In this document: piece after piece, positions 1-36,704 of the stretch
Layout: each line of letters opens with the position of its first letter
How positions within the stretch are numbered: the first letter of the stretch is position 1
From: Gemmatimonadota bacterium
Lineage (GTDB): Bacteria > ARS69
Assembly: GCA_021604925.1 (NCBI GenBank)
Contig: BQJX01000001.1
Span: 1 to 36,704, forward strand
Reading direction: 5' to 3'
Length of the DNA: 36,704 nt
Made by a program: the position numbers and the translations under genes
The notes under the pieces: model-generated
The model's database searches: none
What the model saw: only the letters and a program-made list of their open reading frames with translations
Told to the model about the DNA's origin: nothing

Positions 1-201
1 GGCCAGTTTGTATGCGGAGATGTGCTCCGGCCGTTCCGACTGCGAAGGCCCAGTTGCCTGAAATCGTTCGAACACCGCCTGGCATTCGGCATCCTTCTCG
101 AGAAGCGTGGCGAATCGCTGCTCTTCATCTTCGGCAAGCAGCCCGGCTTCGTGGAGCACCAGGTGCGCCCGGAACCAGCGAAGAGCGGAGGAGTCGCTCA
201 T
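1..201 (-). CDS. putative anti-sigma factor, partial (C-terminal part lies outside the window)
   Basis: Minus-strand open frame running off the left edge, not in the ORF track. Its ATG (201-199) overlaps the sigma gene stop as ATGA. Translation is MSDSSALRWFRAHLVLHEAGLLAEDEEQRFATLLEKDAECQAVFERF... The position directly downstream of an ECF sigma is the usual anti-sigma slot. Confidence 0.5.
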   Translation of the reverse strand, partial: MSDSSALRWFRAHLVLHEAGLLAEDEEQRFATLLEKDAECQAVFERFQATGPSQSERPEHISAYKLA

Positions 202-824
202 GTCGAACCGAACAGTTCCCGCAGCAACGAGAACTCGGGAAGGGTCCGGGCCGCCGTTCGCAGCCTGTCCAGACATCTGGACCATTGCTTTCGCACCGCG
301 GCCGACGTTCGGTCCTGCATCTCGGCGACCTCAGACCAGTCCAGTTCGTGGAAGTAGTGCCCCGTCAGTTCGAGGCAGGCGGAGTCGGTTTCGCGAAAGA
401 ACGCCTTGGCAGCCGAAACCACGAGATCCACCGGATCCTCCAATGAGTCCGGAGAGCGGCTCGAGATATCGACCGGGTCCCAGCCCTGCTCCGGCTCACG
501 GGTGACGATCGTCGCCCATCTTGTCTTTCGGCGGATGTGGTCGATTGCCGTGCAGCGGGCGATGCTGGCCATGAGTGCGCCGACCTCGCGCACTTCTCCG
601 GCACGAAGCTGACGAAGGAGCTTGATCACGCACTCCTGGACAAGGTCCTCGACGACTTCGTCGGGTTCATAGCGCAACCGATACCGAAGCATCTTCTGCG
701 CGTTCGCTCGGAGTTCCGCCCAAGAGGCGCTATCGATTTGGTCGAAGACGGCGGTTCGCGGAGCGTCTGCATCGGACGGGGAAGGAGGCAAGCGTTTCGC
801 TCCTCTGCGCGCGCGAGCTGGCAT
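198..824 (-). CDS. ECF-type RNA polymerase sigma-70 family factor
   Basis: ORF 198..998. Region-2-like EDLVQECVIKLLRQL...ARCTAIDHIRRKTR and region-4-like SEVAEMQDRTSAAVRKQWSRCLDRLR. Start set at the internal ATG 824 (MPARARRG...); the Arg/Pro-rich N-terminal extension to 998 is doubtful. Confidence 0.8.
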   Translation of the reverse strand: MPARARRGAKRLPPSPSDADAPRTAVFDQIDSASWAELRANAQKMLRYRLRYEPDEVVEDLVQECVIKLLRQLRAGEVREVGALMASIARCTAIDHIRRKTRWATIVTREPEQGWDPVDISSRSPDSLEDPVDLVVSAAKAFFRETDSACLELTGHYFHELDWSEVAEMQDRTSAAVRKQWSRCLDRLRTAARTLPEFSLLRELFGST

Positions 825-1286
825 CGGAGCCACCAACACGGGCCGTGACAACTGCAATGGTTCCGGCGAGTTGCGCAACGGTAGCGGAATCGCGTTCGGC
901 GCGCAAGCGGGTGGTCGAGGCGACCGTTCCGAGCGGCGCAGGGGCTCCGAGAGGCGCTCGGCGTCTCTTCGCGCGCGCACCCGAGGTGGTAGCGTCATGA
1001 GTCATCGCTCCGTTGGCGGAATCGAGGCCCGAAGGGAAGCCATCCAGCGTTGAGGTGGTTCCCCCTCGCCTGCCTGGGCTGTCGCTCGGAGTGGGATCAT
1101 GTGACTTGCACAGTTCGCCAGACTGGCGGGATGGACCTTCGGGCGTGCAACCATCCCCCCTGGAGGGCTAGTATTCAGGGTCTTGAGAATCGGGTTCTGC
1201 GGGCGTCACACGGAAGGGGGCGGCGCGACGTCTCTACTAGTCGTGCCGATCCGCGGCCGCAGACAGCGTTTCCACAGGAGGCCCTC

Positions 1287-3017
1287 ATGTTGTCCAAGCC
1301 CCGTTTCCTGATCATCGTCGCAGCGATCGCGCTCGTTCCATCGTCTGGCATGTCTCAGACGGTCTGGAGTATGCCGGGGGCCTGGCCCAATCTGCACACT
1401 GCGGTCGATTCGGCAAGCAGTGGAGACATCATCGAACTGGCCGACGGCCTGTACGACGGGGTCGCGTGGCGGGGGCTCTCGGTAGACAAGACCCTCACGT
1501 TCCGATCCGCATCCATGGACTCGTCACAGTGTGTGTTCGATTGCGGCGGTACCTACTGGGCCAGCTTTGAAGACGGTATGCCTTACGGCGGCTCTCGCAT
1601 TGAAGGAATCGGCTTCCGGAATGCTGGAGGCGGCTCGGGCGATCCGTGGGAAGGTGCCATCTCAGCAAGGGGCCCCGACACGATCACCATCGCCGGCTGC
1701 GACTTCGAGAACAACACTCCCAGTTCCGTGACGGGCTACGCCTATGTTGAGAACTGCGTTTTCAGGAATCATCCACTCGGTGGGGTAGCCGCGAGACCGC
1801 TCCAGGTACTGGACTCGCTGTTCGAATACAACGCGGGATACTGCATCACAGCAGCACCAGCGCCCCCATTGTCAGCGGGAATCTTCCTCGATGGATGTAG
1901 GTTCCGGAACAACAGCAGCAACGTGATGTTCTTCCAGAGCCCCAATGCGGTTTCTCGAACGATCCGCAACTGTGATTTCGAGGAGAACACCGGTGGTCCG
2001 GCGGTATTCTGCCCATTCCCCCTGGTCGTGATAAACAGCACGTTTGTCCGGAACAGCTCCGACACCCAGGGTGGCGGCGCCATCTCCATCTCTTCGGGAG
2101 CAGGGAACAACAGTATCATCGGTTGCACCTTCACCCAGAACACGGCGGGTGCTTCCGGCGGCGCTCTCTCAGTGACGGGGACCGGTCTGACGGAGTTGAT
2201 CGGTTGCGTCTTCCAGGGAAACATCGTCACCTCGACGTCTGGGTCCGCGTTTCTGCGTGGTGGCGGAGGAGCCTACGTGGAAGGTTCGGTCAATGTGGAA
2301 GACTGCACGTTCGAGGGGAACACCACGTCGGGGGCTGTTCCGACATATGGCGGGGGCCTGTTCTTGCAAGGCGCCGGCGATGTGACTATCGGAATGGACT
2401 CGCGATTCGTGTCGAACCAGGCTGATAAGGAAGGCGGCGGGATCGCCATGGTGAGAACAGATCTTTCTGCGGCGACGATCAGCCTCACCAACGTCCTGAT
2501 CGCGGACAACGCGGCGGTGGAAGAAGGCGGAGGCCTGGCCTTCCTCGGACTCGGCAGCATGGCGGCGACACCGACACTGAACGTCACGCGCACGACGATC
2601 GCGAACAACTCGTTGGTTCCGGGATCGGGGGAGCGTGGCTCCGCGGTTTCTATCAATGGGGCCTATTTGAATCTGGAACAGTCGATCATTGCCTACAATC
2701 GCGGCGGGCCGGCCTTCTACTGCGCTTCAACAGCGACTGCCTCCTGCACGGACATCTTCGGGCACGACCCTCCGGGCTCGAACTGGACAGGATGCCTGGA
2801 CGGATTTGAGTCGTTCTTCGACAATCTCGAAGCTCAGCCCAAGTTCTGCTGCATTGAGGATGGCAACTACGAACTGGCCTCCGACTCCCCCTGTCTGGCG
2901 GCCAACAACCTGTGCGGAGGCGTGGGGCTGCTGATGGGCTGGGGCGAGGAGGGCAGTTGCATCACGTCCGCGGTGCAGCAGGAATCGTGGGCCGCCATCA
3001 AGGCGATGTATCGCTGA
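1287..3017 (+). CDS. secreted right-handed parallel beta-helix repeat protein
   Basis: ORF 1050..3017. ATG 1287 follows CAGGAGG. Signal-like MLSKPRFLIIVAAIALVPSSGMSQ. Repeated N.(S/T)..GGG(A/G)(I/L) beta-helix units. The protein ends ...SWAAIKAMYR. Confidence 0.75.
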   Translation: MLSKPRFLIIVAAIALVPSSGMSQTVWSMPGAWPNLHTAVDSASSGDIIELADGLYDGVAWRGLSVDKTLTFRSASMDSSQCVFDCGGTYWASFEDGMPYGGSRIEGIGFRNAGGGSGDPWEGAISARGPDTITIAGCDFENNTPSSVTGYAYVENCVFRNHPLGGVAARPLQVLDSLFEYNAGYCITAAPAPPLSAGIFLDGCRFRNNSSNVMFFQSPNAVSRTIRNCDFEENTGGPAVFCPFPLVVINSTFVRNSSDTQGGGAISISSGAGNNSIIGCTFTQNTAGASGGALSVTGTGLTELIGCVFQGNIVTSTSGSAFLRGGGGAYVEGSVNVEDCTFEGNTTSGAVPTYGGGLFLQGAGDVTIGMDSRFVSNQADKEGGGIAMVRTDLSAATISLTNVLIADNAAVEEGGGLAFLGLGSMAATPTLNVTRTTIANNSLVPGSGERGSAVSINGAYLNLEQSIIAYNRGGPAFYCASTATASCTDIFGHDPPGSNWTGCLDGFESFFDNLEAQPKFCCIEDGNYELASDSPCLAANNLCGGVGLLMGWGEEGSCITSAVQQESWAAIKAMYR

Positions 3018-6000
3018 TGATCCGGCCGCTCTTCATTGGTCTGCTTCTGCTTGCCTGGGCGTCGGCGGTGCACGCCCAGGCACCGGTCGAGTCCACCCCG
3101 ACCACCGCAGACCTGGAGTCGGCGATCGAGGAGCTGCGCTCCGCCAAACGATTCCAGGAGTCGGCGGACGCCGCCGGGCGGCTGGTAGCGCTCGCTCGGA
3201 AGAGCGAGATGTCGCCGATGTACATTGATGTAGTTGAGGAGTTGCAGAGGGAACTGCTCTACGTGGCGAGCCTGCCCAGCGAAACGCAGGACGTCTACCT
3301 CGAGTCGATGGTGGTCGACTCCCAACTTCGTCAGAGCTTCCAGGATGGCGCGTACGCGGATGGCGTTCGACTGGGGCGCCGGCTACTGGAAATGAGAACT
3401 CTCTGCTTTCCAGAGGAGCACCACCGGACCCTCGAGGCTGTGAGCAACCTTGCGGTCCTCCTGTTGCGCAACGGCGAGGCGGACGAGGCCCTTGAGTTGT
3501 TCAAGAGGACCCTGACCATTGCTCGGAGCATCTTTCAGGAGCCACACTGGGAGATCTCGTTGGCGATTAACAACGTCGCGTCCACGCTGGACAATCTTGG
3601 GTTTCCAGAGCGGGCGATCCCCCTCTTTCGTGAAGCGCTCTCGATGCGCCAGGAGCTGTTCGGCGAGGTGGATGCCCGGGTCGGCACATCCCTGCAGGAC
3701 CTTGCCAGCGCCTACGAGACGCTGGGGGACTATCAGAATGCCGAGATCCTGAGCCGAGAGGCGCTTCAGATCACGCGGCAGGTCCTGCCGGAGGGCGACC
3801 CTCAGATTGCGGTGGCCTCGTCCAATCTCGGCAATCTTCTCGGCGTCGCGGGCAATCCGGAGCGGGCTCGGGACTACTACGACGAGGCGCTTCACATCTA
3901 TCGCGCCAAGTACGGTAAGGCGCATCCCAACATCGCGATTACCATCGACGCGATCGGCCATCTGGACCTGCGAGACGGGCGACTCAGCGAGGCGGAAGAC
4001 CGCTTCACGGAGGCACTCGCGATGCGTGAGGAGTTGCTGGGAGAGCATCCCTACACGTCGATTAGTATCGGCAATCTCGCGGCGGTGCGGGCGGCCCAGG
4101 GTGACCTGGCGAGAGCCAGGAAAGGCTTTGCGATGGCCGAGGCGCAGCTGCGTGATCGCCTGGGAGAGGGACACATTCAGACGGCACGCGCCCAGGTGCA
4201 GCTGGGGCGCGCGGAGCGACAACTCGGCCTTCTTGACGCAGCAGAGGGGCACCTGGCCGAGGGCCTCGCGACGCTCGTGGCGCGCTTGGGAGCCGAAAGC
4301 GCGGACGCGGGTGGAGCCTTCCAGGACCTGGGACTCATTCGCCACGTTCGGGGAGACTGGGCGGCGGCGGAGTCGTTGCTGACCCTCGCCGCGGCAGCCT
4401 ACGATGGCTCTCGGGCGCATGTCCCCCTCGGATTCTCCAGGGCGATGTTCCGAACGCCGCCGCATGCCCGTTTGGCGGCAGAGCGGGTGCTGCTGGGCCG
4501 TGGGCGCGAGGGGTGGGAAGCGGCTGAGCGAGGCTCCGGGCGCGTGCTCTGGGAACTCGTGGACTTGGCCGGCCACGTCGCACTCTCCGAAGAACAAGAG
4601 CGATCGCGAACCGACATCCTCCATCGGCTAGCGAATGCGGAACGCAAAGTGAATCTGCATCGGTCGACCGACGAAGGGATCGATTCTGCGGAATTCTCGG
4701 CGACCTCGCGTGAGCTGCACGACGTCGCGACCGAGTGGGCGCGCTGGCAGAACCAGGCGGCGCAGACGATTCCTGCGGGCCGTCCGTTCTCACTCGAGCG
4801 GGTTCAGGCGGCCCTTGATGAGACCTGTGTGATCGTTGGCTGGGTCGATGCCGACCTCGGTGGCGGCAACACAGCATCGTGGGCCTGGCTGATCGGCGCG
4901 GAGAAGACGGTGGAATGGTTCCGCCTCCCGGAGGAAGGAACGGCGTCCGAGCAGGAACTCAAAACCTCGATTGCCGAGCCTTGGCTGGACCCGGGTCCCG
5001 CCGCCCGCGCCGTGTGGTCGGCGCGATTCGGGCCGATCGAGGACAGGCTTCAGGGAATCGAACAGCTGATTGTGGTCCCCAGCGGTCCCATGATGGGTGT
5101 CCCCATCGAGGTCCTGCAGGACGACCAAGGCCGCTCGGTCCTGGACAGGTTTCAGGTCACCTACGCACCATCAGCCACTCTCTGGGCGGCTCTTGCGGAA
5201 AGGCCATCGCGAGCGGGCGCGATTCGAGCATTGCTGGTAGGCGATCCACCCCACAGCCCGGACCAGAAGAAGCAGATGACCACAGGGGAGGCAGTATTGA
5301 TCGCGTCTCTCGACGAGACTCAACGGGAGTCCGGCGCGTGGGAGGGAATCCTCCGCGGGAACGACGAATCACTGAGAGCGCTGCGCCGGTTGCCGCAGGC
5401 GCGCCGAGAAGTCGAATCGATTTCCAGTCGGTTCTCGTCGTCCGAGCTACTGCTGGGACCCGACGCGTCGGAACAGGCGCTGAGCGCCATGGCCGATGGC
5501 GATGAACTGAAGGATTATGGCCTGATCCACTTTGCCACCCATGCTGCCATCGATGACGAACGTCCGGAGCGATCCGCGATCGTGCTTTCGCAGGTGGACC
5601 TGCCGGACCCATATGTAGCTGCAGTCCGCGGCGCGCGCGTGTTCGACGGTCTCCTCTCGACTCGAGAGATCATGACTGAGTGGCGGCTGGACGCCGATCT
5701 CGTGACCTTGAGTGGCTGCGAAACGGCTTTGGGGCGGGCAACCTACGGCGAGGGATTCCTCGGCTTCGGGCACGGGCTATTTCAGGCGGGAGCGCGGTCC
5801 ATCCTCGTGAGCCTGTGGAAGGTCGAGGACTCCGCCACTGCTTTGCTCATGGAGGAGTTCTACGAGTTCTGGCTCGGGGATGGCGGCGTGCCGATCACGA
5901 CGAAGACGACCGCTCTCAGACGAGCGAAGCAGGCGTGCCGCGACTTTTCGGCCGACGGAGGTTCCTATCCGTACGCGCATCCGGCCTACTGGGCGGGGTT

Positions 6001-6025
6001 TGTCTTGGTCGGCGACTCGCGCTAG
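3017..6025 (+). CDS. secreted TPR-repeat / CHAT-domain (caspase-like) protein
   Basis: ORF 2912..6025. ATG 3017 overlaps the upstream stop (TGATG). Signal peptide MIRPLFIGLLLLAWASAVHAQA. Long TPR-like region (NLAVLL, NLGNLL, YDEALHIY). C-terminal CHAT with His/Cys dyad context GLIHFATHA and LVTLSGCETALG. Confidence 0.85.
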   Translation: MIRPLFIGLLLLAWASAVHAQAPVESTPTTADLESAIEELRSAKRFQESADAAGRLVALARKSEMSPMYIDVVEELQRELLYVASLPSETQDVYLESMVVDSQLRQSFQDGAYADGVRLGRRLLEMRTLCFPEEHHRTLEAVSNLAVLLLRNGEADEALELFKRTLTIARSIFQEPHWEISLAINNVASTLDNLGFPERAIPLFREALSMRQELFGEVDARVGTSLQDLASAYETLGDYQNAEILSREALQITRQVLPEGDPQIAVASSNLGNLLGVAGNPERARDYYDEALHIYRAKYGKAHPNIAITIDAIGHLDLRDGRLSEAEDRFTEALAMREELLGEHPYTSISIGNLAAVRAAQGDLARARKGFAMAEAQLRDRLGEGHIQTARAQVQLGRAERQLGLLDAAEGHLAEGLATLVARLGAESADAGGAFQDLGLIRHVRGDWAAAESLLTLAAAAYDGSRAHVPLGFSRAMFRTPPHARLAAERVLLGRGREGWEAAERGSGRVLWELVDLAGHVALSEEQERSRTDILHRLANAERKVNLHRSTDEGIDSAEFSATSRELHDVATEWARWQNQAAQTIPAGRPFSLERVQAALDETCVIVGWVDADLGGGNTASWAWLIGAEKTVEWFRLPEEGTASEQELKTSIAEPWLDPGPAARAVWSARFGPIEDRLQGIEQLIVVPSGPMMGVPIEVLQDDQGRSVLDRFQVTYAPSATLWAALAERPSRAGAIRALLVGDPPHSPDQKKQMTTGEAVLIASLDETQRESGAWEGILRGNDESLRALRRLPQARREVESISSRFSSSELLLGPDASEQALSAMADGDELKDYGLIHFATHAAIDDERPERSAIVLSQVDLPDPYVAAVRGARVFDGLLSTREIMTEWRLDADLVTLSGCETALGRATYGEGFLGFGHGLFQAGARSILVSLWKVEDSATALLMEEFYEFWLGDGGVPITTKTTALRRAKQACRDFSADGGSYPYAHPAYWAGFVLVGDSR

Positions 6026-6107
6026 GTTGGGCATTCAGTGGCGGACGTGGAACGGTGGGCGCCTTTGCCGCGGTACAGCATGGCCACCTGGAGCGGAGGG
6101 TCAACCC

Positions 6108-6656
6108 TTGCGAATCACGACGGAGCGCCTGGTTCTTCGCAAACCATCTTTGCCAGACGCGCCGGCTGTCTACCGTTTGGCGAACGATCGGCGCGTCACC
6201 CGGTGGATGACCCTGCCTTGGCCCTATCGCCCGGAGGATGCGGTCCAGTTCGTCCGGATGTCCCAGCGTGAATTCCGGAAGGGGATTGGGCAGCACTTCG
6301 TGATCGAGCGTCGGGGTGACGGCGAACTGCTCGGCTCCGTGGGCCTCATGGATCATCGCCCGACCCATCGCCGGGCCGAGGTCGGCTATTGGCTTGGGTC
6401 CGAGCACTGGAAGCAGGGTTACGCGTCCGAGGCGTTGGGGGGCGTTCTGCGACTCGCTTTCCGGGATATGCAACTGAACCGCGTTCACGCGGTGACATTC
6501 CCCGAGAATGAGGCGTCAGGGGCGGTCCTCCTTCGAGCCGGATTCCAGCGCGAGGGGCAGCATCGACGCCATTGGAAGCATCGGGCTCGATGGCATGATC
6601 TCGTGATCTGGGGTCTCCTGCGAAACGAATGGGACGGTCGCCAGAAAGAAGGGTGA
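6108..6656 (+). CDS. GNAT family N-acetyltransferase (RimJ/RimL-like)
   Basis: ORF 5880..6656. TTG 6108 lies 8 nt after GGAGGG and gives MRITTERLVLRKPSLPDA..., a typical RimJ-type N-terminus. Also GYASEALGGVLRLAF and NEASGAVLLRAGFQREG. Confidence 0.8.
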   Translation: MRITTERLVLRKPSLPDAPAVYRLANDRRVTRWMTLPWPYRPEDAVQFVRMSQREFRKGIGQHFVIERRGDGELLGSVGLMDHRPTHRRAEVGYWLGSEHWKQGYASEALGGVLRLAFRDMQLNRVHAVTFPENEASGAVLLRAGFQREGQHRRHWKHRARWHDLVIWGLLRNEWDGRQKEG

Positions 6657-6682
6657 CCGGCCCCCCCATCGGGACCGGTCAC
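6653..6682. terminator. GC-rich hairpin between convergent genes
   Basis: GTGACCGG (6653-6660) pairs with CCGGTCAC (6675-6682), with additional CCC/GGG pairs. It sits between the stops of 6108..6656 (+) and 6696..7244 (-). There is no U-tract. Confidence 0.4.
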
Positions 6683-6695
6683 AAGCGCAATACCC

Positions 6696-7244
6696 TCAGC
6701 GAGGAGGCAATGCGAGGAGCGACGCCATTCCACGACTCGGGGATGAGCGCGCGCCCGACGGGTTGCCGCTCACGCGGGTGCCGGTAACGACGACGTCCAT
6801 GCAGAAGTCACCTGTCGCCGCACAGCCAGCACCACTCATCGACAGCGTCGAGGTGCCGAACCCGGAGTACGTATCCCCGTCCACGATGATGGTCCCTAAG
6901 GCGGTGATTGACTCGACACAGTCGCCGACCGATCTCCGCGCGCTGAACGAGTACTGCCCCCCCGAACCGGAAACGGTCACCGAGCACTCCAGGACGACGA
7001 AGCCGTCCTCAATCAATTCTTCCAGGAACGGTTCGCCGGCCACGAGGGTGACGATCTCGTTCTCCTCGGACCACACTTCGGACTCGCCACACGCGCTGAA
7101 CCCGCTCGTCAGATCCCAATCTCCGGCCCACTCCGCGGGAAGACCTTCATCACAGGACGGAGGTGGTGGGGTGAACGGCGGTTCACATCCAGACATCATG
7201 CCCGCGAGAATGGCGATGCTCGTAGCTACGGAAAATCGGCCCAT
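6696..7244 (-). CDS. putative lipoprotein, hypothetical
   Basis: ORF 6696..7397. Internal ATG 7244 is preceded by AAGGAGG. N-terminus MGRFSVATSIAILAGMMSGC has a signal peptide and a lipobox-like Cys. Confidence 0.7.
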   Translation of the reverse strand: MGRFSVATSIAILAGMMSGCEPPFTPPPPSCDEGLPAEWAGDWDLTSGFSACGESEVWSEENEIVTLVAGEPFLEELIEDGFVVLECSVTVSGSGGQYSFSARRSVGDCVESITALGTIIVDGDTYSGFGTSTLSMSGAGCAATGDFCMDVVVTGTRVSGNPSGARSSPSRGMASLLALPPR

Positions 7245-7441
7245 CTTCGGCCTCCTTTGATTGGTGGTCCCCGGCCCGACCGAAGCCTTCGAGGAGCGTC
7301 TTGGGCACCACGGTCCCTCGTAGGTCGTCCGGCGCGGGGAGGCGTGACACTGGATCCATTGTCGGCAAGGGTGCGGACGACCTTGTCGGACAGTCACGCC
7401 AGGAGTGTTACCGTGTACGGGGGGTAGGCCAGGGAGGAGCC

Positions 7442-7876
7442 GTGAAGCTCACAAGAAGACCGGCGGAGGACGCGGACAAGGCGTTCGTTCAAGATGCAAA
7501 TCGGGCGGCCTATGAGGATGTCGTCGTGCGTCAGTTCGGCCAGTGGGACGAAGCGTTTCACGAATACCACTTCAACAAGAAGTGGGAGGACGCCACGTTC
7601 GAGATCGTCGAGAGTCGCTCGGGCCCGGTTGGCGCCCTATGGACGACGGATGAAGGTGACCACTTGTGGCTTCGGGAGGTGTTCCTCCTTCCAGTCTTCC
7701 AGGGACAGGGGATCGGAACCGCCCTGATAAGGCAGGAACTCGCGAAGGCCCGCCGCTTCAAGAAACCGCTTCGATTGCGCGTGCTGCGGGAGAATCGCGC
7801 GCTCTCGCTCTATGAGAGGCTCGGGTTCTCCGTGTGTGGCGAAACTGAGACGCACTTCCTGATGGAAGCTGTCTAG
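7442..7876 (+). CDS. GNAT family N-acetyltransferase
   Basis: ORF 7301..7876. GTG 7442 follows GGGAGGAG. Motif A-like FQGQGIGTALIRQELAKA and C-terminal RALSLYERLGFSV. Confidence 0.8.
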   Translation: MKLTRRPAEDADKAFVQDANRAAYEDVVVRQFGQWDEAFHEYHFNKKWEDATFEIVESRSGPVGALWTTDEGDHLWLREVFLLPVFQGQGIGTALIRQELAKARRFKKPLRLRVLRENRALSLYERLGFSVCGETETHFLMEAV

Positions 7877-7915
7877 CCTGGGTCCGCAGCTGACGGATCG
7901 CGTCCGTCGGTAGCC
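7871..7915 (+). repeat. degenerate type A attC-like repeat (left-most copy)
   Basis: GTCTAGCC-TGGGTCCGCAGCTGACGGATCGCG aligns with the consensus CTAG-GGTTTGCAGCCGACGATCACCGCG. The GNAT stop codon lies inside the GTCTAGC box. Internal stem GACGGA/TCCGTC. Confidence 0.35.
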
Positions 7916-8173
7916 TATCCATCCCTGCCCACCTCCCCCCTTCCCATGTCACACCCAGCCGCCCCGGACGAGGGATTCGGCGAAGTCGCTGCGGTGGAAC
8001 GCGAATTCTGGCTCGGATGATAGGCCGGGTGCCCGGCAAGCGGACATTCCGCTTCGACGCCTGTGCCCAGCGCCCCGGTGACCGCTTTGGCCGAAACTGC
8101 CATCCATTGGCGGGTGTGCTTCCGCTGGGAGCGGGGCAACGCAGCGGATGTCGAGATTGTGGATTGTCACTAG
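7900..8173 (+). pseudogene. higB: higB-type (RelE/ParE superfamily killer) toxin, multiply frameshifted
   Basis: C-terminal frame reads ...IHWRVCFRWERGNAADVEIVDCH* (stop 8171-8173), the canonical HigB end. Upstream HigB-like segments (AKSLRWNANSGSDDRPGAR and VPGKR...GDRFGR) lie in two other frames. No intact ORF exists. Confidence 0.55.
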
Positions 8174-8176
8174 AGG

Positions 8177-8488
8177 TTGTCATGGCTAGTCGCAAGGTTT
8201 CCCCGATTCATTCCCGGAGAGCTCCTTCTTGAGGAGTTCCTGGAGCCGCTCGAGATGAGCCAGTATCGCCTGGCCAAGGACATCAGTGTGCCGCCGGGTC
8301 AGATCCATGAGATTGTCCATGGTACGCGGTCGGTCACAGCAGACACAGCTCTGCGCCTTGCTCGGTACTTCGGAACGCCTGAGCGCTTCTGGCTCAACCT
8401 TCAGACTCGCCATGATCTAGAGGTGGAGAAGGATCGTTTGGGCCGTCGTTTGGTCGCAGAGGTCCAGGTTCTCAAGAAGGCCAGCTAG
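8177..8488 (+). CDS. higA: HigA family antitoxin (XRE-type HTH)
   Basis: PGELLLEEFLEPLEMSQYRLAKDISVPPGQIHEIVHGTRSVTADTALRLARYFGTPERFWLNLQTRHDLE. The intact ORF needs TTG 8177. The canonical N-terminus MASRKVSPIH (ATG 8182) is in another frame because of one extra T at 8211/8212. Confidence 0.8.
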   Translation: MSWLVARFPRFIPGELLLEEFLEPLEMSQYRLAKDISVPPGQIHEIVHGTRSVTADTALRLARYFGTPERFWLNLQTRHDLEVEKDRLGRRLVAEVQVLKKAS

Positions 8489-8495
8489 AAATGAG

Positions 8496-8633
8496 ATCCA
8501 ACCAGGGTTTGCAGCAGACGATCACGGAGGCGCATACTGCGCTGTGAGCAACTCGGAATTGGGCTCCGCGGCTGGCCGAGAAGCGCCATGTGCATTTTCG
8601 CCGTCTGCGGTGCCCGCGGCTGCATCGCCAACC
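8496..8633 (+). repeat. type A attC-like repeat
   Basis: R''-like ATCCAAC (8496-8502, fits RYYYAAC), GGTTTGCAGC, TTGCAG 8509-8514 / CATACT 8533-8538 (18-nt spacer). Tail GGAATTGGGCTCCGCGGCTGGC...GCGGTGCCCGCGGCTGCA. The R' box is degenerate (GCCAACC). Confidence 0.6.
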
Positions 8634-8653
8634 GCGAGAAGGGGTGTTTCTGA

Positions 8654-9184
8654 ATGAGCGTGATTGACCAGAAGATTGTTGTCTCGACGTCTGTGGGTGT
8701 GCTCTCTGGCATCGCCTTTGCCACTTTGCTGGCACAAACCCCTGCCCCCGTAGTTCAAGATCTTGTCGAAGCGCGCGAGATCCGTGTCGTGAACGAGCTA
8801 GGCGACCCGGTCGTTCGTCTACTGAGCATGCCGGGAGGCGCTGGAGGCGTCGTTTCCGTCATTGACGATCAAGGTGCGGCAAGGGTCATGCTGGCAGCAA
8901 TCTTGCCGGGGACAGGAAACGCCAGTCTCGCAATCTCGGACCCGGGCGGAACGCCCATCGTACAGCTTGGTGGGGACGAATACGGGCAGTTGGCACTCCG
9001 TGCAGAGGGAAGGGACGCGGTGTGGGCTGGTCGGGATGATGCCGGCAATGGGTTCCTGAGCACCTGGTCTGCGGGTGGGAAGGAGACTGTGCACATCGGG
9101 TCTAGCAAGGTGGGGCACGGCGGCGTCGTCGAAGTGTACGACACCGAGGGCAACACCAGCGGGCGGACAGGCACGGGGAAGTGA
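8654..9184 (+). CDS. hypothetical membrane-anchored/secreted protein
   Basis: ORF 8654..9184. N-terminal hydrophobic segment VSTSVGVLSGIAFATLLAQ, Gly-rich repetitive body. No family recognised. Confidence 0.6.
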   Translation: MSVIDQKIVVSTSVGVLSGIAFATLLAQTPAPVVQDLVEAREIRVVNELGDPVVRLLSMPGGAGGVVSVIDDQGAARVMLAAILPGTGNASLAISDPGGTPIVQLGGDEYGQLALRAEGRDAVWAGRDDAGNGFLSTWSAGGKETVHIGSSKVGHGGVVEVYDTEGNTSGRTGTGK

Positions 9185-9217
9185 CCTAGTCCAAGTTGCA
9201 CCGGCCCCGTCCGGCCC

Positions 9218-9318
9218 TTCCAACTAGCGCTTGCCGCCGACGGATCGCCTGCGTCACGATGGTTGTGGATGCAACCACCGCGCCAAAGGCGCCGCAGCCG
9301 AAGCGCAACACGTTAGGC
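9218..9318 (+). repeat. type B attC-like site
   Basis: TTCCAAC-TA-GCGCTTGCCGCCGACGG ... CCGCAGCCGAAGCGC-AACAC-GTTAGGC. GCGCTT pairs with AAGCGC. The R' GTTAGGC (9312-9318) is a perfect GTTRRRY. Length is 101 bp. A type A left-end fragment GTCCAAGTTGCACCGG sits at 9189-9204. Confidence 0.6.
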
Positions 9319-9342
9319 GGTCCCGCAGAAGAGGAGGCATGT

Positions 9343-9825
9343 GTGGCCGTTCAGAGCAACGACGCTGCCGCGGTTCGCATCTTCCCGCCAGCTGTCCCGC
9401 TCGGCGTCGTGGTTCTCGGCGTCGTGCTGCACCATCTGGCACCCATCGAGTTGGACTTCTCTATCCCGCGTCCGGAGCGCTACTGGATCGGGGGTTTGAT
9501 CGTGGCCGGTGCCGTTCTTGGTCTGGGCCTGCCGTCCGTCGTGATGTTTCGGCGAGGTGGCCAGAGTGAGAATCCATGGAAGCCCACGACACACATTGAG
9601 GAGCGCGGCCCGTTTCGCGTGACGCGCAACCCCATGTACGTTCAGATGCTAGTGACATGCCTCGGGCTTGCAGTCGTTCTCATGAACTGGTGGGTGATGA
9701 TCCTCACGCCGATCGGCGCGTTGCTCCTCCGACAACTCGTGATTCTGCCGGAGGAGGAGTATCTGGAACGGAAGTTTGGTGACTCCTACCGATCATACAA
9801 GTCCAGAGTGAGGCGATGGCTCTAG
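9343..9825 (+). CDS. isoprenylcysteine carboxyl / phospholipid methyltransferase family membrane protein
   Basis: ORF 9196..9825. GTG 9343 lies 5 nt after GAGGAGG. GPFRVTRNPMYVQMLV...ILPEEEYLERKFGDSYRSYKSRVRRWL is typical of ICMT/PEMT-type enzymes. Confidence 0.8.
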   Translation: MAVQSNDAAAVRIFPPAVPLGVVVLGVVLHHLAPIELDFSIPRPERYWIGGLIVAGAVLGLGLPSVVMFRRGGQSENPWKPTTHIEERGPFRVTRNPMYVQMLVTCLGLAVVLMNWWVMILTPIGALLLRQLVILPEEEYLERKFGDSYRSYKSRVRRWL

Positions 9826-9859
9826 TTCCTGGTCACAGGCCTCGCGAAGCCGAGGTTCC

Positions 9860-9945
9860 GTCCAACGAGGGTTTGCAGCCGATGATCACCGCGGCGCATA
9901 CTGGGCGAAGGCGAGCACCCGCTGATGACGGTCGAGGCGGCCTAG
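9860..9945 (+). repeat. type A attC-like repeat, 3' half replaced
   Basis: GTCCAAC (9860-9866, perfect RYYYAAC), TTGCAG 9873-9878 / CATACT 9897-9902 (18-nt spacer). The tail runs directly into a truncated GNAT reading frame. Confidence 0.55.
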
Positions 9946-10152
9946 CGGCCCCGTCGTCCGTTCCGCGGGTACGGACGGTTGGCGACCGAGGCGTTGATCG
10001 AGCTGATGGTAGCGCAGGGATGCAAGGAGGTTCTGGTTGGCTATGCTGATGACAATCAAGTCGCCCGTAGCCTCTACCACAGCCTCGGATTCATCGAACA
10101 AGGGTTAGGCGAAGAAAGCGACATGGTGTCCCGATTCATTGTCGGAGCGTAG
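9946..10152 (+). pseudogene. GNAT acetyltransferase, C-terminal fragment only
   Basis: The frame opening after the stop at 9943-9945 reads RPRRPFRGYGRLATEALIELMVAQGCKEVLVGYADDNQVARSLYHSLGFIEQG...* . This covers motif A (RGYG) onward. No N-terminal half and no start codon. Confidence 0.6.
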
Positions 10153-10167
10153 GCGATCGGGAGGCGT

Positions 10168-10316
10168 GGCCTGTTAGCGTTTGCAGCCGACGAGCACCGC
10201 GGCGCGCGGCGCATACTGGGAAGTAGCTTGAATTGGGGTTTCGCGGCTGGCGCGGGTTGCTTCGTCTGGTCCTCCGCAATCCGCGCCGCTCGGAGCTGAG
10301 ACCCACGCCGTTGGCC
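10168..10316 (+). repeat. type A attC-like repeat, complete
   Basis: GGCC...GCGTTTGCAGCCGACG ... CGGAGCTGAGACCCACGCC-GTTGGCC (R' 10310-10316). The two arms pair with bulges. TTGCAG 10181-10186 / CATACT 10212-10217 with an expanded 25-nt spacer (extra GCGCGGC). Confidence 0.65.
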
Positions 10317-10360
10317 GCACGAACTCATGGAGGCATCCTCCCATCCTCTGGCTTCGTCTC

Positions 10361-10879
10361 TTGGGATTCCTTGGTCTCGTGTCGGTCACGCACGCGGGAG
10401 AACTCGTGCTCCCGCTGGACATTGGGGTTGGAGGCCTCACATCTCCGCACAGCGCGGTCATGTCGATCTCGATTCCCTCCGAGGTCCGAGACGCCGTAGC
10501 CGTCTCTCTAGAGATCGCCGGTACGTCGCGGGCTGGACTTGTCTCGAGCGTCCAGAAGCCTGAAGAGACGCGCGTCGGTCTACCACACGTGAGCTTCTAC
10601 CTTCCGGCTCCGGGCGTAACTCGCGGGGCATGGGGCGGTTCGACATACCTGGAGGAAGGGTCGTTTCGACTCCGCCTGCCAATGCTTTGGTCCCACCATG
10701 TCGCCAGGTCGGATCGGCTGAGCCCGCAATGGGGCGCGCTGGATTCAGCCATTGTGTCGGCCCGGTTGACAATGGATGAGGGAATGGCGGCTGGAGGTCT
10801 TTGGCGAGTTGAGCCATCCGTTCGGATCTGGGATGCCTCATTGGTCTTCGAGTTGCCTGACAACGAGGCGGCCAACTAG
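10361..10879 (+). CDS. hypothetical protein (possible signal peptide)
   Basis: ORF 10361..10879 (TTG start, uncertain). Protein-like composition. The stop TAG lies inside GGCCAAC-TAG of the next repeat. Confidence 0.5.
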   Translation: MGFLGLVSVTHAGELVLPLDIGVGGLTSPHSAVMSISIPSEVRDAVAVSLEIAGTSRAGLVSSVQKPEETRVGLPHVSFYLPAPGVTRGAWGGSTYLEEGSFRLRLPMLWSHHVARSDRLSPQWGALDSAIVSARLTMDEGMAAGGLWRVEPSVRIWDASLVFELPDNEAAN

Positions 10880-10970
10880 CGGTTGCAGCCGACGTCCTGC
10901 CAGTGTCATCCTGGCTGCGAGGCACCCCGGGCGCCATCGGCGTCCGCGGCTGATCCGCAACCCGTTGGCG
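10870..10970 (+). repeat. attC-like site, short variant of type A without the CATACT segment
   Basis: GGCCAAC-TAGC-GGTTGCAGCCGACG ...48 nt... CGTCCGCGGCTGATCCGCAACC-C-GTTGGCG. Three nested arm pairings (GCCAAC/GTTGGC, GGTTGC/GCAACC, AGCCGACG/CGTC..GGCT) with bulged bases. Length is 101 bp. Confidence 0.65.
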
Positions 10971-11058
10971 CACGAGGTCTTCGATGCATCTTCTGTGCTG
11001 GAATCGGGTCCGAGACGCAGACCAATGGATGGCCGTCTTCTCGTCGCACAAGACGGCG

Positions 11059-11160
11059 CGCGGCAGACGATCGCGGCGGCGCACACTGGAGAAGATCGGT
11101 TGGGGCGCTGTCGGAGCGGCGCCGACAGGCGTCGGCTCTTCGCCGTCCTCGGTCCCCACA
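11059..11160 (+). repeat. type A repeat lacking the R''/GGTTTGCA left end
   Basis: GCGGCAGACGATCGCGGCGGCGCACACTGGAGAAGATCGG...GGCTCTTCGCCGTCC aligns with the 13111 copy (ACTGGAGGAAGATCGG...GGCTCTTCGCCATCC). Internal stem CTGTCGG/CCGACAG. Confidence 0.45.
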
Positions 11161-11242
11161 GCAAGAATGCCGAGCACTAGGCAGCCTACTCTCTGGGCGC
11201 CGCGAACGCCCGAACCAGCCCTGCGACAACGGAGTTCGAACC

Positions 11243-11962
11243 ATGAACCACGACATCCCGCTCACACCTGTACGTGCTCGCCTCCTCGGACGCTGCGTCG
11301 GACTCTTGTTCCTAGTTACCTACGCAACGTCGATACCTGCGCTGCTGCTGTTTGGTCCCGTGCTGAACGACGCGCACTACGTGACCGGGGCGGGCTCTGA
11401 CACGCAGATCCGGTTCGCCGCACTGCTCGAGTTCATCCTGATCGTGGCGAACATAGGAAGTGCGGTCGTACTCTACCCGCTCCTGCGACGCTCCTTCCCT
11501 GCCGGTGCGATTGGTTTCGTCGCCGCCCGCATCACCGAGAGCGCCTTTATCGGCATCGGCATTCTCAGCGTGCTTGGCGTCGTGTCGCTTCGCGCATCGG
11601 GGAGCGATGGCGCGGCCCTTCCCATTGTCGCCGAGGCGCTCGTGGCGGTGAAGGACTGGAGCTTCCAGTTCGGGCCCGGTTTCGTCGTACCGATCGGCAA
11701 CGGCATGCTGCTCGGATGGATGATGTACCGCTCAGGTATGGTGCCGCGGCGCGTTGCGATGCTCGGGCTCGTCGGAGGTCCGGTCCTCTTCGCCGCCAGT
11801 GTCGGCATCCTTTTCGGCGGGCTCGACAAGGGCGACCCGTTGTACGCCGTCGCCGTGGCGCCGGAGTTCATCTGGGAACTGGCACTCGGTGTGTACCTGA
11901 CAGCAACCGGCGGTCGGGTTGCCGGACTGCTCGACCACGACTCAGTTCCATCGGCTTGCTGA
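11243..11962 (+). CDS. DUF4386-like integral membrane protein
   Basis: ORF 10883..11962. ATG 11243 (MNHDIPLTPVRARLLGRCVGLLFLVTYATS...). Multiple TM helices. Family assigned from memory of the DUF4386 pattern. Confidence 0.7.
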   Translation: MNHDIPLTPVRARLLGRCVGLLFLVTYATSIPALLLFGPVLNDAHYVTGAGSDTQIRFAALLEFILIVANIGSAVVLYPLLRRSFPAGAIGFVAARITESAFIGIGILSVLGVVSLRASGSDGAALPIVAEALVAVKDWSFQFGPGFVVPIGNGMLLGWMMYRSGMVPRRVAMLGLVGGPVLFAASVGILFGGLDKGDPLYAVAVAPEFIWELALGVYLTATGGRVAGLLDHDSVPSAC

Positions 11963-11975
11963 GCCAAGGTGGCAG

Positions 11976-12482
11976 ATGAGCATCACTCCACACCACGTGC
12001 TTGGCGCCATCGCGATCGGCGTGGGCGCCAGTGTCCTCATGGACGCATGGAACCTCTTCCTGAAACGAGCATGCGGCGTACGGTCGCTTGACTACTGCCT
12101 GCTCGGCCGCTGGCTACTTCACATGCCGGAGGGCACCTTCTTGCACTCGAGCATCGCCGTGGCACCGCCAAGACGTGGTGAATGCGCCGCGGGCTGGGTC
12201 GCCCACTACACGATCGGCGTCGGGCTCGCGACCGTGTTCCTCGCTCTGGCACCCGCCGACTGGCTTGAGCGACCAACCCTTCCGCATGCCCTTCTGTTTG
12301 GCATCGTCACAGTGGTGTTTCCGCTCTTCATACTGCAGCCTTCCCTCGGTCTCGGGGTCGCATCTTCAAAGACGCCCAGGCCTATGCAAGCTAGGCGCAA
12401 GAGCTTTGTGACACATATGGTCTTCGGAGTCGGATTGTATCTATGCGCCTTGGCCCTGAACCATCTACCATTCGCTGCCTAA
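11976..12482 (+). CDS. DUF2938-like membrane protein
   Basis: ORF 11919..12482. ATG 11976. GASVLMDAWNLFLKR...LLGRWLLHMPEGTF...GWVAHYTIG. The stop TAA lies inside the GCCTAAC box. Confidence 0.7.
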   Translation: MSITPHHVLGAIAIGVGASVLMDAWNLFLKRACGVRSLDYCLLGRWLLHMPEGTFLHSSIAVAPPRRGECAAGWVAHYTIGVGLATVFLALAPADWLERPTLPHALLFGIVTVVFPLFILQPSLGLGVASSKTPRPMQARRKSFVTHMVFGVGLYLCALALNHLPFAA

Positions 12483-12539
12483 CAAGCGTTGCAGCGGTCG
12501 GCCCGCTACGTGGTCCGCCGCTGAACCATGCTGCCAACC
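12477..12539 (+). repeat. short (about 63 bp) attC-like site
   Basis: GCCTAAC (perfect RYYYAAC) -AAGC- GTTGCAGCGG ... CCGCTGAAC -CATGCT- GCCAACC. The L''/L' arms pair with one bulge. Layout resembles the 60-bp aadA-type attC, but the R' position holds GCCAACC instead of GTTAGGC. Confidence 0.5.
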
Positions 12540-12553
12540 ACGACCAGGAACCC

Positions 12554-12919
12554 ATGCTCAAGCACGCCATTCCCGTAATCCACTGCACTTCGTCCGCTCG
12601 TGCGGAGCAGTTCTACTGCCGGCTTCTCGGGTTCGATCGTCGATTCGCGTACCGACCCCAGGAGTCACTCCCGGATCCCTGCTATCTGGGGCTTCTCCGG
12701 GACGGCGCTGCCATTCATGTCTCGTCGTTCCCTGGAGACGGAGCTGTTGGATCTGCCGTCTACGTCGTCGTTGATGACGTGGATACGCTCTACAAGGAAC
12801 TGGCGGGTCGGGGAGTCCAGATCTCGCTGGAGCCCACTGACCAAACGTGGGGGAACCGCGAGATGTATGTCGACGATCCGGACGGCAACAGCGTGCGCTT
12901 CGTGCAAGAGGGTGGCTAA
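12554..12919 (+). CDS. VOC/glyoxalase superfamily protein (bleomycin-resistance-protein-like)
   Basis: ORF 12443..12919. ATG 12554. IPVIHCTSSARAEQFYCRLLGF...TDQTWGNREMYVDDPDGNSVRF. The stop lies inside GGCTAAC. Confidence 0.85.
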   Translation: MLKHAIPVIHCTSSARAEQFYCRLLGFDRRFAYRPQESLPDPCYLGLLRDGAAIHVSSFPGDGAVGSAVYVVVDDVDTLYKELAGRGVQISLEPTDQTWGNREMYVDDPDGNSVRFVQEGG

Positions 12920-12953
12920 CTGGGGTTTGCGGCACTGGGAGTCGGCAGCAGCC
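12914..12953 (+). repeat. type A repeat with internal deletion
   Basis: GGCTAAC-TGG-GGTTTGC|GGC|ACTGGGAGTCGGC corresponds to the 16167 copy (GGTTTGCAGCGGACGATGACGCGGCGCATACTGGGAGTCGCG) minus about 24 nt. Confidence 0.4.
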
Positions 12954-12990
12954 TGGGATCGCTTCGCGATGCCTGTTCGAATGAGTTTGA

Positions 12991-13119
12991 GGCCCTGAAC
13001 GGCGATGCGAGGACTACACGGTGTCAGAAAATGGTCCCGCACGGGCGTTCTATCAAGGGCTCGGTTACGTTGACAGGCCACACTACGAGCTGCTTGAGAA
13101 GCCCCTGCGGGGCCCCTAG
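12991..13119 (+). pseudogene. GNAT acetyltransferase, extreme C-terminal fragment
   Basis: The frame after the stop at 12988-12990 reads GPERRCEDYTVSENGPARAFYQGLGYVDRPHYELLEKPLRGP*. The N..A..FY..GLGY tail is the GNAT C-terminal signature. No start codon and no N-terminal domain. Confidence 0.45.
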
Positions 13120-13253
13120 CTAGGGTTTGCAGATGATGATCCCCGCGGCGCATACTGGAGGAAGATCGGAAGCGGGCTCGGCGTCCGGTGGAGAGTCGCC
13201 ATCTGGCTCTTCGCCATCCGCGGTGCTCGCGGCTGAGATCCTTGCCGCCAGGC
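13111..13253 (+). repeat. type A attC-like repeat, long form
   Basis: CCCCTAGCTAG-GGTTTGCAG, TTGCAG 13127-13132 / CATACT 13151-13156 (18-nt spacer). Tail GAAGATCGGAAGCGGGCTCGGCG...GGCTCTTCGCCATCCGCGGTGCTCGCGGCTGAGATCC-TTGCC-GCCAGGC (mutated R'). Confidence 0.6.
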
Positions 13254-13299
13254 GGCAGACCAAGCTGTCTGGAAGACCACGGATGGAAGCGACTTCGAA

Positions 13300-14166
13300 A
13301 TGACGATCGCAGTGACGGCGGCCAGCGGCAAGCTCGGCTCAGAAATCATCAGGGCCGTGGCTCGCTTGGGATCTCATTCTGTCGTAGCGCTGGCTCGTAC
13401 TCCGTCGAAGGCGGAGTTCCTTGGCGTCGAAGTGCGAAGCGGCGACTATGACTCTCGGGTGGCACTTGAGAAGTCCCTTCGCGGTGTCAAGACGGTCTTG
13501 CTCGTTTCAGGCATGGACGAACCCGCAAGGCGCGTCGAACAGCACCGCAACGTGATTCGCGCGGCCGAGGATGCCGGTGTTCGCAAGATCGTCTACACCA
13601 GCGTGCAAGGGGCGGAAGCCGGCACCGCGTTCTCCCCGATCGTTCAGAGCAACCGCCAAACGGAACAGGATGTCCAGGACAGCCGACTGGACTGGGCGAT
13701 TGGCCGGAACGGAATCTACATCGAGCCGGACGTTGAGTTCATCGATGCCTACAAGAAGGCGGGCTGTATTGCGAACTGTGCCGGAGACCGCAAGTGCGGA
13801 TACACGACGCGTCCCGAGCTGGCTTATGCCTACGCGCGCATGTTGACGGAAGAGACGCACAACGGACAAACGTACAATCTGCACGGCGAGGCGCTCACTC
13901 AGGCGCAGTTGGCAAGCTATCTGAATCGCGCCTTTCACACGAATCTCAGCTACCGGGAAATGACCGTCGCAGCGTATGAGCAGGAGCGAGTGGCCGCGCT
14001 CGGGGAGTTTCTGGGGAGAGTCATCGCCGGCATCTACGCAGGTATTCGTGAGGGGGGCATGGACAATCCAAGCCATTTCTCGCATGCGGCAGGTAGGGAG
14101 CACCAGCGCTGGGCAGACTACTTTGCGGATGTTGGAACCGCGGCTGGCCAGGACCTTCTCCATTGA
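13300..14166 (+). CDS. NmrA-like / atypical SDR NAD(P)-binding protein
   Basis: ORF 13300..14166. MTIAVTAASGKLGSEIIRAV (Rossmann GxxGxxG-type) and the overall NmrA-family layout. Confidence 0.85.
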   Translation: MTIAVTAASGKLGSEIIRAVARLGSHSVVALARTPSKAEFLGVEVRSGDYDSRVALEKSLRGVKTVLLVSGMDEPARRVEQHRNVIRAAEDAGVRKIVYTSVQGAEAGTAFSPIVQSNRQTEQDVQDSRLDWAIGRNGIYIEPDVEFIDAYKKAGCIANCAGDRKCGYTTRPELAYAYARMLTEETHNGQTYNLHGEALTQAQLASYLNRAFHTNLSYREMTVAAYEQERVAALGEFLGRVIAGIYAGIREGGMDNPSHFSHAAGREHQRWADYFADVGTAAGQDLLH

Positions 14167-14360
14167 ACCGCGAAGCTGCTCGCGAGCCATCAGGAGATCC
14201 ATGGAGACCTTGTCGATGAACTGTTGCTGGCGGTCGAGCCGATTGTCCTTGGCGGGGGGAGATCGATCTTCGTGCTCAACGGAATGGCCCTTCACGCTGC
14301 GGTCCACAGCCAAAGCGAGCACGGGGGCGCAGGTGTCCCGATACTCCCGTGCTCGGTATC
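14167..14360 (+). pseudogene. RibD_C / dihydrofolate-reductase-family protein, C-terminal fragment
   Basis: Immediately after the SDR stop and in the same frame: TAKLLASHQEIHGDLVDELLLAVEPIVLGGGRSIF...LHAAVHSQSEHGGAGVPILPCSV. This matches the last ~60 residues of the family; compare the intact paralog 29047..29595 (GLIQRLIVTRVPVLIGSGISLF). Confidence 0.5.
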
Positions 14361-14361
14361 C

Positions 14362-14415
14362 GTTGGGCGACAGAGGTTGGAATCGGACTCCGCGCCTGCG
14401 TGGAGGCCGGCCGAG
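14362..14415 (+). repeat. type A repeat tail remnant (no core)
   Basis: GTTGGGC (14362-14368) followed by GGAATCGGACTCCGCGCCTGCGTGGAGGCCGGCCGAG, which aligns with the tail GGAATTGGGCTCCGCGGCTGGCCGAG of the 8496 copy. Confidence 0.3.
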
Positions 14416-14429
14416 TAGAGTTGGAGGCG

Positions 14430-15185
14430 ATGGTGGCGCAAATCTACGATGAGATCGGCTTGCGATACCGAGAGCATCGGCTTCCGGACCCACGCATTGA
14501 ATCGGCGATTGCGCGCGCATTGGGACATGCGGAGAGTGTAGTCAACGTTGGTGCTGGGGCAGGATCCTACGAACCGGTGGACCGAAAGGTGGTTGCGGTC
14601 GAGCCATCGACGGAGATGATTCGCCAGCGGCTACCTGGCCACGCGCCGGTAATTCAGGCGTCTGCGGCTGCGCTGCCGTTCAGGAACTCATCCTTTGATG
14701 CCAGCCTTGCGATTCTGACTGTCCACCACTGGCCCAATCACGCGGACTCACTCGCCGAGTTCGCAAGGGTGTCTCGGGGTTTGCAGGTAATCGTGACCTG
14801 GGACCCTGCGTTCTCCGGGTTCTGGCTTGTTGAAGACTACTTTCCGGAAATTGAAGCCATCGATCGCAGGGTCTTTCCGTCACTGGATAGGATCCGACAA
14901 GTACTGGGCGATATTGTGGTGTGGCCCCTCCCGATTCCGCATGATTGCAGCGACGGCTTTCTGGGCGCCTACTGGAGGCGACCCCACGCGTATCTGAATC
15001 CGGACGTGCGCCGATCCATCTCCACCTTCTCGAGGATCAACGAGACGGCCCCTGGACTTGAACGCCTGCGAAGGGACCTGGATGACGGGACGTGGGAGCT
15101 CAGGAACGGCCACTTGCGAGGGCACTTGGAGCTGGATCTGGGGTACCGTATTGTCACATCGCGCTCTGGGAGCGTGACCATCTAG
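14430..15185 (+). CDS. class I SAM-dependent methyltransferase
   Basis: ORF 14349..15185. ATG 14430 follows GGAGG. VVNVGAGAGSYEP (motif I), FDASLAILTVHHW. Confidence 0.85.
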   Translation: MVAQIYDEIGLRYREHRLPDPRIESAIARALGHAESVVNVGAGAGSYEPVDRKVVAVEPSTEMIRQRLPGHAPVIQASAAALPFRNSSFDASLAILTVHHWPNHADSLAEFARVSRGLQVIVTWDPAFSGFWLVEDYFPEIEAIDRRVFPSLDRIRQVLGDIVVWPLPIPHDCSDGFLGAYWRRPHAYLNPDVRRSISTFSRINETAPGLERLRRDLDDGTWELRNGHLRGHLELDLGYRIVTSRSGSVTI

Positions 15186-15220
15186 CGAGCGCCTGCAGCG
15201 GAGACCCAGTGCCGTTGGCG
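15177..15220 (+). repeat. miniature attC-like remnant
   Basis: ACCATCTAG-CGAGCGCCTGCAGCGGAGACCCAGTGCC-GTTGGCG. It joins the GCAGC left arm directly to the conserved right end (compare GGAGCTGAGACCCACGCC-GTTGGCC at 10290-10316). Confidence 0.4.
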
Positions 15221-15239
15221 TGCGACCGGGAGAGGCAAT

Positions 15240-15353
15240 CCCATCTCGCTCACAAGATCGAAGTCGGGTTCCGCGCGCGATCCCGACAAACGCGGAAGCG
15301 TGAAGGACCCCTGCGGCAACACCTGGGCCATTGCGACGCAGCGCGGGAGTTGA
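15240..15353 (+). pseudogene. VOC/glyoxalase family, C-terminal fragment
   Basis: The frame ends ...SGSARDPDKRGSVKDPCGNTWAIATQRGS* (stop 15351-15353). G.VKDP.GN.W.IAT is a typical VOC C-terminus. There is no upstream domain or start codon. Confidence 0.4.
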
Positions 15354-15459
15354 CTCCGTGGCTCCGCCCGTGTCCCGCAGGGCGTGGGGCGCACGGGCAC
15401 CTCGTGCCACCCCCGCAGGTGAAACCCATGCCGCTCGGTGCCCCTGAGCCGTCTGCTGG

Positions 15460-16062
15460 TTACTTCGGCAACAAGTGGACTGCCGATGCCGGCACCTTGT
15501 CGAAGTGGATTTCGACTCCTCGTTGGGCGGCAGCCTGGGCAATCAGGCCGCCGATGGCTTCGGGATCATCAGCATGAGTCCTTCGGATCTCAACAACGAC
15601 ATCGTCAAAGAAGTCCGAGAATTCCCCGGGAGAGATGATCAGTAACAAGCGAGCCGGAAGATCGGTGTCGTTCCAGAATCCATGCAAGTAGCCTCTCGGC
15701 AGCACAACGAGCGAGCCGGTCGTGGCCCGGACGACGTCGCCACGGTCCAGGAAGTCGACCCCACCTTCCAGCACGTAGAAGTACTCGTCCTCACTGCTGT
15801 GAACGTGGGGCGGCGCCCCAAAAGTTCGTGGCGGCAGTTCCAGTTCAAGCACCGCTGTTCCCGCCGGGGTGGCCGTGTGGCTGGAAAGGACTCTGGTCAG
15901 GTGTCCAGGAAACTCGATGGGCGGGGTAGCGCCAGGACTGGTAACGTGCGGTTCATTGGTCGCGGTGCTACTGGATGCCAGCAGCAGTAAAGCAGCGGCA
16001 ATTGCGTGGTGCACTATCGACCCTCGGCTTTGTCGGCTAGAAGCTGGGCTGGCGAACCCCAT
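15460..16062 (-). CDS. cupin domain protein, probably secreted
   Basis: ORF 15460..16116. PPHVHSSEDEYFYVLEGGVDFL...VVLPRGYLHGFWN (cupin_2 motifs). The start is uncertain: ATG 16062, or GTG 16014 after GAGGG. Hydrophobic N-terminus AIAAALLLLASSS. Confidence 0.75.
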   Translation of the reverse strand: MGFASPASSRQSRGSIVHHAIAAALLLLASSSTATNEPHVTSPGATPPIEFPGHLTRVLSSHTATPAGTAVLELELPPRTFGAPPHVHSSEDEYFYVLEGGVDFLDRGDVVRATTGSLVVLPRGYLHGFWNDTDLPARLLLIISPGEFSDFFDDVVVEIRRTHADDPEAIGGLIAQAAAQRGVEIHFDKVPASAVHLLPK

Positions 16063-16166
16063 GGGGATCGGCAAGCGAACAAGAAGACCATATAGATCCA
16101 GCCAAACGCGTGTCAATCGGGTTTGGATTCGTTGAAGTCCTGGTCAAGGTACGGGCGCAGGACGCT

Positions 16167-16248
16167 GGCCAACTAGGGTTTGCAGCGGACGATGACGCGG
16201 CGCATACTGGGAGTCGCGCCGTGAGGCCGCGCGGAGATCGAGTTGCAG
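16167..16248 (+). repeat. type A attC-like repeat, short tail
   Basis: GGCCAAC-TAG-GGTTTGCAGCGGACGATGACGCGGCGCATACTGGGAG. It is plus-oriented although the upstream gene is on the minus strand. Confidence 0.6.
16180..16208 (+). promoter_or_regulatory. sigma70-like promoter candidate inside the repeat core (representative of 12 copies)
   Basis: TTGCAG (16180-16185) - 17 nt - CATACT (16203-16208), 58 nt upstream of ATG 16267. The same hexamers and 17-18 nt spacing recur in 11 of the 12 repeat copies carrying both hexamers. No experimental support. Confidence 0.3.
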
Positions 16249-16266
16249 AACGAGGGGGCAATTGCG

Positions 16267-17076
16267 ATGACACAGCACCACCACGGCAAGACCTATCGTG
16301 GAAGCGCGCCCGAGAACTACGAGCGATACTTTGTTCCGGCGATTGGCGCGCCTGCCGCCAGAGGCCTTGTCGCGATCGCTGCGCTTCGTCCGGGTGAACG
16401 GGCCCTGGATGTTGCCTGTGGGACCGGTGTCGTGGCGCGGCTCGCCTCGGAAGCGGTCGGTCCCGCCGGGACGGTCGCCGGGTTGGACGTCAATCCCGGC
16501 ATGCTGGCGGTTGCGCGCTCGACAGCGCCGCCGGGTCAGGCCATCGAGTGGCACGAGGCGAGTGCGGAGGCAATCCCACTCCCGGACGCGTCGTTCGATG
16601 TCGTGCTGTGCCAGATGGGCCTCCAATTCGTGCCCGACAAGCACGCCGCGCTGAGCGAGATGCGGCGTGTTCTGGCTCCGGGTGGGCGCCTGATCCTCAA
16701 TGTGCCTGGGCCCACGCCGCAGCTGTTCACCGTCATGGCCGAGGCGCTCGCTCGCCACATCGGCGCCGACACCGCGGGGTTTGTGAACCAGGTGTTCTCG
16801 CTCCACGACACGGCAGAGATCCACGACCTCATTGGTGGCGCGGGCTTTCAGGATGTGTCGGTTCGGGCCGAGACCCAATCGCTACGACTTCCCCCACCGG
16901 AGGAGTTCCTCTGGCAATACGTGCACAGCACCCCCCTGGCGGGCGCCGTGGCGCAGGTGGATGACGAGCGTCGCGACTCGCTGGAGCGTGATGTCGCAGC
17001 CCAATGGCAGGCGCTCGTCGAGGATCGCACCCTGGTGCTTCAGGTGCGTATGGTCGTAGCGACCGCTCGGAATTGA
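16267..17076 (+). CDS. class I SAM-dependent methyltransferase (UbiE/Methyltransf_11-like)
   Basis: ORF 16243..17076. ATG 16267 follows GAGGGGG. ALDVACGTGVVARL, FDVVLCQMGLQF, LAPGGRLIL. Confidence 0.85.
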   Translation: MTQHHHGKTYRGSAPENYERYFVPAIGAPAARGLVAIAALRPGERALDVACGTGVVARLASEAVGPAGTVAGLDVNPGMLAVARSTAPPGQAIEWHEASAEAIPLPDASFDVVLCQMGLQFVPDKHAALSEMRRVLAPGGRLILNVPGPTPQLFTVMAEALARHIGADTAGFVNQVFSLHDTAEIHDLIGGAGFQDVSVRAETQSLRLPPPEEFLWQYVHSTPLAGAVAQVDDERRDSLERDVAAQWQALVEDRTLVLQVRMVVATARN

Positions 17077-17129
17077 ACGCCGTCCGTAGGGCGCCCGGTT
17101 GAAACCGGGTAACAAACGGGAAGCTGCTG

Positions 17130-18038
17130 ATGGAAACCATCGATCAAGCTCAGTTCAACTTCAACCCGACGATCGGTCTGGCTGTCCTGGTCATGGTGGG
17201 CTTCCTGGTGTTCGCGGTGGCTCTGGACCTGACGTGGGGACAGTTCTCGAGAGTGCTCAAGAAGCCGAAGGCGCCAGGCATCGGACTCGTCGCCCAGTAC
17301 GTCTTCCTGCCCGCCGTCGCGTTCGGAGTCGGCGTGCTGTGGGTCGGCACGCCGAGCATCGCGCTCGGTCTCCTGCTGGTCGCGTGCTGCCCGGCCGGAG
17401 CGTTGTCGAACTACCTGACGGGGGTGGCCAGGGGAAACGTCGCCACGTCCGTCAGCATGACGGCGATCTCCACCGTCTTCAGCATCCTGCTCACCCCGCT
17501 TCTGTTCGGGTTCTGGGCTTCGAGGAATCCCGAGACGGCGGCCGTTCTCCGGCAGATCAGGACGGATCCCATGAGGGTAGTGGTGGCGCTTCTGATCATG
17601 CTGGTCGTTCCTGTTACGGTCGGCATGTGCATTCGCGCCCTGCGGCCGGCAACCGCGGACAACATTCGCACCCCGACCCGCCGTATCGCCGGGGGCGTGT
17701 TCGCGGTCGTCGTCGCGACCCTCATCCTCGGCAACATCCAGTTGCTCGGCAACTTCGCCCGGGAGGCGCTCCCCCCGGTGCTCGTCACCTTTGGCATTGC
17801 CGTGGCTCTCGGCTGGGGACTCGCGTGGGTCAGCGGGCTGCCGGCGCCTGACCGGCGCGCGGTGACGCTTGAGGTCGCGTTCCAGAACGTTGCTCTCGCG
17901 ATCGGAATGGCGGTCGCGTTCTTTCCTTCCCTCGCGGGAGTCGCGATCACGGCGATCCTGTGGGGCATCGTCCACCTTTCAGTCGGGTTCGCTATCGCCG
18001 TGGCGTTCAGGCGCAGTTCCGGACCGCATGTTGCCTAG
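17130..18038 (+). CDS. bile acid:sodium symporter (BASS/SBF) family transporter
   Basis: ORF 17130..18038. About 9-10 TM helices. LLLVACCPAGALSNYLTGVARGNVATSVSMTAIST is the SBF signature region. Confidence 0.85.
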   Translation: METIDQAQFNFNPTIGLAVLVMVGFLVFAVALDLTWGQFSRVLKKPKAPGIGLVAQYVFLPAVAFGVGVLWVGTPSIALGLLLVACCPAGALSNYLTGVARGNVATSVSMTAISTVFSILLTPLLFGFWASRNPETAAVLRQIRTDPMRVVVALLIMLVVPVTVGMCIRALRPATADNIRTPTRRIAGGVFAVVVATLILGNIQLLGNFAREALPPVLVTFGIAVALGWGLAWVSGLPAPDRRAVTLEVAFQNVALAIGMAVAFFPSLAGVAITAILWGIVHLSVGFAIAVAFRRSSGPHVA

Positions 18039-18045
18039 CGACAGA

Positions 18046-18167
18046 ACTCAACGGACGGCGCTGCGAACCGCCACCAAGAGGAATGCCCATGATTCCTGTT
18101 TCCGGCCGCATCCATGTCAGGGGGGCGCGCCAGCGCCGGTCGCAGCCGAAGCGCAACACCGTTGGAC
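18046..18167 (+). repeat. type B attC-like site
   Basis: ACTCAAC (18046-18052, perfect RYYYAAC) -GGACGGCGCTGCGAACCGCC ... GGTCGCAGCCGAAGCGCAACACC-GTTGGAC (18161-18167, perfect GTTRRRY). The arms pair (TCAACGG/CCGTTGG, TGCGAACCG/CGGTCGCA). Length is 122 bp. Confidence 0.6.
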
Positions 18168-18200
18168 GGAAGGAAGAGCAATGCGCAGTGAGGATGCAGA

Positions 18201-18623
18201 ATGAAGGGACCTGTCGCGACGAGCCCAGACGACTACGTGGCCGCCCTCGACGGGTGGCGCCGTGAGTGCGTTGAGCACCTGCGGAAGGCGGTGCGATCCC
18301 AACCCGGCCTCGACGAAGCGATCAAATGGGGTCACCTGGTCTACTCTCATGAGGGCCCGGTTCTCTTGATCCGAGCCGAGGCCGAGAGAGTCCTCTTCGG
18401 CTTTTGGCGGGGCCAACGACTAGTGGAGGTGGAACCCCGGCTCAAGGCGACCGGCAAGTACGAGATGGCCACGCTGGAACTCCGCGAGGGTGGCTCCGTG
18501 AAGGCGACCGTTGCGAGAAGACTCGCGAAAGAAGCGGCCGCCCTCAACGAGAGGTTCGGGGATCCAAGAGACGCCGCCAAACCGGGTTCGCCGGCTCGGC
18601 GGGAAGCCAAGCGTCGCAACTAG
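18201..18623 (+). CDS. DUF1801 (YdhG-like) domain protein
   Basis: ORF 18201..18623. DDYVAALDGWRRECVEHLRKAV...IKWGHLVYSHEGPVLLIRAEAERVLFGFWRG. Confidence 0.8.
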   Translation: MKGPVATSPDDYVAALDGWRRECVEHLRKAVRSQPGLDEAIKWGHLVYSHEGPVLLIRAEAERVLFGFWRGQRLVEVEPRLKATGKYEMATLELREGGSVKATVARRLAKEAAALNERFGDPRDAAKPGSPARREAKRRN

Positions 18624-18690
18624 GCGGCCCAACCGTCCGGCGCCGATGGCCGGCAGCGTCGGCCGCGGACGGCGGGTGAAGCGCTTGGCC
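18612..18690 (+). repeat. possible degenerate attC-like hairpin
   Basis: GTCGCAAC-TAG, GCCCAAC (18627-18633, fits RYYYAAC), stem CCGTCCG (18633-18639) / CGGACGG (18666-18672). The expected GTTGGGC is mutated to GCGGGTG. Confidence 0.3.
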
Positions 18691-18704
18691 ATCCTGCCCC
18701 GCTT

Positions 18705-19145
18705 CTACGTCTCCACGATGCACTCCCATCTGCCGTCATCCGTGCGGCGCCAGATAGACACATAGGACTTGGTGATGATCTGCGGGTCGCCGCCGGGCTC
18801 TCCCATGGTGATGGTCCCGACGCCGAACGTGTAGCCGAGATCACCAGCGGCTGAGGTGACTGCACCCTCCGGAGTCCACGTGATCGAGAACCCCGGCTTG
18901 GAACGGTTCTCCCGGACGAAGGCCTGGATCTCGGTCTTCCCTGTCAGTCGCAAGGTTCCTTCCAGGTACATAACTGCGTCGTCCGCCCAGAATCGCCACA
19001 GGTCCTCCAGATCTCCGGATCCGGCGACTCTCGCCCACTCTCGATCGGCCTCAAGCAGCTCTTCGCGGTGATCGATCACGCCCTCTCCTCCTGCCGTCGT
19101 GACCCCTATCGCCAACGCCATCGCACTCAGTAGCAGCCTCTTCAT
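18705..19145 (-). CDS. SnoaL-like / DUF4440 (NTF2 fold) protein with signal peptide
   Basis: ORF 18705..19241. ATG 19145 lies 6 nt after GGGAGG. MKRLLLSAMALAIGVTTAGG, LEADREWARVAGSGDLEDLWRFWADDAV...SIWRRTDDGRWECIVE. Confidence 0.75.
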   Translation of the reverse strand: MKRLLLSAMALAIGVTTAGGEGVIDHREELLEADREWARVAGSGDLEDLWRFWADDAVMYLEGTLRLTGKTEIQAFVRENRSKPGFSITWTPEGAVTSAAGDLGYTFGVGTITMGEPGGDPQIITKSYVSIWRRTDDGRWECIVET

Positions 19146-19214
19146 TCTGAACCTCCCGGTCGAGGGCCCCGTGGGCCCATTGCGATGAGATGGTGGCATC
19201 CTCGCCTGGAGATG

Positions 19215-19353
19215 TGCAAAGGATTTGCGGCAGACGATCACTGCGGCGCATACTAGGTGGAAGGCGGCTTCCGCGTGGACGTCCGGCCACCTCCGTCACC
19301 GAGGCGGCGCGCGCCCCCCGGGCGTCGCACGCGCCCGCGGCTCAACCTCAACC
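19215..19353 (+). repeat. type A attC-like repeat
   Basis: GTGCAAAGGATTTGCGGCAGACGATCACTGCGGCGCATACTAGG. TTGCGG 19225-19230 / CATACT 19249-19254 (18-nt spacer). The tail ends CGCCCGCGGCTCAACCTCAACC. Plus-oriented after a minus-strand gene. Confidence 0.55.
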
Positions 19354-19373
19354 CCCCTAGGTGCCCAGGTCCG

Positions 19374-19709
19374 GTGAGACTCGATTCGCTGTTTCCGCAC
19401 CTCACATCGGACGTTCTGGCTCCGTCGTTCGTCATCTTCGAGTTGCTGTTCCCGCAAGTCCCCCTGGATCGGTGGCGAAGGAACGGCACGTGGATCGAGT
19501 ACTGGCAGAACGGTGTACGGATCGCGTTTGCACCTCGCCGATCGTACTGCTCACTCCACTTTCAGGAGCGGTACGCTCCGCAGTACTACAGGGAGATCGG
19601 CGGGACCTGCCCAACGGGAGCCGTCACGATCAGGCTGCCTCTTGACCGCGATTGGGATCCGGATCCGGTCCGGCAGGTCCTGTCCAAGGTCCTGGGTGAA
19701 GATGGATGA
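19374..19709 (+). CDS. hypothetical protein (weak DUF1801-like pattern)
   Basis: ORF 19257..19709, whose 5' part overlaps the repeat tail. GTG 19374 chosen. WIEYWQNGVRIAFAPRRSYCSLHF...GAVTIRLPLD is reminiscent of YdhG-type proteins. Confidence 0.45.
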   Translation: MRLDSLFPHLTSDVLAPSFVIFELLFPQVPLDRWRRNGTWIEYWQNGVRIAFAPRRSYCSLHFQERYAPQYYREIGGTCPTGAVTIRLPLDRDWDPDPVRQVLSKVLGEDG

Positions 19710-19804
19710 CCGGCGGACGCGGCGAGGCGGTGACGTAGTCGAGCGCCCGCCCGTGCGCCAGATCCCGATCGGCCCGGATGCCGCCAATCCACAACCACGA
19801 AGCC

Positions 19805-19895
19805 GTCCAACTAGGGTTTGCAGCGGACGAACACGGCGACGCATACTGACGAAAGGTCAAGGTCGGGCTCCGCGCCTGGCGGAAGGTCGAGCCAA
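19805..19895 (+). repeat. type A attC-like repeat
   Basis: GTCCAAC (19805-19811, perfect RYYYAAC) -TAG-GGTTTGCAGCGG. TTGCAG 19818-19823 / CATACT 19842-19847 (18-nt spacer). Tail GGTCGGGCTCCGCGCCTGGCGGAAGG. Confidence 0.6.
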
Positions 19896-19910
19896 GGGGG
19901 ATTCTCCGAG

Positions 19911-20471
19911 ATGGCAGTGCTCGAATACGATGACGAGGCAACGCGACGTTTGCTGGCCTTGTATGTCACCCCCGATGTTGTCGCCCAGCGGGCCGAGTTC
20001 CTGGGCGCGTTGGGACCGGCGCGGGGCGAGCGGGTTCTGGACGTCGGCGCAGGTCCGGGATTCTTGGCCGCCTCAATCGCCGAAGCGGTTGGCGACTCCG
20101 GGTCGGTGTGCGGTGTTGACGTCAGCGAACCACTGCTCACGATCGCACGGTCGCGGAGTGGTGACCAGCCTCACACGGAGTTCCGCTACGGAGACGCGAC
20201 CCAGCTCCCATACCCGGATGAGGCGTTGGATGCGGTGGTGTCGACTCAGGTGCTGGAGTACGTCCCCGATGTGGAAGCGGCCCTAGCGGAAATCCATCGG
20301 GTTCTCCGGGTCGGCGGGCGGGTGGCCCTCCTGGACACGGACTGGGACTCCATTGTGTGGCACTCCTCCGACCATGGGCGCATGACCCGAGTTCTTACGG
20401 CTTGGGAGGACCATGCGGCAGAAGCAATGAGTGGCCAGACTTCACCCGCCAACCAACGCGACGTCAGTTAG
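19911..20471 (+). CDS. class I SAM-dependent methyltransferase, possibly 3'-truncated
   Basis: ORF 19818..20471. ATG 19911 follows AAGGGGGA. VLDVGAGPGFLAASIA, VLEYVPD, LRVGGRVALLDTDW. It ends abruptly (...AWEDHAAEAMSGQTSPANQRDVS*) where related enzymes appear to continue. Confidence 0.7.
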   Translation: MAVLEYDDEATRRLLALYVTPDVVAQRAEFLGALGPARGERVLDVGAGPGFLAASIAEAVGDSGSVCGVDVSEPLLTIARSRSGDQPHTEFRYGDATQLPYPDEALDAVVSTQVLEYVPDVEAALAEIHRVLRVGGRVALLDTDWDSIVWHSSDHGRMTRVLTAWEDHAAEAMSGQTSPANQRDVS

Positions 20472-20472
20472 G

Positions 20473-21285
20473 ATGCAAACCATGAGCAATCCCTTTGTCC
20501 CCCGCGTCGGCGGAGTCCTCAGCGCCGACATTGCCGTTCCCGAGCACGAACGTGAAGTGCGCTTCTACTCACGGGTCCTCACCACGGGTGAGAATCCGCT
20601 CTGGCGCGAGGACCTGATGAACAACCGCGGCACGCCGATCATCGGCCTGGGCGCTCGCAGCGAAGAGCACGCGGACCTTCCGCTCCAATGGATGCCTCAC
20701 ATCCAGGTTGCCGATGTCGCCGCCAGTGTGGAGCGTGCTCTCGAGCTCGGCGGGCGTGAGCTCATGCACGGCAAGAACGACGATGGGAAGAGCCAGTGGG
20801 CGGTGCTGCTCGATCCGAACGGCGCGGCGTTCGGGATCGTCCCGGTCGTTCCTGCGGAGGCGCTCCCCCCGGCGGAGGGCGGCCCATCGAGCGACGCTTC
20901 GGTGCCGGTAGGTTGCATCTCCTGGCTCGACCTGACGGTCTCCGACGCCCCGGGAACCCGGGACTTCTTCGCCCAGGTCGTGGGCTGGTCGGTGCAGGAC
21001 GTCGAGATGGGGGGCGGAAGCGATCGCTACGCCGACTACAACATGTTGGGTGATGACGGCAGCCCGGCTGCGGGAATCTGTCATGCGCGCGGAATGAACC
21101 TGGGTCTGCCGGCTACCTGGATGATCTACCTTCCCGTTGGCGACCTGGCAGAAAGCCTGCGTCGCGTGCAAGAGGAAGGGGGCAAGGTCATCAAAGAGGC
21201 ACGAGGGACGGATGGAGAGTATGCATACGCGGCGGTTCAGGACCCGGTGGGGGCGTGCCTGGCGTTGGTGCCGGGATCGAAGTGA
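20473..21285 (+). CDS. two-domain VOC/glyoxalase family protein
   Basis: ORF 20431..21285 (ATG 20473 or 20482). Two VOC-like halves: RFYSRVL...WAVLLDPNGAAFGI and ISWLDLTVSDAPGTRDFFAQVVGW...AAVQDPVGACLAL. Confidence 0.8.
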   Translation: MQTMSNPFVPRVGGVLSADIAVPEHEREVRFYSRVLTTGENPLWREDLMNNRGTPIIGLGARSEEHADLPLQWMPHIQVADVAASVERALELGGRELMHGKNDDGKSQWAVLLDPNGAAFGIVPVVPAEALPPAEGGPSSDASVPVGCISWLDLTVSDAPGTRDFFAQVVGWSVQDVEMGGGSDRYADYNMLGDDGSPAAGICHARGMNLGLPATWMIYLPVGDLAESLRRVQEEGGKVIKEARGTDGEYAYAAVQDPVGACLALVPGSK

Positions 21286-21524
21286 TCGTGGGCACCGCTC
21301 CCAGCAACCTTCGGGATCGGATCATGGGCGCCGTGTGCAACGCGCTGCGGCCGTTGCCCCAGGTGCTGGCCGGATGGGAAGGCGGGAGTGCTGCGTTCGA
21401 TCTCGTGGATGAGTACTCCGACATTGACTTGAACTTCCTGTTGGAGGACGCGGCCCCTGTCGATCCCGCCCATGCGGTCGTCGAATCGGCACTCAGTACG
21501 ATCTCGAGGAGTGGTTTGCCGTGA
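21282..21524 (+). CDS. nucleotidyltransferase-domain ORF (N-terminal module only)
   Basis: GTG 21282 overlaps the upstream stop (GTGA). GGSAAFDLVDEYSDIDLNFLL is the pol-beta-superfamily NTase motif. Only about 80 aa. Confidence 0.55.
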   Translation: MIVGTAPSNLRDRIMGAVCNALRPLPQVLAGWEGGSAAFDLVDEYSDIDLNFLLEDAAPVDPAHAVVESALSTISRSGLP

Positions 21525-21844
21525 GCCAAAACTTCGTCCGCAAGGCGATCCTCCGTGGCCACGAGGTGGAGGCTTTGGCGGCGTACCGGGGTTACACGCT
21601 GAAGCCGCTGGTGGAACTTCTGCGGATGCGATACCGCCCCGCCCGATGGGACTTCGGCATGCGCCATCTCGAGAGGGATCTGCCAGGTCCTGTGCACGAT
21701 GAGCTACGGGAGCTCATGTTCGTTGGAGAGTCTGTCGACCTTGCCCCTCGGCATGCGAAGGCGGTCGAGTGGGGAGACCGGCTGCTGACTTCCGCGGCAG
21801 CCGAGCGGCCGCGCGTTGGGCCCGATCCTGGAGATCACGCGTAA
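21521..21844 (+). CDS. ORF resembling the C-terminal helical domain of ANT(6)/Lnu-type nucleotidyltransferases
   Basis: GTG 21521 overlaps the previous stop (GTGA). QNFVRKAILRGHEVEALAAYRGYTLKPLVELLRMRY...HLERDL parallels the C-terminal domains of ANT(6)/Lnu enzymes. An Rx6H string (RWDFGMRH) leaves a HEPN-like reading open. Confidence 0.5.
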   Translation: MSQNFVRKAILRGHEVEALAAYRGYTLKPLVELLRMRYRPARWDFGMRHLERDLPGPVHDELRELMFVGESVDLAPRHAKAVEWGDRLLTSAAAERPRVGPDPGDHA

Positions 21845-22704
21845 TGGCCAACGGACACGGTAGGCTGGCCTTGCTCGTCGGAGTCATGGCTACCACGCTC
21901 TCGCCGCCGGCGACGGCGCAGGAACCGGCAACTCTGGGGCTGGACCACATCCCCGTGGTCGTGGCTGACCTGGAGCGCGCGCGCACGACCTTTCTCGACC
22001 TGGGCTTTGCGTTGAAGCCAGGGCGCGATCACGCCAACGGCATTCGCAACGCGCACGTGAAGTTTCCGAACGGTGCCGGGATCGAGCTGCTGACAGCGTC
22101 GTCGGCCGTCGATCCACTTTCGACTCACTACGTGAACCTTCTTCGCGCCGGCGAGGGTCCGGCGTTCGCCTCGTTCCATGCACGTGACACACAGCAACTC
22201 CACGCCGCGTTGCGTGAAGGAGGCTACGAGTTCCGCACGGACGGGGAGATCACTGAGCTCCGGTCGCCGGGCCTTGCCTTCCTGTTCATCGTTCGAGACA
22301 ACCGGTCTCCGACCGATCGACCTGAGCACTTTGCCCACCCCAACGGTGCCATGGCGCTGACTACCGTCTGGATCGCCACTGAGCACGGCGATGCTCTGGC
22401 CCGCTTGCTCGTTCGGCTCGGCGGTCGACAGCGACGTCAACAAGTCCTGGCTCCCAACCCAACCGCGGCCACGGTCGTATCCCTGGCCGAGGGGGAGGTC
22501 TTCATTCTTCCCAAGGGGCATCAGGTCCTCGCGGGGCGCCCCGTGATCGGGGCCAGTTTCACGGTGCGGGATCTCTTGGAGGTTCGGCAGAGGTTGCTTC
22601 GGGCGCAGATCCAACCATGGCAAGGATCCGATCCTGCCGAGCGGGTTGTAGTGGAACCAAAGGTTGCCCATGGGATGTGGATCGAGTTTCTGGAAGGGCC
22701 GTGA
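21844..22704 (+). CDS. secreted VOC/glyoxalase-like domain protein
   Basis: ORF 21769..22704. ATG 21844 overlaps the previous stop (TAATG). Signal MANGHGRLALLVGVMATTLSPPATAQE. LDHIPVVVADLERARTTFLDLGF...NAHVKFPNGAGIELL. Confidence 0.75.
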   Translation: MANGHGRLALLVGVMATTLSPPATAQEPATLGLDHIPVVVADLERARTTFLDLGFALKPGRDHANGIRNAHVKFPNGAGIELLTASSAVDPLSTHYVNLLRAGEGPAFASFHARDTQQLHAALREGGYEFRTDGEITELRSPGLAFLFIVRDNRSPTDRPEHFAHPNGAMALTTVWIATEHGDALARLLVRLGGRQRRQQVLAPNPTAATVVSLAEGEVFILPKGHQVLAGRPVIGASFTVRDLLEVRQRLLRAQIQPWQGSDPAERVVVEPKVAHGMWIEFLEGP

Positions 22705-22705
22705 T

Positions 22706-22790
22706 GCCCAACAACGGCATGCATCGGACGGCGCTCGCGCCGCGGGCGGATGCCGGTCGCGAGATCGCCGCTGCGACAGCTGTTCTCGGG
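22706..22790 (+). repeat. possible type B-related attC left half
   Basis: GCCCAAC (22706-22712, fits RYYYAAC) overlaps the stop region. The downstream GGACGGCGCTCGCGCC resembles GGACGGCGCTGCGAACC of the 18046 site. No convincing R' box. Confidence 0.25.
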
Positions 22791-22881
22791 AGTGAAGCCT
22801 GGGCCGGCCAGATGTCGTAGGCTCTTCGTCGGGAGCAGGTGCAGTTGCAACGTTCACAAGGGACTAGCGGGAGGTGAGTTG

Positions 22882-23328
22882 ATGAAGAGAACGACGATCC
22901 GGAACTGGCTTGTTGCCGCAGCACTGGTTTTACTGGGCAGCGACAACCTGACGGCGAATCCAACTCGAGAGGAGCGATCCAACGTGCGTGTCCACTATCT
23001 GGAGATCGTGTGTGCCGATGTGGTCGCTCAGTGTGCGGCGCTGGAGCGAGTGCATGGGCTTTCCTTCGGATCGAGTGTTCCCGATCTTGGGCAGGCCCGG
23101 GTCGCGGAGGCTCTGGATGGGAGCTGGATCGGAGTGCGCGCACCGCTGGCGGAGCACGAGCAGCCGATCATCCGGTCGTACCTGGAAGTGGACGACATCG
23201 CGAAAGCGGTTGCCGACGCGGAGGAAGCAGGCGCGGTCGTCGCGTACCCTCCCACCCGGCAGGGCGATACCGGCACCTGGGCGATCTATATCCTGGGCGG
23301 CGTCCAGATCGGCCTCTGGCAGGAGTAG
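22882..23328 (+). CDS. VOC/glyoxalase family protein with signal-like N-terminus
   Basis: ORF 22750..23328. ATG 22882 follows GGGAGGTGA. VHYLEIVCADVVAQCAALERVHG...GTWAIYILGGVQIGLWQ. Confidence 0.8.
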   Translation: MKRTTIRNWLVAAALVLLGSDNLTANPTREERSNVRVHYLEIVCADVVAQCAALERVHGLSFGSSVPDLGQARVAEALDGSWIGVRAPLAEHEQPIIRSYLEVDDIAKAVADAEEAGAVVAYPPTRQGDTGTWAIYILGGVQIGLWQE

Positions 23329-23335
23329 GCCGTAA

Positions 23336-23361
23336 GCAGCCGAAATGGAAACGGTCGGCGG
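23336..23361 (+). repeat. type B attC right-half remnant
   Basis: GCAGCCGAAATGGAAACGGTCGGCGG aligns with GCAGCCGAAGCGCAACACCGTTGGACGG (18142-18169). Confidence 0.3.
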
Positions 23362-23376
23362 ATGGAGGGCAGGGCC

Positions 23377-23673
23377 ATGGATGCAGGGCTGGTCGGCGCG
23401 GTGATCGGAGGCGCGGTGGGATTGGCCGGCGGGGCTGTCGGCACCTACTTCAGTATTCGGAACACGGACGGCCCGACGGAGCGGGCCTTCATGATCAAGG
23501 TGTCCATCATCGGGTGGGTTGCGGTCTTGCTGTTCGTCGGGCTGATGGCGCTGCTTCCCGGTCCCTACCGGCACCTGTTGTGGATTCCGTACGGAGTGCT
23601 GTTGCCACTCGGTATCATCAAGACCAACCGGCAGGTGGCAAAGATTCGAGAGGCCGAGCGGCGCGCCAACTAG
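23377..23673 (+). CDS. small membrane protein, hypothetical
   Basis: ORF 23362..23673. ATG 23377 lies 7 nt after GGAGGG. Three hydrophobic segments. The stop lies inside CGCCAAC-TAG. Confidence 0.6.
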   Translation: MDAGLVGAVIGGAVGLAGGAVGTYFSIRNTDGPTERAFMIKVSIIGWVAVLLFVGLMALLPGPYRHLLWIPYGVLLPLGIIKTNRQVAKIREAERRAN

Positions 23674-23824
23674 GGTTTGCCGGAGACGAGCGCGAGGCGC
23701 ATACTGGCAGAAGCCCCGCTCGCATCGACTCGTGCCACATGGACTCGGGCTCCGCGGCGAGATGACATTCGCCATGGCTGTCGTTGCCATGCGGTGCTCG
23801 CCGCTGCAACCCTGGCCATTGGGC
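23664..23824 (+). repeat. type A attC-like repeat, complete long form
   Basis: CGCCAAC-TAG-GGTTTGCCGG. TTGCCG 23677-23682 / CATACT 23700-23705 (17-nt spacer). Tail ...TTCGCCATGG...CATGCGGTGCTCGCCGCTGCAACCC-TGGCC-ATTGGGC. GCAACCC pairs with GGGTTTGC, and the R' box has one mismatch. Confidence 0.65.
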
Positions 23825-23847
23825 GGCCACAGTAGGTACGGGAAACG

Positions 23848-25530
23848 ATGCGCCTCTTTCCACCCGAGTTCGAACCCAAACTCGCCACAGTGTTTCGCGA
23901 GGGGTACTCCGCGCAGGGCTTCACGCGAGACGCGCTCGCGGGGGTCGTGGTCGGCACGGTGGCTTTTCCGTTGGGCATCGCCTTTGCGATCGCCTCCGGC
24001 GTTCGCCCCGAACAGGGGATCTATACGGCCATCATTGCGGGGCTCGCAATCTCGCTCTTCGGCGGAAGTCGGGTCCAGATCGGGGGGCCGACCGGCGCCT
24101 TCGTCGTCCTTGTCGCCGCCATTGTCGGGGAGTTCGGGTACCAGGGCCTTGCGGTCGCGACCCTGATGGCCGGCTGCTTTCTCGCGATCATGGCGCTCGC
24201 GCGACTCGGTGACGTCATTCGTTTCATGCCGTACCCGGTCACCGTCGGATTCACGACCGGAATCGCCGTGATCATCGCGACCACCCAGGTCGGCGACGCG
24301 CTCGGGCTCGAAACCGGAGTGGTACCCGCGGACTTCCTTGCGAAGCTCTCTGCCTACGCGGCCAACATCCAAACGTTGAATGTCGGCGCCGCCGCGACCT
24401 TCCTCGGCACCGTCGCGATCATCCAGCTGTGGCCGAAGGTGACGAACCGCATACCGGGCCCAATGGTCGCGCTCGTGGCATCGACAGCGATCGTCCACAT
24501 GCTCGGCCTGAACGTCGAAACGATCCACAGTCGGTTCGGAGATGTTCCCAGCTCCTTTCCGTCATTCAGGCTGCTGGAAGTCGACTGGAACCAAATCCCC
24601 GACCTCGTCTCTCCGGCAATCACCATTGCCCTGCTCGCGGCGATCGAGTCGCTTCTCAGTGCCGTCGTTGCCGATGGCCTCATCGGCGGCCGTCACCGCT
24701 CCAACGCGGAGCTTCTCGCGCAGGGAATCGCGAACGTGGCCTCGCCGCTGTTCGGCGGAATTCCCGCCACCGGTGCGATCGCGCGCACCGCGACCAACGT
24801 GCGGAACGGTGGGCGCACCCCGATCGCCGGAATCGTTCACGCGGCCACGCTCCTTGCCATCCTCGTGTTCGCCGGGAGGTGGGCATCCCTGATCCCGATG
24901 GCGACCATGGCGGGCATCCTGGTGGTCGTCGCCTACAACATGAGCGAGTGGCACGTGTTCCTGCGGCTGCTCAGCGGGCCGCGCAGCGATGCGCTCGTCC
25001 TGCTTGCCACGTTCTTCCTGACCGTGGTGGTGGATCTGACGGTCGCCATTCAAGTGGGGGTCGTGCTGGCATCCCTCCTGTTCATGCGCCGGATGGCGGA
25101 AGTCACGGAGGTGAAGCCCATCCGCGACATCGTCGACTACGACAAGGTGGACCTGGTCGAGGACGGCACGCTGGAGGTCCCCGCGGAAGTGGATGTCTTC
25201 GAGATCAATGGCTCGTTCTGCTTCGGTGCGGCCAGCAAGTTCACGGAGACGCTACTTGCTTCCCAGGGCACGCCGACCGTCGTCATTCTTCGGATGAGAT
25301 ATGTCCTGGCGATCGACGCGACCGGGCTCCATGCACTCGAGGAGGTGGCCAACCGACTACGGCACCGCGGGGCTCATCTGCTGCTCTCGGGTCTCCACGC
25401 TCAACCGCTGGTGGCCATGGAGCGAAGTGGTGCACTCGCGCGGATCGGCGAGGATCAGTTGTTCGGCAGCTTCGCGGATGCCGTATCGCACGCGCGGCGC
25501 CTGGTAGACGAAGCCAAGAAGCATTCCTAG
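23848..25530 (+). CDS. SulP family inorganic anion transporter with C-terminal STAS domain
   Basis: ORF 23848..25530. YSAQGFTRDALAGVVVGTVAFPLGIAFAIASGV, QIGGPTGAFVV, GIPATGAIARTATNVRNGGRTP. STAS-like C-terminus. Confidence 0.9.
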   Translation: MRLFPPEFEPKLATVFREGYSAQGFTRDALAGVVVGTVAFPLGIAFAIASGVRPEQGIYTAIIAGLAISLFGGSRVQIGGPTGAFVVLVAAIVGEFGYQGLAVATLMAGCFLAIMALARLGDVIRFMPYPVTVGFTTGIAVIIATTQVGDALGLETGVVPADFLAKLSAYAANIQTLNVGAAATFLGTVAIIQLWPKVTNRIPGPMVALVASTAIVHMLGLNVETIHSRFGDVPSSFPSFRLLEVDWNQIPDLVSPAITIALLAAIESLLSAVVADGLIGGRHRSNAELLAQGIANVASPLFGGIPATGAIARTATNVRNGGRTPIAGIVHAATLLAILVFAGRWASLIPMATMAGILVVVAYNMSEWHVFLRLLSGPRSDALVLLATFFLTVVVDLTVAIQVGVVLASLLFMRRMAEVTEVKPIRDIVDYDKVDLVEDGTLEVPAEVDVFEINGSFCFGAASKFTETLLASQGTPTVVILRMRYVLAIDATGLHALEEVANRLRHRGAHLLLSGLHAQPLVAMERSGALARIGEDQLFGSFADAVSHARRLVDEAKKHS

Positions 25531-25547
25531 CGTACGCGGATGCTCCT

Positions 25548-25650
25548 GCATTGGGATTGCAGCAGATGAGGACCGCGGCGCATACTGGGGATCCGTTGGA
25601 GGGCTCTGCACCCGGGCGGCGAGGGTCGGCTGGCGTCCGCCCGCGCTGGA
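25548..25650 (+). repeat. type A attC-like repeat, degenerate left box
   Basis: GCATTGGGATTGCAGCAGATGAGGACCGCGGCGCATACTGGGG. TTGCAG 25557-25562 / CATACT 25581-25586 (18-nt spacer). Tail GATCCGTTGGAGGGCTCTG resembles the 11059 copy. Confidence 0.5.
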
Positions 25651-25656
25651 AGCGAG

Positions 25657-26073
25657 GTGACCGTGGTGGACGAAGCCGCATCCGAAGCGGCCCGCTTGGC
25701 CGTCGGCGAAGTCTATGCGGAGTACGCCGCGAGCATGCTTGCAGGCAGTGCGTCTCGATACGGTGCCCTGTGGACGGACGATGGTGTCCAGATGGCGCCG
25801 GACGCCATGCCCGTCGTCGGGCGGCAGGAGATCGAGCGCGGCATCGGCTTGGTGTTCGAAAGTATCGAGTTCGTGGCCTTCGAGATTCTCGTGGACGAGA
25901 TCCAGGTCGCCGGCGACTGGGGGTACTGCAGGGGAACCTTCACGAACACGGTGGTCCAGCGCGGGGCTGAGGAGTTGCACCATTCCGCCGGCAAGTTCCT
26001 GACCATCCTGGCCCGCGGCTCCGACGGATCCTGGAAGGTCCATCGGGACATGTTCAATTCCAACCCGACATGA
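25657..26073 (+). CDS. SnoaL-like / DUF4440 (NTF2 fold) protein
   Basis: ORF 25657..26073 (GTG start region after GAGGTGA). YGALWTDDGVQMAPDAMPVVGRQEI...GKFLTILARGSDGSWKVHRDMFN. Confidence 0.75.
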   Translation: MTVVDEAASEAARLAVGEVYAEYAASMLAGSASRYGALWTDDGVQMAPDAMPVVGRQEIERGIGLVFESIEFVAFEILVDEIQVAGDWGYCRGTFTNTVVQRGAEELHHSAGKFLTILARGSDGSWKVHRDMFNSNPT

Positions 26074-26300
26074 TCAAGCCGCCCCTACCGTCCAGCTCTT
26101 CGCGACACCCGCAGGTGCAGCGCACATCGTCGGTCGAACGGGGCCGAAGCAACGCTCAACATTCCCCATCCCTAGCGGGGAGCTGGTCGGCGCCATCCGC
26201 CTGATGTCCTTGTCCGAGGCCCATTCGCGAGCGCAGCTCGGCCTCCCGAGTCCGAGTGTTTCCTGCGGACGGCAGCGCCCGTAGCTACTACCCTGTGCCC

Positions 26301-28985
26301 ATGCGTGAGAAAATCGGATCCTTCGAAATCCTCCGAGAGCTCGGCCGTGGCGGCATGGGTGTGGTGTACCTGGGCCGGGACACCCGGCTCGATCGGGAAG
26401 TGGCCATCAAGGTGCTTCCCGAGCACTTGGCCTCCGATTCGTCGCGGCTGGCGCGCTTCGAGCGCGAGGCGAAGACGCTCGCCAGCTTGAGCCATCCGAA
26501 CGTGGCCGGGATCTACGGGGTCGAGGAGCAGGACGGCTCCAAGTACCTCGTGCTCGAGTTCGTGAACGGCGAAACGCTCGCGGATCGGCTGGATCGAGGG
26601 CCGCTGCCCGTTCACGAAGCGATCGAGTGCGCGATTCAGATCAGCGCGGGGATGGCGGCCGCGCACGAAGCCGGCATGATCCACCGCGACCTCAAGCCGG
26701 CCAACATCATGGTCACGCCGGACGGCGTGGCCAAAGTCCTCGACTTCGGCCTTGCGAAGGCGGACCCCACCAGTTCGCTTTCGGGAGATTCCGCGCCGAC
26801 GGCCACTCAGCACCAGTCGCATCACTCGCCCACCATCGAAGGCGCGATCCTGGGGACCGTCGGGTACATGTCGCCGGAACAGGCGCGCGGCCGACGCATC
26901 GACAAGCGCACGGATACCTGGTCGTTCGGAGTGGTGCTCTACGAGATGCTGACCGGCACGAACCCGTTCGTCGGCGAGACGGCAAGCGACTCGATCGGGG
27001 CGATCCTGCACAAGGACTTCGACCTGAGCCGGCTTCCCGCTGACACTCCTGCCAACGTCCGCCGGGTCCTGGAGCGCTGTCTCGAGCGCGATCCGTCCAA
27101 GCGGCACCGGGACTTCGGCGACCTGGAGATCGAACTGCGCCGGGAGGAGCCCGCTTCTCCTGCCCAGGCACCTCCCGCGCCGCCCGGGCGGCGGCTGCTT
27201 GGCGTGGGAGCGGCCGGAATCGCACTGGCCACCGTCGCGGCGACCGTGACCTGGTTCGCGGCCACGCGGGTCCCGCTCGAGTCCGATCGGTCGGTCCGAA
27301 AGACCGATCTCCTTCAGGTGGAGTGGTCGGACCGGCCCGGGAGCATGAAGCCCGCGATCTCGCCGGACGGGAAGCGCGTGGCCTTCATCCTCGACGATCA
27401 GGTTCAGGTTCGGTCGCTCGACGCGTTCGAGGTCGTGCCGGTTCCGGGCACGGAAGGAGCCGAGACCGTCTTCTGGTCCGCGGACAGCCGCAACCTCGGG
27501 ATCACGACGGACGAGGGCATCTTCACCTTGTTCGGGCTCGCCGGTCGCCCGATGCCCGTGTCCGAGCTCAGGACCCAGTACTCGCAGACCTGGACTCAGG
27601 ACGGACGGATTCTCGCGTCGGTCGACGGGCAGGAGTTCGTCGGGATCGTTTCGATTCCCGAGATGGGCGGAGAAGCGCGGTTGGCGCTGGAGGCCGATCC
27701 GGAGTCGGTCGTGGACTATCACGATTTCGCGGTGATCCCGGGCACGAACGTGACCGTGGCCATCCAGCACTCGATCAACGGCGAGTCTCCGCTCGTGGCC
27801 CACGACGGAACCCGAACCGTGACGATCGCGGATTTCCCCAACCTCTTCAGCTCGGGCTGCGCGTGGTCGCCGACGGGCCACGTGTTGTTCACCGTGGGGG
27901 TGGGAACGCTTCAGGACTTGTGGGCGGTTCCCTTCTCGCCCGAGCGCATGGAACGGACGGGCGAGCCGTTTCTGGTGATGCCGAACGTGGGTGTCCCGTC
28001 GGTCGCGAACGACGGCACGATCGCGGTTCTCCGCGGCCTCAGCGACCCGCCTACGGGAAGTGAGCTCGGTTGGGTGCATCCGGACGGCGAGTTCGAGAGC
28101 ATCAGCGCGAGAGAGGACCCCGTCGCCTTTCCGGTGGCATCGCCCAACGGCAACCTGTTGGCGTTCGCCGGGGATATCACCGCGAGCTCTGCGGACGTAT
28201 GGGTTCACGACTTCGAACGAGGGTTCAGTCGGCGGATCACGAAGGACGATGAAGTTCGCATCCCGATCGCCTGGTCACCGGATGGTTCCGAGATCATGAT
28301 CCTGAGCCTGAATCTATCCGGCGAACAGGGCGTAACGACGCACTTCCACGCGGCCGATGGCAGCGGCGAGACGCGCGAGCCGATCCATGCCTTCGTTCTC
28401 GGCGTGGATCGGAGCTGGAAGTCGGCAGCCACGATCCAGTGGTCGCTCGTCAGTCGAGACACCGAGAAGGTCTCGGTCATCCAGCTGCACGATCCCTCCG
28501 CGGTCCTGAACACGATCGACACCCCGGGGCTCCCGGGGCTCGGCTTCGGGGAGCTCATCCGCGTGGCGATCAGCCCGGACGGGAACCACATGCTCTACGA
28601 GTCGTCCCGGTCCGGGCGGGAGGAGATCTACTGTGTGGAGTGGCCGACCGGTGCGGGCCTGCAGCAGGTCTCGACCGAGGGAGGGAAGGACCCCAACTGG
28701 TCAACCAACGGGTCTCGCGCGATCTTTTCGAGCAACGAGGACGGCGAGTTCCTGCAGGCCGATGCGAACCGGAACGGCCCCCTCTCCTTCTCGCGCCCTC
28801 GACGGCTCTTTCCGGACGGGGTTGATTCATCGGACCTCGCGCAACTCAGTCCGACCCACCAAGAGGGCCAACTGGTGGCGGTCCGCTCGAGCAGCGATGA
28901 GGTGCCACGGGATCCGTACTTCATCTCGATCATCGAGAACTGGCACGAGTCGTTCCGGGAACACGAGAGCGGACGTGCGCCTTGA
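26301..28985 (+). CDS. Ser/Thr protein kinase with TM segment and C-terminal PD40/TolB-like beta-propeller
   Basis: ORF 26256..28985. ATG 26301. [43 protein letters not shown] segment [23 protein letters not shown]. Repeated (I/W)SPDG... PD40 units. Confidence 0.9.
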
Positions 28986-29046
28986 TGGACTCGGCACGGT
29001 ACCCGCGGCGGAAGTGCAGAACGTCGGCCGGCAAGGAGGGCGGCGG

Positions 29047-29595
29047 GTGAGAGGGTCGGTGTTCGTAGGGACCAGCCTGGATGGGTTCATCGCTCGGGCG
29101 GACGGCGGCCTGGACTTTCTGCCAACGGATGACAGCGAGTCCCATGGCTTCGAGGAGTTTCTGGCCTCGGTGGACGGCCTGGTCATGGGCCGGAAGACGT
29201 ATGACTTCGTCGCAGACTCGGGCGAGTGGTTCTATGGCCGGAAGCCCGTGTTCGTCCTCACGTCACGCGATCTCGGGGAGCCGCCCGAGGGAGCGATCGT
29301 GGAGCGCGTGTCGGGCAGCCCCGAGGACGTCGCGCGATTGCTCGACGTGCGGGGCATCCGAGACGCTTACATCGATGGCGGAAGCACGGTTCAGCAGTTT
29401 CTTCGAGCGGGCCTCATTCAACGGCTGATCGTCACGCGCGTCCCCGTGCTCATCGGTTCGGGGATCTCACTCTTCGGTGCCCTTGAGGATGATATCCTCC
29501 TGCGGCACGTCGCGACCCGTCAGTTCAAGAGCGGGCTTGTCCAGAGTGAGTATGAGGTTGCGGGGCAACCCACTGGCGAGCACCGCGGCGAATAG
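29047..29595 (+). CDS. dihydrofolate reductase family protein (RibD C-terminal domain)
   Basis: In frame with ORF 28633..29595. GTG 29047 lies 6 nt after AAGGAGGG. VFVGTSLDGFIARADGGLDFL, LVMGRKTYDF, IDGGSTVQQFLRAGLIQRLIVTRVPVLIGSGISLF. Confidence 0.8.
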   Translation: MRGSVFVGTSLDGFIARADGGLDFLPTDDSESHGFEEFLASVDGLVMGRKTYDFVADSGEWFYGRKPVFVLTSRDLGEPPEGAIVERVSGSPEDVARLLDVRGIRDAYIDGGSTVQQFLRAGLIQRLIVTRVPVLIGSGISLFGALEDDILLRHVATRQFKSGLVQSEYEVAGQPTGEHRGE

Positions 29596-29662
29596 TGAGG
29601 GACGGTCGAGTCGCCCGTCCTGCGGTTGTCGTAGCTGAACGTCACCGTTTCCGGAGGCACCC

Positions 29663-29788
29663 GTGACACTCTCCGACCGAGCCAGGGGCGTGCTGCACCA
29701 GAGGGAGTTCATGGCCGCCCTGGCCGACGACTTGCTTCGGTTGTACCGGACCAACCATCCCGCGGAAGCGGAAGGGGGCCCGGGATGA
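29663..29788 (+). CDS. small ORF (41 aa), hypothetical
   Basis: Not in the ORF track (short). GTG 29663 lies 5 nt after GGAGG. VTLSDRARGVLHQREFMAALADDLLRLYRTNHPAEAEGGPG*. Its stop overlaps the ATG of the downstream GNAT (ATGA). Confidence 0.25.
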   Translation: MTLSDRARGVLHQREFMAALADDLLRLYRTNHPAEAEGGPG

Positions 29789-30327
29789 AGATTCGCGATC
29801 TCGAACGCGGCGAGCTCGGCGACCTCTGGTCGATCGACCGAGCGGAGCTCATCGAGAAGGTCTACCGCTGCCAGGGCACCGAGCTGGTTCTCAAGCCGGC
29901 GAATCACGACGTGCGCGGTTGGCCGGCGGGCGAACGAGAGCGCACCGGTCCGATCCTGCTCGACTGCTTCGATCGCGGGGGAACGTTCCACGGAGCGTTC
30001 GATGGCGAGACGCTGATTGGCGCGATGGTGCTCGAAAGCCGCTTCATCGGACGAGAGAAGGACCAGCTCCAGCTGACGTTCCTTCACGTCAGCCGACGCT
30101 ACCGAAAGACGGGGCTGGGGTGCCTGCTCTTCAGGCGGGCGGTTCAGCGCGCCCGAGAACTCGGAGCGCGCCGACTGTACATCTCCGCCACTTCATCCGA
30201 GAACACGGTGGGGTTCTACCTTCGTCGGGGTTGCCGCGTGACGGAGGATGTCGACGCCGCCCTGTTCGAGCTGGAGCCCGAAGACATCCATCTGGAGTTC
30301 GACATTCCGGTTGGAGTGGGCGAGTAG
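29785..30327 (+). CDS. GNAT family N-acetyltransferase
   Basis: ORF 29785..30327. LHVSRRYRKTGLGCLLFRRAVQRARELGARRLYISATSSENTVGFYLRRGC. Confidence 0.85.
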   Translation: MKIRDLERGELGDLWSIDRAELIEKVYRCQGTELVLKPANHDVRGWPAGERERTGPILLDCFDRGGTFHGAFDGETLIGAMVLESRFIGREKDQLQLTFLHVSRRYRKTGLGCLLFRRAVQRARELGARRLYISATSSENTVGFYLRRGCRVTEDVDAALFELEPEDIHLEFDIPVGVGE

Positions 30328-30355
30328 GGGGGGCGTGCCTCCCAGGTCGCCCGCT

Positions 30356-30400
30356 CCCCCGGTGCTCACAGCTGAAACTCAATGCCGCCAGGCCGACAGG
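30356..30400 (+). repeat. type A repeat right-half remnant
   Basis: CCCCCGGTGCTCACAGCTGAAACTCAATGCCGCCAGGCCGACAGG aligns with CCGCGGTGCTCGCGGCTGAGATCCTTGCCGCCAGGCGGCAGACC (13219-13262). There is no left half or core. Confidence 0.4.
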
Positions 30401-30413
30401 AGTGTCGAGGTCG

Positions 30414-31049
30414 ATGAAAGCAACTCCGAAGTCGAAGATTCGCGATCTCTACGACTCGACGGCGGACTCGTACGCCCGGATGATGGACACGGAGATCGAC
30501 CTGCCACTGTACTCCGACGTTCTCGGTCGCCTCGCAGAGCGGATCACTGCGATCCGCGGTCCGGTCCTGGACACGTCCTGCGGATCGGGTCACATGTTGT
30601 TTCGGTACCGTGAACAGTACGACCCGGAGCGATCGGTCGTCGGTGTGGACCTCTCCCCCCGCATGGTCTCCCTTGCGAGACGCAAGTTGGGGTCCCAGGC
30701 AGAGATCCTGGTGGGCGACATGCGTGACCTGGGGCGGATCGAAACCGCTTCCTCCGCCGCAGTGCTGAGCTTCTTTGCGCTGCACCATCTCGATCCTGCC
30801 GATATCGTGCTGGCCCTTGAGGAGTGGCGACGCATCCTGCGCGCGGGCGGTCAACTCGTGCTGGCCACCTGGGAAGGAACCGGTGCCATCGACTATGGAG
30901 GAGACTCGGATGTCGTGGCGCTGCGATACCGCGAACGAGAGATCCGGGATTGGGTAGGGGCGGCCGGGTTCTCGGTGAGCCGATGTGTCGTGGAGCCCGT
31001 GGAGGGATTCCCCATGGACGCCGTGTACCTGGAAGGGACTCAAGAGTAG
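30414..31049 (+). CDS. class I SAM-dependent methyltransferase
   Basis: In frame with ORF 29919..31049. ATG 30414. VLDTSCGSGHMLF, VGVDLSPRMV, LSFFALHHL, LRAGGQLVLATW. Confidence 0.85.
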   Translation: MKATPKSKIRDLYDSTADSYARMMDTEIDLPLYSDVLGRLAERITAIRGPVLDTSCGSGHMLFRYREQYDPERSVVGVDLSPRMVSLARRKLGSQAEILVGDMRDLGRIETASSAAVLSFFALHHLDPADIVLALEEWRRILRAGGQLVLATWEGTGAIDYGGDSDVVALRYREREIRDWVGAAGFSVSRCVVEPVEGFPMDAVYLEGTQE

Positions 31050-31101
31050 CGATCAGGCGTTCGATCGAGCGTCGACGGGTGACGCCTGCTCTGGTGGCCC
31101 G

Positions 31102-31551
31102 TCAGCGCCACATCCCCCGCGCAATCGCCGTGGCCAGGCAAACGATGACCACCACGATCCCCGCCTGCGCGTGACTGATTCGCGCAAGGGCGCGGGCGGC
31201 TGACGTGTCCGGCGAACCGCCCTTGGCCAGCTTCTTCCGCCAGCCTATCAGCACGACCATCGGCCACACCTCCAGCGCCAGGATGAGCCCTACGAGGCCG
31301 AGCTTCGCGTGGAAGAGTCCGGTGGTCAGGTAGAACTCCGTGCCCTTTTCGATGGAGGAGAAGGCGCGGATCAGGCCCGTGGCAATCCAGAGGAAGCCCG
31401 CCAGGCCCCACAGCGCATCCGTGAGGAACACGCGGCGGAAGCCCGCGTCATCCAGCGTTCCCTTCAGCGCACGGGCGCGCGCGTACGCCGCCCCCAGGCC
31501 GATGCCGAGGGCGAGCAGATGCAATGTCGCAAGGATCCATCGGAGTTCCAT
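31102..31551 (-). CDS. small integral membrane protein (DUF2214-like)
   Basis: ORF 31102..31587. ATG 31551 (MELRWILATLHLLALGIGLG...). Four hydrophobic helices. The family call comes from memory only. Confidence 0.6.
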   Translation of the reverse strand: MELRWILATLHLLALGIGLGAAYARARALKGTLDDAGFRRVFLTDALWGLAGFLWIATGLIRAFSSIEKGTEFYLTTGLFHAKLGLVGLILALEVWPMVVLIGWRKKLAKGGSPDTSAARALARISHAQAGIVVVIVCLATAIARGMWR

Positions 31552-31973
31552 CGGGAGAGCATAGGCCAGGGAGCGGCAAAGCGGCAACAGGCATTGGGAT
31601 CCGGACCCATAGACGAGGCATCTCCGAAGCCGCCCAGGAGTTCTTCCGATGCCACGATGTCGCGCATGTCGTGTTTGGGTGTTCGACCGAGCTCCCGGAC
31701 GAGGGAGTTGTGAAGATGTGGAGCCTCTTCGGCACCAGTGCAGGGTTCGGTCTGCTGGCGGCCTATCGACTCCCCGAGTCCAAAGAGATCTATGAGACGA
31801 TCGGTTGGGGCTCGGTCGTTTCCACCGCCGTTCGCATGATGCGACTCACCCCGATCACGCTCTGGCGTTGCTTTCGGATGGTCAAGCGGTGGCCGTGGTC
31901 ACAGTTCGATCGATACCTGGACGTGCCTCTGGCCCAGATCCGTCGCGAGTACGGCATCCGGCTGGTGGCTTGA
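31524..31973 (+). CDS. Coq4-like HDxxH-x11-E motif protein, start uncertain or possibly 5'-truncated
   Basis: ORF 31524..31973. FFRCHDVAHVVFGCSTELPDEG fits the Coq4-type zinc-ligand spacing HDxxH-(x)11-E. The N-terminal ~25 codons overlap the divergent 31102..31551 gene. Confidence 0.45.
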   Translation: MSQGSIGVPSGEHRPGSGKAATGIGIRTHRRGISEAAQEFFRCHDVAHVVFGCSTELPDEGVVKMWSLFGTSAGFGLLAAYRLPESKEIYETIGWGSVVSTAVRMMRLTPITLWRCFRMVKRWPWSQFDRYLDVPLAQIRREYGIRLVA

Positions 31974-32053
31974 TTGGCGAGAGGCGATGGCCGCCGGGTT
32001 CCGATCCGTCCGGCGGATGATGAGCCGTTCTCCGGGAGAGCGCGTTCGGAGGC

Positions 32054-32190
32054 AGCCAACCAGGGTTGCAACCATCGATCACCGCGGCGCATACTGTCTA
32101 CAGACGCGCAAGGGTTTCGCGAGTGACTCAACGCTGCCAGGGCATCTTCGCCATCCGCGGTACTCGCAACTGGACCGCCTACCGTGGGGC
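32054..32190 (+). repeat. type A attC-like repeat, long form
   Basis: AGCCAAC-CAG-GGTTGCAACC. TTGCAA 32066-32071 / CATACT 32090-32095 (18-nt spacer). Tail GGCATCTTCGCCATCCGCGGTACTCGCAACTGGACCGCCTACCGTGGGG parallels the 13111 copy. Confidence 0.6.
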
Positions 32191-32198
32191 TGACGCTC

Positions 32199-33065
32199 AT
32201 GGATCTCCCAAGCATCCTTTTGGCCACAGCGCTGAGCGTCCACAGCATCTCGCCGGGGCAGTTTCCGGGAGGCGAGATCCGAGTGGCTGCGCCCGAGAAC
32301 TGGGCGTTCTCCGGGGACGGGTTCAGTCCCATGCGCTATCTCACCGTAAGTGCATCCCTCAACAACCAAGGCAACGACAGGATGCGAGTGACCGCGCTGG
32401 TCGAGTCCGTCCACGTGGAGCCCACGCCGATCCCCCCCGGAGCCGCCCGGATCGACTCTGTCAAAGCCCGTTTCGGAGTTGGACAGTACGGCTCTCGCAT
32501 TTTCTACAACGAGCGCGCGTTCGAGGCCGCGTTGGAGCCGGGGACGATCTACGTTTCGATCGAATTCAGCTCGTTTCTTCCTCCCACCACGTACCTGTGG
32601 ACGGAGGATGATTCGCCACAGAGACGTTTGGAAGCGTTGGCGAGCGCGCGGGAACCCACCTGGGACACGGACCGCTCGCTCGGGTTTCAGTCGCTGCTTC
32701 TCTGCTGGGGGCGTCCCTGGATCGTCCGTCTCGTGGCCTGCAAGCCGTTTCGTGAGAGCGAGCTGGAGGAGGCATTCGCGATCGTGCGATCGATGACCTT
32801 CTCAAGTTCACGGCTCGTGAGCGAGCGCCATGCGGTTGAACTTGCGACCGCCGCTCTTCCCGATCACATGCGGATCTCCGAGGACTTGCGTACCGAGGAG
32901 GATCAGGCCAAACGGTACCATGACGTCGTTGTTCGAAAGGAGGAGGGCACGGTCTACGTCGAGTTTCGGCTCCTGGACGGAAGTGCCGACCGGACGATCC
33001 TGGATCGTCGCGCGTACCGCGTTGGCTGGAACCGTACGGTCACCGAGGTCGTGCCGGGGCCGTGA
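32199..33065 (+). CDS. hypothetical protein
   Basis: ORF 32184..33065. ATG 32199 is preferred because GTG 32184 lies inside the repeat tail. No family recognised. Confidence 0.55.
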   Translation: MDLPSILLATALSVHSISPGQFPGGEIRVAAPENWAFSGDGFSPMRYLTVSASLNNQGNDRMRVTALVESVHVEPTPIPPGAARIDSVKARFGVGQYGSRIFYNERAFEAALEPGTIYVSIEFSSFLPPTTYLWTEDDSPQRRLEALASAREPTWDTDRSLGFQSLLLCWGRPWIVRLVACKPFRESELEEAFAIVRSMTFSSSRLVSERHAVELATAALPDHMRISEDLRTEEDQAKRYHDVVVRKEEGTVYVEFRLLDGSADRTILDRRAYRVGWNRTVTEVVPGP

Positions 33066-33164
33066 AGCGCGCAGGGTGGTAGGTAGGGATCGAGCTGGTG
33101 CCTGGCGGCCAAGGCCGGTCCGGGGTGGGTTCTATTTCGTGGGGTAGGACCCGATCCATGTATC

Positions 33165-33213
33165 GTTGGCCGCTGAATCCAGCTGGAGGGATCCGCCCGT
33201 CCAGCTGTCCAAC
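33165..33213. repeat. 49-bp imperfect hairpin with core-site-like ends in reversed order
   Basis: GTTGGCC (33165-33171) ... CAGCTGGA / TCCAGCTG 8-bp stem ... GTCCAAC (33207-33213), i.e. an R'-like box first and an R''-like box last. Confidence 0.35.
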
Positions 33214-33237
33214 CAAACGACAGGAGTAGGAGGTCGA

Positions 33238-33624
33238 ATGAAGCGAGTCACCGGGATCGGCGGCATCTTCTTCAAGGCCAAAGACGCGCCGACGCTGCGG
33301 GCCTGGTACAAGCGCCACCTCGGCATCGACGTTCAGGAATGGGGAGGTACCGCGTTCTCCTGGAGCGATGCGGAGGGCAAGCCCACCGCGGGGATGACCA
33401 TCTGGTCCGTCGGTCCCGCGGAAGGTGACCAGTTCGCTCCCAGCCAGGCATCCTTCATGGTCAACTACCGGGTCGAGGACCTCCACGGCCTGGTCAAGCT
33501 TCTCAAGAAAGAAGGATGCGAAGTCCTCGACCGGATCGACGAATCGGAGTTCGGAAAGTTCGCGTGGGTCATCGACCCCGAGGGAAACAAGGTCGAGTTG
33601 TGGCAACCGCCGGCTGGCCAATGA
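33238..33624 (+). CDS. VOC/glyoxalase family protein
   Basis: In frame with ORF 33166..33624. ATG 33238 follows GGAGTAGGAGG. ITGIGGIFFKAKDAPTLRAWYKRHLGI...FAWVIDPEGNKVELWQP. Confidence 0.85.
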   Translation: MKRVTGIGGIFFKAKDAPTLRAWYKRHLGIDVQEWGGTAFSWSDAEGKPTAGMTIWSVGPAEGDQFAPSQASFMVNYRVEDLHGLVKLLKKEGCEVLDRIDESEFGKFAWVIDPEGNKVELWQPPAGQ

Positions 33625-33674
33625 ACTGGCCCGTCTCCGGCGACCGCGACTGAGCGGGGGAAGGTTCCGCCCAG

Positions 33675-34418
33675 CTAGGTAGATCCATCCTCCTTGCCGC
33701 CGGCGTTGTAGATGACCGGCATCCGACCCTGCCAATCGGACCAGACGCCTGCGTCCGTGATGAGGTCCGCCATGAAGTGGGCGACATTGATCCGACTCGT
33801 CACGCCGGCGTCGAAGATGGCGCTGCGAATCGGCGAAGGGTGCAGGCTGTACTCCGACACCGTGTCCTCGTCGACCAGTCCATCCGGACGCACCGCAACC
33901 CACCCGAGCCTGGGATCCTCCTGGCCGACTTTCCGGCGCAGGTAGTCGGCGGCCTGCTCGTTGTCCACGTGCGGCGGCAGCAACAGGCGAAGCAGGACCA
34001 GGACGCTCTTCTGGGCGAACGAGACTTGTTCTTCAAGGTCCCGGTTGCGGTTTCCGGTGGTGTTCATGAGCACGAACTTGGCGGGTAGGTCGCGCTCTTG
34101 CTCTCGTAAGGCCTCGCAGATCCGACGCGTCGCGTCCGTGACCAGTCTTCGAGGCGATCCGTACACGCCCTGGAACGTCAGGTTGTGGCCCAGGCAGGAC
34201 GCGGCGGCACCGCATCCCGACACGAGCTGCGCGATGTCCCGGTCGCTCATCTCGGCGATGCTGCCCTCGATCACGGCCAGGTTCGGGTCACACAGGAGCT
34301 CGTCTCCCAGCCTGGACGGCGTGCGCGCGACCGCCTTCACGCGCTGCCCCCTCCCCAGAAGCTCCCTCACCAGGAGTCGCCCGGTGGCGCCGGTGGCGCC
34401 CACGATCAGGGAAGTCAT
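33675..34418 (-). CDS. NAD(P)-binding (NAD(P)H-binding / atypical SDR) protein
   Basis: ORF 33675..34898. ATG 34418 gives MTSLIVGATGATGRLLVRELLGRGQRVKAVAR (Rossmann motif). The upstream part of the long ORF runs through the repeat and is rejected. Confidence 0.8.
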   Translation of the reverse strand: MTSLIVGATGATGRLLVRELLGRGQRVKAVARTPSRLGDELLCDPNLAVIEGSIAEMSDRDIAQLVSGCGAAASCLGHNLTFQGVYGSPRRLVTDATRRICEALREQERDLPAKFVLMNTTGNRNRDLEEQVSFAQKSVLVLLRLLLPPHVDNEQAADYLRRKVGQEDPRLGWVAVRPDGLVDEDTVSEYSLHPSPIRSAIFDAGVTSRINVAHFMADLITDAGVWSDWQGRMPVIYNAGGKEDGST

Positions 34419-34504
34419 CTTGCCTCTTCGTTCCGGTGGGTGGATGGTCGTCCGTTCGCCGACGATAACACGGAAAGGGAAGAACGTTGGCCGCGCCGCG
34501 GGGC

Positions 34505-34552
34505 GACTTGCATCCGACGATGACCGCGGCGCATACTGGTGCCGCGGCAACC
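34505..34552 (+). repeat. type A core, short copy
   Basis: GACTTGCATCCGACGATGACCGCGGCGCATACTGG-TGCC-GCGGCAACC. TTGCAT 34508-34513 / CATACT 34532-34537 (18-nt spacer). A GTTGGCC box lies upstream of the core at 34486-34492. Confidence 0.5.
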
Positions 34553-34577
34553 ATTCCGAGTCCCAGCAAGGACCCCA

Positions 34578-35162
34578 ATGAACATGGAACCACGGAACGT
34601 CACCTACTTCGAGACGCCACAGGCGTTTCGGGGCTGGCTGGCGAAGAACCATGCGTCTTCCGATGAGCTCTGGGTTGGATACTGGAAGAAGTCGGTCGGG
34701 CAACCGAGTATTGCCTGGGAAGAGTCCGTGGACGAGGCGCTGTGCTTCGGTTGGATCGACGGCATCCGAAAGCGAATCGATGACCGGGCGTTCACGATTC
34801 GTTTCACGCCCAGGCGTGCGAAGAGCATCTGGAGCTCTCGGAACCTGGAGCGGTTCGCGGAACTGTCGGCGGCGGGGCGGGTCTCGGCTGCAGGGCACGC
34901 AGCGTTCCGAAAGCGGGTCGAAGCCCGCTCAGAGGTGTACTCCTATGAGCAGGGGAGCGAGCCCCAGCTGCCGGCAGACTACGTCGCCCGGCTTCGCGAG
35001 AACCGGGCCGGTTGGCTCGACTGGGAGTCGCGACCGCCGGGATACCGACGGCAGGTGGCGCATTGGGTCATGAGCGCCAAGAGGGAGTCGACCCGGGAGC
35101 GTCGGCTGGCTGCCCTGATCGAGGATTCGGCGGCGGGCCGCAAGATAAAGCCACTCCGGTAA
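34578..35162 (+). CDS. YdeI/OmpD-associated family protein (DUF1801-related)
   Basis: In frame with ORF 34539..35162. ATG 34578. FETPQAFRGWLAKNHASSDELWVGYWKK...EALCFGWIDGIRKRIDD...FTPRRAKSIWS...HWVMSAKRESTRERRL. Confidence 0.8.
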   Translation: MNMEPRNVTYFETPQAFRGWLAKNHASSDELWVGYWKKSVGQPSIAWEESVDEALCFGWIDGIRKRIDDRAFTIRFTPRRAKSIWSSRNLERFAELSAAGRVSAAGHAAFRKRVEARSEVYSYEQGSEPQLPADYVARLRENRAGWLDWESRPPGYRRQVAHWVMSAKRESTRERRLAALIEDSAAGRKIKPLR

Positions 35163-35212
35163 CTCCCGGTAGCGGGGGAGGTAGGCGATCCGATGGTCGG
35201 AGGAGTCGCGCG

Positions 35213-35515
35213 ATGACGTTCATGGACTGGTCGGATGCAAACGGCATGTACGGCCTGCTTCTCGACTTCGTCGCCGACGCAAGAATGGACTGCAACGCGG
35301 ACTCGGATCGGGAACGTTTCCTTTCCGAACTGCTGGCCCGGCTGCGGGCCACGGAACGGGAACTTGCGGAGGCCTCGCCGGCCGTCATCATCCGCACGTT
35401 GAGAGAAACCCAGGAGTCGATCGATCCCGAGTTCGCGGGCGATCCGGTCGTGGAGCATCTACGAGACTGCATTGAAGAGATCGAGCGAGTTCAGGGAGAC
35501 GAGCCGGCCAACTAG
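35213..35515 (+). CDS. hypothetical acidic protein
   Basis: In frame with ORF 35012..35515. ATG 35213 lies 7 nt after GGAGGAG. The stop TAG lies inside GGCCAAC-TAG. Confidence 0.55.
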   Translation: MTFMDWSDANGMYGLLLDFVADARMDCNADSDRERFLSELLARLRATERELAEASPAVIIRTLRETQESIDPEFAGDPVVEHLRDCIEEIERVQGDEPAN

Positions 35516-35621
35516 GCGCGGTGGACGCGCACTCCTGCCACACGAGCGTCTCGCCCGCCGCACGCAACTACCGTTTGCCCCGGGTCCGCCGTGCGGCGCA
35601 TACTCCGCAGGTTCGTTGGCC
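35506..35621 (+). repeat. attC-like site, last copy, variant architecture
   Basis: GGCCAAC (35506-35512) and GTTGGCC (35615-35621) are perfect inverted complements. The core is displaced about 60 nt rightwards: CGCAAC-TACC-GTTTGCCC, TTGCCC 35575-35580 / CATACT 35599-35604 (18-nt spacer). Confidence 0.6.
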
Positions 35622-35654
35622 CCGTCACGGATGGAACGAGGAGTGTGAATCGAT

Positions 35655-36140
35655 ATGGTTGAAAAGAAGCGCGCGAAGGTCGCAAAGAAGGCCCCCGCCA
35701 AGCGCGCCGCGGCAAAGGCGTCCGCACCGCGCAAGACGGCACCGAAGGCAAAGCCCGGCAAGGCCGCAGCCAAGTCGTCTTCCAAGGGTGCCGATTGGCG
35801 GCAGAAGACCCTCTCTCGCGTTCGCGAACTCATCAAGAAGGCGGACCCGGATGCAGTCGAGGAAGTGAAGTGGAGGAAACCGTCGAACGCGATGGCGGGG
35901 ATTCCGGTGTGGTCCCGCGATGGGATCCTCTGTACCGGAGAGACCTACAAGGACAAGGTGAAGCTTACCTTTGCCAAGGGTGCCGCCCTCAAGGACCCCG
36001 CCGGCCTTTTCAATTCCAGCCTGGGCGGCAACACGCGACGCGCCATCGATCTTTACGAGGGAGACGAACTCAACGAGAAGGCGTTCACGGCCCTCATCCG
36101 GGCGGCGGCGGTGCACAACGCGTCCGGAAAGAAGAAGTGA
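35655..36140 (+). CDS. DUF1801 domain protein with Lys/Ala/Pro-rich (histone H1-like) N-terminal tail
   Basis: ORF 35655..36140. Residues 1-45 are MVEKKRAKVAKKAPAKRAAAKASAPRKTAPKAKPGKAAAKSSSKG. These are followed by VRELIKKADPDAVEEVKWRKPSN...LTFAKGAAL. Confidence 0.75.
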   Translation: MVEKKRAKVAKKAPAKRAAAKASAPRKTAPKAKPGKAAAKSSSKGADWRQKTLSRVRELIKKADPDAVEEVKWRKPSNAMAGIPVWSRDGILCTGETYKDKVKLTFAKGAALKDPAGLFNSSLGGNTRRAIDLYEGDELNEKAFTALIRAAAVHNASGKKK

Positions 36141-36195
36141 CGGAGGCCGGCTCCGTTGCGATGTTCGCGCGCCACGAGCCGGACTCGCGCTGACG

Positions 36196-36704
36196 GTGGG
36201 CGCCCGAACGGCCTATGGCGCCTACGCCGCCCTGATCCTCGCCGCCTGGATCGGCCTGCACGGCATCTACCGTCCCGAGAACATCGACGACGCCTGGTAC
36301 CTCTCGATGGCGTACTCGCATCTTCACGGCGGAGATCCGGGCGATCCCGTGTTCGGCGGCAACACCGGCGGAGTGCAACTCTTCGGGATGCTGTTCGCAC
36401 ACTTGTGGGGCTGGGGGCTCGATTCGTTCGGCTGGACGAAATCCACGGCGCATCTCATCTCCACCGCCGTGATGCTGGTGGGCGCGGGGTTCTGGTGGGG
36501 AACGTCTCGCCGCCTGCTTCCGGAAAAGGGTGCGGCCGGCGCATTCGTGGCGCTGCTCCTGGTCGCGGAGCCGTTCTTTGCCGCGGCGAACCAGGCGCGA
36601 CCCGATACGCTCACGTTCACCCTCATCGCCGCCACGATGTTCTGCGTCGTGACGGAGAGGTACGTGGTCGCGGGCCTGCTGGCAATGCTCGCGTTCGAGT
36701 CGCA
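36196..36704 (+). CDS. integral membrane protein, 3' partial (runs off the window)
   Basis: Open frame to the right edge, not in the ORF track. Candidate GTG 36196. ...AYGAYAALILAAWIGLHGIYRPENIDDAWYLSMAYS...LISTAVMLVGAGFWW...FVALLLVAEPFF... has several TM helices. Function unknown. Confidence 0.45.
   Translation, partial: MGARTAYGAYAALILAAWIGLHGIYRPENIDDAWYLSMAYSHLHGGDPGDPVFGGNTGGVQLFGMLFAHLWGWGLDSFGWTKSTAHLISTAVMLVGAGFWWGTSRRLLPEKGAAGAFVALLLVAEPFFAAANQARPDTLTFTLIAATMFCVVTERYVVAGLLAMLAFES

Follow-up and report, generated by a model that had tools for sequence, protein, structure and literature searches.

The window analysed here, a stretch of 36,704 nucleotides from a metagenome assembly of a Gemmatimonadota bacterium, very probably carries a chromosomal integron cassette array that has no integrase in cis (CALIN) and is mostly decaying. 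Elements of this kind are already known, and the array adds a further case; its attC family is widespread in the environment. Two sites only, at 9216-9322 and 10868-10974, look competent for recombination; most of the 28 kb looks like a fossil, which probably descended from a once-complete integron and is now largely inactive. The original prediction of a CALIN, or of an array far from its integrase, is upheld by matches to an independently built covariance model, by covariation within the repeat family, by a sister array on another chromosome (OZ244210.1), by linkage of the family to integron integrases (IntI) elsewhere and by the lack of intI within 10 kb on either side.

An attC family with a single polarity

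The sequence GGCGCATACTG, with at most one mismatch, was found 14 times in the window (0.46 expected), and all 14 matches lie on the plus strand. The 11 strong left-arm copies detected with nhmmer (E 1e-17 to 3e-11) are likewise all on the plus strand, as had been predicted, and the copies behind minus-strand genes at 16168, 19218 and 34505 are real. Repeats fill many of the gaps between 7.87 and 35.62 kb, but the claim that nearly every gap carries one was overstated, since, of some 27 gaps that measure 30 nt or more, about 15 hold a copy or remnant. In 6-8 further copies the left arm alone (about 45 nt) is kept. The proposed limits of 7871 and 35621 did not hold: the array extends leftwards beyond the window by about 5.5 kb, and remnants continue to the right. 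No copies were found in the part of the flank that was inspected for repeats outside the locus, which comprises about 13 kb of non-array sequence, and the long-form pattern was seen at a single locus among 185,579 species genomes.

The covariance model R1 was built solely from 27 independent sites of the family, none of which came from the window. In these sites the 22 pairs of the R-box/L-box hairpin are 93.3% paired, whereas sliding the partners lowers this to 20-44%. Compensatory changes affect seven pairs, and a pair in the L box is UA in 11, CG in 8 and GC in 7 cases. On its L'' arm the hairpin carries two bulged (extrahelical) bases, a T and a C, separated by 6 bp. On the top strand the family reads RYYYAAC-TA-GCGnTT[G]CAGCCG[A]CGG, followed by a variable loop and by CCGCGGCTGAAnCGC-(4-6 nt)-GTTRRRY, and its EHB, UCS and VTS geometry agrees with PMC5027507. 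This covariation, the sister array and the linkage to IntI show that the repeat is a genuine integron attC family. Each unit would formerly have been a mobile cassette, consisting of a gene and then an attC. The attC bottom strand folds into a hairpin in which a 7-bp R box is followed by an unpaired spacer and then by the L-box stem with the two extrahelical bases; an integron integrase recognises this hairpin and cuts it at the AAC of R'.

A covariance-model search had been proposed as a check, and in the window R1 gave two strong matches, at 10868-10974 (79.3 bits, E 1e-19) and 9216-9322 (70.0 bits, E 4e-17), in the same orientation. There were five marginal matches (21.1, 20.8, 18.4, 17.2 and 17.0 bits) and several weaker ones besides, and all matches that correspond to copies of the repeat family share one polarity. 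Folding of the bottom strand had also been proposed. Covariation bears out the paired R and L boxes and the two extrahelical bases, but the folding energies of whole elements (z -2.0 to +0.5; the DNA has 64% GC) are no different from those of shuffled sequences, and for most individual copies neither complementarity nor folding energy stands out from shuffles. The predicted bulged arm pairing is significant in two copies, 9216-9322 (17/22 pairs) and 10868-10974 (19/22; both p<0.004), and weak in three more (15-16/22, p 0.02-0.03), while in eight copies the pair test detected no right-arm partner.

Graded decay and a candidate promoter in the left arm

The predicted coordinates of the best copies (9218-9318, 10870-10970, 10168-10316 and 23664-23825) were reproduced almost to the base, and RYYYAAC-like and GTTRRRY-like ends were seen at 9218 (TTCCAAC/GTTAGGC), 10870 (GGCCAAC/GTTGGCG), 18046 and 35506. 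The first two belong to the intact short-form sites 9216-9322, which has a bulged L box, and 10868-10974, whose R boxes pair in the fold. All features needed for recombination are kept at these two sites only, and excision there would need IntI in trans. All further sites described below are on the plus strand.

Five long-form sites are degraded. Two of them are full length but have lost R', namely 8494-8644 (nhmmer E 5e-16; R1 17.0 bits, E 0.025; 13/22 pairs) and 32052-32194 (nhmmer E 4.4e-13, alignment; R1 12.4 bits, E 0.48). The window spans two joined Logan contigs, one of which ends at 8571, within the former repeat. The site at 10168-10316 (nhmmer E 5.5e-13; R1 17.2 bits; 15/22 pairs, p 0.03) has kept R' (GTTGGCC) but lost R'' (GGCCTGT), and a 7-nt duplication ahead of CATACT gives it a spacer of 25 nt. 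At 13112-13257 (nhmmer E 1.7e-15; 15/22 pairs, p 0.03) the R boxes CCCTAGC and GCCAGGC are without AAC and GTT, and ten pairs are broken (R1 20.8 bits). At 23662-23828 (nhmmer E 1e-12; R1 18.4 bits, E 0.01; 16/22 pairs, p 0.017) R'' is CGCCAAC, but R' reads ATTGGGC, so that the crossover G is mutated.

In other copies whole parts are missing. Long-form left arms alone are found at 9860-9925 (nhmmer E 1.4e-17), at 16168-16224 (E 6.5e-15) behind a minus-strand cupin gene, at 19218-19278 (E 2.3e-14) behind a minus-strand SnoaL gene, where R'' is also lost, and at 34505-34554 (E 3.1e-11) in a divergent intergenic region; none of the four has a right-arm partner in the pair test. The left arm is followed by a middle block at 19805-19875 (nhmmer E 2.2e-15, alignment; R1 9.9 bits), where the right arm is lost, and at 25546-25613 (E 8.5e-14, alignment), which has lost R'', has no partner and abuts the SulP stop codon. 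A partial long-form fragment at 11053-11096 (nhmmer E 1.5e-5) consists of the spacer and a CACACTGG box, and 15186-15222 is a right arm only, with R' GTTGGCG (right-arm HMM E 7e-4).

Two sites are attC-like. A marginal one of 69 nt at 12475-12543 (R1 21.1 bits, E 0.0018) has R'' GCCTAAC and an R' without GTT. The divergent site at 18044-18171 (R'' CTCAAC, R' GTTGGAC) has a right arm of the short-form type (right-arm HMM E 7e-4), and its R boxes pair in the fold (R1 11.6 bits, E 0.8). A composite site at 35504-35621 begins with R'' GGCCAAC, ends with R' GTTGGCC and contains between them a copy that resembles the left arm and has GCGGCGCATACTC; its R boxes form 7 bp in the fold (R1 10.4 bits, E 1.8). 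As R1 is a family-specific model, divergent types such as 18044 and 35504 are weakly judged by it. At 7871-7915, the predicted start of the array, a possible left-arm remnant (GTCTAGCCTGGGTCCGCAGCTGACGGATCGC) resembling the short form was seen by eye and holds the stop codon of the GNAT gene 7301-7876, but nhmmer, the covariance model and the pair test were not significant. In copies other than the two intact ones R', the right arm or the pairing is gone, and their cassettes would therefore now be fixed chromosomal genes.

The invariant TTGC-N19/20-CATACT box of the retained left arm may be a cassette promoter, which would be modestly new. It is possible, though we consider it doubtful, that the block of about 45 nt has been kept mainly as a putative promoter (-35 TTGCAG, 17-18 nt, -10 CATACT) for the downstream gene, with its attC ancestry incidental. 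CATACT is found in all 11 copies and TTGC never varies, and 10/11 have a spacer of 17-18 nt, while the recombination-critical AAC of R'' is kept in only 6/11. In all eight of the 11 copies with an assignable start, the box lies 34-143 nt ahead of a plus-strand gene start, such as that of a methyltransferase (34 nt past CATACT at 16168-16224) or an OmdA-family gene (40 nt past it at 34505-34554). Three copies lie between divergent genes, where a promoter would be needed, and the truncation points vary among copies but are all downstream of the box. Precedent is provided by a sigma-70 promoter bridging an attC in the large array of Vibrio sp. DAT722, with a -35 box common to several attCs (Michael & Labbate 2010, PMC2945992); in the window, both putative hexamers are instead inside the attC left arm and recur at 11 sites. 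However, a consensus scanner called none of these boxes, since TTGCAG fits three of the six positions of TTGACA, and the consensus used may not be that of the host. The box is also present in an intact attC of the sister array and, as CACACT, in that of contig L125, and thus may be merely inherited attC sequence. Moreover, detection was biased, as the copies were found via the left block itself.

The missing integrase and related arrays

The original prediction that the window holds no integrase was corroborated throughout. Neither intI nor an intI pseudogene was found in the window or in the 10 kb that flank it on each side. A six-frame search of the window, L001 and L002 had a best E value of 0.23 when IntI1 was the query and of 2.9 when the IntI of the lineage itself was used, and no Phage_integrase domain was present in the ORFs scanned with Pfam or in the Logan gene tables. 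The inspected part of the genome amounts to about 64 kb, and intI could lie elsewhere in it.

Metagenome contigs that carry the family number more than 120, and on all 25 that have several copies these are co-oriented. The sister array (L003), on the complete MAG chromosome OZ244210.1, has 12 canonical, near-identical attCs (GCCTAAC...GTTAGGC; R1 scores of 55-104 bits) with a spacing of about 620 bp and one ORF per cassette. On four metagenome contigs (L124, L125, L009 and L016) an integron integrase lies directly upstream of the family. L124 and L125 encode a full IntI (TIGR02249 370-374 bits, cutoff 265) with 48% identity to IntI1 over 321 aa without gaps, followed by GTTAGGC and then by cassettes with attCs of 49-100 bits; L009 and L016 contain IntI C-termini upstream of family attCs. 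In all four, intI and the cassettes are transcribed in one direction, and these relatives are complete 'reverse' integrons with the order intI, attI, cassettes on one strand. Given this arrangement in the lineage, intI would be expected at the left of the array, where it is absent.

The array might instead be a detached or distal part of an active sedentary chromosomal integron, with IntI encoded elsewhere and cassettes shuffled in trans, the apparent decay being a mixture of attC types. According to Cury et al. (2016, PMC4889954), arrays can be split by rearrangement and about half of CALINs are in IntI-encoding replicons. The two fully canonical sites have scores within the span seen in complete integrons, and an ECF-sigma/CHAT block that interrupts the array suggests rearrangement or insertion. 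We nevertheless consider an active integron unlikely. The long-form sites of the window score 12-21 bits with broken R boxes and arms, compared with 74.3 and 60.7 bits for intact ones in the sister array and L125. In 6-8 copies the right arm is wholly missing. Apparent gene fragments, namely a truncated GNAT at 9979-10149 (weak GNAT Pfam match) after the left arm 9860-9925 and a HigB-like frame with stop codons, indicate erosion, and active arrays such as the sister array show near-identical attCs. That the repeat has nothing to do with integrons, being instead an intergenic element of the REP/MITE type or a generic hairpin terminator, is essentially refuted and most improbable: the repeat is intergenic, palindromic and GC-rich, and attC hairpins have been proposed as terminators (PMC8876359), but its polarity is strict relative to genes, the sister array has cassette-sized spacing, the family occurs in physical linkage with IntI and attI, the covariation fits attC architecture with asymmetric bulges, the inspected flank and species genomes argue against dispersal, and terminator-like sites numbered 3 versus 10.8 expected from shuffles.

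Cargo and comparison with known integrons

The cargo of the decaying CALIN (8177-35162; Pfam scans and Logan gene calls) comprises about 33 mostly small, mostly plus-strand and unrelated genes and is typical of sedentary chromosomal integrons. The families are HigA, PEMT, GNATs, glyoxalases, SAM-methyltransferases, SnoaL/DUF4440, DUF1801, cupin, NmrA, DUF4386, DUF2938, RibD_C and OmdA. Several ORFs end at a TAG inside an attC, among them 10361-10879 (behind the AAC of 10868-10974), 23362-23673 and 35012-35515 (in the sites at 23662 and 35504). Some units are oversized or multigene (SulP, 560 aa; a Ser/Thr kinase, 909 aa; the unit at 25.5-32 kb, 6.5 kb long), so that the region between 13 and 35 kb could in part be ordinary chromosomal DNA with repeat remnants.

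The array resembles the CALINs of Cury et al. (PMC4889954) in having at least two attCs on one strand, no intI or pseudogene within 10 kb and cargo that is not of the resistance-cassette type, and an origin by intI loss or rearrangement is plausible. While an average CALIN has five attC sites, the window has about 20 sites and remnants over 28 kb (about 50 kb with extensions); the 4-kb clustering rule would call only about 8.5-13.3 kb, as most sites are too eroded for a strict attC model. Co-directional intI, as in the 'unusual' or 'reverse' integrons of Treponema denticola, Chlorobium phaeobacteroides and Blastopirellula marina (PMC6557892), was seen in the four integrase-bearing relatives only, and not in the window.

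Like sedentary chromosomal integron arrays whose attC repeats are species-specific, such as the VCR superintegron of Vibrio cholerae, the array is long, chromosomal and made up of small unrelated cassettes. Its attC family is homogeneous enough to appear as a repeat, and its cargo includes GNAT, glyoxalase and methyltransferase genes and, with HigA, a toxin-antitoxin component. It differs in that its head is without intI, attI and Pc and its attCs are heterogeneous and largely decayed; the sister array is VCR-like in homogeneity. No plasmid-borne sequence similar to the family was found. The class 1 aadA7 attC shares its architecture with the family and differs little in the L'' arm. Its bottom strand, GCG[T]CGGCTT[G]AAC, corresponds to CCG[T]CGGCTG[C]AAnCGC here, and in each the two extrahelical bases are separated by 6 bp; in the present family, the second of these is C and not G, and the R''-side spacer is only 2 nt.

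Repeat copies and cargo genes

The window (36.7 kb, 64% GC) was searched for the core of the repeat, GGCGCATACTG, allowing at most one mismatch. There were 14 matches, all on the plus strand, against 0.46 expected from shuffled sequences. With a profile covering the repeat's left ~65 nt, 11 copies scored strongly (E 1e-17 to 3e-11) and a few weakly, again all on the plus strand. The intergenic repeat spans ~7.9-35.6 kb and is found on the plus strand throughout, which confirms the single orientation claimed in the original prediction. The accompanying statement that nearly every intergenic gap carries a copy was too strong, since a copy or remnant was counted in ~15 of ~27 gaps.

Two forms of the repeat were apparent from the reading of the gaps and from an alignment of the copies. 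The copies at 9218-9318 and 10870-10970 are of the short form (~100 nt), and the long form of ~150 nt contains GATCACCGCGGCGCATACTGG and more conserved blocks inserted after the left arm. Five long-form copies on the plus strand are full-length (8494, 10168, 13112, 23662 and 32052); six copies, also on the plus strand, are reduced to the left ~45-70 nt (9860, 16168, 19218, 19805, 25546 and 34505), a right-arm-only remnant lies at 15186, and the sites at 12475, 18044 and 35504 are divergent or composite. Three ORFs (10361-10879, 23362-23673 and 35012-35515) have as their stop codon a TAG right after the AAC of the repeat. Apart from this family, a 34-nt direct repeat with 74% identity was seen at two gene ends, 18029-18062 (TGTTGCCTAGCGACAGAACTCAACGGACGGCGCT) and 22702-22735 (TGATGCCCAACAACGGCATGCATCGGACGGCGCT), and may represent a second, divergent type of attC left arm. 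Rfam returned nothing relevant and no attC match (whole window at the gathering threshold; 7.8-26 kb at E ≤ 1), the plasmid collection gave no match to the attC, and neither DRR328264 nor OZ244210 was mentioned in the literature searched.

Most of the intervening genes are small, located on the plus strand and functionally unrelated. They encode a HigA antitoxin, a PEMT/ICMT methyltransferase, several GNATs, glyoxalases and SAM-methyltransferases, as well as SnoaL/DUF4440, DUF1801, cupin, NmrA, DUF4386, DUF2938, RibD_C and OmdA proteins. The few large cargo genes include SulP and a 909-aa Ser/Thr kinase. GC3 is 0.81-0.84 in the genes for the SBF transporter (17103-18038), SulP (23836-25530), one SnoaL protein (25570-26073) and the Ser/Thr kinase (26205-28985), and clearly lower (0.73-0.77) in most other array genes; these larger units may therefore differ from the rest in origin or in residence time. 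For gene calling by GC3, the contrast was too low to be useful. Directly upstream of the intact HigA gene (8177-8488) lies a HigB-toxin-like C-terminus (CFRWERGNAADVEIVDCH*, 8117-8173). Because its frame (7901-8173) contains two in-frame stop codons, it is an apparent toxin pseudogene beside a surviving antitoxin. Pfam confirmed neither this remnant nor a second GNAT fragment nor the fragments at 21.3-21.8 kb.

Identity of the repeat and its linkage to integron integrases

The attC identity of the repeat was tested with independent, non-window sequences. Among 185,579 species genomes, a degenerate long-form pattern detected one locus, a sister array in the complete MAG chromosome OZ244210.1 (L003). 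It consists of 12 co-oriented copies with a spacing of ~620 bp and one ORF per unit. These copies are 75-83% identical to the window's short copies and are canonical attC sites with the outer boxes R'' GCCTAAC and R' GTTAGGC; CCGCGGCTGAACCGC is the pairing partner of their left arm, GCGGTT[G]CAGCCG[A]CGG, in which two bases 6 bp apart stay unpaired. One long-form copy in this array has perfect R boxes. The short-form pattern matched more than 120 metagenome contigs, and in all 25 contigs with several such matches (25/25) the matches lie on one strand.

The bottom strands of 27 dereplicated, metagenome-only sites were aligned, and paired positions were then counted for an explicit structure with a 7-bp R box, a spacer and an L stem of 6+6+3 bp with two one-base bulges. 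In this structure, 93.3% of the cells are paired, compared with 20-44% after a shift of the partners by 1-3 columns. The R-box pairs are paired to 89%, with GCCTAAC...GTTAGGC in both L003 and the metagenome sites, and the L stem to 95%. Compensatory change was found in seven pairs, five of them in the L stem, and at one L-box position U-A was counted 11 times, C-G 8 times and G-C 7 times. Because the search pattern left the 5' arm of the bottom strand unconstrained, this pairing is independent evidence. The extrahelical bases are a T and a C, separated by 6 bp on the bottom strand's 3' arm, and the loop has a length of ~50-90 nt. This geometry agrees with that described for attC sites, in which the bottom strand has RYYYAAC at the 5' and GTTRRRY at the 3' side and extrahelical bases on the L'' arm (PMC5027507). 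In identity and in structure, the repeat family is an integron attC.

All fetched loci were also screened for IntI by tblastn. Two metagenome contigs, L016 and L009, encode IntI-like C-termini for which the best NCBIfam model is TIGR02249 (integron integrase), with 94 and 74 bits versus 58 and 43 bits for Xer. On both contigs, the 3' end of intI is followed by ~260-370 nt, GTTAGG, a first ORF and an attC of the window's family. Two further contigs, L124 and L125, were reached via a homologue of an L003 cassette protein (94% identical cassette); the exact OZ244210.1 proteins are absent from the protein collection. The integrase of L124 and L125 is full-length (325 aa; TIGR02249 370-374 bits, curated cutoff 265) and 48% identical to IntI1 over 321 ungapped residues that include the IntI-specific insertion. 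Its gene is followed by an attI-like GTTAGGC and then by cassettes whose attCs score 49-100 bits with R1, an attC covariance model built from metagenome sites. We could identify complete reverse integrons with the window's attC family on L124 (3909-5120), L125 (158-1240), L009 and L016. On all four contigs, the attI-like GTTAGGC lies ~225-370 nt past the intI stop codon and intI is on the same strand as the cassettes, which is a known “unusual” or “reverse” arrangement (PMC6557892). The stretch from intI to attI carries no annotation. The attC family is linked to IntI, and this physical linkage to IntI and attI points to a putative substrate, which the integron integrase would recombine through the folded bottom strand. 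The attC family defined here is plentiful in metagenomes from freshwater, sediment and soil, and the integrases that serve it are those of “reverse” integrons; its consensus and R1 could be used for mining the cassettes of this lineage.

Erosion of the window's sites and CALIN status

R1 is family-specific, was trained on 27 metagenome sites only, with no window sequence, and was searched unfiltered. Two sites in the window, 10868-10974 (79.3 bits, E 1e-19) and 9216-9322 (70.0 bits, E 4e-17), gave strong hits; as a benchmark, complete-integron sites outside the training set score 49-104 bits. The sites at 12475, 13112, 23662, 10173 and 8494 reached 21.1, 20.8, 18.4, 17.2 and 17.0 bits (E 0.002-0.03), and those at 32052, 18044, 35504 and 19803 ~10-12 bits (E 0.5-2.4). 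All R1 hits on repeat copies have the polarity expected of plus strand cassettes, and other weak hits (E ≥ 0.4) occur on both strands. Since intact long-form sites score 74.3 (L003) and 60.7 bits (L125), the window's long-form copies are truly eroded and not penalised for their length. With these significant, co-oriented hits, the covarying structure in the 27 sites and the IntI linkage, the original reading of the locus as attC sites in an integron array is essentially right. The completeness of the array had been overestimated: most copies are eroded and the gaps are only partly occupied (~15/~27).

Individual copies were compared with a shuffled null in an architecture-aware test of 22 pairs. 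The copies at 9218 (17/22) and 10870 (19/22) clearly exceeded it (p < 0.004), those at 10170, 13115 and 23666 did so with 15-16/22 (p 0.02-0.03), and eight copies had no partner above it. L-box pairs number 13/15 at each of the first two copies and 10-11/15 at the other three. The predicted bulged pairing of R and L boxes is present family-wide and at 9218 and 10870, partial at 10170, 13115 and 23666, and no better than shuffled in eight copies. The RYYYAAC/GTTRRRY ends attributed to the best copies were found at 9218 (TTCCAAC/GTTAGGC), 10870 (GGCCAAC/GTTGGCG), 18046 and 35506, where the R boxes are intact, and are incomplete at 10170 and 23666; at 8496, 10170, 13115, 23666, 32054 and in all left-arm-only copies, at least one of the two R boxes fails. 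Of the 11 long-form left arms, 5 no longer have the R'' AAC, and the R' GTT is kept only in a minority. The erosion of the window's attC sites is graded. Whole-element DNA folding (z -2.0 to +0.5) was uninformative in 64% GC DNA, and by simple Smith-Waterman arm complementarity no copy was above shuffles, because this scoring punishes gaps and mismatches too severely for attC arms, which contain bulges.

The window corresponds to two Logan contigs of run DRR328264, which extend it to the left (L002) and to the right (L001). One of them terminates inside the repeat at 8571; a contig end within a repeat is the usual pattern of a repeat-induced assembly break. On the right flank, cassette-like small genes continue for ~8 kb more, with the repeat present only as remnants. 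On the left, a block of ~7 kb (198-6025 and L002 8371-9246) encodes an ECF sigma factor, a putative anti-sigma factor (called from a weak zf-HC2 match), a right-handed beta-helix protein and a TPR-CHAT protein of 1037 aa. This block sets off a second co-oriented cassette segment (L002 9389-14130) from the window's array; it may have been inserted into the array, or two arrays may meet at it. Two good attC sites were found in the second segment, at L002 12833-12941 (R1 65.4 bits) and, leftmost, at L002 13983-14130 (37.5 bits). The leftmost site has a variant R box without the canonical cleavage triplet, CTAGC...GCTAG (AAC to AGC and GTT to GCT, in both arms), which is 7/7 paired; a partial version occurs in the window at 13114-13253. 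The left cassette run stops at a divergent 758-aa ORF beside this site, which was considered as a candidate novel recombinase and rejected, as its product is a beta-propeller that ends in a T9SS sorting tail. On both sides, array-flanking proteins (L002 14283-16559 and L001 19422-20486) gave weak or faint matches to Por_Secre_tail, the T9SS C-terminal sorting domain. These matches hint at a host in the FCB group; the host lineage is uncultivated and probably non-proteobacterial.

In agreement with the prediction that the window lacks an integrase, no Phage_integrase was found by Pfam on any ORF scanned or in the Logan gene tables, and six-frame tblastn of the window plus ~10 kb on each side found nothing, with best E values of 0.23 for IntI1 and 2.9 for the lineage's own IntI. 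From the reverse-integron layout, the integrase would be expected to the left of the leftmost attC; the gene at this position is the opposite-strand beta-propeller gene, and there is no intI. The relatives L124 and L125 are complete integrons, with intI and an adjacent attI at the array head. The window's array has neither, and in this it differs from a complete integron or sedentary chromosomal integron (intI with an adjacent attI, and Pc, at the array head). A CALIN is defined by at least two attC sites with no nearby intI (Cury et al., PMC4889954). Since this describes the array in the window and its ~10 kb flanks, where no intI pseudogene was found either, we classify it as a CALIN, in line with the original proposal of a CALIN or an array distant from its integrase. 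Between 8494 and 13257, two strong and four marginal sites lie on one strand with consecutive sites less than 4 kb apart; under the 4-kb clustering rule only ~8.5-13.3 kb is called with confidence, and the rest is array via remnants only.

The locus is a large, eroding CALIN whose attC family is that of environmental reverse integrons. The array would have descended from a complete reverse integron, and the integrase would have been lost or separated from it. Without recombination, attC sites would decay and cassettes turn into fixed genes, so that only 9216-9322 and 10868-10974 might still serve as substrates, given an IntI in trans. That a distant IntI still serves the array is unlikely. A REP/MITE-type dispersed element or a terminator is contradicted by the strict single polarity of the copies, their clustering at cassette spacing, the asymmetric structure with covariation, the physical linkage of the family to IntI/attI and the zero copies in ~13 kb of non-array flank, and REP/MITE also by the single locus of the long-form pattern in the genome collection. 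The CALIN does not overturn the current understanding of integrons. It adds a well-documented large chromosomal cassette array from an uncultivated lineage, caught mid-decay with intact, eroded and half-sites together, which is useful for studying the origin of CALINs and the conversion of cassette genes into ordinary genes of the chromosome.

A promoter-like box in the left arm

CATACT and TTGC are invariant in the 11 long-form left arms, and TTGCAG and CATACT are spaced by 17-18 nt in 10 of them; the AAC needed for recombination is kept in only 6/11. In the 8/11 copies for which a downstream start could be assigned, a plus strand start follows 34-143 nt after the box, and three box copies lie in divergent intergenic regions. 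Together, the conservation of CATACT and TTGC, the loss of AAC and the positions relative to gene starts suggest that selection has maintained a promoter carried by the attC. In Vibrio sp. DAT722, a promoter that bridges an attC site is a related case (PMC2945992). Against this reading, a sigma-70 consensus scanner, whose consensus may not be that of the host, did not call TTGCAG/CATACT (the first hexamer matches at 3/6), intact attCs at other loci contain the box too, and detection is biased towards the left-arm block. It is possible but rather doubtful that the box is a promoter maintained in this way. About as doubtful is the wider scenario in which the long-form attC would carry a complete promoter (TTGCAG-N17/18-CATACT) in its L''/loop-proximal arm, and the ~45-nt half-site would have been selectively kept after integrase loss while R boxes and right arm decayed. 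Such an exaptation as a portable promoter would have turned a silent mobile bank into individually transcribed fixed genes. If the half-site is a promoter, this would be relevant to the expression of distal cassettes in large arrays, a question of long standing. The copy at 10168 contains a 7-nt tandem duplication (GCGGCGC GCGGCGC) at 10199-10212, which places TTGCAG and CATACT 25 nt apart instead of 18; were the box a promoter, the spacing would be destroyed in this copy alone.

Follow-up and report, generated by a model that had tools for sequence, protein, structure and literature searches.

What does it mean that one pair of hexamers, TTGC(A/C/G)N and CATACT, recurs between cassette after cassette of a Gemmatimonadota MAG? 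According to the original prediction, the repeats carrying this pair are attC sites in which the hexamers might act as a -35/-10 promoter aimed at each downstream gene. We therefore analyzed the whole 36,704-nt stretch of contig BQJX01000001.1 in which they occur (hereafter the window). A pattern search for TTGCVN-N{17,25}-CATACT returned exactly 12 matches, all on the + strand (8509, 9873, 10181, 13127, 16180, 19225, 19818, 23677, 25557, 32066, 34508, and 35575), against a chance expectation, from dinucleotide shuffles, of 0.06 on average and 1 at most. This reproduces the predicted copies, as well as their spacers: nine copies have 18 nt, copies 16180 and 23677 have 17 nt, and copy 10181 reaches 25 nt through the duplication of 7 GC-rich nucleotides (CCGCGGCGCGCGGCGCATACT). 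Also as predicted, starts on the + strand are found ~40-144 nt past every copy except 9873, which leads into a GNAT fragment whose translation lacks a start. Repeat clustering and alignment group the 12 copies in one family, but they are not the full set, since a profile search adds two decayed copies in the window (11061-11185, with CACACT and no TTGCAG, and 29572-29622, with AATAGT), and two more CATACT copies lie just past its right end (~39929 and ~41556), which raises the family to at least 14 members within the window and 16 across the contig.

The host name Gemmatimonadota is attached to a protein identical to one encoded here. The repeats belong to an array of ~50 kb of co-oriented cassettes, in which small and diverse + strand genes (GNAT, glyoxalase, methyltransferases, DUF1801, SnoaL, PEMT) are each followed by a repeat, with canonical attC hairpins interspersed among them (9219-9318, 10870-10970, and 18046-18167). 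The CATACT-type copies have a single orientation and occur solely between cassettes, and the genes downstream of them are mutually unrelated. Two intervals, 10970-11061 and ~13010-13115, end in a CATACT-type site and have no ORF, the first because the 11061-11185 site directly follows a type-A attC. Since no intI was called in the window, in the 9.8 kb to its left, or in the 9.4 kb to its right (56 kb examined), the array is CALIN-like.

In an attC, it is the bottom strand that, once single-stranded, forms a hairpin; its R and L boxes are bound by IntI, its bulged bases identify the strand, and the crossover point is G|TT of R'. By extension from this established integron biology, the same mechanism would apply to the CATACT family, for the 12 repeats are likely to be the left (5') arms, that is, the R''-L''-proximal-stem arms, of a long attC family (~140-165 nt) in a decaying cassette array. 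The complete form consists of R'' (CCAAC/CTAAC), 4-5 nt, L'' (GGGTTTGCAGC), a stem (CGACGATCACCGCGGCG), and CATACTGG, followed by a variable apex of 60-90 nt, CGCC, CCGCGGTGCTCGC, L' (GGCTGAAACCC), and R' (GTTRGGC). In the consensus fold of seven full copies, TTT.CAG pairs with CTGAAA, CGA, CACCGC, and GGCG find their partners in the right arm, the G of TTGCAG bulges out, and CATACT stays unpaired; in the MFE fold of copy 23677, R''/L'' likewise pairs with L'/R'. The fold thus models the "-35" TTGCAG as the L'' integrase-binding box, with its G predicted to be extrahelical and one of two bulges 6 nt apart, the "spacer" as the stem, paired with the right arm, and the "-10" CATACT as an unpaired motif at the base of the variable apex. 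A register test agrees with this pairing, with 89.5% of cells pairing in register versus 30-49% when partners are slid by one to three columns, and column 15/161 changes from G-C to C-G between arrays. TTGCAG had been taken for part of the variable attC center, which both the consensus fold and the register test contradict. For the CATACT family itself, covariation does not reach significance (the observed values were reached by 89-186 of 500 shuffles); the family is too conserved and has just seven full copies. Structure-preserving changes with the right arm had been named in advance as the sign of a purely recombination-related role, and the pairing of the -35 and spacer goes part of the way toward this, whereas CATACT is unpaired. 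The coordinates and composition of the individual sites are listed in Table 1.

Table 1. CATACT-type sites, type-A and other attC sites, and one cassette remnant in the window
Position	Strand	Feature	Evidence	Details
8496..8642	+	complete attC, copy 8509	nhmmer model positions 2-147, E=2e-36; hairpin	R'' TCCAAC, L'' GGGTTTGCAG, stem, CATACT, variable apex, right arm CTGCGGTGCCCGCGGCTGCA; R' degenerate
9219..9318	+	type-A attC (~100 nt) without CATACT	fold	TTCCAAC ... GTTAGGC; TTGCCG-N18-CACGAT
9861..9956	+	attC left arm and apex only, copy 9873	nhmmer model positions 3-105	right arm deleted
9958..10152	+	start-less C-terminal GNAT fragment at deletion joint	translation	includes ...RGYGRLATEALIELMVAQGCKEVLVGYADDNQVARSLYHSLGF...; stop at 10150-10152
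10170..10320	+	complete attC, copy 10181, 25-nt spacer	nhmmer model positions 4-149, E=6e-30	R' GTTGGCC at 10310-10316; R'' degenerate (CCTGTTAG)
10870..10970	+	type-A attC	fold	GGCCAAC ... GTTGGCG; TTGCAG-N18-CATCCT
11061..11185	+	decayed attC	nhmmer model positions 18-148, E=1e-8	CACACT, TTGCAG lost
13115..13257	+	complete attC, copy 13127	nhmmer model positions 3-149, E=9e-35	R'' and R' degenerate
16168..16225	+	left arm only, copy 16180, 17-nt spacer	nhmmer model positions 3-67	methyltransferase gene follows, ATG ~16266
18046..18167	+	further canonical attC hairpin	fold	CTCAACGG ... CCGTTGGAC
19220..19276	+	left arm, copy 19225, no R''	profile match, model positions 10-76	type-A family right arm follows at 19313-19354; site is hybrid or degenerate
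19805..19923	+	left arm, apex, and start of right stem, copy 19818	nhmmer model positions 2-121	L' and R' missing; methyltransferase ATG ~19914 inside remnant
23665..23828	+	complete attC, copy 23677, 17-nt spacer	nhmmer model positions 3-149	stop of upstream ORF is TAG of CCAACTAG
25553..25611	+	left arm only, copy 25557, no R''	nhmmer model positions 11-76	
29572..29622	+	decayed short copy	profile search and sequence	GCGAGCACCGCGGCGAATAGT...
30359..30393	+	right arm only	profile match, model positions 112-145	CCCCGGTGCTCACAGCTGAAACTC
32054..32195	+	complete attC, copy 32066	nhmmer model positions 2-150, E=1e-28; fold	
34508..34544	+	left arm only, copy 34508	profile match, model positions 15-51	CCGCGGC / GCCGCGG may form local stem with loop GCATACTGGT
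35563..35621	+	short diverged variant, copy 35575	pattern match and fold	GCAAC, TTTGCCCC, CATACT in small loop, R'-like GTTGGCC at 35615-35621; missed by nhmmer family profile in the window

A sister family of 102-nt attCs, present both in the window array and in related arrays, has the identical geometry TTGCAG-N18-CACCCT. Its hairpin has 39 pairs, 11 of which show compensatory changes, and the same two bulges as in the CATACT family, and both hexamers fall inside this compensation-supported structure. CATACT occupies the position of CACCCT or CATCCT in the sister family, and the left arm of the CATACT type is homologous to type-A attCs. The 18-nt spacing, being common to the sister family, is therefore an inherited architectural constant. 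With these L'', stem, and junction identities and the common position in the sister family, both the identity of the hexamers and their 17-18-nt spacing would be explained by common descent and recombination-site architecture. Scans of genomes and metagenomes yielded real relatives only in two other cassette arrays, L014 and L031. The L014 copy (GCCTAAC ... GTTAGGC) has a bottom strand that folds as a textbook attC, and CATACT is identical in the three independent arrays, in which CATACT-type sites make up most of the recognizable attCs (window), 1 of ~13 (L014), and 2 of 5 (L031).

Many sites in the window are incomplete. The right arm is kept in 5 of the 12 copies, while the other 7 have a left arm without it, as against a single clear right-arm-only copy; R'' CCAAC is absent in five copies, R' is mostly degenerate, and copy 9873 is joined to a GNAT pseudogene fragment. 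The array is thus decaying, with terminal boxes lost, right arms deleted, and a pseudogene joint, and most copies are probably no longer recombinogenic. There is good support for the repeats being a single attC family whose members run in the orientation of the cassettes and have a very well conserved inner block. The hexamer block is indeed better conserved than the terminal boxes in the window, although this comparison is biased because the copies were ascertained by searching for that very block. A conserved attC center had also been considered unusual, but it is normal in long chromosomal arrays: long integron arrays carry homogeneous attCs (PMC4889954), and the 102-nt attCs of L014 are near-identical to one another.

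Counter to an account by architecture, the CATACT block persists in copies lacking the right arm, and it is the best conserved block though unpaired in the consensus fold, so that pairing does not explain its conservation. It is conceivable, if unlikely, that the left arm doubles as an outward sigma-70-type promoter (TTGCAG-N17/18-CATACT, then GGG) driving the next cassette, which would explain both why the block is retained in non-recombining copies and why the CATACT type dominates in an array devoid of integrase and Pc promoter, in a proportion higher than in L014 or L031. Consistent with this, the -10 has A at position 2 and T at position 6 (A at -11 and T at -7), followed by a GGG "discriminator," the spacer is 17-18 nt long in 11 of 12 copies, and a crude PWM places the sites among the top 0.02-0.14% of positions of this GC-rich window. 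The motif is identical across three arrays, the left arm is kept in seven truncated copies, and genes start 41-77 nt downstream at 16180, 25557, 34508, and 35575. There are also precedents: in Vibrio sp. DAT722, a promoter of the sigma-70 type was reported to bridge an attC (PMC2945992), and the attC of cassette F2 contains mapped transcription starts (PMC11014356). These single-attC cases mean that an attC-linked promoter is not undescribed, as had been claimed; in the integron literature, we found no description of a promoter common to a whole attC family. A promoter scan called no better sigma-70-like site on the + strand of 20 kb of the array (8000-27999), but it called none of the copies either, their hexamers being below its threshold. 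The match to the sigma-70 consensus, which may not be that of Gemmatimonadota, is 7/12 positions (3/6 for TTGCAG and 4/6 for CATACT); a literature search for promoter preferences in this phylum found nothing relevant. The same simple site class occurs 165 times in the window, the -35 and spacer are already accounted for as L'' box and stem, and the sister family has equal spacing with a hexamer, CACCCT, that is a poor -10. Conservation is not hexamer-specific, because the GCGGCG and GG flanks vary as little as the hexamers in the alignment, copy 10181 is conserved to an equal degree despite its 25-nt spacer, and decayed copies have lost both hexamers together. Copy 9873, moreover, faces a dead gene fragment, and the copies were picked by the hexamers themselves.

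Another explanation for the persistence of CATACT, which we regard as improbable, is that the unpaired junction motif GCGCATACTGG is kept neither as a promoter nor by mere shared ancestry but because the recombination site uses it, in a sequence-specific way, as a contact or for folding. The cognate IntI or a host factor may contact it, or it may fix, as a nucleation or stop point, where the long apex begins. In the folds, the motif coincides with the stem/apex junction in every full copy and forms the hairpin loop in the short variants (copies 8509, 16180, 34508, and 35575), structure prediction leaves its central bases unpaired for both strands in most of the individual folds, and it is invariant across arrays with differing apex sequences (the second L031 copy versus L014). 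However, its retention in copies without a right arm is left unexplained, and we know of no such junction element in attC sites, the apex of which is considered variable and not required. That the repeats are not attCs at all but belong to another repeat class, for example REP/MITE-like elements or a 5' leader conserved in a gene family, would fit the absence of the right arm in 7/12 copies, of the R'' CCAAC core in 5/12, and of a nearby integrase. It is nevertheless very improbable, since full copies display the complete R''-L''-bulges-stem-L'-R' architecture, a canonical copy sits inside a canonical array, the left arm is homologous to type-A attCs, and the copies occur in one orientation, between cassettes only, upstream of unrelated genes. 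Rfam contained no match for the repeats.

Read as attCs, the repeats most resemble the sites of sedentary chromosomal integrons, such as Vibrio VCRs (PMC4889954, PMC8352920), with which they share R''/R' inverse core sites, a variable apex, an L''/L' stem that has its two bulges on the L'' side, a site after each co-oriented cassette ORF, and a high whole-site identity within the array. They differ by their length of ~140-165 nt with a branched 60-90-nt apex, by the conserved unpaired CATACTGG junction motif, by their Gemmatimonadota host, and because most copies in the window are truncated or have degenerate R boxes. Like a CALIN (Cury et al. 2016, PMC4889954), the locus combines many attCs and cassettes with no intI called within 56 kb, but CALINs are on average much smaller, with ~5 attC sites (PMC4889954), and a sigma-factor/beta-helix/CHAT-TPR module interrupts this array.

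As in the DAT722 promoter (PMC2945992) and the cassette F2 starts (PMC11014356), a -35/-10-like pair overlaps the attC and is aimed at the next cassette. However, those are single sites with experimental transcripts, whereas here the hexamers, as a putative promoter, are common to a whole attC family. Cassette-borne promoters and ORF-less promoter cassettes (PMC6557892, PMC11014356, PMC8876359) offer a Pc-independent route to the expression of distal cassettes, as the CATACT-type sites putatively would, and the two ORF-less intervals of the window array are reminiscent of the latter. Cassette-borne promoters sit in the cassette body or 5' UTR, whereas the putative promoter here would lie in a conserved part of the recombination site itself.

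The motif TTGCVN-N{17,25}-CATACT is present in the window in twelve copies, all on the + strand, against an average of 0.06 in dinucleotide-preserving shuffles, and this CATACT-type feature is real and non-random. Its two hexamers, which the original prediction read as the −35 (TTGCAG) and −10 (CATACT) of a sigma70-like promoter aimed at the next cassette, lie exactly as it had described: 18 nt apart in nine copies, 17 nt apart at 16180 and 23677, and 25 nt apart at 10181, where seven GC-rich bases are duplicated. The account of what follows them also held, with a start-less C-terminal GNAT fragment past copy 9873, where a deletion has joined the site to the interior of a GNAT gene, and + strand starts at roughly 40-144 nt past the remaining copies. 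All twelve belong to a single repeat family (D1), with a conserved block running, in the alignment of the copies, from about AGGGTTTGCAG to CATACTGG. A profile search added two decayed copies in the window, and two further CATACT copies lie just past its right end. Assembly chimeras at the repeat were considered and rejected, since positions 25655-36704, including three copies, are reproduced by an independent Logan contig; a second Logan contig terminates within copy 8509, as expected of a repeat.

We interpret the CATACT-type repeat as most probably the left arm of sites belonging to a new family of long attCs, in a decaying cassette array without a neighboring integrase. At the level of the family, the inverse core sites R'' (RYYYAAC) and R' (GTTRRRY) are both found, most clearly in two related loci outside the window, with GCCTAAC ... 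GTTAGGC in L014 and, in L031, GTCTAAC in the first copy and an R' of GTTGGGC in the second. Within the window, R'' is exact in 3 of 12 copies, a CCAAC core is found in six, plus GCAAC at 35575, and the core is absent in five; R' is recognizable in about three of the twelve and mostly degenerate. A consensus fold by RNAalifold of the seven full-length copies (five from the window, with those of L014 and L031) reveals an imperfect inverted repeat of 22 pairs, a hairpin that within the window holds for 5 of 12 copies only, the right arm being missing in the other seven. In this fold, TTT and CAG of the "−35" region pair with right-arm CTG and AAA, leaving the G bulged, the "spacer" segments CGA, CACCGC, and GGCG pair with TCG, GCGGTG, and CGCC, and CATACT is unpaired at the start of a variable apex. 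Standard pairs occupy 89.5% of cells of the seven-copy alignment in register, falling to 30-49% once the partners are shifted by one to three columns. On the R''/L'' side two bases are extrahelical, the G of TTGCAG and, 6 nt further on, the A of CGACGA. Characterized attCs, such as attC-aadA7 (GTT[C]AAGCCG[A]CG), show this two-bulge arrangement as well. The duplex energy of each left arm against its downstream 230 nt is unremarkable (|z| below 2), any GC-rich background pairing about equally. Over the whole window no Rfam family passed its gathering threshold, and a permissive scan of one copy gave one chance match (E=0.24).

The genomic setting agrees with this identification. Small, unrelated, mostly + strand genes run from about 6 kb onward, and CATACT-type sites occupy the 3' ends of ORFs that run in the same direction, in a tandem array, with the stop codon of one upstream ORF falling inside R''-TAG at 23665-23673. 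A database protein identical to one encoded here is assigned to a Gemmatimonadota MAG, DHS20C21. Two Logan contigs from run DRR328264 (L032 and L033), which overlap the window and add 9.8 kb on the left and 9.4 kb on the right, show that the array continues on both sides, spanning about −5.3 to about +45 kb (window coordinates). Its course is interrupted at 198-6025 by a module that encodes an ECF-like sigma factor (198-998, − strand), a beta-helix protein, and a TPR-CHAT protein of 1037 aa, and attC-bounded small genes resume to the left of this module (reverse complement of L033, about 4470-9400). No Phage_integrase domain was found among the 30 window ORFs scanned or the genes called in L032 and L033, and on this evidence the array is therefore a CALIN, defined by at least two attC sites and no integron integrase nearby under a 4-kb rule (PMC4889954). 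As can be seen in the table, completeness varies widely between copies. Copies 19225 and 34508, both devoid of R'', sit in divergent intergenic regions because their left neighbors are reverse oriented.

attC sites and associated features of the array. CATACT-type copies are named by the position of the first hexamer, and their completeness was measured against a 151-position profile.
Feature	Position	Motif or extent	Remark
Left arm		R'' to CATACTGGG	60 nt
CATACT-type, full length	8509, 10181, 13127, 23677, 32066		the only full-length copies
CATACT-type, left arm and apex kept	9873, 19818
CATACT-type, left arm only	16180, 19225, 25557, 34508
CATACT-type, short diverged variant	35575
CATACT-type, right arm alone	30359-30393
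Decayed copy	11061-11185	CACACT	profile search
Decayed copy	29572-29622	AATAGT	profile search
attC hairpin without CATACT	9219-9318	TTCCAAC ... GTTAGGC	canonical, between cassettes
attC hairpin without CATACT	10870-10970	GGCCAAC ... GTTGGCG	canonical, between cassettes
attC hairpin without CATACT	18046-18167		canonical, between cassettes
ORF-less (empty) cassettes	10970-11061, about 13010-13115		CATACT-type site ~90-110 nt after another attC; a kind proposed elsewhere as promoter carriers
SulP/STAS transporter gene	23848-25530	560 aa	unusually large for a cassette gene; attC remnants on both sides
Ser/Thr kinase gene with Tricorn/PD40 repeats	26256-28985	~900 aa	unusually large cassette gene; between attC remnants
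SnoaL-like gene, − strand	18705-19241		immediately left of copy 19225
NAD-binding gene, − strand	33675-34418		immediately left of copy 34508
Cassette genes			GNATs, HTH protein, PEMT, DUF4386, DUF2938, glyoxalases, NmrA-like proteins, methyltransferases, SBF transporter, DUF1801, SnoaL-like proteins, SulP, Ser/Thr kinase

Genome and metagenome scans with the pattern TTGCNNNNGAYGAN{6,7}GGCGCATACT returned 31 loci. L014 and L031 alone are true relatives, both located in cassette arrays, and the rest are single chance matches. L014 is a complete MAG chromosome (OZ244210.1) with ~12 cassettes between nearly identical 102-104-nt attCs and one CATACT-type site, which reads GCCTAAC-TAGC-GTTTGCAGCCGACGATCACCGCGGCGCATACTGGGG ... 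CGCC ... GCGGTGCTCGCAGCTGAAACGC ... GTTAGGC. The bottom strand of this site has the predicted fold of a textbook attC, with R' and R'' paired, a short unpaired spacer, a bulged L'/L'' stem, and a branched apex. The array at 1-8000 of L014 holds three attC types, that is, at least nine nearly identical 102-nt sites, two of 104 nt with a different center, and the CATACT-type site, and, to judge from sequence, the products of many of its cassettes seem to be small proteins that are secreted or resemble lipoproteins. The contig L031, 3 kb long, combines three ordinary attCs and two CATACT-type sites with cassettes that, by sequence, look to be of toxin-antitoxin type. One of these (1140-1275, − strand) is fused to an ORF end and lacks R''-L'', hence TTGCAG, while keeping CGACGATCACCGCGGCGCATACTGGGG and a perfect right arm, a mirror image of the left-arm-only copies of the window. 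A viral scan with CCGCGGCGCATACTG gave chance matches only, and the look-alike L035 falls inside a phage ORF. As a linkage test and to seek more arrays, we also fetched homologues of the DUF1801 protein (35655-36140) and of a 103-aa ORF (23362-23673); this attC family is absent from their flanks (L057-L063).

The array contains a second, sister attC family, type-A, which gives the hexamer spacing its meaning. Type-A sites read TTGCAG-N18-CACCCT-GG, with CATCCT and CACGAT in two window copies, and bulge the G of TTGCAG and a second base 6 nt later, as CATACT-type sites do. The hexamer positions and the 18-nt distance are identical in the two families, so that the distance, taken in the original prediction for a promoter spacer, is not borne out as such and corresponds instead to an inherited architectural constant of the attC superfamily. 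The families differ in that the CATACT-type apex is longer and different and its hexamer more AT-rich, and CACCCTGG in type-A is mostly paired with CCAGGG. Covariation, which had been proposed as a check on a structural role, gave a split answer: in a fold of twelve type-A attCs from L014, L031, and the window, 11 of 39 pairs show compensatory changes, whereas the CATACT-type family does not rise above shuffles because it is too conserved. Its two-sided changes occur at only two pairs, one of which, column 15/161, switches from G-C in the majority of window copies to C-G in L014 and L031. Copy 19225 joins a CATACT-type left arm to a type-A-like right arm (repeat family D10; 19313-19354 compared with 10922-10963), which suggests exchange or rearrangement between both families.

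Could the block nonetheless be a selected promoter? We consider this unlikely. The predicted pair matches consensus at 7 of 12 positions (TTGCAG 3/6 of TTGACA, CATACT 4/6 of TATAAT), and although the A at −11 and the T at −7 are indeed present, followed by GGG, the promoter reading was unsupported by the tests run. A consensus scan of 8000-27999 requiring 9 of 12 matches called none of the eight copies in range, and its four calls, against 2.4 expected from shuffles, are all on the − strand. A crude PWM with a GC-rich background is more favorable, placing the 11 normally spaced copies within the top 0.02-0.14% of all window positions; against this, the window holds 165 sites of the same simple class. 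Our literature search found no promoter data for Gemmatimonadota. Nor are the hexamers and their spacing fixed amid free sequence, since the sequence between and next to them, the spacer (GAYGA, CACCGCGG) as well as GCGGCG and GG in the flanks, is about equally conserved, and copy 10181, with its 25-nt spacer, is conserved to the same degree. Detection by the spacer only (14 nt, up to three substitutions) finds 11 copies, nine with both hexamers and two decayed copies with neither, so decay looks all-or-none per copy and the hexamers are not spared. On the other side, left arms persist longer than right arms, CATACT-type sites dominate an array without integrase or Pc promoter, and CATACT is identical in three arrays, a conservation that pairing does not account for.

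These latter points could be joined if the left arm did double duty, which we think quite unlikely. The L'' box would serve as −35, and the junction motif, altered here from the CACCCT of the sister family to CATACT(GGG), as −10 and discriminator; a transcript starting inside the hairpin would enter the next cassette without the inhibitory left arm, and selection would retain the arm after integrase loss, so that left arms would outlast right arms. We rate it somewhat more probable that a reporter assay would detect some activity of the block than that the block is a selected promoter. Within the attC reading, the GCGCATACTGG junction motif, invariant and unpaired across three unrelated samples, is the single element without an explanation; it may be a promoter −10, a protein contact, a folding element, or none of these.

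Three further candidates were discarded. An ECF-type promoter, considered with the sigma gene of the 198-6025 module in mind, does not fit, the motif being unlike GGAAC-N16-17-CGT. An antisense ORF from the ATG complementary to the CAT of CATACT has no ribosome-binding site, runs antisense into upstream genes, and was judged spurious. A short ORF in the right half of the attC, which would imply translational coupling if conserved, occurs only in copy 8509. There, a 21-codon ORF (8588-8653; MCIFAVCGARGCIANREKGCF) in the right half of attC 8496-8642, whose stop overlaps the next start (TGAATG), resembles the short ORFs in attCs that have been proposed to help translate downstream cassettes.

As it stands, this is an ordinary though nicely resolved case of a long and partly decayed array, in which an uncultured Gemmatimonadota bacterium carries two related families of attC, and it illustrates that attC recombination-site architecture can mimic a promoter. 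A conserved attC center, regarded in the original prediction as unusual, is so for mobile integrons only: in long chromosomal arrays, homogeneous attCs, central parts included, are the rule (PMC4889954), as in the nearly identical attCs of L014, and taxon-specific attC models have been described (PMC8352920). The claim of an undescribed property stands in part, our literature search having found no promoter common to an entire attC family. An attC-associated promoter and transcription starts have been reported, namely a sigma-70-type promoter bridging an attC in Vibrio sp. DAT722, with a 40-fold transcript step (PMC2945992), and starts mapped inside the attC of cassette F2 (PMC11014356). If the promoter reading were true, the family would provide a general answer to the expression of distal cassettes in large or integrase-less arrays, a question to which the only answers so far are scattered cassette-borne promoters and ORF-less promoter cassettes, both of which are established (PMC8876359, PMC6557892, PMC11014356).
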